From IMG/VR virus record IMGVR_UViG_3300021256_000056, positions 1 to 64,000 of that record: a stretch of DNA of 64,000 bases. One strand, 5' to 3'. Positions 1 to 64,000 of this stretch are shown here, piece by piece. A program made the translations under genes and the position numbers. The stretch comes from a virus. Its lineage: Duplodnaviria > Caudoviricetes. The first letter of the stretch is position 1, and each line of letters begins with the position of its first letter. A model generated the notes under the pieces. That model made no database searches. It saw only the letters and a list, made by a program, of their open reading frames with translations, and was not told the DNA's origin.

Positions 1-25
1 TTTTTCATGCTAATATAATGTTAGA

Positions 26-352
26 TTATACACCCGATTCTTTGAGTTTCCCCGCAAGTGTTATGGCTAATTTTACAGCGGTGTCCGTATCGACGTCTCT
101 CAAAAGAAGTTCTTTGGCTGTTTCAGCAATAAACTGACGCCAAAACACAAGGTCTTCGGGATTATCATTTTTAGGTGTATCACCCACTTGGAAATTACTG
201 AATTCCAGTTCGTCTTCACGGAATGTTCTAGCAGAAGTGTTATTGCTATCTTCTGCATATGCGATTTCAACCCCGACGGCATTGGAACTAATAAAGCGTG
301 TGAAGGGAAGTACATTAACAAGCTCTCCCGTAGATTTAACTTTTGCTATCAT
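26..352 (-). CDS. hypothetical protein
   Basis: 108 aa ORF, overlaps the upstream gene stop, on the operon strand. Confidence 0.7.
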   Translation of the reverse strand: MIAKVKSTGELVNVLPFTRFISSNAVGVEIAYAEDSNNTSARTFREDELEFSNFQVGDTPKNDNPEDLVFWRQFIAETAKELLLRDVDTDTAVKLAITLAGKLKESGV

Positions 353-1236
353 ATCTCAATTTGTATTTTCTTTTCAATTATTCTTTTTTTCTGTTCTAAA
401 GGTAGTTCGAAATACCAATCATCAACATCTTTCCTTGTGAAATAAGGCTCCCCAGGTGAGAATGGGTAATCTTTATCGGTGGTAATAAAAAGAAGCGTGA
501 GATTCTTAACTTTGGGCTCCTTATAACTACGCTCAACGGCCACCCAACTATTGGCCTTTGTTTGATTGAAGCCAGGCTTGGGGAGGTCTTCTATTGAATA
601 GCCCCTTGTATAAGTAACATCCCCTCTGCTGTTGGTTTTAGCAATCCATTTGGTGCCATTTAACATTTTCTCAAGATTCTCTCTATATACATTTCCTTCT
701 CGGGGGAATCTAATGTAATCATCAGGGAAATAGCAATACATGGATTTTTCAAGGAAACCACACTCCTTGGAGTTGTCGTCAAACCAAATGATTGTTAAGT
801 AGGTAGGCTTTCTAAATAATATTTGGAAATAGAAGCCGTAATTTATTGGATAGTATTTTTTTATTGTTACATCCAGAATGTTGGATTGGTTTGAAATATA
901 TGTAACAATTGCGTCAATGTTTGCTTTGTAAAGGCCCTCTTCATATGTGATTTCAGCTCTCACAATACGCATTTTAGCTTGCGAAATGGCATTGGTCTTG
1001 CTCTTAAAGTGAGATTTTCTTGAGTGCCTGCCTCGTATGGTTGAGGTTTGTATTATAGACTCGTCTTCTACCCAAACATCAACACCAGCCTTTTCGGCGG
1101 CGAGGCGCTCTGCGGCTTCTATGGCAGCTTCCTGACTTTTGTGGCTTATGCCAATGGCATTCACAAGAATATCCTTTCCCCAGCTAGGGGAGCTAACAAG
1201 GGAAAGGATTGATATGAAAAGGAAAATATGCTTCAT
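349..1236 (-). CDS. secreted hypothetical protein
   Basis: N-terminal signal peptide MKHIFLFISILSLVSSPSWG. Confidence 0.7.
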   Translation of the reverse strand: MKHIFLFISILSLVSSPSWGKDILVNAIGISHKSQEAAIEAAERLAAEKAGVDVWVEDESIIQTSTIRGRHSRKSHFKSKTNAISQAKMRIVRAEITYEEGLYKANIDAIVTYISNQSNILDVTIKKYYPINYGFYFQILFRKPTYLTIIWFDDNSKECGFLEKSMYCYFPDDYIRFPREGNVYRENLEKMLNGTKWIAKTNSRGDVTYTRGYSIEDLPKPGFNQTKANSWVAVERSYKEPKVKNLTLLFITTDKDYPFSPGEPYFTRKDVDDWYFELPLEQKKRIIEKKIQIEI

Positions 1237-1238
1237 GA

Positions 1239-1802
1239 TTACTTAGACTGAGCTTTAGCCATATTCTCTTCGTGACGGCGCTCGGACTGGCGGTCACTGA
1301 CGTAATTCTTTCGCGTGGTTTTGACCGACTTCTCGTAATAGTTGAGCATCTTCTTTTTGTCGGTTGTAAATCGTACCCAATACGAAATAGTGCCTTCTTT
1401 TTTATTCAGAACCTCACATTCAGTCATGTAAACTATATCCCCAGGGAAACTTACGTTAGAAATTGTCAGCACCCAAGAGGCAAATTCGGTGGAATATTCA
1501 TCATCACCAGAACCCCTAACGGCGCGTGTCTCATCATATGTCTGAATGTCAGCGTGAATCGCCTTTGCAAGTTCTCCACGCAGAATGTTCTTGAGCTCTG
1601 TCTGCTTGCTCATTATTTCGCCTATGCTTGCACCCTTCGTATACTCAACGTGGGCCTCCACAAAGGTAACGCCATTGTCTTTTACTGTAGGGAACGGTGA
1701 GCCTAACTTATTGTTAGACTGGGGTACATTTCTCATGGAGCTGCAGGCGTTAAACATAATTGCCGTAGCAAAGATAATAAGAATTGCATAAATCTTTTTC
1801 AT
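1239..1802 (-). CDS. lipoprotein
   Basis: signal peptide ending in lipobox FNA-C. Confidence 0.75.
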   Translation of the reverse strand: MKKIYAILIIFATAIMFNACSSMRNVPQSNNKLGSPFPTVKDNGVTFVEAHVEYTKGASIGEIMSKQTELKNILRGELAKAIHADIQTYDETRAVRGSGDDEYSTEFASWVLTISNVSFPGDIVYMTECEVLNKKEGTISYWVRFTTDKKKMLNYYEKSVKTTRKNYVSDRQSERRHEENMAKAQSK

Positions 1803-1840
1803 GTCTTTAAAGTATTAAAAGTTTAACAAATTTTCGTTTT

Positions 1841-1850
1841 GCAAATATAC
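1841..1850 (-). promoter_or_regulatory. Bacteroidota sigma-A -7 element (TAnnTTTG); representative of many copies (e.g. ~19275, 23401, 28621, 37058, 51727, 52885, 56856)
   Basis: GTATATTTGC on the minus strand about 40 nt upstream of ATG; recurs in intergenic gaps. Confidence 0.75.
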
Positions 1851-1919
1851 ATACAAAAATCGTGCCATTGTTCAAAAATTTTGAAAAAAATGACACGATT
1901 TCATACAAGTGGTTGATTA

Positions 1920-3002
1920 TCAATTAAAATAATTTTGTATCCAAACGATTGGCGTGGCGCGGTCTCCCGACCCTGAAACCAAATCCATTAATGATGCGAG
2001 GAGGTTTATGTATCTTCTTGGGGTTGTACCCATTGATGACATTTTTCCTTTTAGATTCTTCTTCTCTTCTTTTTGGAATCCAACCATTTTTCTTACCTCA
2101 GCATCTGATGCGGAATTATCTATGAGTGATTTTAGCTTAATTTCATTAGGAGTTGAATTGAGCAAATCTGCATTAGTGTAGCCAGGGCTTGAAACAGGGT
2201 CTGCCATCTCCCAAATACCAGCGTCAAGGTCTTTATATGAACCATCACCATAGGACATTACAATAACATCTACTCCCGTGATGCGCTTGAGCTCTGCTTT
2301 TACTCTCTCACATACATCTGTGGCTAGTTTTTCTGTTGGGAAAAGTTTAATCCTTTCTTCCGTTGCCTTATTGGAGCCCAAGACGCCAAATTCACTTTTG
2401 TCGGAGCAAATTTCGGCCAGAGTAATGTGCGTTTCATCATTCTTTTTGGCGTACTTTATTTTCCACTCATTGTAATCGTGAAGCCCGCAATAAATAAAAG
2501 GCACATGGTCAAATTCGCTGTCCTTAATGTTTTTAGTCGCCTCCCAGAGTTCTTTCCCAAAAACAGCATCACAATTTTCTGCTGCACAAATCTCAGCATA
2601 ATAATCACGAATATTCACACCAGTAAAGGGGTTGACTGTTGATGGATTGCCCACTTCATCATAAGGAGGCATCACAAAATAAATTCTTTTAGCTGCCCGT
2701 GCAATACCCTTCAAAATCATTGAAAACCTGTTTCTCGAATATATTGGAGAATCCAGTATAATTTCAGGGTCGTTTCCGAATTTTCTTCTAATATCTTCGG
2801 CGATTTCATCTACGGTAACATATAGGCCCGCAGAACGTGCAATGACACTTTCGGTTATTCCGAATATGTCATTCTTCTTTAATTCCCTTTTTGTAGCAGA
2901 AATGATGGAAGATACCGCGACATTAACTATGTCGTCGCCTTCTCTAATAAGAGGGCAAACTATGCCCCTGGCCGTCACGCCAAAATTTTCGTAATTATTC
3001 AT
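1920..3002 (-). CDS. coenzyme F420-0:L-glutamate ligase (CofE)-family protein
   Basis: ARGIVCPLIREGDD, GITESVIAR and DLVSGSGDRATPIVWIQNYF motifs. Confidence 0.75.
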   Translation of the reverse strand: MNNYENFGVTARGIVCPLIREGDDIVNVAVSSIISATKRELKKNDIFGITESVIARSAGLYVTVDEIAEDIRRKFGNDPEIILDSPIYSRNRFSMILKGIARAAKRIYFVMPPYDEVGNPSTVNPFTGVNIRDYYAEICAAENCDAVFGKELWEATKNIKDSEFDHVPFIYCGLHDYNEWKIKYAKKNDETHITLAEICSDKSEFGVLGSNKATEERIKLFPTEKLATDVCERVKAELKRITGVDVIVMSYGDGSYKDLDAGIWEMADPVSSPGYTNADLLNSTPNEIKLKSLIDNSASDAEVRKMVGFQKEEKKNLKGKMSSMGTTPRRYINLLASLMDLVSGSGDRATPIVWIQNYFN

Positions 3003-3796
3003 TATTTTAAAACTTCTATTTCAATTAATACTTCGTAATCTTCATCGTCATATTTTTCAAAAAGACAATCATATTCAAGCATTGGCTCGATAGTTGTGAA
3101 GTCAAGGTACGTACGCTTAAGAAGACTACTATTAATTAAGCTTGCCCCATTAATGGTTCTATGATACTTTCTTAATATATGCTGTTTCTTTGGTTCCTTC
3201 CAATAGTGCTTGTGGGGACTCTCGGTATCCCATATACAATCTAAGAAGAAAAGTTTGCCAGTTGGAAGGCCTAACCCCACGTTTGAATCTGAAGGCGAAA
3301 CGGAAGAAAAAAGTTTTGTGGGCCTGCAATATTGATAATGCGTTTTAGTGTTATCATAATCTTCCCATGCTTTTCCAGTGAAATCCTTTTTTATTAAATC
3401 ATATTCAGCTTTAATAGTAACTATTTTTTTATCGGGAGTAGCATCATTCCAACGAACAACATATGTCCTTCCTTTATATCTGTAATCTTCCCTATTATCG
3501 TAGCCATCCCAGGGATAAAATGTCTCTATTGATGGGAATAAGGAGTCTTTTTTACTGTCGAGGTATTCTTTTTTGATTTTGGCTAAGAAGTCAAAAATCC
3601 GAGGTTCCTTAATTTCCTTGAATCTCCAACCGTACTTTATTGGTATGGTTGTCAAAGCCTCGTCGATTGCCTTCTGGCACTCTGCACAGTATTCCATACT
3701 GCAGCCAGCTTCGGTTCCGTATTCTGGGCCATTACCATAGGTGCAGTATGTGTATTCTTTATGGCAATGTTTACAACGTAGATGAAAATGTTGCAT
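3002..3796 (-). CDS. hypothetical protein, N-terminal Zn finger
   Basis: CKHC...YCAEC. Confidence 0.65.
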   Translation of the reverse strand: MQHFHLRCKHCHKEYTYCTYGNGPEYGTEAGCSMEYCAECQKAIDEALTTIPIKYGWRFKEIKEPRIFDFLAKIKKEYLDSKKDSLFPSIETFYPWDGYDNREDYRYKGRTYVVRWNDATPDKKIVTIKAEYDLIKKDFTGKAWEDYDNTKTHYQYCRPTKLFSSVSPSDSNVGLGLPTGKLFFLDCIWDTESPHKHYWKEPKKQHILRKYHRTINGASLINSSLLKRTYLDFTTIEPMLEYDCLFEKYDDEDYEVLIEIEVLK

Positions 3797-3798
3797 AA

Positions 3799-4236
3799 TT
3801 AGTATAAATCTTCTGAAAATAATTTATTGAGTGGGGTTTCATCTTTATCATAATAACGCCTGGGCTCCGATTTCAGAAATCCCTCAAAATCAAAGTCGTT
3901 TCCCATCCATTTTTCACTCAAGGTGAAGGCTCGTTTTACGTTGACCTGTCCTGCAGTATACGCAATATACATTGCCTGCCATCTATCAACAAAACGCCCT
4001 TTGCTTGTTAAAAAACCTTGTGCTTTTTGCTGTAGCTTGTTGTGAAAGGTGTCGATAGTTCCTCCCATTAGCTCGGTTAATTGGCTGGCAATTGCAAAAC
4101 AGTTGTGGTGTCTATGTCCAGCAATGACAATACCAGTTTGAACTGGCATGAACTCATGTTTCTTGCCGTCATCAAACCATATTGCGGCGCAAATGATATA
4201 TTCGTCTTTTTCGTTATTCTTCATCGGTGAGAGCAT
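3799..4236 (-). CDS. conserved phage hypothetical protein
   Basis: ICAAIW...GHRHHNC...QGFLTSKGRFVDR...LFSEDLY. Confidence 0.7.
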   Translation of the reverse strand: MLSPMKNNEKDEYIICAAIWFDDGKKHEFMPVQTGIVIAGHRHHNCFAIASQLTELMGGTIDTFHNKLQQKAQGFLTSKGRFVDRWQAMYIAYTAGQVNVKRAFTLSEKWMGNDFDFEGFLKSEPRRYYDKDETPLNKLFSEDLY

Positions 4237-4693
4237 TCGCGCCAGGATTCAGCGATTCTAACTTTTCAAGAGCAAAATCCTTCATTCCATTGAGAATCGT
4301 TAGGGGGTGCCAGGTCGCGCCAATCAACAGTGCGTAAAATCCATCTAACACGTCATCCAGACTTGCATCTTCGTGGTCTAGTTCATAGATTTGTTTATGG
4401 CCATATGAGCTTTCATATGTCAGACGGGTAAAGTTTTCTTCTTTATTATACATTTTAGTTTCTTTTATATTTTTATTATTAAAAAGTTCTTCCTCAACGC
4501 TAGCGTGCTTGATAGGCGGACGGTTTGCTCGTTGTGTATCCTCATATTTAATGATGGCGTCTCTGAGCATATCTTCAAGCAGCAACGCAGTATCAGGTGC
4601 TTCCTGACACTTTCGCCCCCTTCGATTTGCGTTTACATATTTTTTCGCATAACTGATGATTGTATCAATATCATTCATGTTTAGGAACTGCAA
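4214..4693 (-). CDS. hypothetical protein
   Basis: ORF tiled in the operon. Confidence 0.6.
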   Translation of the reverse strand: MQFLNMNDIDTIISYAKKYVNANRRGRKCQEAPDTALLLEDMLRDAIIKYEDTQRANRPPIKHASVEEELFNNKNIKETKMYNKEENFTRLTYESSYGHKQIYELDHEDASLDDVLDGFYALLIGATWHPLTILNGMKDFALEKLESLNPGANALTDEE

Positions 4694-5024
4694 CTACACC
4701 TGTTATTTCGTAATCGATAATTTCCTCATTAATCATTCTACCAAGCCCATAAACTTGAAATGAAATAAAGTCCTTATCAAAGTCCAATAGTTCTTTTATT
4801 AATTTACCCTGGGGCGTATCCAAAAGCTGAATATCTCCCCACAAATTTCCCTCATTATCTAATTCAACTTTGTTTGCTGTTCCTACAACATTGTTTAAAT
4901 CTCCTGCATGGACTAATAGGCCCTTATCTTCAGTTTGCCTAAGCTTTTCCAATGCGCCCTCAATAACCCCGTCACCATATTTAAAGGTGTATGGGACGTT
5001 TTTGTCATATAATTTTACTTTCAT
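4671..5024 (-). CDS. short protein resembling prohead core protease (T4 gp21-like) fragment
   Basis: LWGDIQLLDTPQGKLIKELL motif. Confidence 0.45.
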   Translation of the reverse strand: MKVKLYDKNVPYTFKYGDGVIEGALEKLRQTEDKGLLVHAGDLNNVVGTANKVELDNEGNLWGDIQLLDTPQGKLIKELLDFDKDFISFQVYGLGRMINEEIIDYEITGVVAVPKHE

Positions 5025-5281
5025 CGTTGCTTAATTGGCGTTACGTAAATTTTATCCATTTTTTTCACCCAGGAACCGTCATAGAAACAGGTTTCATGTG
5101 TTTTCTTAAAACAATTATCTGAGCAGTATTTTTGATTTGGTGCATCTGGGATGAACGCACGACCGCACCTTTCACATATTGGCATATGCTCTATCTTCCA
5201 TTCATCGCTTTGCGAAAGAAACCAATCGCGATAATTAGCATGTTTTGCAAGAAAGCCTCTTTTTACTTTTTCGTTTGCCAT
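5021..5281 (-). CDS. small Zn-finger protein
   Basis: CERCG...QKYCSDNC. Confidence 0.65.
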   Translation of the reverse strand: MANEKVKRGFLAKHANYRDWFLSQSDEWKIEHMPICERCGRAFIPDAPNQKYCSDNCFKKTHETCFYDGSWVKKMDKIYVTPIKQR

Positions 5282-5691
5282 TTTTTTAATATGTTGTTAT
5301 ATTTTTGTTTTGCCCATGTTTTGGATTCTTTTGAGACACCTTTTATTTCAGCAAGAAATAGGCGCACATCCTCTTTTGTTTTAAGGTTGGCACGGCACAT
5401 TTGGTCAAAAATGCGCCCACCCTCGACTTCTGGGAGTACCACATTAATTTTGGCGTCCCGCTTGTAGGCCGCTATTAGTTTGTCTGTTTTTTTGTCATTA
5501 CCCTTGTACTCATGCGATGAAATGTGCCACCCACAACATGCGGGACAATAATAAACTCTCATGGTTCGGGTGCCATCAGGGTTAACCGCATCCATGTTGA
5601 ATTTAAGGAAGGTGTTTGCTTCTTTTTCGGTTTCGAAAAGCATTTTAGCTCTTCCGCAATCTGGGCACATTACGCGATTTTTTGGCTTCAT
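5263..5691 (-). CDS. Zn-ribbon hypothetical protein
   Basis: CPDCG and YYCPACCGWHISS; similar motif in 52267-52530. Confidence 0.7.
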   Translation of the reverse strand: MKPKNRVMCPDCGRAKMLFETEKEANTFLKFNMDAVNPDGTRTMRVYYCPACCGWHISSHEYKGNDKKTDKLIAAYKRDAKINVVLPEVEGGRIFDQMCRANLKTKEDVRLFLAEIKGVSKESKTWAKQKYNNILKKWQTKK

Positions 5692-6014
5692 AGGGTTTCC
5701 TCCTGGACTTTCCTGCCAACGGCGTATGCCAATTTATTGATAAAGGCGCAGTACCCGTTCTTGCAAATCTCTTCACAATGAGGGTTCTTGCCTATAATCT
5801 TTTCAACTTCCGAGTACTCAACTGCCAAATGCTCTCCCTCCTCATCATTACATCCAAAGAAATTGAACGGACACGACTCTCTTGCCGCATCAAAAATAAA
5901 CTGTGTGACATCTCCAGGCTTCATGAAGTTTTTTTTGGCGAACTTCTCCAAATCCTGTTTGGCTAAGGCCTCCCAACAAATCTTGTCTTGGGCAATGTTT
6001 TTCTCTTTTTCCAT
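5688..6014 (-). CDS. hypothetical protein
   Basis: ORF tiled in the operon. Confidence 0.6.
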   Translation of the reverse strand: MEKEKNIAQDKICWEALAKQDLEKFAKKNFMKPGDVTQFIFDAARESCPFNFFGCNDEEGEHLAVEYSEVEKIIGKNPHCEEICKNGYCAFINKLAYAVGRKVQEETL

Positions 6015-6016
6015 TT

Positions 6017-6817
6017 TTATTTTTCAATACCCTGAATAATGAGGTTCAGGTGGTTCTTAATGTCACTATTACACTTAACTTTGATGAACTTCTCAAAGTA
6101 GTAGTCATCAGTATGCGAATTGTAGAGCTCAAGCACTGGCGTGCCCTTATATTTCCCAATAGCGAACACAATGACTCCGTCCTGATTGCGTTTGAAGAAC
6201 CCCGATGCATCTACCATGTCTGCAGATGCATACTTGGATAGCTCGTCAACGTTTTCAATACCATATTTCTCTAATTGCCTGAATGCAATAGAGGCGGCGG
6301 CAAGACTGTCCTCATATGCAACGTGAGCGTTTTCCATGACCTGCCCAGTGAAATTCTTGTAAGTATGACTAAGGTCCCTGGGCTCAGCTTTTATGAGAAT
6401 CTTAAAGGCGTCGATGATGCGTCGGTTACTGTAACGGAATTTAAGCCCAACACGATTAAGTTCCTCAATGAGGAATGGTATATCGAATGTTGTGACGTTA
6501 TAACCACCAATATCGCACCCCTTCATGAAATTAAGGATTTCTTCTGCAACTTCACCGAACTTAGGCTTGTCTTTTACATCATCATAAGAGATGCTGTTAA
6601 CGTTTGTTGCCTCCTGGGGAATTGGTCGCTCGGGATTGATGAGGGTTCCATACTTCTCGACACTATAGTCAGGGTTTATTTTAACTCCCCCAAACTCAAT
6701 AATTTTGTCGTTAAGGACATCAGTACCCGTGGTCTCTAAATCGAAAAAGACAATCGGTTTGTCGAGCACAATCTTCTTGCTCTTAAGATAATCAATAATG
6801 TTATTGTAATCAACCAT
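6017..6817 (-). CDS. DEDDh 3'-5' exonuclease (DnaQ-like)
   Basis: FFDLETTG, GYNVTTFDIPFL and AHVAYED motifs. Confidence 0.9.
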   Translation of the reverse strand: MVDYNNIIDYLKSKKIVLDKPIVFFDLETTGTDVLNDKIIEFGGVKINPDYSVEKYGTLINPERPIPQEATNVNSISYDDVKDKPKFGEVAEEILNFMKGCDIGGYNVTTFDIPFLIEELNRVGLKFRYSNRRIIDAFKILIKAEPRDLSHTYKNFTGQVMENAHVAYEDSLAAASIAFRQLEKYGIENVDELSKYASADMVDASGFFKRNQDGVIVFAIGKYKGTPVLELYNSHTDDYYFEKFIKVKCNSDIKNHLNLIIQGIEK

Positions 6818-6838
6818 ATTTAAATTTTTTAGTAAGTT

Positions 6839-7195
6839 TTAATCTTTTGGAAAATAATAATCGCTACCTTCGGTGGCATTGCATGCGATTGCGGCCTGTT
6901 TGAGCCCGCCTGTTATGGCATCTTCGATACTCTTAACAAACGAGTCGTAAAATTTAATACCTCCTTCAACCGTAGATTCAACGTGATAGGCGAACTGTTT
7001 TTTTTTATCTGTTATTATAAGTTGCCAATTTTTCTCATCATACAGCCACGTTAGAAATTCAAGCAATGTAACTTGGCTGATTTTCCCGATATAGCCAAAA
7101 GTCTTGAATGGTTTCACTAATTTAGCTGGTAAAACCATATCCTTATATGCATTAAGGATGTCAGTCAAGGGATATTTCGCTGAGTCTTCCGCCAT
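6839..7195 (-). CDS. hypothetical protein
   Basis: 118 aa ORF. Confidence 0.6.
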   Translation of the reverse strand: MAEDSAKYPLTDILNAYKDMVLPAKLVKPFKTFGYIGKISQVTLLEFLTWLYDEKNWQLIITDKKKQFAYHVESTVEGGIKFYDSFVKSIEDAITGGLKQAAIACNATEGSDYYFPKD

Positions 7196-7640
7196 CTTCA
7201 GTGGTTGTTGTGTTAACTTGAATGTTTATACCTTTTTTACGTAAGTACCTGGCCGCAATTTCCATGTTGGAGATTTCTCCGCTTTCGCTTTTGGTGAATC
7301 CGACAGCACCGTGAAAATTGGCTTTGTTAAGCCTCCTGAAATACTTGATGAAGCCTTTGATTGTTTTCTTGTTTGACATGTTCCCTAATCTTTTTTTCAA
7401 AAATACAAACTTTTAATTTAAATGCAAAGAATTGTACGAAAAAATTAATCGTCAAAAAATAAATCTAGAAGAAGAGTTACTGGCCAAAAAATGGCAAGAA
7501 GCGCAACACTAACTCCATCAATTATTTCGAAATCTACAATGTCTCTTTCGAAGTCTTCTTCCATAAATTTTAAAGCAAAGCAAAATACGATAATGCAATA
7601 TACTATTATCGCGACTTTAATAATAAGGGTCATGGTGTAT

Positions 7641-8444
7641 CTATTTTTTGTCCTTAAGTACTGATTTATCTCCATGAATATTCCCGACAAAGCGGAATCC
7701 ATTACCTGATTTACTTATTTTATAGTCACTATAATGTGTGTCGTTCTCGTAATCGAGCTTACCGTCATTCATTATGTAGCCCCTTCCAGGGGTATAAAGG
7801 AGTTTCCTCCAGCCCCCATCTTTTTCTGCAATATAAACACCAGCGTCATCACCGTACCAAGAATAATACATTGATTCGGTCGGCTTCAGGTAAACAAAGA
7901 CAATATCTCCGTCAAAAAATGGCTTTTCCTCTTTGTCGCCATATTCTTTAATCTTACCGACTTGAGTGGCAACGCCAACAATGTGTACGTCTTTGCTTTG
8001 GACAAGTGCCGCGAGGCTAATAATATCGTCTTTATCTCTTAAGTTTATGTCTACAGAGTGGATTTCCGCTGTTTTTCTCTCTTCTTCTGTGTTGGCTCGT
8101 TTATAAAAATACCTCCGCCTATCAACATATCCATAAGAATAACTTTCTTCACTTACCCCCATAATTGACCTGTCCTCATATGGTTCTCTGTCCCCATAGG
8201 CTATTTCCGCAATCTCCAAGGCTTTGGGTAAATACTTTGAAAATTTTTCATTGTCGTTTGCTATTGCATAAGGGTAATTGTGAATAGTAGAAAATACCCC
8301 ATACATGGTCTCCAATTTTCGCTCATTGTCTATACCAAAATGAGCCTTTGCTGTAAGGAAAAACCTGTCCTTTGAGACATAATTGGCTATCTCATGTACT
8401 TTAATCAAATTAATGGCCGACTGTTTTAATTCTTTGTATGTCAT
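7641..8444 (-). CDS. hypothetical protein with YopX-like C-terminus
   Basis: FFDGDIV...FVGNIHGD. Confidence 0.55.
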   Translation of the reverse strand: MTYKELKQSAINLIKVHEIANYVSKDRFFLTAKAHFGIDNERKLETMYGVFSTIHNYPYAIANDNEKFSKYLPKALEIAEIAYGDREPYEDRSIMGVSEESYSYGYVDRRRYFYKRANTEEERKTAEIHSVDINLRDKDDIISLAALVQSKDVHIVGVATQVGKIKEYGDKEEKPFFDGDIVFVYLKPTESMYYSWYGDDAGVYIAEKDGGWRKLLYTPGRGYIMNDGKLDYENDTHYSDYKISKSGNGFRFVGNIHGDKSVLKDKK

Positions 8445-8652
8445 AATTTTTTTGTTAATACCTCTTCATTAGTTATTGTGTAGGAAGTGCCGTCGTCGCA
8501 AACAACTTGATATACAAATATAAAGTCAGATAGTTTACTTCCTAATATTCCAATACTGGATATTGTTCCCACTTTGGGGGTGGGGAATTTTAGTGGAAGG
8601 GTTAGAATTACTCTATCTCCTTCGTTAAACTTTGATTTTTGATTATTAAATG

Positions 8653-9525
8653 TCATCGTAGTTTAAGCGCAGGGACAATATCATAAAATCTTTCTTTACT
8701 GCCTTCAACGGTAAGAGGGAATGCGTTATGTGCGTCCCAGACCTTTCTCTTGAATTTAATCACTTGGTTGGCCCACTCTTTTTCCATATCCCTTTCTTCT
8801 TGGTAAATAAAGCGTCCATATTTTTCCCCGTCAGTAAAATCATGTTCCCATGATACGCCCTTCTCTTCCTTGAGAAGAGCAATTTGGGCGTCAGTGTCAA
8901 GGCCAAGAAGCTGTTTGTGAGATAGATATGTTTGCGCGGTTTGCTGTTTTGAGTTGCGAATGCAGTCTATCTGACGATAGAGGAACCAAGCAAAAGCATC
9001 ATTGCTGGATGGTACGGGCCAAACCTTGCAATCGAATTCAGCCAATTTCATATCTTCGATTGCTTTCACACAATCTCTACAGGTATATATTGCACCATCA
9101 AAATCCATAAGCTGATAATCATATGCCCTCTCTTTGATTTCATTCTCAATAAGAAGCTGGTTAAACTTTGCGGTTGCAAGAGACGCAATAATGCTCTGCA
9201 TTTTACAAAGTCTATAGCTGAAGAAAGAATCAGCCTCAGGAGTTTCATAGTCAGTGATAAGGAACGAGATTTCATCGCTTTGTACATATGCGAATTTACA
9301 ACCCTGTACGTGCTCACATACATACCTGGCGGTTTCGTTCATCATTTCGATGAATTTTTTATCAAACGGGAGCTTAAACCTTTTCTTTACAAGTTTTGAA
9401 AAGGCGCGTCCATCAACCATTGCGATAATGTTTGCGTTCGGAAGAATTCTGTAATCTGTGAGACCTCTATAATAGAGGCATTTCTCTTCAAGACTTTTAA
9501 AGTTCATAATTTTCGTATTTGCCAC
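8653..9525 (-). CDS. tRNA(His) guanylyltransferase Thg1-like protein (3'-5' polymerase)
   Basis: VDGRAFSK, YVQSDEISF and RQIDCIRNS motifs. Confidence 0.92.
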   Translation of the reverse strand: MANTKIMNFKSLEEKCLYYRGLTDYRILPNANIIAMVDGRAFSKLVKKRFKLPFDKKFIEMMNETARYVCEHVQGCKFAYVQSDEISFLITDYETPEADSFFSYRLCKMQSIIASLATAKFNQLLIENEIKERAYDYQLMDFDGAIYTCRDCVKAIEDMKLAEFDCKVWPVPSSNDAFAWFLYRQIDCIRNSKQQTAQTYLSHKQLLGLDTDAQIALLKEEKGVSWEHDFTDGEKYGRFIYQEERDMEKEWANQVIKFKRKVWDAHNAFPLTVEGSKERFYDIVPALKLR

Positions 9526-10365
9526 AAATATATGAAAACTTTGTGGTAAAACAAAAAAAAGTTATGACTTTTTGATTTTTTTAAGGATTTTCTCTGAAAG
9601 CGAAATTGCCCTCTGTATTAGTGCGTCGTCACCACTGAATTTTTGACCACTAACAATGAGGGCATTTACCATATTTGAAACGACGAATAATCTTGCAGTG
9701 TCTTCATCGTCTAATGTTATAGATAGTCGTGGGGCTTCCCCAACAGAATTAAATTTCTCAAAAAGAGTCTTGTCTGGTTCTATTGTACCTTTCATGTACA
9801 ATAAATAGAGGGATTATTGGATTTCTTTATATAAAACTGTCCAAGGATTATCTTGTGTGAAGCGAAAGGCATAGTCGTGCCAAAAACGGTCGTTGATAAC
9901 TGCAGTCACAAGTTTTCCTGTGTTTTCATTAAAACCCTTGGTAATTAAATAATAACGTCCCTTAGTATCTTTACAGAGAAGGCAGCCTTTTTCTGGACAC
10001 TCTGCTAATATAAATTTCCATAAATCTTCCATAACAATCCTTTAATCCTCATGACATTCCCCTTTAATAACAAAGCCTGCATCGACATATGTTTTCATGG
10101 ACACGCCGAAAATTGTTATCGAAGCAAACGCCTTGTCAAGTTTTAAGTCCGAAAGTATCAAGTTGGTTTTATTATACATATCGTCGGGAAGCCGCTTTTC
10201 AATTAATGATTTTATATCTTCAGGAGTAAGATTTTCAGAGTCATTCACTTCGAAGGAAACTGAAAACAATTCATAGGGGCAGTGCTTTCCGTCATCTGCC
10301 AACCTTATTGATGCGCTATATTCTATGTAACTTTTCATATTTCATTATATAATAAAAATGTCAAC

Positions 10366-11043
10366 CTATTCAAGTTCCTTACATTCTTCTTCGGTATATA
10401 AAGAATGGAGTTTTTCTAACCACCACTTCGTCTTAACTTTGACGGACGGACGACGCTGTCCCTTCATTAGGGTGCTACGCTTGAAGACCACACCTTCCTT
10501 GACTGTCGGAAGTTCCGCACCAGGTTGAGTCCAGTCATTGTTCTGTATCTTCTCCACTATATCTGAGTTGAGAGGGCCAGCATAAATCAGTTCAGGGATT
10601 TCTATATCACTGTCCTTGAAGAGGTTATAGTATTCCCTCGGCTCCATATAACCCTTCTTCTTCAGGAAAACATCAATGAGTGCAAGTTTCATCTCATCAC
10701 CCTCCTGGTGTTTTCCTGCAAAGGAATTATACCCGTACCACTCAAACACAAAGGTTACTTCATCAACGCCAGTGAACACATCTTTTTTGCCAGAATGTTC
10801 TTTTACAATTCTGGCAAGAATTTCGGGATAATTGGAATTTTTAAACCACTTTACAACTGGACCAAACTGTTCACTGTTCTCGTCAACAGTAACTGTCCTG
10901 GAGCCGAACGGGCCCCAGGTTTTCTTTCTACAGTTATATGCTGCAACAAAGTTCTGGCCATCCAGTTTATTGAACCCCCAGACAATATCTCCTTTCAGAG
11001 TACCATCATCCTGGATTCTTGGTATACTGTCGTAATGTTTCAT
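10366..11043 (-). CDS. Rnl2-like RNA ligase (nucleotidyltransferase domain)
   Basis: motif I KLDGQN, FEWYG, EGVVFK, KVKT. Confidence 0.75.
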   Translation of the reverse strand: MKHYDSIPRIQDDGTLKGDIVWGFNKLDGQNFVAAYNCRKKTWGPFGSRTVTVDENSEQFGPVVKWFKNSNYPEILARIVKEHSGKKDVFTGVDEVTFVFEWYGYNSFAGKHQEGDEMKLALIDVFLKKKGYMEPREYYNLFKDSDIEIPELIYAGPLNSDIVEKIQNNDWTQPGAELPTVKEGVVFKRSTLMKGQRRPSVKVKTKWWLEKLHSLYTEEECKELE

Positions 11044-11510
11044 AGCAAGCCTGAATTAGCCCATTCTTCAGAAAAATAAATGTTTTCGGGATATCCTCCG
11101 CTTTCTTTTGCGGCCCTTCTAAACATATCCATTAACTCTCCTCCCGCATAACCACAAAGCGTAACTTCATTCGGCTGATTGCGGTATGCAACTTTAAACT
11201 TTTTGTCTGGATTAGCCTTGGCACATTCAAACATTCGTTTAATATTTTCGATAATTTTTTGAGGGCTCATGGATTGTCTGGTATAATTAGAATCGCTTTT
11301 ATCCCAAAACTCATCCCTGACGTTCCAGCGGAGCTCAGTCGTCGGCAAGGCATACGCGTTACCTTGCAACCCCTCTCCTTGCCCATATATCGCCCCGAAT
11401 TGTAGCCTGGCAACTCTGGCGGAACCAGCGCCATGACGCCCCTCGGGGTTTGAGCCGAAAACGAATATTGTGTCTTCGGAGGGTGTGATATTTCCTTTAT
11501 AAGTATTCAT
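11040..11510 (-). CDS. A1S_2505-like phage protein (macrodomain-like)
   Basis: IFVFGSNPEGRHGAGSARVA...GEGLQGNAYALPT. Confidence 0.7.
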   Translation of the reverse strand: MNTYKGNITPSEDTIFVFGSNPEGRHGAGSARVARLQFGAIYGQGEGLQGNAYALPTTELRWNVRDEFWDKSDSNYTRQSMSPQKIIENIKRMFECAKANPDKKFKVAYRNQPNEVTLCGYAGGELMDMFRRAAKESGGYPENIYFSEEWANSGLL

Positions 11511-11514
11511 TTGT

Positions 11515-12744
11515 TTAGAAATTATAGAATTGTTTCCTTGCCTCAATAAGAAGGCCATTAATCTTTTCAAGGTCGAGTTCCTTGGGAATGGTCGTGGTCT
11601 TGATAGCCTCGTCCATTTCTTCCTTTTCCTTTGTAACGAATTCCATTAGCTCATCATATTCGTATTTGTGGTTGCGAATATCAAGAAGGAATTCGCGGTC
11701 CGCGTCCCTTGCCACATTGAAACCCTTACCCTGTGCAAGTTCCTTTGCCATACGGACAAGGCGCATACAGTGCATCATGTTCTTGGAGTCGTAGTTCGCA
11801 CCAAGATTTGACTCGTAGCGAACAGGATTACGCTTCTGTTTCCACTCAGCCCACTCTTTATAATCCCTGCAGTGGCTTGCATAGCCATCCTTGTTATAAG
11901 TCATGAAGCAGATAGGCCTCTCACCCTTAGGGATTGAAGAGAGGCGTACGTCGTTGGACTTTGTAATTTCGTCAGGCTCTACGATGCCTTTGTATTTGAA
12001 GAAAGCCCTGTCGGAAATTCTATCTTCAACGCCATCGCCAAGAATGTCATACAATATGAACTTGCTTGCGGAGCCAGAATTCGCTTGGAAAGTTTTATAA
12101 ATTTCAGCTCTTTCATCGTTTCCGACATTCTCAAACTTGAAATACGCTGCGAAGTCATAATAAACCCCGTAGGTGTCCTTCATGTTCGGGATATTCACGA
12201 GTCCGCAATACCTCTGGTCAAGATGATGCTCTTTCAAGAAATCTTTAATCGGCTGTGAGCCCTGATTCTTGAAGGTATAGCAGAAGTCAAGAATATCCTT
12301 GCGCTGAAAATCCTCGGGAATGTGACACTTCTTGTTGTATCCACGAGCCTTTCCGATTTGGGCGACGGCATAACCTCCAAGGCTATTGAAGGCATCCTGA
12401 CAAAGGAAGTCATAGCGATGCTTCCTTATGTACTTAATAATAGGATGCGGCTCTCCGATGATACAGTCATCTGGCATAAAGAGCCCTTCGAGGGCTGTAG
12501 GGTTGTTCTTGATAAGGAGTTCAATCCACCTGCCAAACTCATAGAATACGGTATCGTTCTTCTCATCTGCAACCTGTTCAACATAGTTGGAGCGAAGCCC
12601 AAGAAGCATTTCCTGGGGGCAAATAAATACGCCACCAATATCGATATCGCTGGTTTCTACATTCAAATGGTAAGAGTGTGAACCCCTAAGATATTCATAT
12701 ATAATGAGGTTGTTTTCTCTTAAATAATCAATTGTCCACTTCAT
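11515..12744 (-). CDS. Pol-beta superfamily nucleotidyltransferase (YcgL-like)
   Basis: RGSHSYHLNVETSDIDIGG, KNNPT and YDSKNMMHCMRL motifs. Confidence 0.85.
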   Translation of the reverse strand: MKWTIDYLRENNLIIYEYLRGSHSYHLNVETSDIDIGGVFICPQEMLLGLRSNYVEQVADEKNDTVFYEFGRWIELLIKNNPTALEGLFMPDDCIIGEPHPIIKYIRKHRYDFLCQDAFNSLGGYAVAQIGKARGYNKKCHIPEDFQRKDILDFCYTFKNQGSQPIKDFLKEHHLDQRYCGLVNIPNMKDTYGVYYDFAAYFKFENVGNDERAEIYKTFQANSGSASKFILYDILGDGVEDRISDRAFFKYKGIVEPDEITKSNDVRLSSIPKGERPICFMTYNKDGYASHCRDYKEWAEWKQKRNPVRYESNLGANYDSKNMMHCMRLVRMAKELAQGKGFNVARDADREFLLDIRNHKYEYDELMEFVTKEKEEMDEAIKTTTIPKELDLEKINGLLIEARKQFYNF

Positions 12745-12817
12745 AAATTATTTATTTACAGAAAGCTACTACAAAAATCGTGCCTAACTTTGCAAAAATT
12801 AGGCACCAAAATTACAA

Positions 12818-13138
12818 TTACTGAAGTTTTTCAAGAATTTCACTCTCGCCCACGGCTCCTACTGACCTTGCGTATTCAGTGCCATTTTTGTAATAAATAA
12901 GAACTGGAATGCCGCGAATGTTGAGTTCTGCAGTGATATCATCCATCTCTTCTTCGTCAACATTAACCTCGGCAAGCGCAGCGCCTTTTAGCTTCGTTAC
13001 ATCAAGATTTGCTAGGGTAGATTCGAGGACCCTACAGGGGCCACACCATTGGGCTCCAAATTTTACAATTGCTACTTCATTATTTTCAATAAAAGACTTA
13101 TAGTCTTCAGCCTTTGTAATGTTTCTAATTGTTGCCAT
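12818..13138 (-). CDS. trxA: thioredoxin
   Basis: WCGPC active site. Confidence 0.92.
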   Translation of the reverse strand: MATIRNITKAEDYKSFIENNEVAIVKFGAQWCGPCRVLESTLANLDVTKLKGAALAEVNVDEEEMDDITAELNIRGIPVLIYYKNGTEYARSVGAVGESEILEKLQ

Positions 13139-13223
13139 AATATCTAATTTTTTACAAATATACATAAATATCCTGAGAAAACAAACCTATTTAAACACTA
13201 TTTATTCAAAAACTCGATTAATT

Positions 13224-13664
13224 ATGAAAAAGAAAGGCTTTTTTTGGTGGGTGGTTTTCATCCTTTTATGTATATGGCAATTCCCTCAGCTATTAATTGG
13301 CCTTATTATGTGGCCCTTCCTAGGTAAAAAGAAACTCGCAGCCGACAGGCATTTCAACTTCTGCTGGAGAGGTGAAAAAATGAGCGGCGGCATTAGCCTT
13401 GGGCCTATCTCTTATGTTTCAAAGTGGTCAGGATATGCAAGCATTGCACATGAAGTTGACGGGCACACATGGGATAGCAAACTCATGGGGCCTTGTTATT
13501 TGCTCGTTGTAGGATTGCCCTCCATATTGAATGCAATGTTTAATTTTACAAAGTGCTATTATTCGTGGTACCCAGAGGTATGGGCAAATAAGCATGCTAA
13601 ACTCAAAGTAAATGAGCGCTGTTATCTCGATGTGACACCAGATACCATAATTCAAGACCTTTAA
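13224..13664 (+). CDS. membrane protein, possible metallopeptidase motif
   Basis: transmembrane segments, HEVDGH; preceded by ACTATTTAT. Confidence 0.6.
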   Translation: MKKKGFFWWVVFILLCIWQFPQLLIGLIMWPFLGKKKLAADRHFNFCWRGEKMSGGISLGPISYVSKWSGYASIAHEVDGHTWDSKLMGPCYLLVVGLPSILNAMFNFTKCYYSWYPEVWANKHAKLKVNERCYLDVTPDTIIQDL

Positions 13665-13668
13665 GAAA

Positions 13669-13692
13669 AAGCCGCAGGATTTCTTGCGGCTT
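13669..13692 (+). terminator. intrinsic terminator hairpin
   Basis: AAGCCGCAGGA-TT-TCTTGCGGCTT. Confidence 0.65.
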
Positions 13693-13848
13693 ATTCAGTT
13701 ACAAATTCAATATTTTCTTCTGTTGTACTATTAGTTACCCATTCTGGAATAACATTGGTGCTATAGCTCGTCGTCCACATATTGTTTTTTTTTAAAAAAT
13801 TAACTCAAAATATCCCCAAAAGCAAACTATTTATCTAAAAATATTATT

Positions 13849-14535
13849 ATGTGCCGTTGCGATTTTTTTAACAATCTTTTTAATAAGCCAATAAATACTG
13901 GTGAAACAGTTGAGACTGCGGAAACAACGTCCTCAACGGAGGTTGTTATTGCAACTCCTAAGCCTGAAGAGGAAGAAGAACCAATTTTAACAGAAAAAGA
14001 TATGGAGCGTCTCGAAATAGAAAAAGACATCATTGATTACGCACTCAAAATGGGCGAAGGAAAAGTGCGTTTTATTAATCAAATAGCTGTACATTGTACT
14101 GCCACTAAGGAAGGAAAGGAAGTTACAATTGAAGATATTGATGCCTGGCATAAAGCACGGGGGTTCAAGAAACAAAAAATCAGCGGACATTATTGTGGAT
14201 ATCATTATGTTATCGCTTTAGATGGTACTATAATGTGTGGACGAGTCTTAAGTGAAACTGGTGCGCACGTGTCTGGCTATAATTCAAATTCAATCGGTGT
14301 TTGTTATGTGGGCGGCCTTGATGGAAATATGAAACCAAAAGATACGCGCACTCCCGAACAAAAAGAGGCATTAAAATGGTTGATAGCAACACTCAAAAAA
14401 TATCTTGGTATAAAAATAGTGAAAGGCCACAGAGATTATTCCCCCGATACAAATAATAATGGAATAATTGAAGAATTTGAGTGGATTAAGAGTTGCCCTT
14501 GCTTTGATGCCATTCCTGAATATAAGACCATTTAA
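13849..14535 (+). CDS. N-acetylmuramoyl-L-alanine amidase (T7 lysozyme-like endolysin)
   Basis: AVHCTAT, GYHYVI, GAHVSGYN, GHRDYSP, KSCPCFD. Confidence 0.92.
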   Translation: MCRCDFFNNLFNKPINTGETVETAETTSSTEVVIATPKPEEEEEPILTEKDMERLEIEKDIIDYALKMGEGKVRFINQIAVHCTATKEGKEVTIEDIDAWHKARGFKKQKISGHYCGYHYVIALDGTIMCGRVLSETGAHVSGYNSNSIGVCYVGGLDGNMKPKDTRTPEQKEALKWLIATLKKYLGIKIVKGHRDYSPDTNNNGIIEEFEWIKSCPCFDAIPEYKTI

Positions 14536-14562
14536 AAAGCCTCGCATTTTGCGGGGCTTTCT
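14536..14562. terminator. bidirectional terminator between convergent genes
   Basis: AAAGCCTCGCA-TTT-TGCGGGGCTTT. Confidence 0.7.
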
Positions 14563-14815
14563 TTTTAGAATACGTCGGGTCTGAGATAATTCCAGCCACG
14601 TGTGGCTTCCCTCTCAAGGAGTCTTTTGAAGTCTTCCTGGAAATCCTGGTCAAGCAAACCGCCTTCCATATAAAAGACACCGTTGGTGAGGTAGATACTC
14701 GTACCTGCCTTAATCTTCTCGTCACCTCCGAGGGGGATATCCTTTACTAGTGTGTATTTTCCTTCTTTTACCATGGTATTTTTTTTTATAAAAAATAAGA
14801 GTTATTCTTTCTAAA

Positions 14816-15682
14816 TCAAGATAAAACCTGACGGAGTTTTTCTGTTACATTATCTATTGGAACAATCTCATAAGTTTTATCATCTTTAAGCCATATTATG
14901 CGCCTTGCCAATACTTTTAATCCAATATCTTCCAAAGGGATTTGATAAGCGGACAACTGAATTGTATATGCCCCGAGTGGTTCATCATAAAGATTGTCGA
15001 AGGGCGGTAACATCATTTTGTCGTTCATCCTAGAAAACTCCTTATATATGTCACCGTTTGTTTTCCAGTCACAAATGACAACGCCGCTTTTTGCAGGATT
15101 TGTTGGGTGTTTATAATATAGCAGTAAGTCGAACGTTCCAGCATAGTTTTCTCTAAACCGCGGGAGGTTTGGATTAGGGCTGCTATATATCCTCGTTTCT
15201 GGCAAAACAACCCAAGTGTTTTGGGGAAATTCATTCCAAAACTTTAATGCCGCTTCCTCTTTGGGACGTGTGGGTATAAGCCAATTCTTTTCTGGAATAT
15301 ACTTACACAGATTGTCTTCGGTTATGTTTTCTGGGTGTCCAGTATGCATCCAGCCAAGGCTCTCGGCATATGCATGAACTAATGTGCCAGTTGTTGTAGC
15401 TTTCAGATTTTTGAATTTCCATTGGTCCTGCCAATATTCGGGGGTTTCCCCGTGCTTTTCAGCGTAGGCTATGGATTTTTCAACGGCGTCAAACTCATGC
15501 TCATATCTGCTGGCAATGGCAGAAACTGATTGTAATTGTTCACCGTTTAAAAAATATTTATGCCCTTCTTCAATAAATTCCAAACCTTCAAAAGATGATA
15601 GAATTTTCTTTCGAATCTCTGTCACCTCTTTAGGTTCTCCAGGAACTACTATATTATACTTACTTTCGTCTCTACTCGGCAT
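14816..15682 (-). CDS. PD-(D/E)XK exonuclease
   Basis: GTLVHAYAE, AGTFDLL, ICDWKTN, YTIQLSAY. Confidence 0.85.
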   Translation of the reverse strand: MPSRDESKYNIVVPGEPKEVTEIRKKILSSFEGLEFIEEGHKYFLNGEQLQSVSAIASRYEHEFDAVEKSIAYAEKHGETPEYWQDQWKFKNLKATTTGTLVHAYAESLGWMHTGHPENITEDNLCKYIPEKNWLIPTRPKEEAALKFWNEFPQNTWVVLPETRIYSSPNPNLPRFRENYAGTFDLLLYYKHPTNPAKSGVVICDWKTNGDIYKEFSRMNDKMMLPPFDNLYDEPLGAYTIQLSAYQIPLEDIGLKVLARRIIWLKDDKTYEIVPIDNVTEKLRQVLS

Positions 15683-15909
15683 TTTTCTTAAAAATTTTCT
15701 TTGTATCCTCTTTTATTTCTTCCTCCAGGCTCTTATTGTCCTTGTTTCTTTGTAATTCCGCAACAAGAGCGTTTGCGAGCCTTACGGACTGTTTCGCCAC
15801 AATCTCTGGGGATAGTTCTAAAATCTCCCCGATGGTTCCACTCTCTAGTACGCCTTGTAATGCACTTATTGCCGCATTTACTTTAACATCTTCCCAATAA
15901 TTAACCGCT

Positions 15910-16305
15910 TCACCGTATCCCATGTTTAGCCTCCTGTATCTTTTCTTTTAAACGTCGCTGTTGCATTTTTCTCATAATAACTTCACCATGGCATGGAAGC
16001 GGAGCGCAAACACAGCCCAAATATATCTCCTCTCCCTTTACGTATTTATCGTAAATTTCATCAACCACTTTTTTAAACTCTTTATTGCCGCCATACATAA
16101 CATCAAAATAATGGGAATATTTTTCGATTGCTTCTTCTCTAGATTTAACAACAAATCTTGCAAGTGTTTGTCTATCTTTAATATGCGTGTATGGATTCCC
16201 AAGAATGTAAGGGCGATGAATAAAATAATTATTCTCGTCTTTTTCGTGGTTTTCTGTATTTATGTTGTAAACGTGAATCATATTCTGGAAAACAATTAAA
16301 ACCAA
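15910..16305 (-). CDS. DUF4326-like protein
   Basis: RPYILGNPY...LGCVCAPLPCHGEV. Confidence 0.75.
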   Translation of the reverse strand: MVLIVFQNMIHVYNINTENHEKDENNYFIHRPYILGNPYTHIKDRQTLARFVVKSREEAIEKYSHYFDVMYGGNKEFKKVVDEIYDKYVKGEEIYLGCVCAPLPCHGEVIMRKMQQRRLKEKIQEAKHGIR

Positions 16306-17081
16306 TCATTTCCTTCCCATACAGACGGGTCAAAAGAGGGGAGGTTTATTACCCTGCGTTTAAACTCAGATTTTTCATGCATGCGGTTTATCTTTTCGAG
16401 GACGCTTGGCTCGGGTTCTATTCCATCTCGAATATATTTATCCAGAGTCTCATAGGTAAAGCCGAATTTAGCCTCATCTGTCTGGCTATGCGGTAATCCA
16501 TCGTCGGGCGTTTTCCAAACCAGTTCACGTGGAAGCCCTAGTGCGTCTCCCAAATTACGTATCTCAGTAACAGTTAACTTTGCAAGAGGACTAAAATCCC
16601 CTACACTATCTCCCCAAATTGAACTATAGCCAAGAAAGTCTTCTGAGAGGTTACATGTGTTTGCTACTCTACCATTTAAACTTTGGGAAATATAATATAA
16701 GACACACATCCTAACCCTTGGAGGTAGATTCTGTTCGGCCTGTTTACGGTGTTTTATGCCGTCCTCGTTGCATCCTTCCCAATTAACCATTTTAGCATAA
16801 TTATAGAAGAATGAGTCCGTTATATTGTTGATAGGAAATGTGAAGAGTTTTATCCCAAGAACTTCGGCGACTTTTCTAGCTTCTTCGTCGCTTTGGCCCA
16901 CATCTGGTATGGAAACGCCTATTACCCTTTCAGGTCCGAGAGCCTCTACACACAGTTTGGCAACAATGGTAGAATCTTTACCGCCAGAAATACCGATAAT
17001 AGCATTACATTCGGGTCCATTGATTTTAAACCAGTCCCTAATCCACTGTATGCATTTTTCTTTTACTACATTATAATTCAT
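16296..17081 (-). CDS. nadE: NH3-dependent NAD+ synthetase
   Basis: GISGGKDS, RVRM, TCNLSEDFLGY...GD, KTPDDGL, SEFKR; no glutaminase domain. Confidence 0.93.
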   Translation of the reverse strand: MNYNVVKEKCIQWIRDWFKINGPECNAIIGISGGKDSTIVAKLCVEALGPERVIGVSIPDVGQSDEEARKVAEVLGIKLFTFPINNITDSFFYNYAKMVNWEGCNEDGIKHRKQAEQNLPPRVRMCVLYYISQSLNGRVANTCNLSEDFLGYSSIWGDSVGDFSPLAKLTVTEIRNLGDALGLPRELVWKTPDDGLPHSQTDEAKFGFTYETLDKYIRDGIEPEPSVLEKINRMHEKSEFKRRVINLPSFDPSVWEGNDWF

Positions 17082-17339
17082 AGTCCCGCTCTTTTTTTAA
17101 AATCTTCAATAATTTTTTCTATTTCTGATATGTCATCAATTGACCAGCTTTTAGTCTTGATATTTATGAATCTTGCCACCCCGTTGTTTCGGGCTGTAAG
17201 CGTCATTTCTTGTGCTTCTTCTTCCCCGTCCTCTCCCGAAGAATCAGACTTCTGAGCATAAGTGACAGAAACGGTATCTACAATAATTTCCCCATCCTCA
17301 TAACTACCTTCTTCGAAAGGCACTATTTTTGTTTCCATA

Positions 17340-17942
17340 TTAAAGATTTTTGTTTAATTTATTTTTGCTAAACTTATTAACGAAGTCGTGTAGGTTGTGT
17401 GCTCTTGTCAATGTCTGGCAATTAGATGCCTTTAGAATTTCTTTAATGTCCTTGTCTTTGTTATAAGGTGCGTCAATTAATATTCCGTGTTTGACATTTG
17501 AGCCGATGAAATTCCAATCATTATCATCAATGAGGTAGTCTGCATGTAATAACGTTTTATCTTTTAAAAAACAAATGCCATCACATTCAATACCGTTTTT
17601 TTCAAGCCATTGCAGAGTCTGCATTTTATTGTCATATGACTTTTGGTAAGTTAGAATGACCACTTTTCCATAATTCCGCAATGTTTCAATGTCCTCTTTG
17701 ATATAAGGGAATGGTTCTGTATTTAAAAATAGCTCAGTACTATGGTCCTGAAAAAACCACTGGCTGGCAGTAACGCCAGTCTGTGATTCAATTTCAGGAA
17801 ATGACTTTTCCACCTTAAAATCGGTAATGTCTTCGCGTTTTTTACTATTTTCGAAGTTATCATTATATAAAGCAATCATTTTGTCCAATAATTGCCTCAA
17901 TACTTCGTCACAATCAATAGCAAAGACGAGGTCTCGTTTCAT
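17340..17942 (-). CDS. 5'(3')-deoxyribonucleotidase (HAD)
   Basis: AIDCDEVL, YLIDD, APYN. Confidence 0.8.
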   Translation of the reverse strand: MKRDLVFAIDCDEVLRQLLDKMIALYNDNFENSKKREDITDFKVEKSFPEIESQTGVTASQWFFQDHSTELFLNTEPFPYIKEDIETLRNYGKVVILTYQKSYDNKMQTLQWLEKNGIECDGICFLKDKTLLHADYLIDDNDWNFIGSNVKHGILIDAPYNKDKDIKEILKASNCQTLTRAHNLHDFVNKFSKNKLNKNL

Positions 17943-18319
17943 AAATTTAAACTTTTGTTTGTTGTTTGAGAAAACAGTCTATCTGTTCCCCTGACATGCC
18001 CTGTCGCGCCCAGCCGTCTTCTAGTGTTTTCTCTATATACATCCATCGGCCACCGAGTTTGGCTGCAGTGCCTAGTCCACAAAAAAGGTGGTCTCCCATG
18101 TAATAACGCCAGGGTCCATTGGTACTTGATTCTGGTATCGCAACAATAAACGGGGCTTCTTCAAAAGGAACGTCACTCGGTTCACGCTCAGAAAGTGGAA
18201 TCCATTTTGAGTAATGTCCTGGGCGTAGAGCACCTAAATCAACAAGCTTTTCACCATCGTGCTGGTGTGCATAGTCCACATAAAGATGCTCGTAGCCCAC
18301 TTCGAGTTCGGGGTCAAAT

Positions 18320-18814
18320 TCACTTAACTTCTGAATCAATTCCTTTACTTTCATTTTCTTTTGCTTTAAGTTCTGACGGTTTAGCTTCAACAATTTCTAT
18401 GTACGCGCCGCAATAAGGACATGCAACATATGAAACTAGAGAATCATCCGCATCTAGCCCATACTCATCCAAAATTGGATTTCCGTTTTCGTCAAGCATT
18501 TCTGTGTCACCCCATACTTCGGAACGCATGAAATCGCTCTGCCATATGATATGACTACCACATTCGGGGCATTCCCCATCGTAACCATGACTGGAGTCAC
18601 AAAAGCCTTCCTGAAGTTTTTCGTTGAATGCGGGGTAGTTTTCCTTCTCTTCTGGGTCAACGGGTGTTACAGTATAATATGTTAAGCAATGTGGGCATTT
18701 GTATTCTGCCACACTACCAAAATTCTCTTCCTCATCGTAAGGAGGGGTGATACGGTCTTCATCATTAACCTTTATAAGCGGTTCACCACACCGCATGCAA
18801 CGTGGAGTTTCCAT
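18320..18814 (-). CDS. multi Zn-ribbon protein
   Basis: four CxxC motifs. Confidence 0.65.
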   Translation of the reverse strand: METPRCMRCGEPLIKVNDEDRITPPYDEEENFGSVAEYKCPHCLTYYTVTPVDPEEKENYPAFNEKLQEGFCDSSHGYDGECPECGSHIIWQSDFMRSEVWGDTEMLDENGNPILDEYGLDADDSLVSYVACPYCGAYIEIVEAKPSELKAKENESKGIDSEVK

Positions 18815-19296
18815 TATTCAGTCTTCTTTTTTCTTGTTGTGGTTTTCTTTCCGCCAGTCGCGGAGGCTTTCTTTGCCGTAGTATTCTTAGTGGCTTTCTT
18901 TGTAGGGGCCTCTGGCTCAGTAGTTACTACGGTTTCGCTGGGGGTGTCCTCGATGACGGTCCACATGCTTTGGAGCTTTTCAATGTCCCTGGGGGTAAAG
19001 AGAACAGAATCGTTAAGGAAGTCAATAATCTTATACTTATTGCCTTCGATTTCGACAACCCTAAATCCGTCTGGCTGTACCTCCTTTACGCATTGAACCA
19101 ACAGGGGGTCATGATACTTAATATTATCGTTGAGGTTCTTGCCGTGGGCTAAGAGCCAATCCACCATTTCTTTGGTGAGAGCATTTTTTGAAAGCGTTTT
19201 AACAACAACTTCGTGCCTTTTTACAACAGTTTCTTCTGCCATTTTACTTTGTTTTTATTTTATTATGTTTTGTGCAAATATATAAAAAAGTTTTGA

Positions 19297-20445
19297 TTAA
19301 TCAAAGCCTTCATTCTGATGTTCATTCAAGATTACAAATATTGAGATGCCTATATTATAAAGTAAGACTAATATTAAAAGGATAATATATCCAGTTTTAG
19401 TCATATCAACTTTAATATACTTGAAATCTTTAAATTCTTTCCTGTGCCACAAGTGTAAATTATCAATCGCCCAATCCTTAAATGAGAAAAGGTCTAACTT
19501 TTGTTGTTCCAGAAAGAAATTTTTAGTATTAACCGCCATTTCGGGCGCATCTTCCCAAGAAAAGACATAACACCAATCAATTTTTCTGTCAGGTTTTACT
19601 CCAAGGCAAATAACTAACTCATTTTTGTTGCCACCATCCCAATAAGATTGTTGTTTAAATGCTGTTTCAATGCCTTTTCTATAGTCAAAAAGCAATATAA
19701 ACAAACGTATTTGATGTTTGGCACCGTAATATCCGTTAATGTATTTTATTGCATCAATTTCTGAGGATAACGGCAGGACATCGCATTTTGACAAAACGGG
19801 CAATTGGTCTTGAGAAGAAATTTTTGGATAATCAAACAAGCCGTATTCTTTAGCATCTTCTTTACTTATTTCGTCTAATTTAAAAATCGACTTAGAGCAT
19901 CGCACCCTATTTTCGTATTGGTGGTCAATCGTCAGCGTACGAATAGTATTTTCAGTACCTAGCCAAAAGTAATCTTGTGCATCACCATCTTTTGTGTAAT
20001 AGTGCCTGTGCATATCAACAAACACCATGGGACTACCAAAACGCATTCTTATTGCATTAAACTCCCTCTCATATAGTGAGGCTTCATAATTAAAACTGCT
20101 GAAGTATGTCCATCGCTCTGGATGATACTCCCTATATGAGCAGTCATATGTTTCGGTTTCGTAAATTGTATTACCGTCTTTATCTCTTCCAACTGGAACT
20201 TCTCTGGTGCATCTACGTTCTATCCACTCGTCCCAATCGTCGTAGTGTCTCACTTTGGTTACATATCCTCCGAGATACTCGGTGTCCGTCATTCTGACGG
20301 AGACTGAAATTGCCTTTGTTAATACCGCAAATAAGAGGGAGGGTACAATTACAAGGACATACTCCCACCATGTGGCTTGCTTTCTAAACAGAGCAAACAA
20401 AATGATGGAAGTAATAAAAGGAATAGCGTATAAAACGATTTCCAT
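19297..20445 (-). CDS. membrane protein
   Basis: two N-terminal and one C-terminal transmembrane helices. Confidence 0.7.
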   Translation of the reverse strand: MEIVLYAIPFITSIILFALFRKQATWWEYVLVIVPSLLFAVLTKAISVSVRMTDTEYLGGYVTKVRHYDDWDEWIERRCTREVPVGRDKDGNTIYETETYDCSYREYHPERWTYFSSFNYEASLYEREFNAIRMRFGSPMVFVDMHRHYYTKDGDAQDYFWLGTENTIRTLTIDHQYENRVRCSKSIFKLDEISKEDAKEYGLFDYPKISSQDQLPVLSKCDVLPLSSEIDAIKYINGYYGAKHQIRLFILLFDYRKGIETAFKQQSYWDGGNKNELVICLGVKPDRKIDWCYVFSWEDAPEMAVNTKNFFLEQQKLDLFSFKDWAIDNLHLWHRKEFKDFKYIKVDMTKTGYIILLILVLLYNIGISIFVILNEHQNEGFD

Positions 20446-20457
20446 TAACTAGCCCAA

Positions 20458-20991
20458 TTAAAAGAGTGAGACGTCATCATCGAGACCTGTTTCCATGGTT
20501 CGTTTAGCCTTTGTTGATGATATAATCGTATAATCTATAGGGGTTTTATTTGTGACAAACCATTTACTAGGATAAGTAGAAATAAGGACTTCATGCTCCC
20601 TTATCAAATCTATCATCCTTTCCTGGGAATGCTGAAATTCGGTCCTAAGGATTTCAATAGACTGCATCAAGTCTTTGTAAAGTGAAGCATCAAACTGGGG
20701 ATTGGCTTCGTGAATAACTTTGAGCAGAGGGTCGCTTTCGCCAGAATACCTGCCGCCAATAATATCAGCATAAATCTCATGGAACGATTCTTTATATTCG
20801 TTCGATACCTGGGCCTTTTGCTGAACAACCTTCCACATCTTGTCGTAGACGCCTTCAACCTTCCCCTTTTGGGCATCACATTCTTTCCTCAGGGAAATTT
20901 CCCTATTGTTATAAGAAAAATACATTGAGGCTAGAACTATCCCTCCAAGGGCAACCACCACGATTAAAATAAGACTAACAATTCTATTCAT
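20458..20991 (-). CDS. membrane-anchored LemA-like protein
   Basis: N-terminal transmembrane helix, then SYNN...KMWKVVQQKAQV helical domain. Confidence 0.55.
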   Translation of the reverse strand: MNRIVSLILIVVVALGGIVLASMYFSYNNREISLRKECDAQKGKVEGVYDKMWKVVQQKAQVSNEYKESFHEIYADIIGGRYSGESDPLLKVIHEANPQFDASLYKDLMQSIEILRTEFQHSQERMIDLIREHEVLISTYPSKWFVTNKTPIDYTIISSTKAKRTMETGLDDDVSLF

Positions 20992-21002
20992 GATTCTAAT
21001 TT

Positions 21003-22565
21003 TTAAAAATTACTACCATTAAGCCTCTGGCGAATATCGCTAAGAGTCTCTTCTTTTGTAAGTTTTCCGTTCACAAAAATTGTTTCGAGCAGAGTGTCTT
21101 TCCTGGATTCATCCCAAGTAAGTCCATCCTGATATTTGATTGTGCCATCTTCGGAATAGACCCTGCAGCAGCCTTTCTGAGACTTCTTGAAGTTTCCTCC
21201 ACCATCTTCTCTGTCGGTCTTGGGGTCCTTATAGACAGGCATTTTATGGACATGGCCGTTCTCGTCTGTGAATTCAGCGTAAATGGCCTTAATTGCAGCT
21301 CCGAAGGTGTCTCGCGTGAAGGGCAAGAGGTCCGTTTCAAAAGTTCCGTCGAGTCTATCCTCTTCAATGCAATGCATAGAGAAAGAACCGACGCCAAGGC
21401 TTACATTTTGGGCAGCAAATCCGTTCTCGGCAAGAATCTCATAGATTCTTTCGGCCCTCTGGATGGTAATAGAGTCGCCATAAAGCGCCTTTACATGCGG
21501 ATTGAGTACTTTGTATCCTTTTGAGTTAACAGTGCCGCCAAACGTCTTCCAAAGTTCAAAAACAGTTTCAGTGACAACCTTCACACAGTCTCCGCTATCC
21601 CCGCGGACAAGGAAGCACCCATTGTGGGCAAGAATCTCGTCCTTAAGAGTGGGTAAAATATTCTTAACAACGTTCCAGTAGTCATAAGAATCACAAACAC
21701 AGCTGAATGAGGCGTTGGGATAATATTCCGTTAAAAGTTTCTTAAGGAATACCCTTTCCCTATGCGGGTCAATGGCTTCGTACTCGTAATTCTTTTCCCT
21801 AGCACAATCAAAAGCTGAATTAGAGCACATTACGAAATGCTCAGTGGAAATTGCGCCGAAAGCCACCTCCTCTCTCTCACAATCGCAATTGTAGTTTTGC
21901 TCAAGATAAGGAATTACTGGAACTGTTGCGCTGTTAACGAAAGACAAGCACCAACCAGCACCTGCCTTCAATGCTGCATCAAGACCCTGGTCCCCGCGAA
22001 AGTCGAAATTTCCGAGAGCCCTTCTGCGCGGAACGTTATCTTCACAGGTCTTGTCATACCACTTATCCACAATCTCCCTATAAGAATGTCCTACGGTTGC
22101 ACAAATCATAGGATACCACATTTCCGCAGAAATCAAGGATTCAAGAGCCTGCCCGAGCCAGGCAAAGTCGGGATGCGTGTTGGTTATACCGAAAACTGGT
22201 ACATGGATTGGAACTACCGTTCCCTCGGGAAGCGATACTATTTCAATGGGAAGATAGCCAAGCTGGTGAAGTTTTCTAACTTTCTCGAAGTCGGCAATTC
22301 CCTTGCCCATGGTAAGCTCGATGTAGTGTTTATACTCCTCCACAACCTCATTTTCGGGGCGATTGAAGAAGTTCTCGTTGAAATAATCAATGAGGTAGGT
22401 TTTGCAGAACGCCTGCAGACCGAAATTAACTACACCGTTCCACCTTCTTACGCGACTCATTCTGGGGGTGTAATATGACACAGATTTCGTCATCCCCTTA
22501 GGGAGTAATTCGCAGTGAATCGCTTTATAGAAATCTTTAAGTAAAAGTGCGTTTGTTTTAAACAT
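21003..22565 (-). CDS. Nampt/Namat-family phosphoribosyltransferase (possibly nicotinate-specific)
   Basis: DFYKAIH, FDFRG, STEH, CDSYD, VRGDSGD, YGDSIT, KDPKTD. Confidence 0.88.
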   Translation of the reverse strand: MFKTNALLLKDFYKAIHCELLPKGMTKSVSYYTPRMSRVRRWNGVVNFGLQAFCKTYLIDYFNENFFNRPENEVVEEYKHYIELTMGKGIADFEKVRKLHQLGYLPIEIVSLPEGTVVPIHVPVFGITNTHPDFAWLGQALESLISAEMWYPMICATVGHSYREIVDKWYDKTCEDNVPRRRALGNFDFRGDQGLDAALKAGAGWCLSFVNSATVPVIPYLEQNYNCDCEREEVAFGAISTEHFVMCSNSAFDCAREKNYEYEAIDPHRERVFLKKLLTEYYPNASFSCVCDSYDYWNVVKNILPTLKDEILAHNGCFLVRGDSGDCVKVVTETVFELWKTFGGTVNSKGYKVLNPHVKALYGDSITIQRAERIYEILAENGFAAQNVSLGVGSFSMHCIEEDRLDGTFETDLLPFTRDTFGAAIKAIYAEFTDENGHVHKMPVYKDPKTDREDGGGNFKKSQKGCCRVYSEDGTIKYQDGLTWDESRKDTLLETIFVNGKLTKEETLSDIRQRLNGSNF

Positions 22566-23438
22566 ATTTGTCTTTTTTTTAAAAGTCTTTATAGAGTTTT
22601 TCTTCACGAGGAATGAACCAGTCGTCATAGAGAAAGTTCCCTATGCCAATAATGGCGTCACCAAGTTGGCCGTTTCCTTCGAACTTTGCCCTTATGGGTG
22701 CCCCTTTTAAATCTTTTAGATTTGTGACTCCACAGATGTCCATAATACGTTTTACCGAATAAGCAAAAGTGTTTTTATGAAAATCCCCACTATATGGCCC
22801 CCAAACGCTAAATACTACTCCCCCTCCGTCCTGGAGGTCTAATTCCAAGCACAGTTCAAGACTCATAGAATATTGTTCCGATATCCTGAGCCAATAGTCC
22901 CTAATTACGGCGTTCTTGGGGTTCATCGTGTAATCCTCTTGGTGTACTTCTGGTTATGGGATACAATTACCCTAGACTTGAAGGTAAATTCATTGGCCAT
23001 TAGGGATGCGGCACTAAGAGCTCGGCAGACTTTAAGAAGTCTCCTGGTTATCCTCCTGCATGCCGTGTTATATGCTTTTGATTCAGCGATGGTCCTGGCG
23101 ACTTTCTTGCCCGTCAAGATGTTAAAGGTGTCACCGTGTTTACAGGTTGCTACGCCCACAGAAACATCTCCCATGAGAGAATCGTTACCTGTTAACTTGA
23201 AGATGTTTCGCATTGCGCTGGGAACATTGATTGAATAGTTAAGGCGGCACTCTACGATTCCCTTGTCGGAATCTACGAAATAATTTTCGGCCCGAAAACT
23301 AAGCTTGATGTTTGACCTGTCAAAAAGTAATTTGTTCATATTTTTAAAAATTTTGTAGTATAAAATAAAAACGGTAGTCAAGGCATCTTTCTTGACCACC
23401 GCAAATATACGAAAAAAAATTATACTACCAAAAAAAAA

Positions 23439-24125
23439 TTAATTATTATCAACTTTTTTCCCGTTAGCAGATTCAAAATCTGCTGTAAGGGTGTTGCACT
23501 CCTGAGCAATAGCACATGACATTGCCAAAGATTTTGTTTCACTACTGCCACTCATGGTACGATAAGAATAAAGGGCCGTATTTACTACGTCATAATTGCT
23601 TGACACGTTAGCTTTTGATGAGTATCCTCGATTCTTGAAGCCGTAACTTTTGGCTGTACTTGCATCGGTAATGTCGGTTCCGAGATACATGAAAGTCCAG
23701 TTATATTTCTCTTCCTGATGCTTAATCATCTCCTTTACCTTTTCGAAAGAATATTCCTTTGAATTATTCTCCTCTCCGTCGGTCATGATAACGATAAGGT
23801 TTTTCTCTGGCTTGTCTTCTTCTTTCATTCCATCAAGCCATTTGCCAACTGTGTCGATGGCTATACCGATACCGTCATTCATGGCGGTCATTCCGCCAGG
23901 GGCATACTTGCCATCAAGGTAATCGACTTCGTTTACATCTTTCCCAAGATAAACTTCTTTTACATCGGTTTCAAACTTAAAAAGTGATACGGAGCATGTA
24001 CCGTCTTTGATAGCTTTCTGCTCGTCCACTACGCGTTTAAATCCGCCAATAACGTCTTCTTCGGAGCCACTCATTGACCCACTTTCGTCAATGACGAAAC
24101 ATACATGAATGTAGTTGTGTTTCAT
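23439..24125 (-). CDS. standalone vWA domain protein
   Basis: MIDAS DESGSM, GGMTAMNDGI, IMTDGEEN. Confidence 0.88.
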   Translation of the reverse strand: MKHNYIHVCFVIDESGSMSGSEEDVIGGFKRVVDEQKAIKDGTCSVSLFKFETDVKEVYLGKDVNEVDYLDGKYAPGGMTAMNDGIGIAIDTVGKWLDGMKEEDKPEKNLIVIMTDGEENNSKEYSFEKVKEMIKHQEEKYNWTFMYLGTDITDASTAKSYGFKNRGYSSKANVSSNYDVVNTALYSYRTMSGSSETKSLAMSCAIAQECNTLTADFESANGKKVDNN

Positions 24126-24156
24126 TTAATTGTGCAATTTTATTTTTATTATTATT

Positions 24157-25032
24157 TTAAAGAACTGTAATTTTTTTGTGTTTAAGTGAGAAAATGCTGT
24201 CGGTTGTGTACAAACCCTCTACAGTATTATCGTTCAACACTTTAATAAAAGAACCTTTTTCTTCGTCTAGAATGCTGTTCTCTGTATGGGTAGCATATGC
24301 ATAAATCTTATCCGCCCCCAATTCCTTGAGACGTAGCGCACTGTAATATAAGGTACCGCCATAAGAAATGATATCATCAATCATTACGATAATTTTTCCT
24401 TTAAGCGCATCTTCTCCGTCTATTGCGGTTGCATTTTCATCAACCACACGAAGGGATTCGATTGCTCCAGTTTCCCAATTACGTACTTTTTGACCATATA
24501 CTTTCTTGTAAGATTTTAAACAATCCATCTCCCGATATCTTTTATATGCACCAGCATCAGGAAAATAGATAACAAATGCATCGACTGGTGGTAATTCCGC
24601 TTGGCGTCCTCTTATGCTAGTTAAAACATATTTTATGTGACGCTCGGGACTGTCCACACAAACGTGATTAAGAAGTGCAACGCCTACGTCTGAGTGGGGG
24701 TCAAGAACATGTACCTGCCTAAAATTTAATGAATTGATAAATTCGCAGAAATATTTTAAGGTAAACACCTCATTTTCGTGCTTAACCCTATCCATTCGTG
24801 CGTTGGGGAGATATTTCATAACCAAGTCTATTGGAGTATTTTCACCCTTTACACTTCTGATATGCTTTACAAGGAAAAACAATGTCATGCATTCCTCGTC
24901 ATTCTCGTAATGCCAGAAGATTTGGTCCACAAATTCCGAGCCAGTACACAAGCCCTCAATATTGAGGAGCATTTGTGTACCATCAGGGAAATGGGTGTGA
25001 CCAATTTTATTAAACGCGTTAAGGCTAAGCAT
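24157..25032 (-). CDS. ribose-phosphate pyrophosphokinase-like protein (possible ADPR-PP synthetase, Adps)
   Basis: FPDG, YLPNARMDR, LDPHS, FPDAGA, IDDIISYGGT. Confidence 0.85.
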   Translation of the reverse strand: MLSLNAFNKIGHTHFPDGTQMLLNIEGLCTGSEFVDQIFWHYENDEECMTLFFLVKHIRSVKGENTPIDLVMKYLPNARMDRVKHENEVFTLKYFCEFINSLNFRQVHVLDPHSDVGVALLNHVCVDSPERHIKYVLTSIRGRQAELPPVDAFVIYFPDAGAYKRYREMDCLKSYKKVYGQKVRNWETGAIESLRVVDENATAIDGEDALKGKIIVMIDDIISYGGTLYYSALRLKELGADKIYAYATHTENSILDEEKGSFIKVLNDNTVEGLYTTDSIFSLKHKKITVL

Positions 25033-25582
25033 CTTCGTTTATGATATTAATTTGACACATTTTCATTGTTGTGAGCGCAGCTTTGTGTGTTTCGGGAGTG
25101 ACACCAGCACAACAAGCCGCATCGACGGTGATTTCGGACTTCTCATAAAGTGCCGTCTTCGCAAGTAGTGCGTTAGAAACAACACATATGTCAGTGCAAA
25201 AACCTACGAATTCCACGTCACACTCTCTGTTATCAAAACAGTCGAGAAAATCAAAGAGTTCCACGCTGCCAAACGTTGGTTTATTAAAATATGTTACTGG
25301 AATATTACGAAGCGTGGCGTCGTCGAGCGCGGCTTTTACATTGCTTTCTATATTCCAGCCTTCCGTATCTTTGATACAATGCGTTACTGGAAGCTTTTGC
25401 CCTTCCTTGGTCTCAAGATAATTTTCTGGATGTGTATCCTGAGTGACAAAAATGAGGTCGCCGTTGAATTCCCTAATTTTTTTAACGATGTTGGGAACTT
25501 TCTTAATGGCCTCTTCGTTACGCAGTGAACCTGTAATGAAGTCATTCTGAACGTCAATTACTACAAGGATTTTCTTTTTCAT
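25025..25582 (-). CDS. pncA: nicotinamidase (cysteine hydrolase)
   Basis: VIDVQNDF, TQDTH, HC...GW, KPTFGS, GFCTDICV. Confidence 0.85.
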   Translation of the reverse strand: MKKKILVVIDVQNDFITGSLRNEEAIKKVPNIVKKIREFNGDLIFVTQDTHPENYLETKEGQKLPVTHCIKDTEGWNIESNVKAALDDATLRNIPVTYFNKPTFGSVELFDFLDCFDNRECDVEFVGFCTDICVVSNALLAKTALYEKSEITVDAACCAGVTPETHKAALTTMKMCQINIINEDA

Positions 25583-25592
25583 ATTATACTAT

Positions 25593-26255
25593 TTAAAACT
25601 TTATTAAAAATGATGTTCCTAATATATGTTTATTCCTCTCCCAATCATACTGATATAGGCCAGAAAAACCATATTTATCCTCAAAGAATATACCAGCTTG
25701 CCCTAAGACACTTGAAGAGGACGTTACGCCTGCACCAACAAATGGCGAATATTTTTTAATGCGCTGAGGCTCTACAACCGTTTTTACCATTGGCACAAAC
25801 GTAGCACTAAGCCAGGTCAAACGATTATATTGGGTTTTTGCTCTAACAGTTGCACTACCAACGGTATCAATGTCAAAAACTTTCTTTTCATAAATGCGCT
25901 CAGTAGCCCAATCGCGTATTACCGCAGAAGAATCCTCTTTGCTTACATATATAACGGAATCCCTTACTTTCTCTGGGAAGAGGTCATAATAAAGACCGTT
26001 TTTAATGCAAGCCAAAATGACATTTGCAGTATCAATTGGCTTGTTTACCGCAACGGGTACAGGATAGGGAACCTGCACTGTTACTGTGTCCCCAGGAGAA
26101 TATGTTGGTGGCCCAGGAGGCGTTGGTTTAACTGTTTTCCTACCCATTGCAAACCCCCATATAAATATCCCTATTGCGATTGCCGCAATAAAGCTGACTT
26201 TCCACCAATTTATTGTTGATTTATCACTCATACTTAAAAAAAACTTTAACCCCAT
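25593..26255 (-). CDS. membrane-anchored hypothetical protein
   Basis: N-terminal transmembrane helix, beta-rich C-terminus ending in F. Confidence 0.55.
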   Translation of the reverse strand: MGLKFFLSMSDKSTINWWKVSFIAAIAIGIFIWGFAMGRKTVKPTPPGPPTYSPGDTVTVQVPYPVPVAVNKPIDTANVILACIKNGLYYDLFPEKVRDSVIYVSKEDSSAVIRDWATERIYEKKVFDIDTVGSATVRAKTQYNRLTWLSATFVPMVKTVVEPQRIKKYSPFVGAGVTSSSSVLGQAGIFFEDKYGFSGLYQYDWERNKHILGTSFLIKF

Positions 26256-26276
26256 CTAATAGACGGGGTATTATTA

Positions 26277-28160
26277 TTACGAAACAGGACCATTATTGCC
26301 AGTAAACCCTGAGAATGCATCTCCAAAGTTAAATCCTCCTGTGCCGCCGCCATTGGGGCCTGCCTGCTTATAAAGATTGTCCGTGACAGAATGCCAGGTT
26401 GCTTCAAGGGTGGTTCTTGCATTATCAATTTTGGCGATATCTCCGTCCTTTAAAGCATCTTTAAGTGCTTGGGTCTCACTTTCAAGTTTTGCTTTTTCTT
26501 CCTCCGAAATTTTACCTTCAAGGTCTTTGAGCTGCCTTTCGGTCTGGAATACAAGAGCATCGGCCTGATTAACCTTGTCTACTCTTTCCTTGGCCTGCCT
26601 GTCAGATTCAGCATTTTCCTCGGCCTCCTTTCTCATGCGTTCAATCTCCGCGTCCGAAAGGCCAGATGATGCCTCAATCTTGATGTGCTGTTCCTTGCCT
26701 GTTGCCTTGTCTGTGGCAGAAACACTAAGGATACCATTGGCATCAATATCGAATGTTACCTCGATTTGAGGAATGCCTCGCATAGCGGGGGCGATGCCAT
26801 CCAGGGTAAACACGCCAATCTGCTTATTGTCCTTTGCCATAGGGCGTTCACCCTGACAGACAACAATCGTAACGGCGGGCTGATTATCTGATGCCGTAGA
26901 GAAGATTTCACTCTTCTTGACTGGAATGGTGGTGTTGGCGTCGATAAGCTTTGTCATAACGCCGCCCATCGTTTCGATACCGAGTGAAAGTGGTGTTACG
27001 TCAAGAAGAAGGACATCCTTCACATCACCAGCAAGGACCCCACCCTGAATTGCCGCACCCATTGCAACAACCTCATCAGGATTGACACTCTTATTAGGCT
27101 CCTTACCAAAGAAATTCTTCACTGCTTCCTGTACCTTCGGAATACGCGTTGAACCACCGACAAGGATAACTTCGTCAATATCACTTGTGGAGATTTTTGC
27201 ATCGGCAACGGCCTTTCTGCAGGGAACAATAGTCTTTTCTACCAAATCATCAGTAAGCGCCTCGAACTTTGCCCTCGTAATTGTCTGTACAAGGTGCTTA
27301 GGAACGCCGTCAACAGCCGTGATATATGGAAGATTAACTTCGGTGCTTAGCTGGCTAGAAAGCTCAATTTTGGCCTTCTCTGCAGCTTCCTTGAGGCGCT
27401 GATGAGCCATCGGGTCTTTACGAAGGTCAATACCCTCAGATTTCTGGAACTCATCGGCGAGATAGTCGATGAGCTTTTGGTCGAAATCATCGCCACCAAG
27501 ATGAGTATCACCATTAGTTGACACCACTTCGAACACTCCATCCCCCAATTCAAGTATTGAAATGTCCATAGTTCCTCCGCCAAGGTCGTAAACGGCGACC
27601 TTTATATTCTTGTCGGTTTTATCGAGGCCATAGGCAAGGGCCGCTGCCGTAGGTTCGTTGATGATGCGCTTCACATCAAGACCCGCAATTTTGCCTGCTT
27701 CCTTAGTGGCCTGACGCTGAGAATCTGAGAAATATGCAGGAACGGTAATGACCGCCTCTGTTACTTTCTGTCCGAGATATGCCTCGGCGCTTGCTTTAAG
27801 GTTTTGAAGAATTACAGCGGAAATTTCCTGAGGGCTATAAAGTTTATCCCCAATTTCTACTCTTGGAACATTACCATCACCCTTGGTGACTTTATATGAA
27901 ACTCTCTTAGTTTCTTCTGAAACTTGTTCCATTGTTTCGCCCATGAAGCGTTTAATTGAATAAACGGTTTTTTGAGGATTAGTGACAGCTTGCCTTTTTG
28001 CTGGATTTCCTACCTTTCTCTCATCTCCATCGGTAAAGCCAACAACCGAGGGCGTTGTCCTACTTCCTTCATTATTAACAATAACGGTGGGCTGCCCACC
28101 TTCCATGACCGCTACGCAGCTGTTCGTAGTTCCGAGGTCGATTCCAATAATCTTACTCAT
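26277..28160 (-). CDS. dnaK: Hsp70 chaperone DnaK
   Basis: [28 protein letters not shown]; full length. Confidence 0.98.
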
Positions 28161-28163
28161 GTT

Positions 28164-28616
28164 TTATGCTAATTTTTCTTTAATATATGTACTAGCGGTT
28201 TTTCCGTCGTACTGATTAGGATATTTTTCTTTAAGAACCTTCATTACATTTCCCATATCTTTCATAGTGGCAAACCCATTGTTGAGAACAATTTCATCAA
28301 TTGCTGACTTGAGTTCGCTTTCCGAAAGCATTTTTGGAAGATAGTTCATGAGTGCAAACATTTCCTGCTGCTCCTTATCTGCAAGCTCGTGCCTACCAGC
28401 CTGGGAGTAGATATCCATGCTTTCTTTCCTCTGTTTAACTAACTTCTGAATAATGGCGACAATGTCGGTGTCGTCCAGCTCACGCTTTCCATTCGGTGCG
28501 GTTTTGGTTTCCATAATTGCAGTCTTGAGAGACCTCAATGCCGCAACCGTGTTTTCCTGGTGAAGCTTCATTGCGCTTACCAATTCTGTTTGGATTTTAT
28601 TTTCTAATGTATTCAT
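28164..28616 (-). CDS. GatB/YqeY domain protein
   Basis: KLVKQRKES...GRHELADKE...YLPK...MKDMGNVM. Confidence 0.9.
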   Translation of the reverse strand: MNTLENKIQTELVSAMKLHQENTVAALRSLKTAIMETKTAPNGKRELDDTDIVAIIQKLVKQRKESMDIYSQAGRHELADKEQQEMFALMNYLPKMLSESELKSAIDEIVLNNGFATMKDMGNVMKVLKEKYPNQYDGKTASTYIKEKLA

Positions 28617-28654
28617 TTGTGCAAATATACAATTTTTTTAAACAAAAAACAATA

Positions 28655-29290
28655 TTACCACCTTTCGGCAAGAATTTTTAATTTTTCTTTATTTTCGTGC
28701 TTTGCAAAAGAATTTTCAATCTTGTCATAATCTTCAGCATCATTTTCCCATTCTTTTATGCTTTCGATTTCTTTGTCAATATATTCCTCCTCTTTTGGCT
28801 TGGCTGGTTTTTCTGGTTCTACATAGCCAATTGCGTTCTTTCCGTCTCCCCATCTGTATTGGAGCCATCCCTCATATTCACCGTTATCCCACTTGTAATT
28901 TTCTGGAATTTCGTCTTTTCCTCTAAAGAGATAGTCCTTAACTCTAAGAGTGTTGTCCTTCTTTGAAATATTATACATTCCCAAGCCACCCCACTTTAAT
29001 ACGGTGCAAGTTTCTACGTCACCAAGAACCCATCCCCACGCTCTTTCGTTTGGGCTTTTAAAATCGTAAAATATTTTGTTTGGGAAAATGTCCTTGTGCC
29101 CACCCTTTGACTTAATCGCGGGTATATCATATGTTTTGCAAATTTCTTCAAATAGGGTGATATATTCGTTAGCTTCCGCTTTTGTATCAAAATATTCTTT
29201 TTCCTCCTTAAATACTTCCCTGAGGAGGTCGCCACATTTAGGGTTTGGCTTTTTTCCCCAAATATTTGTTATCACAAGATACTTTTTCAT
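28655..29290 (-). CDS. hypothetical protein
   Basis: 211 aa ORF. Confidence 0.65.
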   Translation of the reverse strand: MKKYLVITNIWGKKPNPKCGDLLREVFKEEKEYFDTKAEANEYITLFEEICKTYDIPAIKSKGGHKDIFPNKIFYDFKSPNERAWGWVLGDVETCTVLKWGGLGMYNISKKDNTLRVKDYLFRGKDEIPENYKWDNGEYEGWLQYRWGDGKNAIGYVEPEKPAKPKEEEYIDKEIESIKEWENDAEDYDKIENSFAKHENKEKLKILAERW

Positions 29291-29967
29291 TTCTTTTCTT
29301 TTTCTTTTCTAAACGAGTATTTCGGGTCGAATCCATGGGCAATAATCTTCTCCATATCTGTTTGGAATCTTGGCCCCTTTGGATTGCCAAAAAGTGTGGT
29401 ATAAAGTTCTCTTTTAAACTTATTGAGAGGAACATACGAATCTGTATTGGATAGATAGTAGTCAAATTTTGGCTTTTTCACATTTTTGACTTTGTTATCT
29501 TCCATTATTGCAAAGAGATGCTCGCATTCGGTTAAAAGTGAATTCAACATATTGTCAGAAAAATCCTTATCTCCTTTACATATGTCCCACGGGCGCGGCC
29601 CATCTTCAGCGCCCTTCACCATATTGTCATCGTATTGTGTATAAAACTTCAATTGGTAATCAGTCTTTTCGTCACCCTTGAATGTCAATACAAATACACT
29701 CCTCTGCCCACAAGCATTCGAATGCTTATCGATTTGATGATAAATCTTTTTCGTATAATAAAACCCGAGTGGAGATGCCTTCTTCTCTTCAGTAACAACT
29801 GTTGTGGATGGTTTCTGTTTCCAGTTTGAAAGCATGTCGTATTTCCTCATTTCGGTATACAACCCTGTTGCGATTGGTGTATCCCCACAGGGTCGCTGCG
29901 GATTTTCAATCTTCAGAATCTCAACATGATTCTTATTGAATAAATGTGTTATTTTCTCTTTTGGCAT
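29287..29967 (-). CDS. hypothetical protein
   Basis: ORF downstream of a -7 promoter; C-terminal KIIAHGFDPKYSFRK. Confidence 0.65.
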   Translation of the reverse strand: MPKEKITHLFNKNHVEILKIENPQRPCGDTPIATGLYTEMRKYDMLSNWKQKPSTTVVTEEKKASPLGFYYTKKIYHQIDKHSNACGQRSVFVLTFKGDEKTDYQLKFYTQYDDNMVKGAEDGPRPWDICKGDKDFSDNMLNSLLTECEHLFAIMEDNKVKNVKKPKFDYYLSNTDSYVPLNKFKRELYTTLFGNPKGPRFQTDMEKIIAHGFDPKYSFRKEKEKK

Positions 29968-30033
29968 ATCAAAGACTCCTACAAAAAACATGCCAAATAT
30001 ACAAAAAAAAACGGGAAATTGCAAAGAATTTCC

Positions 30034-30939
30034 CTAAAATACTTCCGCTAATTTCAACAAATATTTTCCATATTCGTTTTTTGACATCAATTGGCCGCTT
30101 TCTACTAATTGTTCCTTTGTAATCCAATCTTTATTATAAGCGATTTCTTCTGGACAGGCAATCATGGTTCCGCTACGTTTTTCAATCGTCTCAACGAATG
30201 CGGATGCTTCATAGAGACTATCGAACGTACCAGTATCAAGCCAAACACTGCCTCTCTGCATTTTAGTCAATCTCAAGTTTCCCTCTTTAAGATACATTTG
30301 ATTTATTGACGTTATTTCAAGTTCGCCACGTGTCGAAGGTTTTACTTCATGCGCTTTTTCAAGAATATCGCCAGGATAAAAATATAATCCAGTAACACAA
30401 ATATTGGATTTTGGCTTAACTGGCTTTTCTTCAATACTGACAATATATTCGCCATATCCATCATTGGCAACTTCTACAATACCGTAGCGCTCGGGGTCTT
30501 TCACTGTTATGCCAAAGATTGTCGCAAGAGGGACTTTGGTGCTATGTGCAAACCCCATAGCTTCATCAAGACAATCTACAAGACCTGCACTATAAAAAAT
30601 GTTATCCCCAAGGATTAGAGCACACGGGTCCCCTGGTTTTAAGAACCCTGTTTCTTCGGCAATTAAAAACGCCTGTGCGAGTCCTTCAGGGTGGGGCTGT
30701 GTTGCGTAATATAGCTTTACGCCAAACTGCCTTCCATCAAAAAGAAGTCTTTTAAAAGAATCTTGGTCTTCAGGGGTTGTTATAATTAGAATATCTTTAA
30801 TGCCCGCTAACATAAGTGTTGAAAGTGGGTAGTATATCATTGGTTTATCATAAATAGGCAAAAGCTGCTTACTTACGCCCTTGGTGATTGGATGGAGTCG
30901 CGTTCCCGCACCACCAGCCAGAATTATTCCTTTGCACAT
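30034..30939 (-). CDS. rmlA: glucose-1-phosphate thymidylyltransferase
   Basis: GIILAGGAGTRL, SKQLLPIYDKPMIYY, EKP, RGELEIT, WLDTGT. Confidence 0.96.
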   Translation of the reverse strand: MCKGIILAGGAGTRLHPITKGVSKQLLPIYDKPMIYYPLSTLMLAGIKDILIITTPEDQDSFKRLLFDGRQFGVKLYYATQPHPEGLAQAFLIAEETGFLKPGDPCALILGDNIFYSAGLVDCLDEAMGFAHSTKVPLATIFGITVKDPERYGIVEVANDGYGEYIVSIEEKPVKPKSNICVTGLYFYPGDILEKAHEVKPSTRGELEITSINQMYLKEGNLRLTKMQRGSVWLDTGTFDSLYEASAFVETIEKRSGTMIACPEEIAYNKDWITKEQLVESGQLMSKNEYGKYLLKLAEVF

Positions 30940-31856
30940 GTGTCCTCGGGGTCTCTATGTAATTCAATGATTTTATCAACGGTAAGCTCTAACATATATT
31001 TCCAGTCATGCCTATAAACGTCCTGCATCATTTTTAAATTATTAGGAAGCCTGTCGTCCATTACGCTGTAGTGAGGACGTTTAGCTTTAAACTTAAGGGA
31101 GAGGTCGGAGCTATGACAAGGAAGAATGCTTGCACGCATATCGAGCTTTTCTGCTATGGCGCGGGCCATATCGTATCTACTAGCGCAACCGCTATCACAA
31201 TAATTTATTGTTTCATAAAAAAATTCACCATTATAGCGGTCAATAAATTCGTGTATGAAAAGAGCGAGGCTGGCTGCGCTCGTTGGACTACCTATTTCAT
31301 CATATACAAAACGAAGTAAATTGCCAGACATTATTTTACTGTATAATTTAGTAACAAAATTATTCCCGTACTCACTATGAAGCCACGACGTCCTTATTAT
31401 TAAGTGTCTACAATTCCATTCTTTTATTGCTAACTCGCCAAGCCGTTTCGATAACCCATACATATTTATCGGTTTGCATTTCTCAGCGTCTTCAACCTTA
31501 AACGGGCTTCCATCCCATCCGTCATAAGGTGCATAAACATAATCAGTAGAAATGTGAATGAGAAATCCATTTACTCTCTCCATTACGCAAGCCAAACAAG
31601 AGGCTCCCCAGGCGTTAACCCTGAATGCTTCAGCGGTATCTTCTTCGGCTTTTTCAACATCAGTATAAGCAGCACAGTTAACCACCATTTTTATCCCGTG
31701 TTCATCAACAAACTTACCGAGTTTGTTTACATCTGTGATATCTACCTCATCGTGAGAAGCAAAAATGAAGTTATGTTTTCCTACGTTGTAATGTTTAACA
31801 ACATCCTTGAGGCTTCGGCCTAATTGCCCGTTAGCTCCCGTTACTAATATATTCAT
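30924..31856 (-). CDS. rmlD: dTDP-4-dehydrorhamnose reductase
   Basis: GANGQLG, NCAAYTDV, ISTDYV, YGLSK. Confidence 0.94.
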   Translation of the reverse strand: MNILVTGANGQLGRSLKDVVKHYNVGKHNFIFASHDEVDITDVNKLGKFVDEHGIKMVVNCAAYTDVEKAEEDTAEAFRVNAWGASCLACVMERVNGFLIHISTDYVYAPYDGWDGSPFKVEDAEKCKPINMYGLSKRLGELAIKEWNCRHLIIRTSWLHSEYGNNFVTKLYSKIMSGNLLRFVYDEIGSPTSAASLALFIHEFIDRYNGEFFYETINYCDSGCASRYDMARAIAEKLDMRASILPCHSSDLSLKFKAKRPHYSVMDDRLPNNLKMMQDVYRHDWKYMLELTVDKIIELHRDPEDTCAKE

Positions 31857-32385
31857 CGTATGTCTGTCTGTTCTTGTCTTTATTTGATAATAGAATACTT
31901 TCTTGTGGGAGGCACCAAATAACATTGACGGTCTTGTCGTCCCACGCAATTCCATTCTCAGATTCGGGGTGATAATAGTTATCACACTTATATTGAAAGA
32001 TGGCTTCTTCACTTAATACTGCAAAGCCATGGGCAAATCCCTTGGGAATGAACAACTGTAAGTGATTGTGCTCGGTTAACAAAACAGAAAAATACTGACC
32101 ACGTGTCTTACTATGGGGCCGTAAATCTACCGCGACATCTAGTACCGCACCCTTCACGACCCGTACTAATTTGGCCTGTTCATAAGGCGGATTTTGAAAA
32201 TGTAATCCCCTAATAACACCAAACGAGGACTTGCTTTGATTATCTTGAACTGGTTTAAAATTGATACCAGTTAAACTCTTAAACTCCTCTTCACTAAAAG
32301 ACTCATAAAAATAACCGCGTTCGTCTTTATATACGCTGGGTTTTAATACGAAAACCCCATCAATGTCTGTCTTAATTGCCTTCAT
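31831..32385 (-). CDS. rmlC: dTDP-4-dehydrorhamnose 3,5-epimerase
   Basis: DERGYFYE, QDNQS, RGLHFQ, FAHGF, YKCDNYY. Confidence 0.95.
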   Translation of the reverse strand: MKAIKTDIDGVFVLKPSVYKDERGYFYESFSEEEFKSLTGINFKPVQDNQSKSSFGVIRGLHFQNPPYEQAKLVRVVKGAVLDVAVDLRPHSKTRGQYFSVLLTEHNHLQLFIPKGFAHGFAVLSEEAIFQYKCDNYYHPESENGIAWDDKTVNVIWCLPQESILLSNKDKNRQTYDEYISNGS

Positions 32386-32791
32386 TTTCTATGGGCTGTT
32401 CTTGTAATTCTTGAGCAGTGATTTCTGATTCTTCCCCAGGGACATTCTCGTTCTCGTTATAAAGTTCAAAGAACCTCCAAATTTCAGGCCCCCATAATCC
32501 AAAGGTGTTTTGAGGGTTAAGCTCGGTTATGAGCACTTCCATTTGTTCGAAAGGTTCACTTGTAAAACCGTCATAAATTTCAACACAAGACAAATCACTT
32601 TTTACAAGGAATGTGGTTTTATCAATTTGAAACCTGTCACCTAACTTAACAATCCTGTCGGTAAACTTCTTATCCTCTTTCGTGGGGTCATAATAAATTA
32701 AATAAACTTTCGCCATTTCTTTATTTGTTTTATTAAAAAGTAATTATTTGCGTTGTTAAAATCAACAAAAACCGTAGTTTCCTACGGTTTT

Positions 32792-33547
32792 TTAAAGGCT
32801 GTCTGGTGTTTCGAACATCGGATAGGAACAATCAAGTATTGTCTTGTCTTTATACTCGAATACTAGCGAATTGTTGACGGGGTAATATCTTTCATTAACA
32901 AAAGACACGTTCGCCATATAAGTATCGCCCACTTTGGAGAAATTGTGATTTCCACTATGAATATGTCCACAGAAGAAAATGGTCGGCTTTTTTTGCAAAA
33001 TTGCCGAGTCTAAAATTGTATTACCCGCTTGCGTGCCCTGATTGTATCCTTCCTGAATAAGTCCCAGGTCTCCAAGTGTGGGAGCGTCATGACTGATAAG
33101 AATATCAAGTCCCTCGGGTATTTCAGAATACTTTCGCTCTAGCCTGTCATTAGGAACCATGAAGGCCCAACTCCCAAATATCTTGCAATATGGTGTTCCG
33201 AAAATCTTAACTGATTCCTCACCACGCTTAAATTCGTATCCTTCATTTTTGAGCATCACTAACCGTCCCTCAGTTATTTCAGTAAAATCTTTTCTTTCTT
33301 TTTTGGAATAACGCTCAGGTGCAAAATCATGGTTTCCTGGTATCATAACCACCTTAGAATTTTCATCTTTAAATGGCAGACCCTTTATCCAATCAACAAA
33401 CTCTGTGCGTAACCATCTGTCTTGGTAGGCAAAATAATGGTCGTGTGCAGGACAAGCGTCCCCACAATGCAAGAGCAGGTCAAACGGCTCATTAACCACG
33501 GGTAAATACCCGTGTGTATCACTAAATGCTATTATCTTCATAATCAA
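32792..33547 (-). CDS. metallophosphoesterase
   Basis: SDTHG, HCGD, PGNHD, SHDAP, GHIH. Confidence 0.88.
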   Translation of the reverse strand: MIMKIIAFSDTHGYLPVVNEPFDLLLHCGDACPAHDHYFAYQDRWLRTEFVDWIKGLPFKDENSKVVMIPGNHDFAPERYSKKERKDFTEITEGRLVMLKNEGYEFKRGEESVKIFGTPYCKIFGSWAFMVPNDRLERKYSEIPEGLDILISHDAPTLGDLGLIQEGYNQGTQAGNTILDSAILQKKPTIFFCGHIHSGNHNFSKVGDTYMANVSFVNERYYPVNNSLVFEYKDKTILDCSYPMFETPDSL

Positions 33548-34496
33548 AAATCAATGGCTTGTCAAATGTTGCAATTTGGTCCTCAAAATAGAATTTCAAG
33601 TCCCTTGGGTCGCTGGGCTTTTTCTTCCAATATTTATATACCTGAGGATAAAATATTGCGGAAACACTCTTTAGTACTTCCTCGCCAGTATTTAAATTTC
33701 TCTTAATATAACAATCCACGTTATTTCCCCTTGCGTTTGTCACTTTCATTTTTTCAATAGTGAAACATTCGCCACGAACCTTGAAACCGAAAGTATTCTC
33801 AATGGCGCTTTCAATATGGGTAATATCTTCTCCCGAAATAGGACTGTCTAGTTCCCAAATAAGTTCATCACTCTTAAACGCAACGACCTTTCCGTTAACC
33901 TTGCTAATATATCCCCAATCAATGCCAAGAATCTTTGACATCATATAATGTTCCACATTTATGGTGCGTTTCGGATTGAGTTTTCCGAAAATAACTTGAC
34001 GTGTATACTTGGATTTCTTGAAGTAAAATGATTTATCATATTTATCAATGAAATCTTCATACGTTGCATCTGAAATTACGCCAGCATACTTCAGTGCCTG
34101 AAAATTTGCCTTCTTAAGGTCTAAAGATAGGAAAGTTTTACCAGCGCACTCTTCGTTATAGATATTTCTATCGGGGTAATTTCTAAGATTGGGGGAAATC
34201 ACATATTGACTCATATCACATGAGTTGAAATTCTTATATTCTTCAGAACTCTCTAGCGTTTTGATAATAACATCCCTAACCTGAGCATAATGCTCAAGCC
34301 AGAGGTCCATGTTACCACCATAGTCTTCGTTTATTTCCTTGTTAAGTGCTACCCACTCATCTTCGGGCCAAATACCACCTTTATATATTGTGTGGTAGTA
34401 TTCAAACATATCATCATTGAATATGTTTATAGGAAGGTTGAAATCTTTAGAAAATCTTTGATTTATACGTTCTTTACCAGTCATATCCGTAAACAT
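33522..34496 (-). CDS. hypothetical protein
   Basis: long ORF with SLDLKKANFQAL, RQVIFGKLNPKR. Confidence 0.65.
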   Translation of the reverse strand: MFTDMTGKERINQRFSKDFNLPINIFNDDMFEYYHTIYKGGIWPEDEWVALNKEINEDYGGNMDLWLEHYAQVRDVIIKTLESSEEYKNFNSCDMSQYVISPNLRNYPDRNIYNEECAGKTFLSLDLKKANFQALKYAGVISDATYEDFIDKYDKSFYFKKSKYTRQVIFGKLNPKRTINVEHYMMSKILGIDWGYISKVNGKVVAFKSDELIWELDSPISGEDITHIESAIENTFGFKVRGECFTIEKMKVTNARGNNVDCYIKRNLNTGEEVLKSVSAIFYPQVYKYWKKKPSDPRDLKFYFEDQIATFDKPLIFDYEDNSI

Positions 34497-34788
34497 TTTT
34501 AGAAGTCGTATCTTCTTCGGGTTTATAAACAACAACCACAGTATCACGAACGGTCTCCTTTTGGCAGACACAGTTGGGGTCATGAACTATCCCGCCGTCA
34601 TATCCCGCATAGCCTCCATTACAAGACCTAAACCATATGTATTGGTGCTCCTCGAATTTAAATTTAATTATTTCATTGAATAGGTCTTTTGTTACCTCTT
34701 CCCTTTTGGTAACGGGCGTTTGTTGTGGCCCCGTAACACAAGAAGATAGAAATAACAAAGTCGCAATAATTATGACAATCTTTTTCAT
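34474..34788 (-). CDS. lipoprotein
   Basis: lipobox LSS-C. Confidence 0.6.
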   Translation of the reverse strand: MKKIVIIIATLLFLSSCVTGPQQTPVTKREEVTKDLFNEIIKFKFEEHQYIWFRSCNGGYAGYDGGIVHDPNCVCQKETVRDTVVVVYKPEEDTTSKNVYGYDW

Positions 34789-34997
34789 ATTTTTTCTATT
34801 GTACATGTTGAGGATGAACTATATGTTATTTCCCCTTCGGGTATGGGTTTAACACATTCAGCACAAGCCTCGGGGCTTGTGTATTTATCCCTCTCAGCCA
34901 TCATACTGGCTAATTCTTTTTTGTGCATTTCATGTACATATTAAATCGTTCTTCCCATGTCTGGGGAACAATTTGAAGATAATTTGTTTGTTCCATA

Positions 34998-35219
34998 TCA
35001 ATAACGGGAAAGCCACGCACCGATTAATATCAATACTACCACAAGGATAATAAATAAGGCAAATCCACCCCAAAGCGGTGCTGTAATCCACCACCACGAC
35101 CAATCAATGACGTGTGTAAGTTTAAGCACAAGGAGTGCTATAAAAAGAAGACCACAGAATCCTACGCCACCGCTTGCAGTTGCTTTGCTTGAGCTGGAGT
35201 TGTTAATATAAGTTCCCAT
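34998..35219 (-). CDS. small membrane protein
   Basis: LKLTHVIDWSWWWITAPLW, a common phage transmembrane family. Confidence 0.75.
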   Translation of the reverse strand: MGTYINNSSSSKATASGGVGFCGLLFIALLVLKLTHVIDWSWWWITAPLWGGFALFIILVVVLILIGAWLSRY

Positions 35220-35556
35220 TTTTAATATTATTTAAATAAAATTTATTATATGAATCTAAAAGACTAAGTATATTTTGTTTCCCAACAGGATTTTGACTCT
35301 GACTATGGTATTCTGGCAGTGCCAACCCTCTGTCGAGGCAATAATCAACAAGAAAATTTGCACATTCCTTCCCGTTTTCATGTTCCCCAAGGTCATGGTC
35401 GAACCATATCTCATCAGGTAGGGCATATTTTGTTATAGCGTTTTTAAACTCTTCAAAGGTCTTTAACCACATAACAGTATCACCTTTTCGCCTGTTGAGA
35501 AAAACTTTGGGGTCTCTCTGGTCATCAAGCCAATATATAATCTTGGGTTCAAACAT
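35203..35556 (-). CDS. cyclic-phosphate-processing receiver-domain protein
   Basis: WLDDQRDP...FDHDLG...NG...SQNPVG. Confidence 0.8.
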   Translation of the reverse strand: MFEPKIIYWLDDQRDPKVFLNRRKGDTVMWLKTFEEFKNAITKYALPDEIWFDHDLGEHENGKECANFLVDYCLDRGLALPEYHSQSQNPVGKQNILSLLDSYNKFYLNNIKNGNLY

Positions 35557-36070
35557 GTCTTGTTAAAATTTTTCTCGCCTTATCAATATGCTCCTGGGTT
35601 ATTCCGTGTCTTCCGTCTACCCACACAAAATTCTCTGCCTGTCCTAAAAGCATATCTTTGTCATCATCAAAAATCACATATTCATAATCTACGCTTGAAG
35701 GAAGTATGTAGTATTCCATGTCATCTTTGTAAAGCCACTCATTACCGTATTTTGTGCCTATCCCTTCGCAATGTTCTTGTATCCATTTTTCAATTTCATT
35801 GCCTCTGCAGAGCCAATTCTGGTGAAAATGTTCGGTATGTCCAACAATAGGTAGTTTCAATCCAACATCCTGCAACATCTTGTCCGCCGATTCGCCCCAT
35901 GAAGAAGAGATGACAACTTCAGCACTGATGTTACTTAAAGAATTAAGCAACTCAACCACCCTAGGGTCGCAATCGCCGCACTTATAATTCTTCTCCACAA
36001 CACGGTTCTGGTAATACCAATCCTCGTGATTGCAGACACCATCTATGTCAAGGAATATGTACCTCTTCAT
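35549..36070 (-). CDS. HAD domain protein (RNA-repair, Swiss-army-knife type)
   Basis: FLDIDGV, VISSSW, RGNEIEKW, YVIFDDD. Confidence 0.8.
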   Translation of the reverse strand: MKRYIFLDIDGVCNHEDWYYQNRVVEKNYKCGDCDPRVVELLNSLSNISAEVVISSSWGESADKMLQDVGLKLPIVGHTEHFHQNWLCRGNEIEKWIQEHCEGIGTKYGNEWLYKDDMEYYILPSSVDYEYVIFDDDKDMLLGQAENFVWVDGRHGITQEHIDKARKILTRHV

Positions 36071-36232
36071 GCTTATAAAAAATCTCGTTAAAATTTTCCT
36101 TGCTTTCTTCTAAGTTCCCGCATTTTGAACACTTGTATTCATATATTGCGGGATATGTCAAAAATACAGTCCCCGTTGGGACCATTTCTCCGCCACATTT
36201 TTCACAATACCCAACTTTTACTTCTTTTATTC

Positions 36233-36670
36233 TCATAACCATAAATTATCTTTCAATATTCTTGTCGCCATGGGACTAGCGTCAATTGCACCTATCCTAC
36301 CGCCAGCGTCCTCGTACCTTCTAAGAAACTGCGCAATTTCCATTATCTGTTGACGACCCATATTAATAAACTTTACATAATCTCGCTCTTTCCCTTTTAT
36401 GGAAATTACCGCCCAGGAATCTGTATTCTGATGGATATCTGCACTAATGGCTACCTTCCCACCCCCAAGCATATAACGAATATTGTCGAGTTCTTCCAAT
36501 TCCTCCGCACATGCCCACCTGCCAATCTTCCGAAGAATCCTACGAAAGAACTCCGAAACGGATTTTGCTAGTTTTTTAAAGAATTTACATGCCCACCTGC
36601 CAATCTTCCGAAGAATCCTACGAAAGAACTCCGAAATGGATTTTGCTAGTTTTTTAAAGAATTTCTTCAT
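36233..36670 (-). CDS. hypothetical protein with duplicated basic amphipathic N-terminus
   Basis: two copies of KFFKKLAKS(I/V)SEFFRRILRKIGRWAC. Confidence 0.65.
   Translation of the reverse strand: MKKFFKKLAKSISEFFRRILRKIGRWACKFFKKLAKSVSEFFRRILRKIGRWACAEELEELDNIRYMLGGGKVAISADIHQNTDSWAVISIKGKERDYVKFINMGRQQIMEIAQFLRRYEDAGGRIGAIDASPMATRILKDNLWL
36509..36664. repeat. 78-bp tandem duplication (2 copies)
   Basis: copies begin at 36509 and 36587 and are near-identical. Confidence 0.95.
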
Positions 36671-37116
36671 CGTATTTTATCTCTCTGTCTAAAAACTTTG
36701 TTATTGCCGCTTTGGTTTTAGGTAATTTTGCTATATTTTCCATTAGAATGTCTGTGATGTGACCAATATTCATTTTTATCTGGTCCCATACATCAATCTT
36801 TTTCTCCTTTTTCTGACACGGCCAATCAACTAAGACTATTTCATATTCACAACGTGCCCAAAATTGATACCTCGATTCATCTTCAACAAATTTAAGAAAG
36901 TCTTCTTTGGTTATAGGTAATTCCTTATATTTCTTTGTTTTGCAATTAACATATGCCCTAATTAAATATGGCATTATATCATACGCAACAAAGGCGTTTT
37001 TGTTTACATCGAAAACTATGACGTTAAATGTTTTTAACATATTATTTCCTATTTGTGGCAAATATACAAAACTTTTTTTATAAAACAAAAAAAGCGGAGA
37101 AATTCTCCGCCTTGAT

Positions 37117-37974
37117 TTAGAATCTAATATTGCAACAGTCATCAGGGTTACAGTTGTAATGCTCCTGCCAATACTTCCAGTGTTCCTCCACGTCTTCACA
37201 TACAGATTTTTCCTTGAATCCCGTGATTTTATCCAGGTATTCCTTCTTTAATTCAAGCGGGAGGTGTTTGTAACCAGAACTCTTGAGCGTGTACTTGGAA
37301 AGGTCCACAGGCGCATTGAGATTGGTAAGCCATTTCTCAATCCACGTATTAACCCGCAGAAACTCCACCAGAATTTTATCGCACTTGACGTTGTTAATGA
37401 TGTCGAGGTCAACAAAATCTGGAATAAACGGCGATAGGCGTAACGTCACGTCGAAACCGTTGGCCTGTAGTTTTTCAATGCCCTTGATTTTCTCCTTATA
37501 GGAAGGTGCACCTGGTTCAACACGCTTGCCAAGTTCTTCGTCGGTGTTGGTGACTGATACCTGAATATGAGCCAGCTTCTTATCGAGCACAGCCATATAA
37601 TCGTCTCTCGAAATGAGGTCGGCGTTCTTGGTCACAATAAGATAATGAACACCACGCTCATTAAGGGCCTTTATCGTTTCCATGGTAACGTGATAAGTAT
37701 CTTCGCAGTTCTGGAAACAGTCGGTCATGCCACCAAGCCTGACTACCTCCCCTGGTTGTAACTTCTTGTTGATAACTCGCTTGATTTTCTCTATGTTTGC
37801 CACTGATGGTTCGGCGGGATTCCATAACTTCCTGAACGCCAGAAGTGACCTGGCATAGCAATAACCACAATTATTGGCGCACCCGCAGCCGTAGGTATCG
37901 AGCCTGGTTGGATAGTGACATCTGTCACCCTCGTTGCCTTCTACTTTCTTAAAAAAACTATTAAACTCCTTCAT
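37117..37974 (-). CDS. radical SAM protein (spore photoproduct lyase-like)
   Basis: GCANNCGYCYAR, GGMTDCFQ, IVTK, RLSP. Confidence 0.85.
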   Translation of the reverse strand: MKEFNSFFKKVEGNEGDRCHYPTRLDTYGCGCANNCGYCYARSLLAFRKLWNPAEPSVANIEKIKRVINKKLQPGEVVRLGGMTDCFQNCEDTYHVTMETIKALNERGVHYLIVTKNADLISRDDYMAVLDKKLAHIQVSVTNTDEELGKRVEPGAPSYKEKIKGIEKLQANGFDVTLRLSPFIPDFVDLDIINNVKCDKILVEFLRVNTWIEKWLTNLNAPVDLSKYTLKSSGYKHLPLELKKEYLDKITGFKEKSVCEDVEEHWKYWQEHYNCNPDDCCNIRF

Positions 37975-38047
37975 CTTATTAGTGTTTACTAAAAGATAAA
38001 GGAGTTCGACAAAAAATCAATGCAATAATGAGATAAAATTACCTATG

Positions 38048-38136
38048 CGGAGGGTGGGAGATTCGAACTCCCGCGACCTTTAACAGCCCTACTGGTTTAG
38101 CAAACCAGCCCCTTCAGCCAGCTTGGGTAACCCTCC
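38048..38136 (-). tRNA. tRNA-Ser(GCT)
   Basis: cloverleaf, CTGGT-TTGCTAA-ACCAG, long variable arm. Confidence 0.92.
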
Positions 38137-38145
38137 GTTATTTTG

Positions 38146-38220
38146 AGCCCATGACTGGATTCGAACCAGTGAAAAATCGGTTTTGCAGACCGACCGTTTA
38201 GACCACTCGCGCACATGGGC
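38146..38220 (-). tRNA. tRNA-Cys(GCA)
   Basis: TCGGT-CTGCAAA-ACCGA. Confidence 0.92.
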
Positions 38221-38235
38221 ATAGTTTTTAATTTG

Positions 38236-38308
38236 AGCCGAGGACAGGAGTCGAACCTGCAACCCCCTGATTACAAGTCAGGTGCTCTACCATTAAAGCT
38301 ACCTCGGC
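38236..38308 (-). tRNA. tRNA-Thr(TGT)
   Basis: CCTGA-CTTGTAA-TCAGG. Confidence 0.92.
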
Positions 38309-38640
38309 AAAAACCTCGCGTATTTTTCGCCCCGCGAGGTGAGCTCCTTGCACGCCTATTTATATACCGTCCGCCAGAATTACGGTGGTGCCCCATTTTG
38401 GCGCCTTCGGGGCAATTGGGGGTTGGCCCTTCTGAAGAAAACGCTTTGCGAATATCCTCAATGGCGGCCAATACCATAAAAATAAGTCACAACATTGCAC
38501 CATCACGCCTTCCACGGTTGAATGTCGCACAGGTGGTTTCTATAATCTAATTTCAGCCGAAACTAGGCTTGCACCTGTGAAGTTTATCCGCGCTAACGTC
38601 TCCAGTTTATTAAGACTGGTGTGCTACTTGTGACTTTAAC

Positions 38641-38763
38641 AGAAAATCATTTAAAAGACTGGATTCGAACCAGCGTTTCCCCTGCTTTCCAGAGGCGTTC
38701 TGACCCCTAAACTACATGTCCGAAGTTTTGGTGGACACAGGTAAAACTTGCTGTTGGTTTTCT
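38641..38763 (-). ncRNA. ACAGCAA-helix RNA enclosing a permuted tRNA (acceptor 3' strand plus CCA first)
   Basis: AGAAAACC-AACAGCAA...TGTGTCCACCA-linker-GGACATG-D arm-stem-T arm...GATTTTCT. Confidence 0.7.
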
Positions 38764-38832
38764 TTATTTAAGAATATATCAAAATTGTCAAAAAATCAAT
38801 GAAAATGATAGATTTCTAATAAAGTGTCAAAA

Positions 38833-39321
38833 TTAAACTTTTAACCCGAATTTTTTGATTAAATAGCTCTTTTTTTCATCTTTGGGCATGGATACCATGT
38901 AAAGAAAATCATCACCGTGCTTATTGATATAAGCTTCTAATGTACAAATTGTTTTACAAGGAACGCCAGCAGCAACCGTATTGCTTGGTATGTCTCTGTT
39001 CACTACACTTCCCGCCCCAATAATGCTGTTATCTCCAATGGTTACTCCAGGTAAAATAACGCTCCTGCAGCCAATAAAACAATTTTTGCCAATTTTAATT
39101 GGAGCATATATTACCGTTTCTTTGTTTCCATTGGGTAAATTCCTGATAACCCTCGTAGCAGCATCGTGTGTCACAAAGGCGACATCAAAACTCACAGTTG
39201 TATTATCCCCAATCTCAATGAGATACGGCTCAGAGCCGAAATTGCATGTGCCCCCAAAACTAACGTTTTTACCAAGTCTTAAACCGTTGTTAACCGCTTC
39301 TTTTAAATTTGTTACATCCAT
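38833..39321 (-). CDS. hexapeptide-repeat sugar acetyltransferase
   Basis: FGSEPYLIEIGDN, IGKNCFIG, IIGAGSVV. Confidence 0.88.
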   Translation of the reverse strand: MDVTNLKEAVNNGLRLGKNVSFGGTCNFGSEPYLIEIGDNTTVSFDVAFVTHDAATRVIRNLPNGNKETVIYAPIKIGKNCFIGCRSVILPGVTIGDNSIIGAGSVVNRDIPSNTVAAGVPCKTICTLEAYINKHGDDFLYMVSMPKDEKKSYLIKKFGLKV

Positions 39322-39333
39322 AAATTATTGATT

Positions 39334-39409
39334 TGGAGCCCCATATTGGACTTGAACCAATAACCTCCTGATTACGAAACAGGTACTCTACCAATTGAGC
39401 TAATGGGGC
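39334..39409 (-). tRNA. tRNA-Thr(CGT)
   Basis: loop TTCGTAA; CCA encoded. Confidence 0.9.
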
Positions 39410-39414
39410 GAAAA

Positions 39415-40140
39415 CTATTCATCTTTGTCTTTTAGCGTTTTCTTTTTTCGATGAAACCTTTTACTATTCTTATTTAATGAGCCAAAGTTGGGGGTTAGGC
39501 TATGGCAATTAGGGCACAGTAGTTGCAAGTTTTCAATACGGTTATTTGTACAATCACCATCAATATGGTGAACTTCGAGAGGAACATTCCCCGTAAATTC
39601 GTTAACTTCGCCCCAGTGACATTTTTCGCATTTATTGTCGTGAAGGCTCATTAAGTATTCCTTAATAAACACTGGCACCTGTGAAGCTCCCCTCAAAAAA
39701 TTTTCTCCCCCTAGCCACCTTTCTAATTTGCTTATTTTTGGTGGGGTTTCATTTGTATATTCTTCGTATTCTCTTTCTGGAAACTTTGAACGTATGGAAT
39801 CTGAAATTTTTTTCTTGGTTTCAAAACTGCGTGGGCCACGTTTTACGTTATTATATTTCGCGGCACATGACGAGGAACAAAACTTATTGAATCTTTGTTC
39901 AAAACTCAATTTTCTCCCGCATTCTTCACAATACCTGGGATTTTTATCATATGTTTCCCTTGTTTGTTTGTTTTGATAATATTGTCCAGTAATATTCGCT
40001 TTCTGTTTTATCCTATTAATAAAACGCCAAGAAGCGCCATTGGGCCTCCTTCCAAAATAATTTATAACCTCTTTCTCGGAACAACATGCCTCGAACGCAG
40101 ATATTATTTCTTCAATAGAAATCTCTTCGACCTTTTTCAT
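39415..40140 (-). CDS. free-standing HNH homing endonuclease
   Basis: LEVHHIDGDCTNNRIENLQLLCPNCHS. Confidence 0.92.
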   Translation of the reverse strand: MKKVEEISIEEIISAFEACCSEKEVINYFGRRPNGASWRFINRIKQKANITGQYYQNKQTRETYDKNPRYCEECGRKLSFEQRFNKFCSSSCAAKYNNVKRGPRSFETKKKISDSIRSKFPEREYEEYTNETPPKISKLERWLGGENFLRGASQVPVFIKEYLMSLHDNKCEKCHWGEVNEFTGNVPLEVHHIDGDCTNNRIENLQLLCPNCHSLTPNFGSLNKNSKRFHRKKKTLKDKDE

Positions 40141-40203
40141 ACTCTTTTTTATAATAAATAGTATAAAAGGGTGAAAAAGTCAAGTCGAACCATTGTTTTT
40201 GTG

Positions 40204-40277
40204 GGTGAGTAGTCGGATTCGAACCGACGTAAACCACATCCACAGTGTGGCCCCTAAACCTCTCGGGCATACTCACC
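40204..40277 (-). tRNA. tRNA-His(GTG), G-1 genomically encoded
   Basis: CCACA-CTGTGGA-TGTGG; G-1:C73. Confidence 0.92.
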
Positions 40278-40418
40278 ATGTTTGCTGCATTAGTTATACG
40301 TATGCTGCCTGCAGCGAGCCCACGCATGGGTCCCTTATTCCGTTTCGCGGCTAACCCATGAACCGTCGTAGCATGTACCTGACTTCTGCTACGCTGTTCC
40401 TGTGCGTCAGGGTGGTTG

Positions 40419-40491
40419 AGCAGCGTAGCAGAATCGAACTGCCATCTCTAGCATGGCAAGCTAGTATAATCAACCATTATACGAACGCTGC
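40419..40491 (-). tRNA. tRNA-Gly(GCC)
   Basis: CTAGC-TTGCCAT-GCTAG. Confidence 0.9.
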
Positions 40492-40613
40492 AAATACTTC
40501 TTTTAGAACAACCCCAGAGAAGTTTAGAACTGTGCCGACCTACGATTCGGACGCTCATTTGACTTTCGTCAGGGAAGGCGCATCTTCGTTCCCGCCGCGG
40601 ACGGGCCAATAGA

Positions 40614-40889
40614 TTATTTAATTAATCGTTTCCGTTCTTCTTTGATAATCTCAAGTCCTGTTTCAATCTGTCTTAACCATTTCCCTTGTTCAGTAATTTT
40701 CGTCTCGGGAAGAGCATTCTTAAACTCGTTAAGGCTCTTTTCGGCATAATCACAGGACTCTTCGTCAAGTAAACTGTCCGCGCTAATTAAAGAAACATAA
40801 TAGAGGTTTAATAACCCAGTCTCGAACATTGTGTTGAGAAGAGTTATTATATCATTCCTAATTTCTTTTTCTGTTCTTTTCTTTTCCAT
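40614..40889 (-). CDS. hypothetical protein
   Basis: AT-rich ORF between tRNAs, start MEKKRTE. Confidence 0.6.
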   Translation of the reverse strand: MEKKRTEKEIRNDIITLLNTMFETGLLNLYYVSLISADSLLDEESCDYAEKSLNEFKNALPETKITEQGKWLRQIETGLEIIKEERKRLIK

Positions 40890-40891
40890 TG

Positions 40892-40963
40892 AGCGGGATA
40901 GCAGAATTGGACTGCCATCTTCAGCTTGGAAGGCTGACATAATAACCGTTATACGAATCCCGC
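40892..40963 (-). tRNA. tRNA-Gly(TCC)
   Basis: TCAGC-CTTCCAA-GCTGA. Confidence 0.88.
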
Positions 40964-40969
40964 AATTAG

Positions 40970-41042
40970 TTGTCGTTACCTGATTCGAACAGATATTTCC
41001 AGGTTCAGAGCCTGGCGTCCTCAACCGTTGGACGAAACGACA
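40970..41042 (-). tRNA. tRNA-Gln(CTG)
   Basis: CCAGG-CTCTGAA-CCTGG. Confidence 0.9.
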
Positions 41043-41422
41043 ATTTTAGTAATCCAAATCACTTCTGGGTGTTCTCCAAAAACCGTGTGTGTGACATTAC
41101 ATAGCCATACGGTTAAAATGGGGGCAGCGTCCTCAGAGACTACGGCATCCATTATCTCATTAAATAAATAGCCACTTAATGAATATGTTGCTCCATCATC
41201 ATCATGTTTAAGTCTCGTTAACTTCAATAAACACTGCTTCGGCTCATCAATATTTAGAATAAATCCCGATTCCATTTCAACTTCGAAAGAATCTTTTCCC
41301 TTCGAGAGCAGCTCACACATTTCATCGGCCCCTAAAACCATCTCATTATCTTCAAGACTATGCTCTGGAACGTCGGCATACCAACGCCCGTCTTGCTTGA
41401 AAAATTTGAGTTTCGTTTTCAT
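41021..41422 (-). CDS. conserved hypothetical protein
   Basis: WYAD.P...EMVLGAD...WLCNVTHTVFGEHP; ends inside tRNA-Gln. Confidence 0.7.
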   Translation of the reverse strand: MKTKLKFFKQDGRWYADVPEHSLEDNEMVLGADEMCELLSKGKDSFEVEMESGFILNIDEPKQCLLKLTRLKHDDDGATYSLSGYLFNEIMDAVVSEDAAPILTVWLCNVTHTVFGEHPEVIWITKIVVSSNG

Positions 41423-41426
41423 ATCG

Positions 41427-41502
41427 TCGAGTAGACAGGGCTCGAACCTGCATGAATCTCCACATCCCAAATGTGGCGAGGAACCAATTCCTCCACTACT
41501 CG
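41427..41502 (-). tRNA. tRNA-Pro(TGG)
   Basis: CCACA-TTTGGGA-TGTGG. Confidence 0.9.
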
Positions 41503-42101
41503 ATATGTGGACTCGATTTTTGGTTTTGTATAGCGGTACCAACTACTACGTATTCCACATGTTTTATCGTGCCAAGTCCTCACACGAACCGATATTTTAA
41601 GTGCTCGGTATGCAGTATCGTCCTTCCTGCTTCCATTACACTTTGCGCAACCGTTGGGCGTCGAACCCAAAGCCTTCTGTAGTACTTTCGCCATTAAGCT
41701 GTTAGCAAAAGCAGGTGGTATTGCACTCACCGCGACGGGAGCTACCCGTAATCCATTGTTCGGTTGCGTTTGCCAAGGAAGATGGATTCGAACCATCATT
41801 CACGCATTGTGTGATTGCGCCACCGCTTATTCCTTATTATTTACACACAAAGTAATATTCAGCGGAATCCCCTTGTGGATAGGGGCGGTTTGCCATTGTC
41901 CTACTCCTTGTTTAAATGCATTACCTGCCCTGACCTCTATATGCTTTTACATAATGTTTTGAATTCTTCAATTTTGAAGTTCTGCATTTTGATACAATGC
42001 CTGGGCGCTTCTTGTGAAGCCTTTGGGTTGCCGATGTTGCTCTGTTTGCCATTTTCTTAATTTTTCACAAATATACATTTATTTTTTATAAAAATCAATA
42101 G

Positions 42102-42216
42102 TCGGGGAAGAAGGAATCGAACCTCCGCTAACGGCACCCAAAGCAATTTGACGCTGCTGTTAGTTTTCAATACTGAAAACATTTAAAACGTCGTGCTACC
42201 ACTACACTATTCCCCA
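42102..42216 (-). tRNA. tRNA-Pro(TGG) interrupted by a 44-nt ACAGCAG-helix insert (42145-42188) at position 29/30
   Basis: removing the insert restores ACG|GC-TTTGGGT-GCCGT. Confidence 0.85.
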
Positions 42217-42223
42217 AAATTTG

Positions 42224-42340
42224 TGAGGAGGATGGGACTCGGACCCATGACCCACGGGTTAAAAGCCAAGGTGAGGTTGCTGTTAGTTTTCAGTACAGAA
42301 AACGTTTTATACGTTGCTCTACCAACTGAGCTACCTCCTC
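42224..42340 (-). tRNA. tRNA-Lys(TTT) interrupted by a 44-nt ACAGCAA-helix insert (42268-42311) at position 29/30
   Basis: removing the insert restores ACG|GG-CTTTTAA-CCCGT. Confidence 0.87.
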
Positions 42341-42347
42341 AAAATTG

Positions 42348-42393
42348 CGACGATAGGAGGAGTCGAACCTCCAATCATGCCAAATCTATCGTC
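42348..42393 (-). ncRNA. tRNA minihelix (acceptor stem and T arm only)
   Basis: GACGATA-14nt-GGAGG TTCGACT CCTCC-TATCGTC-G. Confidence 0.65.
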
Positions 42394-42428
42394 AACCGTC
42401 AACTTAAGACAACGTGTTACCACGTTTG

Positions 42429-42511
42429 TGGCCCCTGTGGGACTCGAACCCACACCCCATTGCTGGGAGTAGATTTTGAGTCTACCGCGTATACCATTCC
42501 GCCAAGGGGCC
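42429..42511 (-). tRNA. tRNA-Leu(CAA)
   Basis: GTAGA-CTCAAAA-TCTAC. Confidence 0.93.
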
Positions 42512-42615
42512 ATAAATAAAGAAGCCAGGCAACACTGCGACATTTTCAGAGTTTTTGTGACCACTTTGCTGGTACCCTACTTAAGTGGTTGCCCTACCAA
42601 CCTCGGGCTTCTTAG

Positions 42616-42689
42616 TACCCCCTGTAGGATTCGAACCTACGACCCGCAGATTAGAAATCTGCTGCTCTGTCCAACTGAGCTAAGAGGGC
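42616..42689 (-). tRNA. tRNA-Arg(TCT)
   Basis: GCAGA-TTTCTAA-TCTGC. Confidence 0.93.
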
Positions 42690-42694
42690 TTTTG

Positions 42695-42769
42695 TGCTCC
42701 TAGAAGGACTCAAACCTTCAACCTTATCCTTAGGACGGATTTGCGCTGATTCAATTGCGCCATAGGAGC
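42695..42769 (-). tRNA. tRNA-Arg(CCT)
   Basis: loop GTCCTAA. Confidence 0.85.
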
Positions 42770-42777
42770 ATTTGTTG

Positions 42778-42880
42778 CGGCAGTAAACCGAATCGAACGG
42801 CTATCAACCACCGACGGTGGTCATTCTTCGTGCGGGTTTCATTTAATTGCAGCTGCACAATACCCATTAAACTATACTGC
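42778..42880 (-). ncRNA. aberrant tRNA-like RNA
   Basis: GGCAGTA/TACTGCC acceptor and T arm; central region non-canonical. Confidence 0.55.
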
Positions 42881-42886
42881 CATTTG

Positions 42887-43010
42887 TTGCGGGTGAGGGA
42901 GTCGAACCCCCGTCTTTTCGTTATGGGTGAAATTACGATGTAAGTTGCCGCAAGATTTCCATGCGAAAACCTTTTTTGCTTTTACATGCTAACCATTGCA
43001 CTAACCCGCA
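42887..43010 (-). tRNA. tRNA-Met(CAT)-like with a variant helix insert (GCGGCAA) before the anticodon arm
   Basis: TGCGGGT/ACCCGCA; GGTTTTC-GCAT-GGAAATC-TTGCGGCAA; loop CCCATAA. Confidence 0.65.
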
Positions 43011-43018
43011 ATATTGTG

Positions 43019-43421
43019 TGGAGATGGGCGGACTCGAACCGCCGTTTTTCAAGCTTGCAAACTGCTTTCTACGCGCTTAGTTTTCTTTATGATTCGTTGG
43101 GCACTGGTGGAAAACACACCTGAGTACTCAATATATCATTCTGGAAACGTAGCCAAACCAGACGAATGAAACTGGCCTGCCGCTCTCGATTTGATGATGC
43201 CCTCATATTGTGAATTCAACCAAGACCAAACATTCACGAGGACAATCGTCCCGACACATCCTAGGTGCCGATGGATTAGGCTTATTTGCTTAGCAAATTA
43301 AGCGGCGATTGCATAGGTGTTGTTGCCAACTAATTTTTTTGATATTTGTTTAAAGGCTAAAAATCAAAACGCCTGCGTGCTTACAATCCTCATAGATTGA
43401 AATCAAAACCAAAACATCCCC
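43019..43421 (-). ncRNA. ssrA: tmRNA, tag (A)GNNTYAIAA
   Basis: 5' GGGGATG, 3' GGTTCGAGTCCGCCCATCTCCA with G3:U70; tag ORF GGC AAC AAC ACC TAT GCA ATC GCC GCT TAA. Confidence 0.95.
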
Positions 43422-43430
43422 ATGTTTTTG

Positions 43431-43503
43431 TACCCGATACAGGACTCAAACCCATACTCTGGGAGCCGTATTCCCAAGTTCTATTCAGTTAAACTAATCG
43501 GGC
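43431..43503 (-). tRNA. tRNA-Arg(ACG)
   Basis: TGGGA-ATACGGC-TCCCA. Confidence 0.85.
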
Positions 43504-43645
43504 TTTTTATTTTATTTTCATTTTCTCTATATTCCTTTTTTCTATATCTTCTTACCGAAGAATCATTCCTGCTTCCAAAATTTTCTGTCATTGCATGGCA
43601 ATTTGGACATAAAACTTCTATGTTTTCTTCTGTTACATTTGTTTA
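43494..43645 (-). pseudogene. HNH endonuclease C-terminal remnant
   Basis: translates TNVTEENIEVLCPNCHAMTENFGSRN; N-terminus missing. Confidence 0.8.
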
Positions 43646-43676
43646 TTAATAAATAATTAGATAAGAAAGATTTGAG

Positions 43677-43750
43677 AGCCCTCAGTCGGAGTCGAACCAA
43701 CACTTCATCCATACCACAGATGCGTACTCAGCCTTTAATACGATGAGGGC
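43677..43750 (-). tRNA. tRNA-Thr(GGT)
   Basis: CATCT-GTGGTAT-GGATG. Confidence 0.85.
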
Positions 43751-43855
43751 AAATCGCCAGGTGAAGCTAACCTGGCCCCCGTGAACTACCAGCCAGCCCT
43801 GCACCACGGGTGTTGATATGAGTACTGGTTGCATATCAACTTACAAGCTTACTTG

Positions 43856-43930
43856 TGCTCCCGATGGGACTCGAACCCATAACCCACTGTTTAAGAGACA
43901 GTTGCGCTCAACCAATTGCGCCACGAGAGC
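43856..43930 (-). tRNA. tRNA-Lys(CTT)
   Basis: ACTGT-CTCTTAA-ACAGT. Confidence 0.93.
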
Positions 43931-43940
43931 AGTTATTATG

Positions 43941-44012
43941 TAGCGGATAGGAGAGTCGAACTCCTCTCTCAAGATTGAGAATCTTACGTCCTAACCGATA
44001 GACTAATCCGCC
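43941..44012 (-). tRNA. tRNA-Glu(CTC)
   Basis: loop TTCTCAA; near-duplicate of Glu(TTC) at 47243. Confidence 0.9.
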
Positions 44013-44214
44013 ATTATCATATTACACAATGTTACATGTTTTATAAAAAATAAAGCATTGCGGATTTCCGTAGTCACCGCAATCGTTCTCCTCCTGCTAC
44101 CGTATACGACAGGCTAAGGCGAACTATAAGAACTTACCTATATTCGAACCTTTTCCTCTTAATCCACTTTATAAGAGTATGCTATAGGGTTCCCCACCTT
44201 GGTACTTTGATTTG

Positions 44215-44371
44215 TCGCGCATCTTGGAATCGAACCAAGTTCCTCTGGGGTTAGCAGCCCAGCGAGTTTTGTGTCTCCGCAGACTTGCAATCTACAATTA
44301 AGCGTCGTTGCAACTCAACTTAATCTGAATGTAGTATCCGCTTCTGTGCGTCTCCAACACTCTCATACGCG
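44215..44371 (-). ncRNA. initiator-like tRNA body with ~80-nt D-loop insertion and 8-nt anticodon loop
   Basis: CGCGTAT/ATGCGCG; CTGGG-CTGCTAAC-CCCAG; T arm intact. Confidence 0.6.
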
Positions 44372-44505
44372 GACAAGGCAGCGTGTATGCATCACCTTCT
44401 GACCTTGTAGAACGGACTTATATACATACCGTAACATTTTCGTAGTATGTAATTTCATCTGTTTTGTGTCTCCGACGAGGCTCGAACTCGTGACCCCCAC
44501 ATTAA

Positions 44506-45341
44506 CCTACCCAATATAGTTGCCTATACCATCTTACGATGTTTGAGTTTGGACCATTTCTTATCCATGCCACTTCGTGGTTTAGGTGGTGGTGTATGGC
44601 CTCTACACATTTATGCAAAAAAGCAATTTAGCCCGACGTTTTCCCAGGGGGATGTTCGTCGAATTAGCCACCATTCACGACAAGGGTTTCCCCTCGTGTG
44701 CTCCTTTCTTAGATTCACGTAAACATGAAATGCATAACCCGCTTTTAGTTTCCCTATGAAGCGGTTTTCCACATTTTTTGCACACGTGTTTGTACGTGTG
44801 GGTGTGTGTGGTTGTTTTAACCCCCTTCATATTTTTCTTTCCAGCGTAACTATCTGTTTGTGAATGGCAATTAGGACACAAAATCACTAGATTGTCGAGT
44901 TCATTATTAAAATGGTCTCCATCTTTATGATGAACTTGCAACGTTATGCTTTTACCATGCCACTCAGAAATTCCGCATTCTGGATTTTCGCACTTATATT
45001 CTTTCAGCCCCAATGAAATTAGTTTTTTCATTAATTCCGAAGATTTTATAAGTTTGTCTTTAACAAAAAAATCCTCTTTGTCTAGACCGTTGTGATTTTT
45101 ATTTCCGATGTTCGATTTTTGTCCAGTGAAATGTGAGGTATCTAGGTCGTATTCTTTCACGTATTTGTAAAACGTTCTATAATTACCACCAACAGGTTTC
45201 CATCCCACAGCACGACAAAAATCAGCAACACTAAAAACACGTTTACATATCTCTATTGCCTCTTCTTTACCAATTACATTTTTTGTCATAATAACACTTT
45301 TATAATAAATAGTGTTTAATTGGTAAAAGTAAGAAGATTTG
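44506..45341 (-). mobile_element. group I intron (IC3-like) with HNH ORF
   Basis: P/Q/R/S-like AATTCGACGAA, GTCGGGCTAA, GTGTAGAGGCC, AAGAAATGGTCC; terminal G after GGTAG. Confidence 0.85.
44675..45289 (-). CDS. intron-encoded HNH homing endonuclease
   Basis: LQVHHKDGDHFNNELDNLVILCPNCHS. Confidence 0.92.
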   Translation of the reverse strand: MTKNVIGKEEAIEICKRVFSVADFCRAVGWKPVGGNYRTFYKYVKEYDLDTSHFTGQKSNIGNKNHNGLDKEDFFVKDKLIKSSELMKKLISLGLKEYKCENPECGISEWHGKSITLQVHHKDGDHFNNELDNLVILCPNCHSQTDSYAGKKNMKGVKTTTHTHTYKHVCKKCGKPLHRETKSGLCISCLRESKKGAHEGKPLS

Positions 45342-45399
45342 AAGTGTGGTGCTCTACCAACTGAGCTACGGAGACTTTCCTTAAATTACCATAAAATTG

Positions 45400-45475
45400 T
45401 TGCGCAGGACGGGCTCGAACCGACGACTTCCAGGATATGAATCTGGTGCTCTACAACCAACTGAGCTACTGCGCA
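45400..45475 (-). tRNA. tRNA-Met(CAT)
   Basis: loop TTCATAT. Confidence 0.85.
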
Positions 45476-45483
45476 ATATTTTG

Positions 45484-45556
45484 CGGAGACGGGCGGAGTC
45501 GAACCACCGACGCGGGGCTCTTCAGGCCCCCGCTCTACCAACTGAGCTACGTCTCC
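45484..45556 (-). tRNA. tRNA-Phe(GAA)
   Basis: GGGGC-CTGAAGA-GCCCC. Confidence 0.93.
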
Positions 45557-45662
45557 AAAAAAAAGGTAAAATCTTCGAAGATTGCTGCAGCGGAAGTCCC
45601 CGAGTCGAACGGTGGTTACCTGGTGCCCCTTGCATACAATACTGCAACAAATTTTACCTTTG

Positions 45663-45738
45663 TGGGTGTCCTGAGACTCGAACTCAGAAACCTCTTGTGT
45701 ATCAGACAAGTGCTCTCAACCAATTGAGCTAGGCACCC
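45663..45738 (-). tRNA. tRNA-Ile(GAT)
   Basis: CTTGT-CTGATAC-ACAAG. Confidence 0.92.
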
Positions 45739-45748
45739 AGAAATTTTG

Positions 45749-46466
45749 TGGGACAGGAGGGACTCGAACCCTCACCCTCCTTAGAGGACTGGTTCCTCGT
45801 ACCACTATGGCTTTCGCCACCAAAACAACTTCGAACTTGCGGGTTGGATTTTCAAGGCTTGTACACCCCCAGGTTGTCTTGTTTGTGGTCTGGACTGTAT
45901 CTTAACCATATTGAAATCTAGCTAGTAAACATCCTTATACTTATAGTCTCGTAGTTTAATGTGGGTCACGCGACCACCCCTAGCTCATATAAGCATGTTA
46001 TTTCAACTTAGGCTCCTCCTGTATCTCGTCTCTACACACTGTCTATTATTCTATATCTGCGGTCCCTTGTTCTCAGGCTATATTCATTACTGAAGTATAG
46101 TCTTGCAGTATAGATTTTAACATTGGCTCGGCATTAGCATATTATTCCTATTGGGGTTTTACAAGTTTCGCTTATAGTTTTATTCCGATATTCACGGTGT
46201 CCCACAAAACCAATATTTGAATAACTTAGCTTTCACCGAATTAGGAAGGTTCTACATAACGGGTTTCCCCGCGTCCACAGGCTACTCTCCCGTTTGGGAT
46301 TGTTTACCTTATCTATCACGCTTCGCAGCGTCCTGTGGTATGCACTCAAGTTAAACGGGCGCCTATCCGCATACAGAGTGTCTCAGTCTGTAATCTCCAA
46401 GTATAGGTTATCAGTATAAGCCCGTTGTTCATAAGACCAGCGCGTCTACCATTCCGCCACTGTCCC
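45749..46466 (-). tRNA. tRNA-Leu(TAG) split by a group I intron
   Basis: exons CTGGT-CTT | AGGA-ACCAG. Confidence 0.9.
45798..46432 (-). mobile_element. group I intron (IC3-like), no recognisable ORF
   Basis: AATTCGGTGAA, AATGCCGAGCC, GTGTAGAGACG, AAGATACAGTCC; ends GGTACG. Confidence 0.9.
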
Positions 46467-46605
46467 AAAATTAGATAAGGGTGTATAATGCTGCCCTTGC
46501 TATATTGTGTGGCAACCCTTAAATGAGATTTTCCAAATACCTTTGTCTGCCATATTCTCAGGTGCTCATTACTGTAGCATTGATTATGTATATGAAGGTT
46601 ACCAC

Positions 46606-46691
46606 TGGTGCGGCAGGTGAGACTCGAACTCACACGGGATTGCTCCCACCACCCCCTCAAAGTGGCGCGTCTACCATTCCGCCACTGCCGC
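46606..46691 (-). tRNA. tRNA-Leu(GAG)
   Basis: CCACT-TTGAGGG-GGTGG; CCA encoded. Confidence 0.92.
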
Positions 46692-46857
46692 ATAAATATA
46701 TTGTTTTTAAATGGCCCTGGAATCTGTATTGACCACTAAGGGGGTAATCCTCCATCTACAGAATCTGTACCATCAGGTTTATCCCATTGGTTCCCTAAGA
46801 CCCATTCTTTTTCTCGGTGCGTGGTGACACCTCAAACCGTGAATATATACCTAGTTG

Positions 46858-46930
46858 TGGAGGATACGAGACTCGGACTCGTGACCCCCTGCTTGCAAAG
46901 CAGGTGCTCTACCGACTGAGCTAATCCCCC
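46858..46930 (-). tRNA. tRNA-Ala(TGC)
   Basis: CCTGC-TTTGCAA-GCAGG; G3:U70. Confidence 0.93.
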
Positions 46931-47242
46931 TTCATGGTCCTCTTTTAATCGCTATTCATTTAGGGAGCAGGAAGGACCAGTCCTATGACGTGTTAGCCTC
47001 AAACGCCATTCTAAGAGGTTCCTCAAAAATGCACTGCAGTATATGGTGTCCACCATTGCCCCTAATCGCCACCGCTTTCGGAGGGGTTTTGATACCATAG
47101 CATCATCGGAGAAATAAACGGGTTACTTAGTTATCGCTTGGCGCATAGACGCCTCAAACTTGCCTGTTGGCCACCCTTCGTGAGGTACAGAATAACTTAC
47201 TGTTTCTATGCCTTCAGTTACTGCCTCACCCTCACCCGTTCG

Positions 47243-47314
47243 TAGCGGATAGGAGAGTCGGACTCCTCTCTCAAGAATGAAAATCTTGCGTCCTAACCGA
47301 TAGACTAATCCGCC
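47243..47314 (-). tRNA. tRNA-Glu(TTC)
   Basis: CAAGA-TTTTCAT-TCTTG. Confidence 0.9.
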
Positions 47315-47321
47315 ATAAATT

Positions 47322-47452
47322 AAGAGCATAACGGTGTTTCGAACCACCGTTAATTGTTACCAGCGTGCGTTTCCTCTAATACACCAACCGAGTTTATTGT
47401 TTGCTCTGGGACCGTGGCCTTTAGTCCATTATCGAGCCCTCTGGTATCTCTT
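47322..47452 (-). ncRNA. unknown ~135-nt tRNA-trailer RNA, copy 1
   Basis: AAGAGA-TACCAG...GCACG-CTGGTA-ACAA-T-loop hairpin-CTCTT. Confidence 0.65.
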
Positions 47453-47453
47453 G

Positions 47454-47519
47454 TGCGTAAACATGGAGTCGAACCACGTTATTTCTAGGATTGCATTGCC
47501 TCTATATGCTATTTTACGC
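47454..47519 (-). ncRNA. tRNA-like RNA lacking a paired anticodon arm
   Basis: GCGTAAA/TTTACGC acceptor; D and T arms present. Confidence 0.6.
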
Positions 47520-47523
47520 AAAT

Positions 47524-47664
47524 AAGAGCATTATGAAGTCTCGAGCCTTCATAAATTGTTACTTAGCGTGCTCGTCCATCTTTACACTATTCCCGTTAAG
47601 AGTCCTTCCTTTTCACGTTGCCTAGAACTTTTCCGAAAAGAGAACTCACCTCTAAGTATCTCTT
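47524..47664 (-). ncRNA. unknown ~135-nt tRNA-trailer RNA, copy 2
   Basis: AAGAGA-TACTTAG...GCACG-CTAAGTA-ACAA-hairpin-CTCTT. Confidence 0.65.
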
Positions 47665-47665
47665 G

Positions 47666-47748
47666 TGGGCAGGGAGGGATTCGAACCCCCGAAGCCGTGA
47701 GGCAGCAGATTTACAGTCTGCCCGTTTTGACCGCTTACCTACCTACCC
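47666..47748 (-). tRNA. tRNA-Tyr(GTA)
   Basis: GCAGA-CTGTAAA-TCTGC, long variable arm. Confidence 0.92.
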
Positions 47749-47880
47749 ATAAAAAAACTTAAGCCACTCGCGTCCCACAGGTCTGTTCTCGCTTTTATTA
47801 AGAGGTGCACACGAGATTACTCTCCCTCCTTTAAAGTAAGTCGCCCTCCTAAGCCTTGTCCGCTTAAGTTAAAAAACAAC

Positions 47881-47947
47881 GGGAAACATTTTTACGTATG
47901 TTCAGAAAGAAAGTCGGAATTTTAGTAAATTTTGCTGTTAGTTTCCC
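47881..47947 (-). ncRNA. ACAGCAA-helix RNA with Glu(TTC)-like loop
   Basis: GGGAAAC-TAACAGCAA...TTCCGA-CTTTCTT-TCTGAA...GTTTCCC. Confidence 0.7.
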
Positions 47948-47952
47948 TTTAG

Positions 47953-48074
47953 AGCTGATGCAAGGAATCGAACCTCGGTCTGCGGCTTGGAATGCATTTC
48001 TTGATTTTTGCTGTCCGTAACCTTGTCAGAATACCTTATTTGAAAACGCTGTGCTACCACTACACCACATCAGC
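47953..48074 (-). tRNA. tRNA-Gly(TCC) interrupted by a 51-nt ACAGCAA insert (47996-48046) at position 29/30
   Basis: removing the insert restores GCG|GC-ATTCCAA-GCCGC. Confidence 0.83.
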
Positions 48075-48254
48075 TTATATTAAAATCTCCTGTTTGCCTC
48101 GGGTGGACGCGTCGGGCTGAATCCGCCCATCACCCTTAACACCTCGCCATTATGCTATGGCTTTATTCCATACTGCATAAAGGTTTTCCTACCACGTGGG
48201 TCACATAATGTCAACCTGATTGTTGGTTATGTAGCTCCCTCAGAGATAATAAAT

Positions 48255-48332
48255 TGGCGGTGCGTACGGGATTCGAACCCGTGAACTCCACCGTGACAGG
48301 GTGGCATGATAGACCAGCTTCACCAACGCACC
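48255..48332 (-). tRNA. tRNA-Asp(GTC)
   Basis: CCACC-CTGTCAC-GGTGG; CCA encoded. Confidence 0.94.
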
Positions 48333-49020
48333 GTATGCTTTTTCGGTTTAACATTAACCGTATTACTGGCGGTTTTGGTATCGCACTTTTCCGCCTTAGT
48401 GCGTCCGAATTTCACGGAAGCCTTACTATCGCGAATAATGTACTTAAGGCTACTACCAAGGTGACTTGTGGAGCAGCCCTTCGCGATTATGATGCCACAA
48501 TGCACTTGGTTTATAATTTAAGGTTACCTAAAGTAGATGTGCCTTGGATTCGCACCTCTCACGGAGACTTTTTACACCAAAACCACTATAGTCAATTTTG
48601 GATATTAAGTTACTCAGCCTTTGACCCGATATACCATTTCACACCACTGCAGCTGGCGGCGATTTTGTACCTGGCCATACTCATTGTCACTTTAGTTTTT
48701 CGCGCTCGGGCTCCCTGCCCGTGTTGGCGTTGCAACCTCTGACTACTCTCACGGTTAAAACTGTGGGGGGTTCTTGGGAGCAAACACAAAGTGCTTTGGG
48801 AAGCATAGCCTATTGGCTTACTTTAACTCCACACAGGGGTAGTCCTCCCCTGTCCCAAATACATGTTTAGCCCTTGGTTTTCAGGCTTGTATTCTCGTTT
48901 TTTCGAGGTAAATTCGCCCCTTTTTGGTACCCAACGCATTGGAGAGTCGAACTCCGCTGCTTGCATATTCGAAAACACGCCCAAGGGGACCCTACTACCG
49001 TTCGGGATTACTGCTAAATT

Positions 49021-49156
49021 AAGAGCCATAGCATATTCGAATTCCGCTATGTTGTTACCGAATGTGCGAACGTCTCTTGCATTTCACACCGCTGCTAATC
49101 GTACTCCATTGCTATACGCGTAATAGCAACTTAAGGAGCCCTTTCCAGTATCTCTT
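49021..49156 (-). ncRNA. unknown ~135-nt tRNA-trailer RNA, copy 3
   Basis: AAGAGA-TACTGG...GCACAT-TCGGTA-ACAA-TTCGAAT hairpin-CTCTT. Confidence 0.6.
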
Positions 49157-49157
49157 G

Positions 49158-49232
49158 TGGGAGTGGAGGGATTCGAACCCCCGACATCTACCTTGTAAGG
49201 GTAGCGCTCTAAACCAGCTGAGCTACGCTCCC
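49158..49232 (-). tRNA. tRNA-Val(TAC)
   Basis: CTACC-CTTACAA-GGTAG. Confidence 0.93.
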
Positions 49233-49564
49233 GTTTCTCACCTAAGACTAACGCGCTAATCTGTCATTCGCAATGCACTAGGTGTATAACTTTTTTTATA
49301 CGTGCAGTTCTAACCCCCTTCGTGACCCCTCAGTGCTACTATAGTCGCCCTATATTTGGATTACTGACGATACCCTACACCTACTCATCACGCCATTTAA
49401 CCGTGGCTCTCTCGCATTGTTCCAATCTACGAGAGGCCCCCCCACGGTGAGGCCGTTAGTCGGATTTGACTTGAGCAAGAAGTCTGAATTGAACAGCAAG
49501 TTCCGTCCTTACGTAGCGAACAAGGGACGGACGTCTCCCGAACCTGGGTATCTTGCTAAAAAAT

Positions 49565-49716
49565 GTGTAACCAGAAATCAGAAATGTTTTACTCTACCTA
49601 CTGAGCTACATGGGAAGAATACCGTAACTCCCACGGAGGGACTCGAACCCTCGTCCTTAGTTTTACAGACTTACAAACAATTAATGAACTTGCTGTAAGA
49701 TTTCTTCACGTTACAC
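49565..49716 (-). ncRNA. ACAGCAA-helix RNA enclosing a circularly permuted tRNA-Tyr(GTA)-like module
   Basis: order: helix, ACAGCAA, CTGTAAA loop, T arm, acceptor hairpin, D arm, helix. Confidence 0.8.
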
Positions 49717-49732
49717 GGTGATGGTATTTTTG

Positions 49733-49806
49733 CGGGAAGAGAGGGGCTCGAACCCTCGACCTAAGGATTAACAGTCCTTTGCTACCACCAGCTGAGCTAC
49801 CTTCCC
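49733..49806 (-). tRNA. tRNA-Asn(GTT)
   Basis: AAGGA-CTGTTAA-TCCTT; G73. Confidence 0.9.
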
Positions 49807-50123
49807 GAAATTACAGGCACGTAAACGAAATGCCCTCAGACTTCCCAATGGTTTATAGATTAAAGACCTAAAACCATTATGCGGCTCCTTCACACCTACG
49901 AAAAACAGTCTTTGTCAACTACCACGTGTTATAGTATTGTAGGCAAGTTATTCTAACGTCAAACTGCCATGACGATGGTTGCTATTACGCCACACCAAAA
50001 ATAGCGGGTCTGTTTACTAAACAAGAAATTGACCGCAGGTTGGATTTACACCAACTTACTCCCAGTAAAATCCAGGGCTTCAAATTACAAAAGCCTCGCA
50101 CGGTTGATTCCTTGTAGAAATAC

Positions 50124-50235
50124 GGGAAGCGTTTTACGTCCAACGGACGGGGGCGGACTTGAACCGCCGAACCTCTCAAGTTCTGATTTTCAGTCGGAAT
50201 TGTTAAACCTTTGTTGAGATTGCTGTGTGCTTCCC
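50124..50235 (-). ncRNA. ACAGCAA-helix RNA with Phe(GAA) loop, T arm and closed acceptor-like hairpin
   Basis: GGGAAGC-ACACAGCAA...CTGAAAA...GGCGG TTCAAGT CCGCC...CGTCC-GTT-GGACG...GCTTCCC. Confidence 0.78.
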
Positions 50236-50240
50236 TGTTG

Positions 50241-50325
50241 CAGGCGCTGGAGGATTCGAACCCCCGAGGAATTTAATCCTGCTGGTTTTGGAGACCAGTG
50301 CCTTCGACCGCTCGGCCAAGCGTCT
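50241..50325 (-). tRNA. tRNA-Trp(CCA) with long variable arm
   Basis: CTGGT-CTCCAAA-ACCAG; A1:U72, G73; 16-nt variable region. Confidence 0.85.
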
Positions 50326-51028
50326 GTATATATTCCATTAATCCTTTTTTATCGAATGGTAGTCCGTAATGCTTAAACCATTTTCTTATAGCATTATCCG
50401 ACACTCCAAAAGACTTTCCGACTTGTAAAAAACTTCTTTTAACTAAAAAAAGATTAATTAAAGTTTCTTTTGATGGGTGATTTCTTTCCCATGCGCATTC
50501 TCGCGCTTCTATCCAATCTTCTTTGTTTGTGTGTCTTTTCTTTACTATGGTTTTAGTAGTGGATTCGTATTTATTTGAATTTTTTCCTGCATAAGTATCC
50601 GTTTGTGAATGACAATTTGGGCATAATAACATGAGATTTTCAATCCTATTATCGTCATGTATACCATTGATATGGTGGAGTTGTAATGATATCGGTTTAC
50701 CATTCCATTCGCAAATTCCACATTGTGGATTCTCACACTTATTTTCTTTTAAGCCACACTCAATTAGTCTTTTTTTTAGCCGACTTTTGTTTGTGTATAA
50801 ACTATGTTCAACTAGAATGTCATCCATGGGAATTTTTTCTCTGTAGCTTTTTGTCATTCGTTTATAAGAGAATCTTAATTCCAGCCCGAGTTCCTTTGCA
50901 AGCGCCCTTACCTCTTTATAATCTTCCCCGCCAACGTTTTCTATTCCGAGTCTATGACAAAGGTCCAACATATTAACACATTTGTCGTAATTTTCAATTA
51001 ACCTGTCTATCGCGTATTCTCGATTCAT
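50273..51028 (-). CDS. free-standing HNH homing endonuclease with C-terminal HTH
   Basis: LQLHHINGIHDDNRIENLMLLCPNCHS; FGVSDNAIRKW; ORF runs into tRNA-Trp. Confidence 0.92.
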   Translation of the reverse strand: MNREYAIDRLIENYDKCVNMLDLCHRLGIENVGGEDYKEVRALAKELGLELRFSYKRMTKSYREKIPMDDILVEHSLYTNKSRLKKRLIECGLKENKCENPQCGICEWNGKPISLQLHHINGIHDDNRIENLMLLCPNCHSQTDTYAGKNSNKYESTTKTIVKKRHTNKEDWIEARECAWERNHPSKETLINLFLVKRSFLQVGKSFGVSDNAIRKWFKHYGLPFDKKGLMEYIQTLGRAVEGTGLQNQQD

Positions 51029-51216
51029 AATATTCTTTTTATTATAAATAGTATGAAAAGAGAAAAATCGAACCTTTTTGGAAATTTTTATTTAGTTCGA
51101 ATATATAATGAAAAATGAATTTTCCTCTAAGGGGAGTAGTCTAACTCCCCAGTGTGTTTTATGACCTTTTCAGCAAACCAATGTAAAAACCCAATAACTA
51201 TGGTTGTAAAAATTTC

Positions 51217-51281
51217 GGAAATCTGTTTTTCAGAATATTAGATTAAAAGTCTAGTCCTTGATAAATTGCTGTAAGATTTCC
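51217..51281 (-). ncRNA. ACAGCAA-helix RNA with Lys(TTT) anticodon stem-loop
   Basis: GGAAATCT-TACAGCAA...TAGA-CTTTTAA-TCTA...AGATTTCC. Confidence 0.8.
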
Positions 51282-51283
51282 TC

Positions 51284-51374
51284 TGGCGGAGAGGCTGGGA
51301 TTCGAACCCAGGGGACGCTCAACACGCCCAACGGTTTTCAAGACCGCCGCTATCGACCACTCAGCCACCTCTCC
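51284..51374 (-). tRNA. tRNA-Ser(TGA)
   Basis: GCGGT-CTTGAAA-ACCGT; CCA encoded. Confidence 0.93.
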
Positions 51375-51383
51375 ATTAAATTT

Positions 51384-51453
51384 GAACTGCAAAAGGATTC
51401 GAACCTTTACCCGTGGACTATGCCCGCGTGTCCTGTCCATTAGACGATACAAT
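51384..51453 (-). pseudogene. degenerate tRNA
   Basis: D and T arms intact; loop GCATAGT lacks U33. Confidence 0.55.
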
Positions 51454-51525
51454 TTTTTATCGCAGTAAAGAGGCCACCACTGATTTAACACGGCATCAGC
51501 AATGACAACCACTACGCCACGTGTG

Positions 51526-51604
51526 CTGGGGTATGGTGATTCGAACACCAATTATTCTCACGCCCTTAGGGCTTGAGGCGGTACTACCGTTGTACTACAC
51601 CCCA
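51526..51604 (-). ncRNA. Gln-type tRNA body with extended anticodon arm (CCCTAAG apex)
   Basis: U1:A72, G73; CTCAAGCCCTAAGGGCGTGAG. Confidence 0.65.
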
Positions 51605-51725
51605 GTTTATGTCTCTCCAAAGTCACGCCACTTTTGGGTATTTATATCGCGGGGGCAGGTGTCGCCCTCGCTTATGGTAATTTATCTCAATATTGTCAAA
51701 GAACGTGTGTTCCGAAGAACTCTGG

Positions 51726-51778
51726 TGCAAATATATATGTAATTTTTCAAACTACAAAATATTTTTGCATTTTTTTTT
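51726..51778 (-). promoter_or_regulatory. duplicated promoter of the RNA island (second copy ~56856-56906)
   Basis: about 50-bp near-identical repeat with TTTG (-33) and TATATTTG (-7), followed by boxA-like GTTCTTTGA. Confidence 0.75.
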
Positions 51779-51780
51779 TG

Positions 51781-51857
51781 TCTAGGAGATGAGACTCGAA
51801 CTCACATTATCCTGGCTCCTGACCAGGCAACCTCACATCCAATTGGTTTACTCCTAG
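51781..51857 (-). tRNA. tRNA-Pro(AGG)
   Basis: CCTGG-TCAGGAG-CCAGG; C1:G72, A73; C33. Confidence 0.75.
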
Positions 51858-51872
51858 TTATATTTCAATTTG

Positions 51873-51956
51873 TGGCCCCGACGGGACTCGAACCCGTAAC
51901 CCTCGGTTTAAAAGACCGATGCGCTCGCTTTCGCTATCCATTTGCGCCACGAGGCC
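51873..51956 (-). tRNA. tRNA-Lys(TTT) with 10-nt D-loop expansion
   Basis: TCGGT-CTTTTAA-ACCGA; D loop carries GCGAAAGCGA. Confidence 0.82.
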
Positions 51957-52052
51957 GTTCCATTTTTCTCGGAAGCCTCGCATCACAATCGGGGCTTCAC
52001 ATTAATATTTCTGTTTTATACGTTTCATGTTTCTATTTTATTTCTTTTCTTG

Positions 52053-52140
52053 CTGGCCAGGAAGGATTCGAACCTCCAACCTTTGACACATCTAAAGCCT
52101 TTAGGGCAGTGCCTGCTCTCCCATTTGGAGCTACTAGCCA
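52053..52140 (-). ncRNA. Gln-type tRNA body with extended anticodon arm (CCCTAAA)
   Basis: TGGCTAG/CTGGCCA-G; GGCACTGCCCTAAAGGCTTTAGATGTGTC. Confidence 0.65.
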
Positions 52141-52184
52141 GTTCTTTTGACAGTTTTTGGCATGCCACTGACAAACCGACAGGT

Positions 52185-52258
52185 ACTGGGTGACGGAATC
52201 GAACCGACATCAGATGCTTGAAAGGCACCTCGCCTCAACCATTAGCAGATTAACCCAG
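52185..52258 (-). tRNA. divergent tRNA-Glu(TTC)-like gene
   Basis: AGGTGC-CTTTCAA-GCATCT; imperfect acceptor stem. Confidence 0.55.
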
Positions 52259-52266
52259 CATGTATT

Positions 52267-52530
52267 TTAATGAACTAAATGTTTAAATTTTTCCAATTTC
52301 AATTTCGCTTCTTCTCTATCTTCCTCGGTCAAAAGTCTATTTGTACTCCCCACGTGCCACTTATCACACTTTGAACATTTATAAGCCACCATCTTATGTA
52401 ATATGTTTTCACAAGTATTAAGGAACCTGGCCGTTGTCAGAGCATCCATCTCAGTATCGTAGCTCTTTTTGGGGACCAATTTGTCTCCCTCAATCTTATA
52501 ATGGCTTCTTATTGTTCTTTTTTCATCCAT
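52267..52530 (-). CDS. small Zn-ribbon protein
   Basis: AYKCSKCDKWHVG; preceded by a sigma54-like promoter. Confidence 0.7.
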   Translation of the reverse strand: MDEKRTIRSHYKIEGDKLVPKKSYDTEMDALTTARFLNTCENILHKMVAYKCSKCDKWHVGSTNRLLTEEDREEAKLKLEKFKHLVH

Positions 52531-52544
52531 ACGAAATTCATAAT

Positions 52545-52560
52545 GCAAATTTCGTGCCAA
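52545..52560 (-). promoter_or_regulatory. sigma54 (-24/-12) promoter
   Basis: TTGGCACGAAATTTGC. Confidence 0.7.
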
Positions 52561-52984
52561 AGTTTTCTTTTTCTAAAAATTTCTTCAAAAAAACCTCCAG
52601 AGAGTTTTGGGGAACATCTTTGGAGGCGTGGAATATAGTGTCGGTCTAAACCGTGTGGTGCTATGTATTATGCATCTGTTCCCATTATTCCTCCTCCTAG
52701 TCCTTTAAATGGCCATGCGCCGAGGCGTTCCTCTGACTTTCTAATGCTGACATATAGGCATGGGCAATCAAGGCTGCTCTTGTGGGAGCCTCCCATGACG
52801 TTTGTATTATTGCTCAGCATAACCATTTTGTACCTATTTTTCAATTATAAATATATGATAAAATCGAAAAAACTAAAATTCTGTGCAAATATATATGCTT
52901 TTTTTGTAAAAATCAACAAAAAACAAAAAAAAAGAGCGAATTTTTTAGATTCGCTCAATACGTTTATCACTGTTTATTCAAATC

Positions 52985-53323
52985 TTACCTACCAGCAGCG
53001 AGTATGTATGAGGCAATCATTTTTCCCCAAGCATCGTCTCTAGGGATTGAGAATTCACCACCGTTATCCCAATCGTACCCTGTTGGTGCCCACATAATTG
53101 TTATGTGGTCGTAACTTGGCATAAGACGGTACATCTTTCCAGACTTTCCCCTTACCTCAAAATCTTGGTGTCCTTCTTTTGATACACGTTCTCCGTAGAT
53201 GTCGTCCATTATTTCTTTTGAAGGAATGGGGTTATCTGTCCACTCATTTAGCACTTTTTTAACGCTTTCTTTAACTATTTTACGAAGCTGTGATTCGTTG
53301 AGATTTATAGTATTCTTTTTCAT
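52985..53323 (-). CDS. hypothetical protein with large-phage N-terminal LNESQLRKIVKESV motif
   Basis: motif, upstream ACTATTTAT. Confidence 0.7.
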   Translation of the reverse strand: MKKNTINLNESQLRKIVKESVKKVLNEWTDNPIPSKEIMDDIYGERVSKEGHQDFEVRGKSGKMYRLMPSYDHITIMWAPTGYDWDNGGEFSIPRDDAWGKMIASYILAAGR

Positions 53324-53395
53324 GTGCTTTTAATTTTCTTATAAATAGTTTGTTGAAACAAAAAAGCCTCAGATTTATCTGAGGCTTATAGGAAC

Positions 53396-53462
53396 GGAAA
53401 ACTTTTTGTTAAAATTCGAAGTTTGGAATCGGATTTGGTCTAATATTTGCTGTCGGTTTTCC
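53396..53462 (-). ncRNA. ACAGCAA-helix RNA with Trp(CCA)-like loop
   Basis: GGAAAAC-CGACAGCAA...TTCCAAA...GTTTTCC. Confidence 0.68.
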
Positions 53463-53476
53463 TATTTTTGTCTGTT

Positions 53477-53794
53477 TTAGTCTTCAAAGTATTCCTTGAT
53501 AAGTGCCTTAATGGTTTCAAGTTCTACTTCCCTGTCGCGGAGTTCGAGAGCGAGATTGATACGTTTGCGTACCCAGTCCTTGGTGTTGAGGTTTTCTCCG
53601 ACGATGAGGCTCTGTGTGCTTCTCACTGAGAGGTCTTCCATGGAGACAATCTCATTGTTGATGGTGCGGATGCACTTTTCGACTGAACGCTTTTCATCTT
53701 CAAAGACGTCCTTGGTCTCTTCGGTGACATTCTGTGCCCTTTTCTGAATAAGGTTGTCACCAGTGTTTGTTAAGATTTGAGTAAATTTTCCCAT
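53477..53794 (-). CDS. coiled-coil hypothetical protein
   Basis: 105 aa ORF. Confidence 0.65.
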   Translation of the reverse strand: MGKFTQILTNTGDNLIQKRAQNVTEETKDVFEDEKRSVEKCIRTINNEIVSMEDLSVRSTQSLIVGENLNTKDWVRKRINLALELRDREVELETIKALIKEYFED

Positions 53795-53795
53795 A

Positions 53796-54137
53796 TTATT
53801 TGCTGTTTATTACGTGTCTATGCTGGAGTTTATAAAGTCCTGGAACGATTTCGATGCTTGCGTGCGATTCTGATTCCCAGTCTTCGATTGTGTTATCAAT
53901 CTTCTCGATTATGCTTCCTCCGTCGTGTCGCAAAACTTCGTGCATGATTGCAATCTCACGTTTAGTTTCTAATTCCCGATGGACTTTCTCTGGGAGGGCT
54001 GCAGCAAGTGTTGCGTAGTCATTAGAGCTAAGGCTGACCTGCACTGTTACGTTATGGTCTCTCGCATCGCTTTCGCAAGTCACAAGGACGTTATCTCCGT
54101 AATCGTTAGTCGCAGTTAAGTTATTAATATTAGTCAT
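53796..54137 (-). CDS. hypothetical protein
   Basis: 113 aa ORF. Confidence 0.6.
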   Translation of the reverse strand: MTNINNLTATNDYGDNVLVTCESDARDHNVTVQVSLSSNDYATLAAALPEKVHRELETKREIAIMHEVLRHDGGSIIEKIDNTIEDWESESHASIEIVPGLYKLQHRHVINSK

Positions 54138-54154
54138 GTTTTTCGTAAATTTTG

Positions 54155-54226
54155 TGCTCCATACAGGAATCGAACCCGTCTAAGAACGTTTTAGGGACGC
54201 CCGCTCGGCCACTGAGCCAATGGAGC
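54155..54226 (-). tRNA. amber suppressor-like tRNA (CTA)
   Basis: GCTCCAT/ATGGAGC-A; GGCGT-CCCTAAA-ACGTT; C33. Confidence 0.75.
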
Positions 54227-54234
54227 AGAAAGAC

Positions 54235-54295
54235 AGGAAACATTAAAATCAACATTATCAGTGTTTATTTGACGAAAGGTTGCTGTGTGTTTCCT
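54235..54295 (-). ncRNA. ACAGCAA-helix RNA with Ile(GAT) anticodon stem-loop
   Basis: AGGAAACA-CACAGCAA...AACA-CTGATAA-TGTT...TGTTTCCT. Confidence 0.78.
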
Positions 54296-54311
54296 TATCT
54301 TAATGTTTCGT

Positions 54312-54602
54312 TTATTGAACCAACTTAAGTCCTTTAAACATTTCACCCGAATCTTCAACCGCAATTGCCGTAAGGCTATTGTTTAAATCGGGCTCGTAGA
54401 ACGCAGAATAAGTCTTATGTTTGTCCCTCAATCTCTGTCTCCATTTCTCAACGTCGGCGTAGAGATATATAAGGTACTCATTATTCCATTGTTGCTGTGG
54501 GTTATCCAAAAGATATTGTGCAACTGCGTGCCCACCTTGAACGCAGGCGTAAACGGGGTTGAGTCGTTTACTCACCAGCACGTACAATCTCTTCGCAGAC
54601 AT
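54312..54602 (-). CDS. peptidyl-tRNA hydrolase PTH2-like protein
   Basis: LYVLVSKRL...VQGGHAV...FYEPDLNNSLTAIA. Confidence 0.7.
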   Translation of the reverse strand: MSAKRLYVLVSKRLNPVYACVQGGHAVAQYLLDNPQQQWNNEYLIYLYADVEKWRQRLRDKHKTYSAFYEPDLNNSLTAIAVEDSGEMFKGLKLVQ

Positions 54603-55023
54603 CGGTATACACTTTAATCGTTTCTTCCCCCCAGTATGTTTTACAATTTTTTTCCTCATAGACTTTTAACTGATAACCATAGGTTTTCAGATAACTATTA
54701 ATCTCATCAGAATAAAGGAACAAGGGGTGTTTTCCTTCGAGGTGGTCAGCCAAGCGATATCCAGTTTGGCGGTAGTAGTCTTCTTTGTTAAGAGGCTTCG
54801 CCTTATTTTCTATCTGCTCAAACTTTCTTCCTCTCATTAACCCATATGCCGCATACATTGCCCTTAGGGTGTCTTTATTACTAGAAACCTTCCAGCAGGC
54901 TTCATACGGTTGCATTGTCCTTTCGGTCTTTAGGTTAACAGTTTTTCTTTGTTCTTTTGCTTTTCTTTGTTCCACCTCCAAGGCGGCGATTTCCTTACGG
55001 AATTCAATAATTTCTTGTTTCAT
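54568..55023 (-). CDS. hypothetical protein
   Basis: LRAMYAAYGLMRGRKFEQIE; directly upstream of the PTH2-like gene. Confidence 0.7.
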   Translation of the reverse strand: MKQEIIEFRKEIAALEVEQRKAKEQRKTVNLKTERTMQPYEACWKVSSNKDTLRAMYAAYGLMRGRKFEQIENKAKPLNKEDYYRQTGYRLADHLEGKHPLFLYSDEINSYLKTYGYQLKVYEEKNCKTYWGEETIKVYTDVCEEIVRAGE

Positions 55024-55093
55024 AATGTTGTTTGGTTTTAATCATTTTATTTTTGGCTCTCGCCGACAAATTCCACTTTCAAATCAAACACCA

Positions 55094-55126
55094 TTAAGGT
55101 GGAACTGGATTAACCTAGTGTTTCAT
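55094..55126 (-). promoter_or_regulatory. leader uORF MKH-amber-VNPVPP-ochre
   Basis: ATG AAA CAC TAG GTT AAT CCA GTT CCA CCT TAA with A-rich leader. Confidence 0.55.
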
Positions 55127-55158
55127 AACGATAATTGTTAAGTTTGTTATTAAAAATA

Positions 55159-55468
55159 AAAAGAACACTACGGTAGGATTACTGATTACCTACAAATACT
55201 CTACAAGCGCGTTATTCAGTCACACCCAAGAAGGTTAGCTACGCCTACTTTTAAAAGGGTGAGGGGAATGCTTACCCCCAAACGGATACAGCCATCAGTC
55301 ACTGTAACTACGATTTGTCCGTTTCTTACGTCACTCTCGGTTGGCCAACCGAGGCTACTTCAACCTTACGCTTCGTGTTGCCCTCTAACCGCCTCCTGAA
55401 CTTTTCAGTCCAGGCTAACGTACCTTATGGGCAGGCTACCCATTGTTCGGTCACAAAGTGTTCTTTTT
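55159..55468 (-). ncRNA. candidate ~300-nt structured RNA
   Basis: terminal pairing AAAAGAACACT/AGTGTTCTTTT, GC-rich hairpins, own promoter, no credible ORF. Confidence 0.55.
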
Positions 55469-55567
55469 ATGATGGGTCGCCCCGCCATAAATTTTCTTTT
55501 TTTTAAAGAGCTTTTACAAAAATACGACCTTTTAATTAAAAAAGCAAGGTCTTTTAATAAAAAAAAC

Positions 55568-55625
55568 GGAAAACTTTTTTGTGACGCAGTATTATCAGTA
55601 CTTCCAAAATTGCTGTAAGTTTTCC
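55568..55625 (-). ncRNA. ACAGCAA-helix RNA with Ile(GAT) anticodon stem-loop
   Basis: GGAAAACT-TACAGCAA...AGTA-CTGATAA-TACT...AGTTTTCC. Confidence 0.8.
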
Positions 55626-55646
55626 TGCCTTGCCAGGTCGAGTTTG

Positions 55647-55827
55647 TTGCGGGGGCAGGAATCGAACCTGCGACCTTCAGCTTAGGATTGGTAGGAGGAA
55701 TCGAACCTCCGTTTTCACGTGCCTTACTAGGGCTAGATGTCCTGTACCACTAGACGACACCAATCTGGTTCGTTACAGTGAACCACGCTGTATTGAGGCT
55801 GACGAGCTACCGCTGCTCCACCCCGCA
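55647..55827 (-). tRNA. fMet-like tRNA(CAT) whose anticodon contains a 109-nt insert holding a second tRNA-like gene
   Basis: TCAGC-CTCA|insert 55685-55793|TAA-GCTGA. Confidence 0.8.
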
Positions 55828-55982
55828 ATATATTTCAAAATAAAGACTGCCCTTAGATTTAAACTTACCTACGCACAGTGAGGTACTAAGGCGGTTCGTT
55901 CAGGTTGCCCGATTTCGTCTAGAATGTTACGGGCCCTCGTGCGTGTCAAACGGGAATTGGCCGTCGCCTTCCACAGTCTTTG

Positions 55983-56090
55983 TTGCGATGGTAGGATTCG
56001 GACCTACGCTCTGAAACGATGTTTCATATCCTTGGCGCCCCAGGAAACACGGGAGTTGCCCCGCTGCTCTGACCACTGAGCTACACCGCA
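55983..56090 (-). ncRNA. tRNA-like RNA with three hairpins replacing the anticodon/variable arm
   Basis: intact acceptor, D and T arms. Confidence 0.65.
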
Positions 56091-56129
56091 AAGTAAATAT
56101 ATGATAAAAGTTAAAGGTTTCTTAAAAAA

Positions 56130-56830
56130 ATCAGCGTTGTCAAAAGCGCGTGGCCGCTACGCTGATTATAATGTCTAATTAAGCACTATTTTGCCACATT
56201 GGCGTCCATAACCTCCCCTGTAGTGTGATGGACAAACATCACAAAGTCACAGTAACTCAAACAGGTTCCCTCTTGCTACGGCTTACTCTCTCCTTTACCG
56301 CGGGGTCAACGCCATGTCCGCGAGGATTCAGCCTTTACTCATGCACACTCCCGCATCCTACTGATAAACTGCATTACAGTCTCGCTGAGCGGGCCCAGCA
56401 CTAACCAACTACAGAGCACGTGCACATCTCTCATGTTGGTCTGGGAAATAACTCCTCCGATTTCCCGTTGTCAGGTTTCCATCCTAATAAACCCCGCCTA
56501 CTCTATGGGGCAACGAAATACGGCCAGTTACGCATTCATTCCAGAATCCGAGAAGCATTTACGATACACTTCTAAAAACGTTTGAATCATTCGAGCCGAA
56601 AAACTTATTACTTATAGGTTTTATTATATCCTATCGCCCTATAAGATAAAATTCAGCACTTAAAGATAGGATTGCGCCTTAATTCCCCTGTGCAATAATA
56701 CGAGGGTTTAATCCCAACTCGGACTTTTCAAAATGTCTATCCAAGTAGCACTTTTGTTTTCGGGCGTACGAATCGACGTTTTACGAGCATCTTCTGCTCA
56801 CCTTACTTTTCCGACTGCGCGGATTGGATT
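56130..56830 (-). ncRNA. candidate large (~700 nt) structured ncRNA
   Basis: no ORF of 60 aa or more in any frame, hairpin-rich, directly downstream of promoter plus boxA. Confidence 0.55.
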
Positions 56831-56907
56831 TATCTTTCAAAGAACTTTTCTGGATGCAAATATATATGTAATTTTTTAAACTACAAAATATTTTTGCATT
56901 TTTTTTG

Positions 56908-56978
56908 TTGTGGCGCCGAGATTCGAACTCAGAACGCAAGTGCCAAAAACTTGTGTGTTACCATTACACCACGCCACA
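56908..56978 (-). tRNA. tRNA-Gln(TTG)
   Basis: CAAGT-TTTTGGC-ACTTG. Confidence 0.9.
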
Positions 56979-57063
56979 ATATCCAAAAAAAACTGTCTGC
57001 ATTGTTTCTTGGTCACAAAGATACAGACAGTTTTTTAATTTTCAAAATATTTTTTAAAAAAAT

Positions 57064-58608
57064 TTACACTGTCCGTCTTTTTATGTATTGTTGAAGAGCT
57101 TCTTTTACCATAATTTTTACATCGTCTTCCTTAATATATATAGTTTCATTTACACTATTTGCTGCATAAGTTTTAAATTTTGCATCAATTACTTCATCGC
57201 TCCACTTAGGGAAGCGTTGTTTCATTTGTTGTTTAGCTTCTTCCTCGGTTGCGTTATTGATAGTGAAAGTTGTTGGCACACCTTGGCTCATAACCTTCAT
57301 TGTAAAAGTATAACGCTTGGGCTGTTGTGCCGCTTTTTGCTGGGCATACTGTAAATGTGGGTTGCCAGTATTTCCGTATAAAAATGACGCAAGGCTATCG
57401 AGTCGAAAATCGGCATTTGTTATTTCATCGTTATAAAGTACATTGAATTCTCCTTTTCTGACATCTGTTAAGATATTATCAAAATTATTAGTTAAATAAT
57501 TACTCGTTCCTTTATTAGGCTTGTGTCTTAATATTGCTCCGTCGTAAATCTCGCACCAGTCGGCATAACTAAATTTGTCCCGAGAATTCAATATATCTTC
57601 CTTTGCATCATACCATCCGTTGGTTGCAACAATTCTATATGCATATTTATATGTTTCTTTTAGTCTGGAGGAAGTGTATGGTTGATTATATTTCATCCTA
57701 AAAAGATACCATGGTGATTTCATTTCTTTTCCACTGGCTATAATTTCACGTTGATAGTCAACTTTAACATCTGGCAGCACACCTTCTATCGAATCTGAGG
57801 TTGTATAATAATATGCCCCAATGTTATTGACTCTGTGATATCTCTTTATATTTCCGTCGGTGGTTACACATAGTATAAGTCTTGCGATATTTGAAGCTGG
57901 GTTAGATTCATAATAACGTATGTAATCATCTGCTTTGTTTTGTGGCGGTATAATGTATCCATAATTAAATACCTTTCCTGTGCGTCTTCCAGTCTCGGGT
58001 GCAGAGAATTGTATTTTAAAGAATTTTATGCCCTTTGACGCCGCCCTGTTGAACTTTTCTTTCATTGCGTCCGTAAAATCCATCTGTTCCATCTGTTCAG
58101 CTTTGGCGATTCTTTCAACGGTGAAGAATTCATTAGATTTCAGGGATACTTGTTCCGCTATCCTCATAAAATCGGGCCCGTGGTGTATAAATTTTTGACG
58201 TGTTGCGGCGAAGAAACCGAAAACGTGCTGACGATAGTGGCACATCTCGTGCACCAATGTGCTTAAAGCTGCTTTTTCAGTCCAATTGTAATTGCCATTT
58301 AGCTGGATTTCGGGATTCATATAATATTCGAAATCCATTGGCTCCATGCTATCTTCCCCATCTATATAATATTGATAACCACTCCCCTCTCGGCTATAGG
58401 GAACCCACTTGTGTTTTACTTGCCAACTGGGCCTTACCTTAAACCATCCTAACGTGCGACCCTGACTTCCCTTACCAGTAGTAAAAAGTGTGAGCTTACA
58501 TTTAGGAAGTATACCATTAAAGAGAAGTTTGTTCATTTCATCAAACTTCTCGGCCATCCATTCTGGGGTAATGGTAATGAGGGTTTTATCGTCTACTTCG
58601 TTAAGCAT
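57064..58608 (-). CDS. SprT-like zinc metalloprotease
   Basis: FDEMNKLLFNG.LP, TLVHEMCH, HGPDF. Confidence 0.85.
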   Translation of the reverse strand: MLNEVDDKTLITITPEWMAEKFDEMNKLLFNGILPKCKLTLFTTGKGSQGRTLGWFKVRPSWQVKHKWVPYSREGSGYQYYIDGEDSMEPMDFEYYMNPEIQLNGNYNWTEKAALSTLVHEMCHYRQHVFGFFAATRQKFIHHGPDFMRIAEQVSLKSNEFFTVERIAKAEQMEQMDFTDAMKEKFNRAASKGIKFFKIQFSAPETGRRTGKVFNYGYIIPPQNKADDYIRYYESNPASNIARLILCVTTDGNIKRYHRVNNIGAYYYTTSDSIEGVLPDVKVDYQREIIASGKEMKSPWYLFRMKYNQPYTSSRLKETYKYAYRIVATNGWYDAKEDILNSRDKFSYADWCEIYDGAILRHKPNKGTSNYLTNNFDNILTDVRKGEFNVLYNDEITNADFRLDSLASFLYGNTGNPHLQYAQQKAAQQPKRYTFTMKVMSQGVPTTFTINNATEEEAKQQMKQRFPKWSDEVIDAKFKTYAANSVNETIYIKEDDVKIMVKEALQQYIKRRTV

Positions 58609-58674
58609 TTATTATAAATAGGCAAATAAAAAGAAAAACCACCATTTACACTTGTGTGTATTTGGTGGTTTTTG

Positions 58675-59289
58675 TGGCCCAGGCGGGACTCGAACCCGCA
58701 CGGCCCTTGCGGGCCAGCAGATTTTCTTACCACTATAGCTTTCACTACCTAAACAACTTCGAACAATCGGGTTGGATTTTCAAGGCTTTATACCCCCAGG
58801 TTGTATAGTTTGTGGTCTGGACTGTATCTTAACCATATTGAAATCTTGCAAGTGTCATACGCATAGTAAACTATAAACATTATAGGTGGAGTCTCTCAGG
58901 TTCCGCTCTTCCTATAAGAGGCTATAGTCTGTTGCCGTAATTCTATTTCAACTTAGGCTCCTCCTGTATCTCGTCTCTACACACATACGTTGCGGGGATG
59001 TCCCGAAAACAAGGCTACTTGCTGCCCTCTGCTACCTTATTAGGGTAGATAGCGTTGCAATTACTTGTTCGTACTTGGCTCGGTATTACCAACAGCGTTA
59101 ATTTTCTCCACTCCATAGAATTCAACTCATTGGCAGTAATCTTCCAATGCTTCACATCTACTTCAACGCTTCCTTGAATTTTAACCTGCTAAGGTTTCAC
59201 CGAATTAGGGAGGTTCTACATCTCTTGTTTCCAAGAGCGCACTCAAATTTTCATTAAGTCTGCCGCGTATACCATTCCGCCACTAGGCC
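58675..59289 (-). tRNA. tRNA-Leu(TAA) split by a group I intron
   Basis: exons GCAGA-CTT | AAAA-TCTGC. Confidence 0.92.
58726..59255 (-). mobile_element. group I intron (IC3-like), no recognisable ORF
   Basis: same P/Q/R/S core as 45798-46432; U34/A35 site as in cyanobacterial and plastid trnL(UAA). Confidence 0.9.
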
Positions 59290-59512
59290 ATAATTTAGTC
59301 TCATATTTAGAGGTATGGTAATTAGCTTTACGACCTGCGTTCATACTCGGTGGGGCGACCATGCCCACCTTTCTTACTGGCGACCCGCATCATTTCATCG
59401 GAGGTCAACATTGTGAATCAGCATTACCTGGTCTTCAACATTAGTATCTTCTTTCCGTCATTCGGAATCTTTTGCCAATCTCTAAACGTTTATTTTCAAA
59501 GAACTTCTTTTG

Positions 59513-60250
59513 TGGTCCCTGTAGGACTTGAACCTACGACCATCTGATTCGTACCACCATAGCTTTTACTACCAAAATTGATTACATGAACAAATCCTAA
59601 GTACCGTATCAGCCTTAAGCCGATTATGCCTACATTATGACCGTCCTACTATAACGGTGTAATCAGTCCTAACATTGCTTCATCCTATTAGGGCACTTTA
59701 ATTTTGTTTGTGGTCTGGACTGTCTCTTAACCATATTGAAATCTTGCAAGTAAGTATTGATGTTTCGAGCATCTACCTCGCTCTTATCGAGCGGATATTC
59801 CATTACCTTCGGAAAATACAATTTCAACTTAGGCTCCTCCTGTATCTCGTCTCTACACACTGTCTAAACAAATAATTGAAATGTAGCTTAGATGTTCTAT
59901 TCTGTAATTCAAACATCAACGACTTTTCATTACATTTCCAACTAACATCGTACCTACAGACGCGATGAATTCATTTGTTTTAACATTGGCTCGGTATTAG
60001 CATATTTGGACTGTCTTCTTACACATAGATTCTAAACGACTGCTATCATTACTGAAATTCAGTTAACTATGTACTACTGTTGACAATACACCAACTAATT
60101 TAGACGATTATCCGATATATTCCTGTACATCCAAACTATAGCTTTTACCGAATTAGGGAGGTTCTACATCCAAGGTTTCCCTTGGTGCACACAATTTCTT
60201 TTCAAAGAACTAATGAGTCAGGTGCTCTAACCAAACTGAGCTAAGGGACC
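59513..60250 (-). tRNA. tRNA-Ile2/Met(CAT) split by a group I intron
   Basis: exons CCTGA-CTCAT | AA-TCAGA. Confidence 0.87.
59550..60212 (-). mobile_element. group I intron (IC3-like) at position 36/37
   Basis: shared core AAGAGACAGTCCAGACCACAAAC and GTGTAGAGACGAGATACAGG; ends GGTACG. Confidence 0.88.
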
Positions 60251-60267
60251 GTTATTGGTGATATCTA

Positions 60268-60283
60268 GCAAAAATCGTGCCAA
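60268..60283 (-). promoter_or_regulatory. sigma54 (-24/-12) promoter at the head of the RNA island
   Basis: TTGGCACGATTTTTGC, 18 nt upstream of the first tRNA. Confidence 0.75.
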
Positions 60284-60298
60284 AGTATCACCATTTTT

Positions 60299-60652
60299 TT
60301 AAGCGGCCTGTTTCTTTACCGTATTACCGCCGAAAATTCGGGTAATAGCATCAAAAATAGCCTTAATGCTCTCCCAGTCGTAAACACCATTTGCTGATGC
60401 GCCGACGATGAGACCACATACGCCACCAACCGCATAATCCCAGGCTCCGAGTCCAAAGGTGAGGCCGTTGAAGAATACAAACCCCTCTGCGCAAAGGACT
60501 GCTACAACCCAAGATACGATGTGCGCCACAGAAGGCTTTTCAATCTTGAAGAGGCCCTTGATGGCCGCGGTAAGAGTGCAGGTTGCTGCGATGATTGAAG
60601 GGATGACATAAGTCATCTGCTTAATCAAATCAATAACATTAATGTCAGTCAT
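60299..60652 (-). CDS. small membrane protein, holin-like
   Basis: three hydrophobic helices, GASANGVYD. Confidence 0.5.
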   Translation of the reverse strand: MTDINVIDLIKQMTYVIPSIIAATCTLTAAIKGLFKIEKPSVAHIVSWVVAVLCAEGFVFFNGLTFGLGAWDYAVGGVCGLIVGASANGVYDWESIKAIFDAITRIFGGNTVKKQAA

Positions 60653-60756
60653 AAATAATACTGTTTTTAAAATTTTATTATCGGTGTTGCAAAAATACGT
60701 TCTTTTTTTTTAAAAACCAAACAATGATGACTATTTATAATAAACTATTCATCAAA

Positions 60757-61083
60757 ATGACACAGGAAGAAATCGTAGCCTTCGTTGAGAGTAGCGTGCT
60801 TTATGGTGATAATGATATTAAAATCATGGATGGATACACTGTTTCCAAGAAGGATTATGATGCCATTTTAAAATGTATTTATGATTCACATCCTGATTCA
60901 CCCGTTTTAACAAACAGATGCTGGGGTAACATTAAGTGCGAGTGGGCAACACATAGCTTCCTATATAAACGTGGTTTATGGGTGTCCCACACTAAGGACG
61001 TTGATATTAATTATCCTTTGAGCGTTTTTGAAAAAATAGCTTACGCCATATTTGGCACAATATGTAAATGGTTAATAAAATAG
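60757..61083 (+). CDS. hypothetical protein
   Basis: ORF after ACTATTTAT; EWATH motif. Confidence 0.6.
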   Translation: MTQEEIVAFVESSVLYGDNDIKIMDGYTVSKKDYDAILKCIYDSHPDSPVLTNRCWGNIKCEWATHSFLYKRGLWVSHTKDVDINYPLSVFEKIAYAIFGTICKWLIK

Positions 61084-61099
61084 GAAAACATTATAAGTA

Positions 61100-61249
61100 A
61101 TGGCTTGTTCATGCAAACAATCGGGTAATCGTCAACCTGCAGGCGTAAAACAGGTTGTAAAAAGAGTGCCAACCAATAAAGAATTGGAGGCTCGCAGAAA
61201 ATCATCAACTACACCTCTTAAAAGAAACGTAGTGAGACGCCCTATTTAA
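61100..61249 (+). CDS. small basic protein (49 aa; not in the ORF track)
   Basis: MACSCKQSG...KRNVVRRPI; follows the upstream + strand gene. Confidence 0.5.
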   Translation: MACSCKQSGNRQPAGVKQVVKRVPTNKELEARRKSSTTPLKRNVVRRPI

Positions 61250-62183
61250 GCGTCTCACCTTCTTTAATATATCCTCTTTCGATAAATTGCTGCTTCAATG
61301 AATCGGCAATTATTTTTATATCTGGGTGTGCGGGGCCAGTTGATTCATCACTTCTTTGCGCCAGGAAATGTTTCCAATCAGACAAATAAGCTGTATGAAC
61401 CATAACTGTATTCGTATCCAGAGGGAGAATTCTTCTTGCCCGTTGCGCTTTCCACCCGAATCTCTGTGTCAATTTAAGATAGCAGAACTCACAAAAGTCA
61501 TTAGCCATTACCCAGTAGTCTATGGGGTGTACTGATTCAACCAAATCATTGCCCATGAAATCTTGAAAAATATATTCAGCCCCGTTGGATTCCCTAAATC
61601 TCTTATAAGACTCTTGGATTGCTTCTTCGGTTATATCCTCATCGTTGGGAAGGCTAATGCTAATGTTATTTCCGAACTTGTCTTTGGAATAATTACAATA
61701 CCTTGTACTCCTTTGTCCTTTAGAGTTCTTTCGGTAGCGATTGATTTCGCTGGCAATCACAATCTGTGTGGCAAATTCAACACTAATTCTCAATTCATGT
61801 TTATCCTCTACGGGAGCGCAAATATACTGCAGGTCATCTAGCCAATTGTTATCAATTATAACCCTGTAGTTAGTAGTTACATAACAGAACGTATCCGATT
61901 CATAAGTTTTTACCCTGGAATATTCATTGTGTTTGTAACGACGATACCTATTGTGGTCATAATCTTCAGTAACTAAATCCCATTTAAGGTATATTGCATT
62001 ACATTCTACGGGTTCCCCGTGACCAGATTGTACAAGATTTTGTACAAATTCTGCTGTGTTGGCTTTGCCCATCTTGTCAGTCGAAGCGTAACAAGTACGG
62101 GCGGCGTATTCAGACATTTTAAGAGCCCCCTCAAGGGTGGGCTCTTGGTCAAGTATTCTTACTGATGGTTTTACTATTTGCAT
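61242..62183 (-). CDS. thyX: FAD-dependent thymidylate synthase
   Basis: AARTCYAS, SGH, STRYCNYSKDKFG, ARRILP, AHPDI. Confidence 0.85.
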   Translation of the reverse strand: MQIVKPSVRILDQEPTLEGALKMSEYAARTCYASTDKMGKANTAEFVQNLVQSGHGEPVECNAIYLKWDLVTEDYDHNRYRRYKHNEYSRVKTYESDTFCYVTTNYRVIIDNNWLDDLQYICAPVEDKHELRISVEFATQIVIASEINRYRKNSKGQRSTRYCNYSKDKFGNNISISLPNDEDITEEAIQESYKRFRESNGAEYIFQDFMGNDLVESVHPIDYWVMANDFCEFCYLKLTQRFGWKAQRARRILPLDTNTVMVHTAYLSDWKHFLAQRSDESTGPAHPDIKIIADSLKQQFIERGYIKEGETLK

Positions 62184-62185
62184 AA

Positions 62186-62866
62186 CTACTTCGTAGATTC
62201 AACCACATTATCAATAAGCCCAAATTCGAGTGCGTCCTTAGCGGTGAACCAATTGTCTCTATCTACTGCCTCTGCGATTTCTTCGATACTCTTTCCTGTG
62301 TTGTTCGCAAGGATTTCATTAAGTGTTTGCTGGAGTCTTTCAGAATGCTGAAGGTTGATTTTCATGTCAGCGAATACGCCTTCATTGTAACCCCTTAGCT
62401 GATGAATCATTATTTCGCCATGAGTAAGTGAGTTTCGCCTCCCCTTTGTACCAGATGAAAGGAGTACCGCTCCCATTGAGGCACACATACCAACACAATA
62501 GGTAGAAACATCGGGCTTTACATATTTCATGATATCATATATTGCCAAGCCGTCAATAACTGAACCTCCTGGACTATTGATGAAGAGTTTAACTTCCTCA
62601 TCGCCAACTGAATTTAGGTACATGAGCTGCGCCACAACAATATTCGCAACATCTTCGTCAATCGCAGTTCCAAGATACAGCACTCTGTCATAAAGTAAGC
62701 GTGAAAAGACGTCGAGTCCAATGACGTTCATCTCCCTCTCCTCCAAAATCATAGGGTTGATTCCCCCATAATTCTTGAAATTAAATTTATTATAGCCATT
62801 CAGGGTGTTAGTGCTGATTCCCTTTGATACTGCAAATTTTTCAAACTCGTTTAACTTTGTGTTCAT
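62186..62866 (-). CDS. clpP: ATP-dependent Clp protease proteolytic subunit
   Basis: DVFSRLL, INSPGGSV, CASMG, IMIHQ, DRDNW. Confidence 0.95.
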   Translation of the reverse strand: MNTKLNEFEKFAVSKGISTNTLNGYNKFNFKNYGGINPMILEEREMNVIGLDVFSRLLYDRVLYLGTAIDEDVANIVVAQLMYLNSVGDEEVKLFINSPGGSVIDGLAIYDIMKYVKPDVSTYCVGMCASMGAVLLSSGTKGRRNSLTHGEIMIHQLRGYNEGVFADMKINLQHSERLQQTLNEILANNTGKSIEEIAEAVDRDNWFTAKDALEFGLIDNVVESTK

Positions 62867-62916
62867 GTTTATAAAATTTTTAACAAAAATACATACTAAA
62901 ATTGAGAAATCCAAAA

Positions 62917-63750
62917 CTAGTAGTTTAATAATTCTTCCTTATCTTCCTCAATATCCTTAATATCATTGATTTGAAATTTATAGAAAGCGTTATCAGGGTT
63001 CTCTACTTCTATGAATTCATAGGTATTTTCGTCCCCAAGTGTCCATAAAACAAATCCATGTTGAGTGATTGTTTCACCAAAATCCTTTTGTTTAATGCTG
63101 GAACAATATACAACCCTTACACCATTCTTCTTTATTTCTTGATACTTATGGATATGTCCAGCGATAACAAAATCCAGGCCCTTAAAGACGCCTGCGTCAA
63201 GGCCGTTTTCCGTAATTCTACCATTAAACGCGCTGGCTCCATTAACGTCTCCGTGTACTAATCCGATTAATTTTTTACCTGGATAACGAAGTTTTGCTTC
63301 CTCAATATCGGGGCGGTTGTAATCATTAAATATTGAATATAGACACCACACAATATTATCGTCTTCATATAATCCAGATTGATAATCCAGTGCTGCATCA
63401 AGATACGTTATATTTTCATAATCCCCTATCTGGAAGATTGGACTTATTGAATCAACTCTCTGTAAGTTATATAAGACAAGGTCATGGTTCCCCGCTATAA
63501 CAATTGTTTTACAGATTGAATTGAGTTCCCTTAAAAACCAGCCAACAGCAAGAAAGCTTTCATTGCTGGCATTTATTTTACTTTCAAAAATATCTCCACC
63601 GACGACAATTCTTACATTGTCGGGAGACTCCTCTTTTGAAACTATTTCTCTACATTTATCAAGAAATGTCGTTAGAACTTCCTGGAGGTCGGTAAGACCT
63701 TCGAGATTCCTAAAATGTATGTCCGCGCAAGCGATAATTTTTTTTACCAT
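62917..63750 (-). CDS. SbcD/gp47-like metallophosphoesterase nuclease
   Basis: ADIH, GGDIF, GNHD, HG, GHIH, QKDFGE. Confidence 0.85.
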   Translation of the reverse strand: MVKKIIACADIHFRNLEGLTDLQEVLTTFLDKCREIVSKEESPDNVRIVVGGDIFESKINASNESFLAVGWFLRELNSICKTIVIAGNHDLVLYNLQRVDSISPIFQIGDYENITYLDAALDYQSGLYEDDNIVWCLYSIFNDYNRPDIEEAKLRYPGKKLIGLVHGDVNGASAFNGRITENGLDAGVFKGLDFVIAGHIHKYQEIKKNGVRVVYCSSIKQKDFGETITQHGFVLWTLGDENTYEFIEVENPDNAFYKFQINDIKDIEEDKEELLNY

Positions 63751-63751
63751 A

Positions 63752-64000
63752 TTATATTATTAATTCAAAATCAGTAAATGTTCTTTGGTCTTGGAGGATT
63801 TCGATAATGGCTTCTTTCCCTCCAGCTTCATACGCTTCACCAAAGTCCTTATATTTGTCCATTCTAATGTAACGAATTTTCCCTTTCAATCTCCCCCAAT
63901 CAAGAATTTTATATATCCGTTTTGTTTCCTGTATTTGCGTATCGGCGTCCAAACATATAATAATATTGGCGTTGGCTTTCTCATATAGTTTTTGATATAG
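63752..64000 (-). CDS. DNA primase, TOPRIM C-terminal part (truncated by the window edge)
   Basis: frame open to the edge: ANANIIICLDAD...KDFGE. Confidence 0.7.
   Translation of the reverse strand, partial: LYQKLYEKANANIIICLDADTQIQETKRIYKILDWGRLKGKIRYIRMDKYKDFGEAYEAGGKEAIIEILQDQRTFTDFELII

Follow-up and report, generated by a model that had tools for sequence, protein, structure and literature searches.

A putative nicotinate-type variant of the NARP1 NAD+ pathway in a giant gut/rumen phage

Four genes of a giant gut/rumen phage, encoding PncA-like, Adps-like, Namat-like and NadE proteins, probably make up a deamidated (nicotinate-type) form of NARP1, judging from their sequences. They lie in a window of 64,000 nucleotides (positions 1 to 64,000 of IMG/VR record IMGVR_UViG_3300021256_000056). 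NAD+ depletion is among the commonest bacterial anti-phage strategies, and the known phage answers to it are NARP1-3. The proposed route would start from the ADP-ribose and nicotinamide into which a host NADase defence splits NAD+. The PncA-like enzyme would convert nicotinamide to nicotinate and NH3, the Adps-like enzyme would turn ADP-ribose and ATP into ADPR-PP and AMP, and the Namat-like enzyme, with its remodelled base pocket, would join nicotinate to ADPR-PP directly, yielding NaAD and PPi. NadE would then form NAD+ from NaAD, ATP and NH3. Since NaAD would arise without a mononucleotide intermediate, NadD/NMNAT would not be needed. We infer the substrates of all four enzymes, above all in the NaAD-forming step. 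The first-pass annotation had proposed such a four-enzyme NARP1 variant running through nicotinate, and the computational evidence lends it support: a clade-wide pocket switch, linkage to PncA and NadE, phylogenetic nesting, Macro-domain genes and a scarcity of adenylyltransferases.

All four genes named in that annotation were recovered, co-oriented on the minus strand, at the positions below, which also give the pocket codons and two neighbouring genes.

25025..25582, minus strand: PncA-like nicotinamidase, 185 aa (PF00857, 6.5e-19; best solved relative P. horikoshii 1im5)
24157..25032, minus strand: Adps-like (Prs-fold) enzyme, 291 aa (phrog_619, 3e-57)
23439..24125, minus strand: VWA-domain protein (PF00092, 1.2e-8; phrog_7371)
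21003..22628, minus strand: Namat/Nampt-like transferase, longest ORF 541 aa (phrog_448, 4e-152)
21927..21935, minus strand: codons Asn232-Ser233-Ala234, equivalent to Gly213-Thr214-Asp215 of SPbetaL1 Namat (translation, alignment)
21837..21848, minus strand: codons from Ser261 (NAM-pocket Ala242) through the catalytic His264 (translation)
17340..17942, minus strand: NT5C-like HAD 5'-nucleotidase, near nadE (PF06941, 2.2e-20)
16296..17081, minus strand: NadE, NH3-dependent NAD synthetase, 261 aa, without a glutaminase domain (PF02540, 2e-50; TIGR00552)

The PncA-like gene shares its last 8 nt with the beginning of the Adps-like gene. The Adps-like and Namat-like genes are adjacent in most relatives and 1.5 kb apart in the window, where the VWA-domain gene is inserted between them. 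The VWA-domain protein is probably outside the pathway; its gene is found near the module in only 5/97 loci with an Ala-type transferase (named, like the Asp-type, after the pocket residue described below). Homologues of the NT5C-like nucleotidase occur near 6/97 Ala-type and 0/82 Asp-type loci, and their tie to the module is uncertain. Unrelated genes interrupt the four module genes in the window, and their transcription as one unit is putative.

Translation of the transferase probably begins at Met22 (position 22565), giving a protein of 520 aa to which a public gene call of that length is 100% identical. The solved structure most similar to it is that of SPbetaL1 Namat (9w5w/9w5x; E 1e-105, 41% identity). 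The first-pass annotation had suggested a structural comparison with NAMPT and Namat, and the AF2 model (pLDDT 94.2) does have SPbetaL1 Namat 9w5x/9w5w as its top Foldseek match (TM 0.92). The only equivalog model to match is the NadV-type NF006629, at 404.8 bits against a cut-off of 405; the NAPRT (PncB) models TIGR01513 and NF006695 gave no match in this protein. The Ala-type transferases form a monophyletic clade (98*) whose sister is the group of SPbetaL1 Namat (98*); ICP1 Namat branches off nearer the base.

The tree of the Adps-like partner shows the same pattern, a starred clade uniting it with SPbetaL1 Adps and its group. The protein's identity to SPbetaL1 Adps is 34% by tblastn and 39% in another match (E 1.7e-36), against an E-value of 3e-12 for B. 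subtilis Prs. The features by which Adps enzymes are recognised are present. The catalytic residues Lys185 (in the beta-hairpin), Asp212/Asp213, His121, Asp161 and Arg87 are all conserved, as they also are in E. coli Prs. The hairpin motif K-x-R-[DN]-x-x-T-G-x-I is common to this protein and the ICP1 and SPbetaL1 Adps, and is absent from E. coli Prs. In the PP loop Ser stands in place of Asp216, exactly as in SPbetaL1 Adps. The adenine-contact Phe92 is replaced by Lys, at a position that is variable among Adps as well. An Adps-family gene is linked to a Namat-family transferase gene in the window, the pairing that identifies NARP1, and in the trees both the transferase clade and its Adps partner are nested within experimentally validated Namat/Adps lineages (SPbetaL1, ICP1).

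The two outer enzymes are of familiar types. The PncA-like protein aligns with P. horikoshii PncA 1im5 (E 1e-12) over the isochorismatase fold, including the catalytic Asp, Lys and Cys and the Asp-x-His...His metal site of nicotinamidases. Across 89 homologues D10, K101, C133, D49, H51 and H68 show little or no variation; the protein's score of 28.5 is below the NCBIfam equivalog cut-off of 174. NadE scores 165.9 bits with the NAD synthetase model TIGR00552 (cut-off 63.65).

The base pocket is where the transferase departs from Namat. The first-pass annotation had read SFVNSATV by eye, with Ala at the equivalent of human NAMPT Asp219, which corresponds to Asp215 of SPbetaL1 Namat. This reading holds: SFVNSATVP is encoded at 21918-21944, and in HMMER alignments Ala234 is the counterpart of Asp215 in SPbetaL1 Namat and of the Asp that binds the amide in Xanthomonas NAMPT. 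The aspartate with which Namat hydrogen-bonds the nicotinamide amide is thus replaced. Ala occupies this position in 97/97 clade members (Ser in some relatives) against Asp in 78/78 SPbetaL1-type proteins, and for this reason the protein should not be classed with the Namats that use nicotinamide. At the Ala242 position Ser is found in 97/97 members and Ala in 78/78 SPbetaL1-type proteins, while the adjoining catalytic His is invariant in both. The Gly213 position holds Asn, Lys or Arg in the Ala-type clade (Asn in the window) instead of the SPbetaL1-type Gly. Of the seven NAM-pocket residues of SPbetaL1 Namat (PMC12774641), just two, Asp215 and Ala242, are changed, and this holds for every clade member. 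The catalytic core (phospho-His, Arg306, Asp308, Phe189, Arg192, Asp13', Tyr15') is invariant or nearly so across all 97 sequences, and the clade keeps D13, Y15, F189, R192, His245, R306, D308, G360, D361, G390, S391, R399 and D400. All 150 cluster representatives carry one of two triplets at these positions, G-D-A or X-(A/S)-S. NAPRTs carry Ser at the Asp215-equivalent position, and the Asp reportedly favours nicotinamide over nicotinate (PMC4442680, PMC10907753).

Gene neighbourhoods follow the pocket. Within 10 kb of the transferase, Ala-type viral loci contain PncA in 88/97 cases, NadE in 89/97 and Adps in 91/97; for Asp-type loci the figures are 0/82, 0/82 and 73/82. Between clades the correlation of the Ala pocket with a PncA and NadE neighbourhood is perfect. 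Loss of the Asp maps to one branch, within which Ala and Ser interchanged at least 6 times; being a single evolutionary event, it makes the 97-versus-82 contrast one of clade against clade and not 179 independent trials. The four genes occur together in about 90% of the 97 viral loci, in 61/80 bacterial loci and in three distant Ser-type relatives (Ser-type proteins, at 43-48% identity, have the same neighbours), and the module shows at least three gene orders. This recurrence argues that the clustering is not due to chance. One complete relative, G003, lacks NadE. A Macro-domain gene is located inside the module in 43/97 Ala-type loci (44%) compared with 18% of Asp-type loci. These genes resemble the ADPR-1''P phosphatase Adpp and by that analogy point to ADPR substrates. 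The module is not phage-specific, as it is also present in chromosomes of gut Clostridia in ordinary chromosomal context. All six module-bearing bacterial isolates searched possess a second NAPRTase-family gene, which in the two scanned, Konateibacter massiliensis and Ruminococcus albus 8, is a canonical NAPRT (PncB; NF006695, 687-697 bits, cut-off 469). The module is therefore not a PncB substitute.

Preiss-Handler salvage consists of PncA, PncB, NadD and NadE, and the module might merely boost it. PncA would supply nicotinate, the Prs-like enzyme PRPP, and the Ala-type transferase, as a NAPRT analogue, NaMN; NadD of the host or an occasional phage NMNAT/NadD would make NaAD, and NadE would act last. 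This is unlikely, though the likeliest of the alternatives. The pocket switch by itself indicates nicotinate and is silent on the ribosyl donor. PRPP can serve Namat-family enzymes, SPbetaL1 Namat included, as a substrate, and the adenine clamp is altered here. Of the clamp, the transferase retains Arg40, Phe392, GSF (with an aromatic residue at position 3) and TRD, which a Phe precedes. It has Cys at position 7 (Tyr396), and an insert of at least 8 residues, a beta-hairpin in the AF2 model (pLDDT about 73-91), splits the GSX...TRD motif; together these changes may weaken the preference for ADPR-PP. In the bacterial modules, which adjoin ordinary genes, NadD is always available. On the other side, both enzymes are nested in validated Namat/Adps lineages, the hairpin is Adps-type and not Prs-type, and SPbetaL1 Adps gave no product when its authors assayed it for PRPP-synthetase activity. 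The Macro-domain genes point to ADPR, and a canonical PncB is already at hand in the two bacterial isolates scanned.

The distribution of adenylyltransferases bears on the same question. The first-pass annotation had seen no NadD/NMNAT in the window and had advised looking further; a PF01467 profile search found none either there or in the whole 195-kb contig, whose estimated completeness is only 53%, so that a nadD may lie in the missing part. Within that same partial contig, the Nmnat partner expected of a NARP2-type Nampt is likewise missing. NadD/NMNAT-like genes are absent from 8/11 complete or near-complete clade genomes, and a ninth has only CoaD. An NMNAT/NadD-type gene was found in only about 4% of modules and in 2/11 near-complete genomes. 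Loci L009, L031 and L040 have an NMNAT-like gene inside the module, and in one complete relative genome a NadD-like gene is 7.6 kb from the module. By comparison, 94% of phages with the PRPP-using KVP40-type Nampt carry Nmnat. The occasional genes fit some flux through NaMN.

It is very improbable that the module is an ordinary nicotinamide-using NARP1 that tolerates Ala, with PncA and NadE as passengers boosting host NAD+ metabolism in parallel. The D215A mutation of SPbetaL1 Namat lowers Nam-dependent NAD+ synthesis about 8-fold and leaves about 12% of activity, and human NAMPT binds both bases (PDB titles 6ta0, 6ta2). PncA would nevertheless use up the very nicotinamide that the transferase needs, three pocket positions switched together throughout a clade spanning <45% identity, and the PncA/NadE linkage, unseen in all 82 Asp-type loci, persists through several rearrangements and phage-bacteria transfers. 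Least plausible is a transferase for another pyridine or base, or one making a NAD analogue or signal mimic processed by NadE and PncA. Nothing speaks for this directly, although the residue at position 213 varies among cluster representatives (N, K, S, P, A, R, L) and there is no explanation for the clamp insert. Against it, the nicotinamidase signature of PncA is complete, NadE scores above the cut-off of the NAD synthase model, and nicotinate/NaAD is the simplest compound linking the two.

Under the preferred nicotinate-type NARP1, the Ala/Ser-type proteins are reasonably likely to be one-step, NaAD-making nicotinate ADP-ribose transferases which, together with PncA, Adps and NadE, constitute an NAD+ recycling system complete in itself, found widely among Clostridia of gut and rumen and repeatedly exchanged with their phages, including jumbo phages. 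Phages would use it to overcome immunity that depletes NAD+, and a lack or removal of nicotinamide in the hosts may have been the reason for its origin. Possible reasons for the detour via nicotinate include an irreversible pull from the two extra steps, trapping of the pyridine as charged nicotinate, and adaptation to hosts that quickly deamidate nicotinamide. In the literature, no paper was found that describes either the formation of NaAD from nicotinate and ADPR-PP or the four-enzyme module. If the proposal is true, this would be a new enzymatic reaction, a Nampt-fold enzyme would have been switched from the amide to the acid by three pocket residues, and the pathway would be abundant in gut/rumen phages and in Lachnospiraceae and Ruminococcus chromosomes. 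The pair is at present annotated as 'nicotinamide phosphoribosyltransferase plus ribose-phosphate pyrophosphokinase', and gut-microbiome niacin reconstructions would be affected, as the module transferases are now counted as NadV.

Compared with known systems, the module resembles Preiss-Handler salvage in that nicotinamide deamidation would come first and NaAD amidation by NadE last, and its pocket Ala/Ser recalls the Ser of NAPRT. It differs in having a NadV/Namat-lineage transferase instead of PncB, a Prs-fold Adps homologue, and no NadD in the module. NARP2 (Nampt + Nmnat, Vibrio phage KVP40), which uses PRPP and needs Nmnat, and NARP3 (PnuC + NadR), which imports nicotinamide riboside (PMC13464706), restore NAD+ with phage-encoded enzymes against NAD+-depleting defence, as is proposed for the module; unlike it, neither is deamidated or has a Prs-like partner. 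NARP1-AP adds the Macro-domain phosphatase Adpp to NARP1, with a reported Macro frequency of 15% (bioRxiv 10.64898/2026.01.28.702374). Related modules share a Macro-domain gene in 44% of cases (none was found in the contig of the window), but the extension here would act on the pyridine side (PncA, NadE) and not on the ADPR side. The closest counterpart is NARP1 itself (Adps + Namat) of SPbetaL1, Bas63 and ICP1 (bioRxiv 10.1101/2024.02.11.579819; structures PMC12774641, PMC13586617). Both systems set a Prs-fold Adps homologue beside a Nampt-fold transferase, and the two transferases agree in their ribose, phosphate and catalytic residues as well as in Arg40, Phe392 and TRD. In the module the transferase has Asp215→Ala, Ala242→Ser, Gly213→Asn and the clamp insert and lacks Tyr396, a nicotinamidase and a NAD synthetase accompany the pair, four enzymes would spend more ATP, and the predicted product of the transferase is NaAD rather than NAD+.

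The window is the opening 64 kb of a viral contig of 195 kb, uncultured and with an estimated completeness of 53%. Between 16.3 and 25.6 kb every long ORF is on the minus strand. The first-pass annotation had placed pncA, a Prs-like gene, a Nampt-like gene and nadE here, and the ORFs and family matches showed both the gene list and its coordinates to be correct. In transcription order the region contains:

220-aa ORF, minus strand, no assigned function, first in order
25025-25582, minus strand, PncA-like isochorismatase-fold protein
24157-25032, minus strand, Adps/Prs-like protein, its start overlapping the PncA-like gene by 8 nt
Between the Adps-like and Namat-like genes, minus strand, a VWA protein, then two small ORFs without assigned function
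21003-22628, minus strand, Namat/Nampt-like protein, probable start Met22
20458-20991 and 19297-20445, minus strand, virion structural protein (phrog_1383) and phrog_2087 protein
Between the phrog_2087 gene and the NT5C-like gene, minus strand, three small ORFs
17340-17942, minus strand, NT5C-like HAD 5'-nucleotidase adjoining nadE, with an 86-aa ORF next in order
16296-17081, minus strand, NadE, the last module gene

A public 520-aa gene call, identical in sequence, also puts the transferase start at Met22. The phrog_1383 and phrog_2087 genes separate the transferase from nadE; the module is thus interrupted by unrelated genes in this phage and is compact in most relatives. A promoter and terminator scan of the window module stayed at chance level and resolved no operon structure. 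A DUF4326 gene (15910-16305, minus strand; PF14216, 2.1e-13; phrog_464) overlaps the end of nadE with its start by 10 nt and recurs only in one other fetched locus (L003). The VWA, NT5C and DUF4326 genes were ruled out as module parts because they are not conserved with it, and neither are the ORFs of 86, 115, 142, 148, 158, 164 and 220 aa. Just upstream of the module lies a full-length Hsp70/DnaK homologue of 627 aa (26277-28160, minus strand; PF00012, 1.8e-259), and a complete 355-kb relative (L004) has a 61% identical copy in the same position. Beyond nadE and the DUF4326 gene are a phrog_298 exonuclease (14816-15682, minus strand) and an Amidase_2 endolysin-like gene (13849-14535, plus strand). 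No cultured or deposited phage matched the region in a nucleotide search.

The base pocket of the transferase departs from that of known Namat. Nucleotides 21918-21944 encode the peptide SFVNSATVP. HMMER aligns its Ala, residue 234, with Asp215 of SPbetaL1 Namat (9w5x) and with the Asp by which Xanthomonas NAMPT binds the amide, which bears out the earlier by-eye reading of Ala at the equivalent of NAMPT Asp219. Asp215 of SPbetaL1 Namat hydrogen-bonds nicotinamide, and its D215A mutation lowers NAD+ formation about 8-fold (PMC12774641). The papers on human NAPRT and Xanthomonas NAMPT likewise assign amide recognition to this Asp; according to them, nicotinate phosphoribosyltransferases have Ser at the position, and the negative charge of the Asp should disfavour nicotinate (PMC4442680, PMC10907753).

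The sample fetched comprised 97 viral loci with Ala at this position (Ala-type) together with 82 SPbetaL1-type loci, in which the Asp is kept (Asp-type). Asp215 is replaced by Ala, and Ala242 by Ser, in 97/97 Ala-type and 0/78 SPbetaL1-type enzymes; these are the two listed nicotinamide-pocket residues of SPbetaL1 Namat that differ without exception. At position 213 every one of the 97 Ala-type enzymes has Asn, Lys or Arg in place of Gly. The stacking residues, the phospho-histidine, the ribose and phosphate ligands, Arg40, Phe392 and the TRD motif are unchanged. The clamp differs in two ways: Cys stands in for Tyr396, and the GSX...TRD motif is interrupted by at least 8 inserted residues.

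When 1.84 billion cluster representatives were searched, 150 relatives emerged, with the position-213/215/242 triplet G-D-A in 87 and X-(A/S)-S in about 55. In a tree of these relatives built without the triplet columns, a single change explains the loss of the Asp, and Ala and Ser interchange at least 6 times inside the non-Asp clade. The Asp-to-Ser variants were ruled out as an independent switch, since all lie inside that one clade. Because only these two kinds of triplet occur, with Ala and Ser interchanging, the constraint on the pocket looks like the lack of an acid at 215 together with a hydroxyl at 242, as would suit a carboxylate-binding pocket. Many Namat-like representatives (P0123, P0137, P0141, P0146, P0186 and others) are proteins of 800-1100 aa whose match to the query is split into 2-3 segments, interrupted around query residues 235-256 and 332-340, and the transferase match in Bacillus phage Kirov is likewise in two pieces. 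These long, split genes may carry inteins or other inserts.

The first-pass annotation had proposed a structural alignment with NAMPT and Namat. The AlphaFold2 model of the window transferase is of high confidence (pLDDT 94.2). Its best structural matches are both SPbetaL1 Namat crystal structures (TM 0.92), with H. ducreyi NadV and mammalian NAMPT ranking behind. PDB 9ke8 proved to be NadV of Haemophilus ducreyi and was dropped as a second Namat.

Within 10 kb of the transferase, a PncA homologue is found at 88/97 Ala-type and 0/82 Asp-type loci and NadE at 89/97 and 0/82, while an Adps homologue is found in both groups (91/97 and 73/82). Loci short of a module gene are mostly truncated contigs. 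The genes occur in several orders (PncA-Adps-Namat-NadE; Adps-Namat-(Macro)-NadE-PncA; NadE-PncA-Adps-Namat) but keep together on one strand. Three Ser-type relatives, 43-48% identical to the window protein, keep the module neighbours beside a terminase or HNH gene. Because the Asp was lost once, the contrast sets two clades side by side and does not count independent events; its weight comes from the time, and the number of rearrangements, over which the set was kept. Among 50,697 deposited phage records, 2018 have a Namat/Nampt homologue and 8 a homologue of the window PncA. All 8 are uncultured gut phages, among them the complete code-15 phage phAss-1, which possesses the module; the phAss-1 paper contains no discussion of it. 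Distant NadE matches in three deposited phage contigs were rejected as an independent case, since no Namat-like gene lies nearby. NT5C-like homologues lie near the module at 6/97 Ala-type and 0/82 Asp-type loci; the nucleotidase could trim a phosphorylated intermediate or belong to unrelated dNMP metabolism.

The PncA-like protein scores below the NCBIfam equivalog cut-off. Its alignment with P. horikoshii nicotinamidase covers its length, and among 89 PncA-like homologues the catalytic Asp, Lys and Cys vary little or not at all, as do the Asp/His/His residues of the metal site. NadE is above the cut-off of its equivalog-domain model and should be ammonia-dependent, since it has no glutaminase domain; ammonia released by PncA might then be consumed by NadE.

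The choice of donor is the step that separates a nicotinate form of NARP1, in which ADPR-PP and nicotinate would give NaAD, from a plain Preiss-Handler booster working through PRPP, NaMN and NadD. Five lines of evidence favour ADPR-PP. In the transferase tree the Ala clade is monophyletic (support 98) and sister (98) to the group with SPbetaL1 Namat, with ICP1 Namat deeper and KVP40 NadV as the outgroup; the clade therefore lies between two lineages with assayed pathways. The tree pattern of the Prs-like partner parallels this. The window Prs-like enzyme shares the hairpin K-x-R-[DN]-x-x-T-G-x-I with ICP1 and SPbetaL1 Adps, where E. coli Prs has KRRP-RANVSQV; the catalytic residues from the Adps structure paper are all present too, but they are also present in Prs. 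A Macro-domain gene resembling the ADPR-1''-phosphate phosphatase Adpp, which is reported in 15% of NARP1 operons (bioRxiv 10.64898/2026.01.28.702374), lies inside 43/97 Ala-type modules against 15/82 Asp-type loci and ties the module to ADP-ribose.

The mononucleotide route would also require an adenylyltransferase, and of the phages whose Nampt is of the PRPP-using KVP40 type, 94% encode Nmnat. The absence of NadD/NMNAT noted earlier for the window extends to the 195-kb contig (53% complete), which has no PF01467 match. Among 11 clade genomes rated 98-100% complete or deposited as complete, 8 have no such match and a ninth has only CoaD. Nevertheless, an archaeal-type NMNAT-like gene lies inside three Ala-type modules (L009:9451-10014, directly upstream of the transferase; L031:12246-12836; L040:7252-8031), a NadD-like gene lies 7.6 kb away in one complete genome of 245 kb (L193:1414-2025; 104.5 bits, cut-off 112.45), and one complete relative is without NadE. 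These relatives fit some NaMN flux or reliance on host enzymes, and suggest a mononucleotide branch operating alongside in some lineages. With the changed clamp, donor preference could have drifted, and Namat itself takes PRPP in vitro. As the main route, passage through NaMN is nonetheless unlikely. A dual-donor transferase is possible and compatible with the ADPR-PP reading.

The fifth line comes from bacterial assemblies, in which 80 module loci were found, all Ala-type and 61 with all four genes, mostly in Lachnospiraceae, Ruminococcus and Oscillospiraceae, isolates included. Viral and bacterial sequences are interleaved in the tree. Ordinary chromosomal genes flank the module in Konateibacter massiliensis (L262) and Ruminococcus albus 8. 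A second NAPRTase-family gene is present in 6/6 bacterial isolates searched, in these two a canonical PncB, so the Ala-type enzyme is not simply the host NAPRT. K. massiliensis and R. albus, which are cultured Clostridia of gut and rumen, offer culturable systems where the pathway could be tested; the R. albus module (L237/L213/L209) has no nadE of its own. The bacterial-assembly sequences nearest the window transferase (L196, L197 and L198, binned as Saccharibacteria or Nanosyncoccus) are probably mis-binned jumbo-phage contigs.

The literature searched, the NARP1, NARP3, aRES, RyDEP, Namat-structure, phAss-1 and gut-vitamin papers included, yielded no account of a nicotinate form of NARP1, of NaAD made from ADPR-PP or of the PncA/NadE association. 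The comparative evidence supports the proposed four-enzyme nicotinate variant of NARP1, and on predicted function the module is best filed as such a variant, one not described in that literature. The name of a nicotinamide-using Namat does not suit its transferase, since that enzyme lacks the defining Asp: where the NARP1 Namat of SPbetaL1 has the amide-binding Asp215, the window enzyme has Ala234.

What the first reader, a model, noticed from the sequence alone, without database searches (positions are those of the whole stretch)
38641..55625. Twelve-copy ACAGCAA-helix RNA family that displays tRNA anticodon loops
Seen: on the transcribed strand a 6-8 bp helix (GGAAAYC paired with GRTTTCC, with compensatory changes such as GGGAAGC/GCTTCCC) is followed by NN-ACAGCAA. 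It occurs 12 times: 38641, 42145, 42268, ~42930, 47881, 47996, 49565, 50124, 51217, 53396, 54235 and 55568. In 11 of 12 copies an anticodon-like loop lies 11-26 nt 3' of ACAGCAA: Pro TGG, Lys TTT twice, Met CAT, Glu TTC, Gly TCC, Tyr GTA, Phe GAA, Trp CCA, Ile GAT twice. Three topologies are used: an insert in a full tRNA, the clamp of a permuted tRNA, and the clamp of a bare anticodon stem-loop. A separate tRNA gene without the module exists for each anticodon. Known: host anticodon nucleases (PrrC, RloC, PARIS AriB, VapC) cut such loops, and bacterial YrlA Y RNAs join a protein-binding helix to a permuted tRNA module. Inference: a protein-tethered panel of anticodon decoys or sensors against tRNA-cleaving defences, or substrates of a new splicing route. 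I recognise no named family for it.
Basis: partly seen in the sequence, partly recalled or inferred. Interest (0 to 1): 0.95.

Follow-up and report, generated by a model that had tools for sequence, protein, structure and literature searches.

The report
Handle-tagged tRNA mimics of phage Ro60
A giant gut or rumen phage scatters twelve small RNAs through its tRNA genes, all sharing a short stem plus ACAGCAA that most likely docks a Ro60-like ring protein, which makes them an undescribed, tRNA-shaped relative of Y RNAs.

Summary
All 12 copies lie at the stated coordinates on the minus strand, in three topologies: a 44-51 nt insert at anticodon-stem position 29/30 of four tRNAs, a clamp around three permuted or truncated tRNA bodies, and a clamp around five bare hairpins. 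The family is widespread. I collected 227 unique elements from IMG/VR jumbo phages, including cultured Yersinia fHe-Yen9-04-like phages. The helix covaries strongly and ACAGCAA was fixed by my search pattern. No Rfam family matches.

Best reading (0.6): the stem plus ACAGCAA is the docking site of a phage Ro60-like protein (DUF2828+DUF7788). The predicted fold matches Ro60 at Z 16. The gene is present in 22 of 22 complete handle-bearing genomes. The handle itself sits in that gene's own 5' leader in 12 of 23 genomes checked. The RNAs are then Y-RNA-like tRNA mimics, not introns.

The decoy or sensor idea stays untested. This 53%-complete record lacks the Ro-like gene, and no RNA data could be laid.

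One reader claim fails: tRNA-Lys(UUU) has no uninterrupted gene.

The rival reading, a splicing or circularisation signal, keeps about 0.2.

This scan has met the same family before on other DNA (103 notes in at least 87 genomes), with the same reading. I reached it independently first.

The parts
38641..38763 (-). Clamp copy 1. Handle AGAAAA(C)-CA-ACAGCAA (heptamer 38748-38754) and closing strand UUUUCU enclose a permuted tRNA-like body: acceptor 3' strand, ACCA, linker, acceptor 5' strand, D arm, anticodon-like arm, T arm.
42145..42188 (-). 44-nt handle insert (N8, GUUUUC, 6-nt loop, GAAAAC, UA, ACAGCAG, N9) after anticodon-stem nt 29 of tRNA-Pro(UGG), whose body is 42102-42216.
42268..42311 (-). 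44-nt handle insert at 29/30 of tRNA-Lys(UUU), body 42224-42340. This is the only Lys-UUU gene in the record.
42887..43009 (-). tRNA-like gene (CAU loop, C33) carrying a hairpin handle with the variant heptamer GCGGCAA (42945-42951). ARAGORN and the Rfam tRNA model both miss it.
47881..47947 (-). Bare clamp copy directly 3' of the Gly tRNA: GGGAAAC-UA-ACAGCAA, 44 nt (loop CUUUCUU), GUUUCCC, then a U-run.
47996..48046 (-). 51-nt insert with ACAGCAA (48008-48014) at 29/30 of tRNA-Gly(UCC), body 47953-48074. The helix of this copy is weak.
49573..49705 (-). Clamp around a circularly permuted tRNA-like body: GUA loop, T arm, acceptor closed by a 12-nt linker, D arm. It has no long variable arm, so it is not a bacterial-type tRNA-Tyr.
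50124..50235 (-). Clamp (GGGAAGC/GCUUCCC) around an anticodon arm (CUGAAAA), a T arm and a 5-bp closed acceptor hairpin, with no D arm. It lies directly 3' of tRNA-Trp.
51217..51281 (-). Bare clamp copy directly 3' of tRNA-Ser(UGA). Payload hairpin UAGA-CUUUUAA-UCUA.
53396..53462 (-). Bare clamp copy. The payload has a UUCCAAA stretch but only a weak stem.
54235..54295 (-). Bare clamp copy just upstream of suppressor tRNA(CUA). Payload AACA-CUGAUAA-UGUU.
55568..55625 (-). Bare clamp copy. Payload AGUA-CUGAUAA-UACU, followed by a U-run.
8653..9507 (-). Thg1-like 3'-5' nucleotidyltransferase gene. It belongs to the tRNA-repair kit that travels with the handle family. The link is by association only.
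11515..12744 (-). RlaP (PF10127) RNA-repair nucleotidyltransferase gene, shared with the distant handle-bearing phages G7 and G3. The link is by association only.

Best explanation
The twelve elements belong to a widespread, unannotated family of jumbo-phage RNAs built from a constant 'handle' and a variable body.

The handle is a 6-8 bp helix (consensus RGAAWN / NWUUCY, with covarying distal pairs). On its 5' strand it is followed, after 1-3 nt, by a single-stranded heptamer: ACAGCAA in 10 of the 12 window copies, ACAGCAG and GCGGCAA in the other two. The opposite strand is A-rich.

The handle most likely is the docking site of a phage-encoded Ro60-like ring protein (DUF2828+DUF7788, i.e. TROVE-like HEAT ring plus vWA). 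The RNAs would then be Y-RNA-like partner RNAs.

The body takes three forms. It can be a whole tRNA with the handle grafted as a hairpin at position 29/30 of the anticodon stem. It can be a circularly permuted tRNA with the handle formed by the two ends, which is YrlA topology but with the anticodon arm kept. Or it can be only an anticodon-arm-like hairpin. All three are circular permutations of one three-dimensional object.

The same handle, or a weakened variant, in front of the Ro-like gene's ribosome-binding site probably lets the protein repress its own translation.

Shown here: the family, its covariation, its spread, the Ro60-like predicted fold of the protein, the co-occurrence, and the leader copies.

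Inferred: physical binding; that the RNAs stay unspliced; and that the particle works with the co-encoded tRNA-repair kit (Thg1-like, RlaP, CCA-adding enzyme, RNA ligase) in tRNA surveillance or repair, or in mimicry against anticodon nucleases.
For: (1) Family and structure. Of these, 157 have a perfect 6-bp clamp and 26 a perfect hairpin. Helix pairs covary: bp1 A:U 83 / G:C 70; bp5 A:U 81 / U:A 80; bp6 and bp7 use all four Watson-Crick types.

(2) Partner protein. The AF2 model (pLDDT 83.9, pTM 0.82) matches three Ro60 structures over the whole length: phage phiLo Ro60 9l5y Z 16.1, Xenopus Ro60 1yvp Z 16.0 and Rsr 2nvo Z 15.1. vWA-only hits reach Z 10.3 at most. PHROG 850 'RNA-binding protein' matches at 1e-50.

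(3) Co-occurrence. DUF7788 is present in 22 of 22 handle-bearing records that are at least 90% complete (one of the 23 complete records with the gene, G023, turned out handle-free). It is present in only 2 of 19 unselected 64-157 kb phage records. It is one of only 29 proteins shared by two very distant handle-bearing phages.

(4) Handle in the Ro-like gene's own leader. An exact stem-NN-ACAGCAA-loop-stem-G lies 30-63 nt before the ATG in G004, G017, G019 and G041, and about 150 nt before it in G024. A conserved variant (AGAAGUG-ag-UCAACAA-N10-13-CAUUUCU) abuts the RBS in all 7 enterobacterial-clade genomes. About 0.1 such elements are expected by chance.

(5) Bare minis are conserved with compensatory changes across phage genera: UUCU/AGAA versus UCAU/AUGA. 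They are therefore functional without any tRNA to splice.

(6) Acceptor stems of permuted bodies are often sealed by UACG, UUCG or GAAA tetraloops.

(7) Topology matches YrlA. Relatives give sub-threshold full-length RF02553 hits (44.7 and 37.5 bits) through the T arm, acceptor and D arm.

(8) Normal tRNA genes of these phages rarely repeat an anticodon (in this record only CAU). Handle-bearing genes mostly do repeat one.

(9) In fHe-Yen9-04 the Ro-like gene lies 450 nt downstream of an annotated RNA ligase gene.
Against: No binding or expression data exist.

The Ro-like gene is absent from this 195 kb record, which is only about 53% complete. Its partner is therefore inferred from the related phage G7.

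The handle motif differs from the canonical Ro60 site GNCGAA(N)G / GGUCCGA (PMC4201824).

Two genomes (G004, G023) have the protein but no tRNA-linked handle cluster. The Bacteroidetes-type clade that includes G7 has no leader copy.

The negative controls are few, and they are smaller phages.

Four copies are otherwise perfect tRNAs, and one of them is the only Lys-UUU gene. That fits an intron reading as well.
Confidence: 0.6

Rival explanations
1. The handle is a cis-acting processing signal of discontinuous tRNA genes. A phage or host endonuclease cuts at both handle-body junctions, and an RNA ligase (RtcB or Rnl1 with healing enzymes) joins nt 29 to nt 30. This splices the four interrupted tRNAs and circularises the permuted ones. 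Cutting the linker, followed by Thg1-like and CCA-adding enzymes, would then mature them, as in the Cyanidioschyzon permuted tRNA pathway.
For: The insert always sits at the same site, and its removal restores perfect 5-bp anticodon stems.

Sixty-eight clamp elements elsewhere are complete permuted tRNAs, most often broken at 29/30 (33 cases).

Some linkers begin with NCCA.

The only Lys-UUU gene is interrupted.

Nearly identical inserts occur in two different tRNAs of G001, which suggests intron-like mobility.

The four complete handle-bearing genomes tested for RtcB and Rnl1 each encode one of them. Thg1-like is present in 20 of 22 complete handle-bearing genomes.

From established ribosome structures (my own knowledge): the P-site contacts anticodon-stem pairs 29-41 and 30-40, so an unspliced graft could hardly translate.
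Against: Bare minis cannot yield a tRNA, yet they are conserved with covariation.

Handles occur in the Ro-like gene leader with no tRNA part at all.

Many acceptors are sealed by stable tetraloops.

The distance from the handle to the would-be splice sites varies: 8-10 or 17-19 nt on one side, 9-11 or 14-17 nt on the other.

The flanks are not complementary, so there is no bulge-helix-bulge. No splicing endonuclease (PF01974) was found in this record.

Most handle-bearing tRNAs duplicate an intact gene.
Confidence: 0.2
2. The element is a small self-cleaving ribozyme that trims tRNA 3' trailers, analogous to the HDV-like theta ribozymes found next to phage tRNAs.
For: Several copies start 2-3 nt after a tRNA 3' end: 47938, 50226 and 51272 here, and others in G001 and G003. 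The heptamer is a conserved single strand beside a helix.
Against: No ribozyme family matched in Rfam, at gathering thresholds or in E-value mode.

The minimal leader versions are a 6-7 bp stem with a loop of only about 19 nt.

The payload varies freely in length and sequence.

The architecture is not a nested double pseudoknot.

Hairpin-type copies sit inside tRNAs, where 5'-end cleavage would destroy them.
Confidence: 0.05
3. The elements are selfish, decaying mobile insertions or tandem-duplication scars of tRNA genes. They would be spread by the HNH homing endonucleases of the array and have no function of their own. Some would double as terminator hairpins.
For: Three HNH genes lie in the array. 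Near-identical inserts occur in different tRNAs. There is a gradient from full to truncated bodies. U-runs follow several clamps.
Against: The heptamer ACAGCAA and a covarying helix recur in phage clades that share only 29 detectable proteins. Orthologous minis are conserved with compensatory changes. Some copies in G003 and its relatives have their own promoters. The handle is placed specifically in the Ro-like gene leader.
Confidence: 0.07

Closest known systems
Ro60/Rsr with Y RNAs, especially tRNA-like YrlA (Rfam RF02553; Chen et al. 2014, PMC4201824) and phage Ro60-Yrl particles (Thermus phage phiLo, PMC12135203)
   Same: Both have a ring-shaped Ro60-fold protein with a vWA domain. In both, small RNAs have 5' and 3' ends that form a stem carrying a conserved motif on the 5' strand. 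Both have a tRNA-like body in permuted order (T arm, closed acceptor, D arm). Both are linked genomically to RNA ligase and RNA-repair genes.
   Different: The motif is ACAGCAA beside an RGAAWN helix, not GNCGAA(N)G / GGUCCGA / CGAA. The protein is DUF2828+DUF7788 and is not detected by Pfam TROVE. There are 8-14 RNA copies per genome scattered in the tRNA array, instead of 1-2 beside the gene. The bodies keep a full anticodon arm. The handle is also grafted as a hairpin into otherwise normal tRNAs, and it occurs in the protein's own mRNA leader. Binding has not been shown.
Permuted tRNA genes of Cyanidioschyzon merolae and non-canonical archaeal tRNA introns (review PMC4090602)
   Same: The 3' half of the tRNA lies upstream of the 5' half, and the leader and trailer pair with each other. 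Inserts also occur at a non-canonical site, 29/30.
   Different: There is no bulge-helix-bulge and no splicing endonuclease gene. The host is bacterial. Many acceptors are sealed by tetraloops. The same module also clamps bare hairpins and mRNA leaders.
'Enigmatic' tRNA introns of Lak megaphages (Devoto et al. 2019, PMC6784885, Table S6)
   Same: These are short unexplained inserts in the tRNA genes of huge gut phages, conserved across cohorts.
   Different: The one Lak intron sequence I saw (tRNA-Tyr, 93 nt) lies in the anticodon loop and holds a tRNA-like piece. ACAGCAA does not occur in the Table S6 file as held, which was cut when stored. A separate insert of that kind also exists in this window (55640-55830).
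HDV-like theta ribozymes next to phage tRNAs (Kienbeck et al. 2024; recalled from my own knowledge, not read here)
   Same: Both are small structured RNAs placed right after the 3' ends of phage tRNAs, in phages that may be recoded.
   Different: There is no HDV-like double pseudoknot and no Rfam ribozyme hit. The handle also lies inside tRNAs and in mRNA leaders.

Membership tests
YrlA / Y RNA (RF02553) | Score at or above the Rfam gathering threshold (69 bits) | tested here: not met
   No YrlA hit in the window at gathering thresholds. Relatives reach only 44.7 and 37.5 bits, and only through the tRNA-like part.
YrlA / Y RNA (RF02553) | Conserved Ro60-binding motif GNCGAA(N)G (CGAA) on the 5' strand of the terminal stem | tested here: not met
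   The 5' strand carries RGAAWN-NN-ACAGCAA instead. The canonical motif is as given in PMC4201824 and PMC12135203.
YrlA / Y RNA (RF02553) | tRNA-like module in permuted order (T arm, closed acceptor, D arm) held by a stem formed from the 5' and 3' ends | tested here: met
   Window copy 49573-49705, and partly 50124-50235 and 38641-38763. Sixty-eight full cases elsewhere.
YrlA / Y RNA (RF02553) | Encoded together with, and bound by, a Ro60 orthologue | tested here: inconclusive
   A Ro60-fold gene is present in 22 of 22 complete handle-bearing genomes, and handles lie in its leader. The gene is absent from this incomplete record. Binding cannot be tested with these tools.
Ro60 / TROVE protein family (for the partner protein) | HEAT-repeat ring plus C-terminal vWA fold | tested here: met
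   VIA-align Z 16.1, 16.0 and 15.1 to 9l5y, 1yvp and 2nvo, over 398-430 residues.
Ro60 / TROVE protein family (for the partner protein) | Match to the Pfam TROVE model PF05731 | tested here: not met
   No match in 5 genomes at E <= 0.01. The protein matches DUF2828 and DUF7788 instead.
Archaeal/eukaryal-type tRNA intron or Cyanidioschyzon-type permuted tRNA | Bulge-helix-bulge at the exon-intron (or leader-trailer) junctions | tested here: not met
   The flanks next to the junctions are both A/U-rich and not complementary to each other.
Archaeal/eukaryal-type tRNA intron or Cyanidioschyzon-type permuted tRNA | Splicing endonuclease (PF01974) available | tested here: not met
   None in the 195 kb record, which is incomplete. 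Bacterial hosts are not known to have one (my own knowledge).
Archaeal/eukaryal-type tRNA intron or Cyanidioschyzon-type permuted tRNA | Spliced or circular RNA products | not testable with these tools
Group I intron in tRNA | Intron of roughly 200 nt or more with a P1-P9 core and an Rfam Intron_gpI match | tested here: not met
   The inserts are 44-51 nt, and there is no Rfam hit.
Small self-cleaving ribozymes (HDV-like, hammerhead, twister, hatchet, pistol) | Match to the family covariance model or core | tested here: inconclusive
   No hit at gathering thresholds in the window, and none at E <= 5 in 8 relatives' loci. A new ribozyme class is not excluded by this.

The most novel reading that the evidence does not exclude
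The Ro60-like ring and its handle form an RNA cut-and-join platform. It would excise the handle from interrupted tRNAs and circularise permuted ones, or swap displayed anticodon arms into nuclease-damaged tRNAs, using the co-encoded ligase, RlaP, Thg1-like and CCA-adding enzymes. That would be the first protein-dependent tRNA splicing or permuted-tRNA pathway in bacteria and their viruses.
Probability: 0.2. Interest if true: 0.95.

Novelty: new variant of a known kind. Interest (0 to 1): 0.8.

Why it matters
Ro60-Y RNA particles are known from animals, some bacteria and a few phages, and their function is still debated.

This would be a second, sequence-unrelated handle and protein pair with the same architecture. 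It is multi-copy, grafted onto real tRNA shapes, and common in jumbo phages, including cultured Yersinia, Serratia, Erwinia and Cronobacter phages where it can be tested at once.

It would explain many 'tRNAs with introns' and unannotated gaps in phage tRNA arrays. It would assign a role to DUF2828/DUF7788. It would also tie phage tRNA arrays to RNA repair and to the arms race with anticodon nucleases.

If instead the RNAs are spliced, that would be a new tRNA-splicing route in the bacterial world.

Tried and rejected
- RNA evidence. One run search found 3 RNA runs holding 7-12% of the sampled words.
- Plain 14-16-mer scans of IMG/VR gave mostly chance hits. Anchoring on the T arm fixed this.
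- A single-protein search for relatives with the radical SAM gene found one locus only.
- RtcB, Rnl2-type ligase, splicing endonuclease, TROVE and DUF2828 searches of the record itself were all negative. The record is only 53% complete, so this does not show absence.
- ARAGORN intron mode misplaces the inserts. I replaced it with an explicit parse.
- Foldseek against the PDB saw only the vWA domain. VIA-align wide was needed to find Ro60.
- The genome-contig scan with the Ro-like alignment returned only 4 MAG contigs with close relatives of the phage protein, probably phage contigs binned into MAGs. None had a handle within 10 kb.
- A search for a wider 'operator regulon' in front of other genes found essentially chance matches.
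- A trans-acting RNA carrying UUGCUGU: the only candidate is the GC-rich stretch at 49233-49560. It has no Rfam hit and no relatives.
- No covariance model was built. Regex and pairing parses served instead.
- Complex prediction was not used, because it takes no RNA.

Full report
SETTING

The window is the first 64 kb of a 195 kb IMG/VR virus record, estimated 53% complete. All genes read on the minus strand. Between 38.0 and 57.0 kb lie 35 ARAGORN tRNAs, a tmRNA, a suppressor tRNA(CUA) and several over-long Rfam tRNA hits. HNH endonuclease genes are interspersed.

OBSERVATION

ACAGCAA is over-represented: 18 occurrences against 8.9 +/- 2.8 in shuffles. Ten minus-strand copies in the array share the same context. 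A 6-8 nt strand is followed by 1-3 nt and then ACAGCAA, with the complementary strand either 38-110 nt downstream or just upstream as a hairpin. Two more copies have variant heptamers, ACAGCAG and GCGGCAA.

Four copies are inserts placed after the third base of the anticodon-stem 5' strand of otherwise complete tRNAs. These are Pro-UGG, Lys-UUU, Gly-UCC and a CAU tRNA-like gene. Three copies clamp permuted or truncated tRNA bodies. Five clamp bare hairpins.

Eleven copies carry an anticodon-like heptaloop, of which about eight are canonical.

THE FAMILY IS LARGE

The pattern recurred in clusters in two other IMG/VR phages. All three topologies were present there. Some permuted copies had their own sigma70-like promoters. 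Two different tRNAs held near-identical inserts.

Most lie on 100-412 kb contigs. One record is identical to Yersinia phage fHe-Yen9-04. Close matches exist in Erwinia, Serratia and Pectobacterium jumbo phages, where the elements are not annotated.

Of the 227 elements, 157 have a perfect 6-bp clamp and 26 a perfect hairpin. The helix covaries:
- bp1: A:U 83, G:C 70
- bp5: A:U 81, U:A 80
- bp6 and bp7: all four Watson-Crick types

An explicit parse showed 68 complete circularly permuted tRNAs. Their commonest break is 29/30, the same site as the inserts.

No Rfam family matches. Relatives give only sub-threshold YrlA hits, carried by the permuted T arm, acceptor and D arm. I found no paper on this. 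The Lak megaphage introns are a different type, as far as the held Table S6 shows.

FINDING THE PARTNER

I downloaded two complete handle-bearing genomes. G7 is related to this phage: 119 of its ORFs hit this record. G3 is an enterobacterial jumbo phage that shares only 29 detectable proteins with G7.

Besides structural and replication proteins, those 29 include:
- a Thg1-like enzyme
- RlaP
- a CCA-adding enzyme
- TyrRS
- IF3
- a metallophosphoesterase
- a 540-aa DUF2828+DUF7788 protein (PHROG 850 'RNA-binding protein')

Thg1-like, RlaP and the phosphoesterase are also encoded in this window.

An AlphaFold2 model of the DUF2828 protein (pLDDT 83.9) aligns over its whole length with three Ro60 structures at Z 15-16. 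This is clearly above the vWA-only matches. Pfam TROVE does not see the protein.

The gene is present in 22 of 22 handle-bearing records that are at least 90% complete. The one handle-bearing record without it is 82% complete. It is also present in two large genomes that have no tRNA-linked handle cluster. Among 19 unselected 64-157 kb phage records it occurs in 2. Thg1-like is present in 20 of the 22. Iyer et al. call it sporadic in jumbo phages, and call ROT/TROVE proteins a small subset (PMC7824862).

THE DIRECT LINK

One of the two unselected records with the gene has a complete handle 63 nt before the gene's ATG.

I then fetched the upstream regions of the gene in 20 further genomes, making 23 with G7, G3 and that record:
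- Exact stem-NN-ACAGCAA-loop-stem-G elements lie 30-63 nt before the start codon in four genomes, and about 150 nt before it in two.
- All seven enterobacterial-clade genomes carry a conserved variant (AGAAGUG-ag-UCAACAA-N10-13-CAUUUCU) that ends at the ribosome-binding site.
- About 0.1 such elements would be expected there by chance.

In fHe-Yen9-04 this variant abuts the annotated RBS of g176 'RNA-binding protein', which follows an RNA ligase gene. The minimal leader versions are just a 6-7 bp stem with ACAGCAA at the 5' side of a loop of about 19 nt. The handle therefore works without any tRNA part. The simplest reading is a protein operator.

WHY UNSPLICED MIMICS RATHER THAN INTRONS

- Bare minis are conserved across genera with compensatory stem changes.
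- Many permuted acceptors are sealed by UACG, UUCG or GAAA tetraloops.
- The distance from the handle to the would-be splice sites varies.
- There is no bulge-helix-bulge and no splicing endonuclease.
- Handle-bearing tRNAs mostly duplicate an intact gene, whereas normal genes rarely repeat an anticodon.

Against this reading:
- Four copies are perfect tRNAs once the insert is removed.
- One of them is the only Lys-UUU gene.
- Some linkers start with NCCA.
- The phages own ligases and end-repair enzymes.

I therefore keep splicing or circularisation at about 0.2, and note that the two readings could be combined.

FUNCTION

By analogy with Ro60-Y RNA and with the Salmonella rsr-yrlBA-rtcBA repair operon, the particle probably acts in tRNA surveillance or repair, or as a mimic towards anticodon nucleases. 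Nothing here tests that. The non-canonical payload loops of the enterobacterial minis (YGGAUAU) argue against a simple 'anticodon panel'.

LIMITS

- No RNA data could be laid.
- The Ro-like gene is not in this incomplete record.
- The controls are few.
- Binding is inferred, not shown.

EARLIER NOTES OF THIS SCAN

A late look-up showed that the scan has met this family before on other DNA (103 notes in at least 87 genomes), with the same reading. I reached the reading independently, and those notes are not counted as evidence.

Noticed in passing
window 54154-54226 (-) and 43018-43421 (-): A suppressor tRNA with anticodon CUA (ARAGORN calls it 'Pyl') and a phage tmRNA (tag GNNTYAIAA) lie in the array. 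The phage may read TAG as sense in part of its genome. I did not test this.
   Followed up: no
window 49233-49560 (-): A GC-rich stretch of about 320 nt with no sense-strand ORF of 50 aa or more lies between the permuted GUA copy and tRNA-Val. It contains UUGCUGU, the complement of ACAGCAA. It has no Rfam hit at E <= 1 and no BLAST relative in G1, G3, G7 or L193.
   Followed up: partly
window 55983-56090 (-): A 108-nt Rfam tRNA hit carries a different insert of about 35 nt in the anticodon region. The insert holds a GUUUC...GAAAC helix but no ACAGCAA.
   Followed up: no
window 55640-55830 (-): A Met-type tRNA is split in the anticodon loop by an insert of about 109 nt that contains its own T arm and tRNA-like piece. 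This resembles the Lak megaphage insert type and is the subject of another note of this scan.
   Followed up: no
window 42775-42881 (-): A second tRNA-like gene that ARAGORN misses lies directly downstream of the CAU handle gene. It has an acceptor stem, D arm and T arm, but an oversized central region.
   Followed up: no
window 8653-9507, 11515-12744, 62917-63750 (all -): Thg1-like, RlaP and metallophosphoesterase genes. All three are among only 29 proteins shared with a very distant handle-bearing phage.
   Followed up: partly
window 39415-40140, 44675-45289, 50273-51028 (-): Three HNH endonuclease genes are interspersed in the tRNA array. They could drive gene conversion and spread of the inserts.
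   Followed up: no
G003 80003 and 80192; L285, L287, L301: In enterobacterial jumbo phages the 5' leader of two promoter-driven permuted copies is complementary to the linker that closes the acceptor stem (for example AUAAGGCAG with CUGCCUUAU). This may be a pseudoknot or an alternative fold.
   Followed up: partly
NC_042116 100148-103380 (L531): In Yersinia phage fHe-Yen9-04 the Ro-like gene g176 follows an annotated RNA ligase gene (g174) and a small ORF. The arrangement recalls the bacterial rsr-rtcB repair operons.
   Followed up: partly

What the first reader, a model, noticed from the sequence alone, without database searches (positions are those of the whole stretch)
38641..38763. Second permuted tRNA that presents the CCA end instead of an anticodon
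Seen: ACAGCAA is followed by the acceptor 3' strand TGTGTCC-A-CCA, a 7-nt linker, then GGACATG, D arm, a stem with non-anticodon loop GGAAAGC, and a T arm. The break lies between the T arm and the acceptor strand. Inference: the same module may present a different tRNA target site, such as bait for toxins acting on the acceptor stem or CCA end.
Basis: partly seen in the sequence, partly recalled or inferred. Interest (0 to 1): 0.72.

Follow-up and report, generated by a model that had tools for sequence, protein, structure and literature searches.

The report
Handle-clamped, rotated tRNA look-alike RNA
This 123-base stretch of a giant phage is a real small-RNA gene: a non-decoding tRNA look-alike written in rotated order, with its CCA end sealed in a loop and the whole body clamped by a conserved "handle", a build also found in other phages and probably a new relative of the tRNA-mimicking Y RNAs.

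Summary
A 7-position clamp helix (one C.A mismatch) and the motif ACAGCAA enclose, in order: the acceptor 3' strand, A-CCA, a 7-nt linker, the acceptor 5' strand, a D arm, a capped stub in place of the anticodon arm, and a T arm. No 3' acceptor strand lies downstream. The same permutation, at tRNA positions 65/66, occurs in five other lineages from four other contigs. Their stems differ by compensatory changes: 4 of 7 acceptor pairs change on both sides.

N-CCA follows the acceptor strand in 4 of 6 lineages, one of them found by a CCA-biased search. It follows none of 7 T-arm-first siblings.

My reading is that this is one of at least 8 clamp-type "ACAGCAA-handle" RNAs in this phage's tRNA array, built from the junction of two tandem tRNA genes. 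It is a tRNA mimic, not a tRNA. RNase P probably opens the loop to expose CCA, as shown for M. smegmatis YrlA; this step is inferred.

The proposed Ro60-like (DUF2828) partner is absent from the 195 kb held, which is about 53% of the genome. The toxin-bait idea is untested. This scan has noted the handle family, and one similar acceptor-side permutation, on other DNA before.

The parts
38757..38763 (-). Clamp helix, 5' strand (AGAAAAC)
   Evidence: Pairs with 38641-38647 at 6 of 7 positions, with a C.A mismatch at the inner pair. The seven other clamp-type copies in the window have perfect, covarying 7-bp clamps at the same place.
38748..38756 (-). Two spacer bases (CA) plus the invariant ACAGCAA motif
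   Evidence: ACAGCA(A/G) preceded by a purine-rich clamp strand recurs 11 times on this strand between 38 and 56 kb. It is also invariant in the five homologous lineages.
38740..38747 (-). 5' linker. TTTA at 38742-38745 can pair with TAAA at 38650-38653 (helix 2).
   Evidence: Read directly from the sequence. An equivalent 4-5 bp A/U helix next to the clamp can be drawn in L269 and L272. This is weak, inferred evidence.
38733..38739 (-). Acceptor stem, 3' strand (TGTGTCC)
   Evidence: Pairs 7 of 7 with 38715-38721 (5 Watson-Crick pairs, 2 G.U). It is the only full partner within -300/+650 nt. 4 of 7 pairs change on both sides across homologues.
38722..38732 (-). Acceptor-closing loop: discriminator A, CCA, then a 7-nt leader-like linker AAACTTC
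   Evidence: Sequence. The loops of L269 and L426 are identical at 9 of 11 positions each. The string ACCAANANTTC followed by GG is a common junction between tandem tRNA genes in metagenomes.
38715..38721 (-). Acceptor stem, 5' strand (GGACATG); putative RNase P site between 38722 and 38721
   Evidence: The pairing is as given for the 3' strand. The RNase P site is inferred from M. smegmatis YrlA (PMC4201824).
38697..38714 (-). U8-A9 and the D arm (GTTT / AGGGGTCA / GAAC)
   Evidence: Matched by the Rfam tRNA model. The pair at positions 11:24 changes U-A to C-G in homologues. A14, G18-G19 and A21 are present.
38679..38696 (-). G26 and a capped stub replacing the anticodon arm (5-bp stem, loop GGAAAGC)
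   Evidence: Position 33 is G, not U. 3 of 5 stem pairs change on both sides.
38658..38678 (-). Variable region AAAC and the T arm (GCTGG / TTCGAAT / CCAGT)
   Evidence: Matched by the Rfam tRNA model. C48 can form the 15:48 pair with G15, and three homologues have A15 with U48.
38648..38657 (-). 3' linker from the T stem to the clamp
   Evidence: Sequence. It contains the TAAA partner of helix 2.
38641..38647 (-). Clamp helix, 3' strand (ATTTTCT)

Best explanation
This is a small non-coding RNA gene of the phage's 'clamp helix + ACAGCAA handle' family. Its cargo is an almost complete tRNA body: a 7-bp acceptor stem, a D arm, a capped stub instead of an anticodon arm, and a T arm. The body is joined to the handle at the T-stem/acceptor junction (tRNA positions 65/66).

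It most likely arose from the junction of two tandem copies of a tRNA gene: the 3' end with CCA, the spacer, then the next 5' end. It cannot decode. It folds as an L-shaped tRNA mimic that offers the elbow and the acceptor end.

The next step is inferred. The 7-bp acceptor hairpin followed by A-CCA and a leader-like loop is cut by host RNase P 5' of G1 (between 38722 and 38721) and trimmed back to CCA. That gives a two-strand molecule held together by the acceptor stem, helix 2 and the clamp: about 35 nt carrying ACAGCAA and ending in CCA, plus about 81 nt of tRNA body.

The handle would dock the RNA to a protein, with a Ro60-shaped DUF2828 protein as the candidate. The tRNA-like part would then recruit or titrate a factor that binds the acceptor end or elbow, in the manner of Y RNAs.
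For: Structure:
- All tRNA elements except a terminal acceptor stem are present.
- The permuted acceptor hairpin is unlikely by chance: P = 0.011, or 0.00014 with N-CCA.

Family:
- There are 8 clamp-type copies in the window with covarying clamps and an invariant ACAGCAA.

Conservation:
- The same order of parts is found in L269/L367, L426, L453, L272 and L129.
- On the 5-sequence model alignment, 89.5% of cells are paired against 33-53% for slid partners.
- 9 pairs change on both sides, 4 of them in the 7-pair acceptor helix.
- The 15:48 pair switches from G:C to A:U.

CCA:
- N-CCA lies straight after the acceptor strand in 4 of 6 lineages. One is L453, whose loop otherwise differs in length and sequence.

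Origin: the loop string is a common tandem-tRNA junction.

Precedent:
- M. smegmatis YrlA has a 7-bp loop-closed acceptor stem.
- It is cut by RNase P in vitro and in vivo and gains CCA, and both halves stay with Rsr (PMC4201824; bioRxiv 10.1101/312249).
Against: - There is no expression or end-mapping data, so RNase P cutting is inference only. The handle leaves the helix stack at 65/66, inside the acceptor/T stack that RNase P measures.
- Two lineages with the same permutation lack CCA (L272, L129). CCA may therefore be a fossil of the tandem-tRNA origin.
- L426 was found with a pattern that required ACCAA.
- Only 4-6 lineages are known. The covariation alignment was fitted to the model structure.
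- The clamp of this copy has a mismatch.
- Pfam models for TROVE, DUF2828, RtcB and the CCA-adding enzyme (PolyA_pol) find nothing in the 195 kb held. A DUF2828-like protein from relative G006 also finds nothing there.
- In 13 related giant phages, no convincing handle lies within 4 kb of the DUF2828-like gene.
- The minimum-free-energy fold of the single sequence is not exceptional (z = -0.83).
Confidence: 0.5

Rival explanations
1. Sealed mimic. It is the same handle-family tRNA look-alike, but the acceptor loop stays closed, as in most YrlA RNAs. The CCA and the leader-like loop are then a fossil of the tandem-tRNA junction, or a protein contact, and not a processing site.
For: - Most YrlA RNAs are thought to keep loop-closed acceptor stems (10.1101/312249).
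- L272 and L129 have the same permutation without CCA.
- The T-arm-first siblings have short sealed loops.
- The handle exits within the acceptor/T stack, which might hinder RNase P.
Against: - The stem has the full 7 bp that Chen et al. name as the determinant of RNase P cutting.
- N-CCA is kept in L453 although the rest of its loop has changed.
- The loop looks exactly like spacers that cells process between tandem tRNAs.
Confidence: 0.3
2. Decoy or bait. The RNA mimics the acceptor end of tRNA to soak up a host defence toxin that modifies or cleaves the acceptor stem or CCA end. This would protect real tRNAs.
For: - It sits in a phage array of about 40 tRNA genes. Sibling handle RNAs there display bare anticodon stem-loops (Ile GAU and Lys UUU types), as a set of decoys might.
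- This copy keeps the acceptor and elbow but discards the anticodon loop.
Against: - No toxin, target or cleavage site is identified.
- A sealed CCA cannot serve enzymes that need a free 3' end unless the loop is opened.
- The idea is compatible with, and not distinguishable from, a Y-RNA-like tether on present data.
Confidence: 0.12
3. Decayed relic. A tandem tRNA duplication suffered two deletions, leaving a non-functional pseudogene that looks permuted by accident.
For: - Adjacent tRNAs can imitate the pattern. In L272, a tRNA-Leu 3' end followed by tRNA-Ile scored 28-33 bits on my models.
- This copy's clamp has a mismatch.
- There is no counterpart next to the neighbouring hexapeptide-transferase gene in relatives.
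Against: - Both deletion end points would have to fall exactly at 65/66 and next to a handle.
- The same architecture recurs on four other contigs, with compensatory changes and preserved tertiary-pair nucleotides.
Confidence: 0.05
4. True permuted tRNA gene. The transcript is circularised or ligated and re-cut to give a working, decoding tRNA, as in red-algal permuted tRNA genes.
For: The acceptor ends are joined by a short linker containing CCA, as in permuted tRNA genes (my knowledge of Soma et al. 2007, not checked here).
Against: - The 'anticodon' loop has G33, and in four of five homologous lineages it is a 4-6-nt cap.
- The outer T-stem pairs are lost in homologues.
- No RtcB is encoded in the DNA held.
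- The handle is conserved, as expected of a functional part and not of a discarded one.
Confidence: 0.03

Closest known systems
YrlA-type bacterial and phage Y RNAs bound by Ro60/Rsr (Rfam RF02553; Chen et al. 2014, PMC4201824; Wang et al., bioRxiv 10.1101/312249)
   Same: - It is a circularly permuted, non-decoding tRNA mimic with D/T elbow nucleotides and a loop-closed acceptor stem.
- It is mounted on a terminal helix that is thought to bind a protein.
- It is encoded among tRNA genes.
- Like M. smegmatis YrlA, it has a full 7-bp acceptor stem, which in that RNA is opened by RNase P and given CCA.
   Different: - The break is at 65/66 (order: acceptor, D, capped anticodon stub, T). In YrlA the break is in the anticodon stem (order: T, acceptor, D).
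- The terminal module is a 7-bp clamp plus single-stranded ACAGCAA, not the YrlA Ro-binding helix.
- RF02553 does not match this element at E <= 10.
- No TROVE gene is found in the DNA held.
- CCA is already encoded.
The phage's own ACAGCAA-handle RNAs, including the YrlA-like sibling at 49573-49705
   Same: Same clamp, same spacer, same ACAGCAA, same strand and same array.
   Different: - The siblings carry bare anticodon stem-loops, or a T-arm-first tRNA body, or sit as a hairpin inside tRNA anticodon stems.
- Only this copy is attached at 65/66 and carries N-CCA.
Permuted tRNA genes of Cyanidioschyzon merolae and some archaea (from memory: Soma et al. 2007; Chan et al. 2011)
   Same: The 3' part lies upstream of the 5' part, and the acceptor ends are joined by a short linker.
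   Different: Those genes yield decoding tRNAs through a circular intermediate made by the splicing endonuclease. Here there is no usable anticodon loop, the host is bacterial, and the flanks form a conserved handle.
Two-piece tmRNA from permuted ssrA genes (from memory: Keiler et al. 2000)
   Same: In the gene, a CCA-ending acceptor strand comes first, then a processed loop, then the 5' acceptor strand. The product is two base-paired RNAs.
   Different: There is no tag reading frame and there are no pseudoknots. The T arm lies in the downstream piece. The phage has a standard one-piece tmRNA at 43018-43421.
Dictyostelium Class I RNAs (Rfam RF01414; Kjellin et al. 2021, PMC7919456)
   Same: A short stem joins the 5' and 3' ends, a conserved unpaired motif follows the 5' strand, and the rest of the RNA is variable.
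   Different: RF01414 does not match this copy. Its best match in the genome is a short sibling at 51231-51280, with 23.3 bits against a gathering score of 41.5. Those RNAs are eukaryotic, 42-65 nt long and carry no tRNA-like cargo.

Membership tests
tRNA (Rfam RF00005) | Score at or above the gathering score of 29 bits over the whole model | tested here: not met
   28.2 bits, covering model positions 5-66 only. ARAGORN does not call it.
tRNA (Rfam RF00005) | Acceptor stem formed by the 5' end and a 3' strand that follows the T arm | tested here: not met
   There is no 7/7 partner within 650 nt downstream. The only full partner lies 18 nt upstream.
tRNA (Rfam RF00005) | 7-nt anticodon loop with U33 | tested here: not met
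   The loop GGAAAGC has G at position 33.
tRNA (Rfam RF00005) | D and T arms with the elbow nucleotides (U8, A14, G18-G19, T54-psi55-C56, A58, 15:48 pair) | tested here: met
   All are readable. The 15:48 pair covaries, G:C against A:U.
YrlA Y RNA (Rfam RF02553) | Match to the covariance model (gathering score 69 bits) | tested here: not met
   No match at E <= 10 over 38200-38900. The sibling at 49561-49677 scores 31.4 bits.
YrlA Y RNA (Rfam RF02553) | Order T arm, loop-closed acceptor, D arm, with the RNA ends leaving through the anticodon stem | tested here: not met
   The order here is acceptor hairpin, D arm, capped anticodon stub, T arm. The ends leave at 65/66.
YrlA Y RNA (Rfam RF02553) | Encoded near an rsr (TROVE) gene | tested here: inconclusive
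   PF05731 finds nothing in the 195-kb record, but the record is estimated to be 53% complete.
ACAGCAA-handle RNAs (no published description found; defined by the copies in this window) | 7-bp clamp joining the two ends of the RNA | tested here: met
   6 of 7 pairs, with a C.A mismatch at the inner pair. The seven other copies have 7 of 7 pairs with covariation.
ACAGCAA-handle RNAs (no published description found; defined by the copies in this window) | One to three spacer bases, then ACAGCAA, directly after the clamp 5' strand | tested here: met
   CA plus ACAGCAA at 38756-38748.
ACAGCAA-handle RNAs (no published description found; defined by the copies in this window) | Co-occurrence with a Ro60-shaped DUF2828 protein gene (claimed in earlier notes of this scan) | tested here: inconclusive
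   - PF11443 is absent from the 195 kb held, and the G006 protein finds nothing there.
- A DUF2828+DUF7788 protein exists in related giant phages, but no handle lies within 4 kb of it.
- The short-handle model hits 4 of 5 genomes that carry the protein and 0 of 2 tested without it. Only 150 candidates per genome were scored.
Permuted tRNA genes (Cyanidioschyzon type) | 3' part upstream of the 5' part, with acceptor ends joined by a short linker | tested here: met
   The acceptor 3' strand, A-CCA, the 7-nt linker and the acceptor 5' strand follow one another.
Permuted tRNA genes (Cyanidioschyzon type) | Product is a decoding tRNA with a functional anticodon loop | tested here: not met
   The anticodon arm is a capped stub here and in four of five homologous lineages.
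Permuted tRNA genes (Cyanidioschyzon type) | Bulge-helix-bulge motif at the transcript ends and a circular intermediate | not testable with these tools
   This needs RNA end mapping. The flanks form the clamp/ACAGCAA handle instead.
Two-piece tmRNA | Tag reading frame and pseudoknots between the acceptor pieces | tested here: not met
   ARAGORN and Rfam report only the one-piece tmRNA at 43016-43421. The element is 123 nt long and has no such parts.
Dictyostelium Class I RNA (RF01414) | Match to the covariance model (gathering score 41.5 bits) | tested here: not met
   No match to this copy. The best match in the genome is 23.3 bits, at a sibling.

The most novel reading that the evidence does not exclude
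RNase P opens the RNA into a two-strand, handle-clamped tRNA body with a free A-CCA end and no anticodon. This phage-made molecule could be recognised, and perhaps aminoacylated or modified, at its 3' end. It would then tie acceptor-end enzymes such as synthetases, EF-Tu, the CCA-adding enzyme or acceptor-directed defence toxins to a Ro60-like particle. That would be a new class of chargeable or decoy tRNA mimic, and a living example of how Y-like RNAs are made from two adjoining tRNA genes.
Probability: 0.15. Interest if true: 0.85.

Novelty: new variant of a known kind. Interest (0 to 1): 0.62.

Why it matters
tRNA mimicry by Y RNAs is known in one topology only, YrlA, where the break is in the anticodon stem. 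This element shows a second, conserved way of mounting a whole tRNA body on a protein-docking handle. It keeps the acceptor stem, the discriminator and CCA, and discards the anticodon.

If RNase P opens the loop, phages make handle-tagged RNAs with a real tRNA 3' end. That would make it directly testable which acceptor-end factor, enzyme or defence toxin these particles engage.

The element also records its own origin, a tandem tRNA junction. That bears on the long-standing proposal that Y RNAs evolved from tRNAs.

In practice, such genes are missed by tRNA finders and by Rfam, and they should not be annotated as tRNA pseudogenes.

Tried and rejected
- **Split tRNA.** I asked whether the tRNA is split by an insertion, with its 3' acceptor strand after the 332-nt gap. 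No 7/7 partner exists within 650 nt downstream.
- **Outer stem.** My first idea was pairing between AACAG(C)AAG and the downstream TTTTCTGTT. I dropped it in favour of the family-wide clamp register.
- **Similarity searches.** BLAST of 38300-38860 against 50,697 phage records found no match. BLAST-type and single-sequence model searches of the relatives G001, G002 and G004-G008 found no homologue. The downstream flank of the neighbouring hexapeptide-transferase gene in relatives L009-L013 holds no counterpart.
- **Pattern scans.** Most hits were chance hits upstream of normal tRNAs. No member of this type was found among the first 100, and the last 20 were not examined.
- **False positives of my models.** Tandem tRNA pairs can score well, for example L272 7450-7540, a tRNA-Leu 3' end followed by tRNA-Ile. 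The broader model R2 scores ordinary tRNAs at 30-42 bits, so only hits inspected by eye were accepted.
- **Origin within the phage.** No close paralogue exists. The best match is a 17-nt identical T arm with tRNA-Cys at 38145-38220.
- **Promoter.** The sigma-70 scan reports no promoter on the minus strand. A TTGACA lies at about 38784-38789, with only a weak -10-like box at non-standard spacing.
- **Partner genes.** TROVE, DUF2828, RtcB and the CCA-adding enzyme were not found in the record held.
- I repeated the analysis from the stored loci.

Full report
**Setting.** The window is the first 64 kb of a 195-kb IMG/VR virus record, estimated to be 53% complete. Between 38 and 57 kb the minus strand carries 35 ARAGORN tRNA genes, a one-piece tmRNA, further intron- or insert-bearing tRNAs, and a YrlA-like RNA. 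The finding lies at the downstream end of this array. It sits between a hexapeptide-repeat transferase gene (38833-39321) and a 332-nt non-coding gap that precedes tRNA-Thr.

**The observation.** On the minus strand the parts run in this order:
- clamp strand AGAAAAC, 38763-38757
- CA
- ACAGCAA, 38754-38748
- an 8-nt linker
- TGTGTCC, 38739-38733
- A, then CCA at 38731-38729
- AAACTTC
- GGACATG, 38721-38715
- TA
- a D arm
- G
- a 5-bp stem capped by GGAAAGC
- AAAC
- a T arm with a TTCGAAT loop, 38674-38658
- a 10-nt linker
- clamp strand ATTTTCT, 38647-38641

The Rfam tRNA model aligns positions 5-66 to 38655-38717 at 28.2 bits, just under its threshold. It finds no acceptor partner. The upstream heptamer is the only complete partner of GGACATG within 300 nt upstream and 650 nt downstream, so this is not a tRNA split by an insertion. 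Simulation gives P = 0.011 for such a hairpin and P = 0.00014 for one followed by N-CCA. Only 4 of the phage's 35 tRNA genes encode CCA.

**It belongs to a family within the genome.** ACAGCA(A/G) preceded by a purine-rich strand recurs 11 times on this strand.
- In eight copies, that strand pairs with a complementary heptamer 35-110 nt downstream, and the two enclose a cargo.
- Seven of these clamps are perfect, and they covary: GGAAAAC/GTTTTCC, GGAAATC/GATTTCC, GGGAAGC/GCTTCCC, AGGAAAC/GTTTCCT.
- The present copy has 6 of 7 pairs.
- Other cargos are anticodon stem-loops (Ile GAU type, Lys UUU type).
- The cargo at 49573-49705 is a T-arm-first tRNA body that scores 31.4 bits on the YrlA model.
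- In three further tRNA-like genes, the same helix plus ACAGCA(A/G) sits as a hairpin inside the anticodon stem.

A note from this scan drew my attention to the family. I re-derived every feature used here.

**Homologues with the same permutation point.** Relatives found through the neighbouring protein lack the element. Pattern scans that did not require CCA found two elements with the same architecture, L269:3037-3165 and L272:1805-1933. A CCA-containing pattern added L426:7-126 and L367, a near-copy of L269. A model search of whole records added L453, a second copy on the contig of L269. A structural parse of all loci held added L129, which keeps a real Ile anticodon loop. All of them lie in phage tRNA arrays.

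On the five sequences aligned to the model (window, L269, L367, L426, L453; four lineages):
- 89.5% of cells form standard pairs, against 33-53% when the partners are slid.
- 9 pairs change on both sides, 4 of them among the 7 acceptor pairs.
- The D stem and the capped stem also covary (a 4-sequence version is).

My manual parse gives 31 of 35 acceptor cells paired over five lineages. The 15:48 tertiary pair switches from G:C (window) to A:U (L269, L426, L453).

There are caveats. The lineages are few, and the alignment was fitted to the structure.

**What is kept and what is lost.**
- Kept: the handle, a 6-7-bp acceptor hairpin, U8-A9, the D arm with GG, the T loop, and the inner three T-stem pairs.
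- Lost: the anticodon loop. It is replaced by 4-6-nt caps in four of five homologous lineages, and the window, L269 and L426 share a G-N-A-A core. The outer two T-stem pairs next to the break are also lost.

The selection is thus on the L-shape, elbow and acceptor end, not on decoding.

**The CCA.**
- N-CCA follows the acceptor strand in the window, in L269/L367, in L426 (found by a biased search) and in L453. L453 has G-CCA in a 16-nt loop that is otherwise unrelated.
- N-CCA is absent from L272 and L129.
- It is absent from all 7 T-arm-first handle RNAs in my loci, whose loops are mostly short.
- The loop string ACCAANANTTC followed by GG is a frequent junction between tandem tRNA genes in metagenomes.

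The simplest origin is therefore a tandem tRNA pair from which one junction-spanning unit was retained.

**Mechanism.** Shown: the fold-level anatomy, family membership and conservation. Everything else is inferred.

Chen et al. 2014 showed that M. smegmatis YrlA, the one YrlA with a 7-bp loop-closed acceptor stem, is cut by RNase P in vitro and in vivo. The upstream half then acquires CCA, and both halves co-purify with Rsr. They attribute the lack of cutting in other YrlAs to shorter stems (restated).

The present RNA has 7 bp, G1, discriminator A, an encoded CCA and a spacer-like loop. I therefore think opening by RNase P and trimming to CCA is about as likely as not. The product would be a strand of about 35 nt (handle strand, ACAGCAA, acceptor 3' strand, CCA) annealed to a strand of about 81 nt (tRNA body, clamp strand). 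By analogy with Y RNAs, the handle would bind a protein, and the tRNA-like part would engage a factor that binds the elbow or acceptor end.

**The protein partner.** Earlier notes of this scan link the handle to a Ro60-shaped DUF2828 protein. I could not confirm this for this genome.
- TROVE and DUF2828 models find nothing in the 195 kb held.
- A DUF2828+DUF7788/vWA protein from a 409-kb relative finds nothing there either.
- In 13 related giant phages, no convincing handle lies within 4 kb of that gene.
- At genome level, a short-handle model hits 4 of 5 genomes that have the protein and 0 of 2 tested without it. Scoring was truncated.

This is weakly consistent with the link, not proof of it. 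I found no paper on DUF2828 and RNA, nor on permuted tRNA-like genes in phages. Iyer et al. 2021 note only that some jumbo phages carry TROVE proteins, which work with a tRNA-like partner.

**Comparison with known families.** The element works most like YrlA but fails its membership tests: model score, order of parts, and type of terminal helix. It is not a tRNA, not a Cyanidioschyzon-type permuted tRNA gene (no anticodon), not a two-piece tmRNA, and not matched by the Dictyostelium Class I model. That model touches only a short sibling, at 23.3 bits.

**Verdict.** This is a real, conserved, rare topological variant of an apparently undescribed handle-RNA family. The structural claim is strong. 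The origin from a tandem tRNA junction is plausible. The processing, partner and function remain inferred. The toxin-bait idea is possible but unsupported.

Noticed in passing
window 49500-49510 and 49686-49696 (minus strand): In the YrlA-like sibling, ACAGCAAGTTC has a perfect 11-nt reverse complement about 175 nt downstream, outside the 3' clamp strand. It could sequester the handle motif or form an alternative long stem.
   Followed up: partly
window 38309-38640 (minus strand): A 332-nt GC-richer non-coding gap lies between this element and tRNA-Thr. Its predicted fold is -103 kcal/mol (z = -1.8), with a long-range closing stem. It ends in a terminator-like hairpin plus a T run directly abutting the tRNA. 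No Rfam match was found, and no similar DNA in any locus held.
   Followed up: partly
window 38047-56978, tRNA 3' flanks: Only 4 of 35 tRNA genes encode CCA. Most are followed by discriminator + CAA(A), so the phage's tRNAs depend on a CCA-adding enzyme. None was found in the 195 kb held.
   Followed up: partly
L426:7-126 (minus strand): The acceptor stem of this homologue reads G1-C72, G2-C71, G3.U70, G4-C69 with discriminator A and CCA. This is the classical alanine identity set shared by tRNA-Ala and tmRNA. The window's copy has A3-U70 instead.
   Followed up: no
L129 (contig of 76 kb), handle RNA of 111 nt: It has the same 65/66 permutation, but with an authentic 7-nt Ile (GAU) anticodon loop and a short UCUCA acceptor loop without CCA. 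It looks like an intermediate form between anticodon-displaying and acceptor-displaying cargos.
   Followed up: partly
L481 (Ruminococcus sp. UBA3855 MAG), 130-nt handle RNA: A clamp + ACAGCAA handle encloses a whole tRNA-Leu-like body in normal order. Its ACCA 3' end runs straight into the 3' clamp strand. This is a third way of attaching a tRNA body to the handle, and it occurs in a bacterial assembly.
   Followed up: no
G010 (contig of L269 and L453, 33 kb): This small contig carries two 65/66-type elements with different acceptor stems, plus five short-handle matches. The first element sits 15 nt upstream of a CTA-anticodon (amber suppressor type) tRNA. The window also has such a tRNA at 54154-54226.
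   Followed up: partly
window 38145-38220 and 38658-38674: The T arm of the element (17 nt) is identical to that of the nearby tRNA-Cys. This is the only notable similarity to any of the phage's own tRNAs.
   Followed up: no
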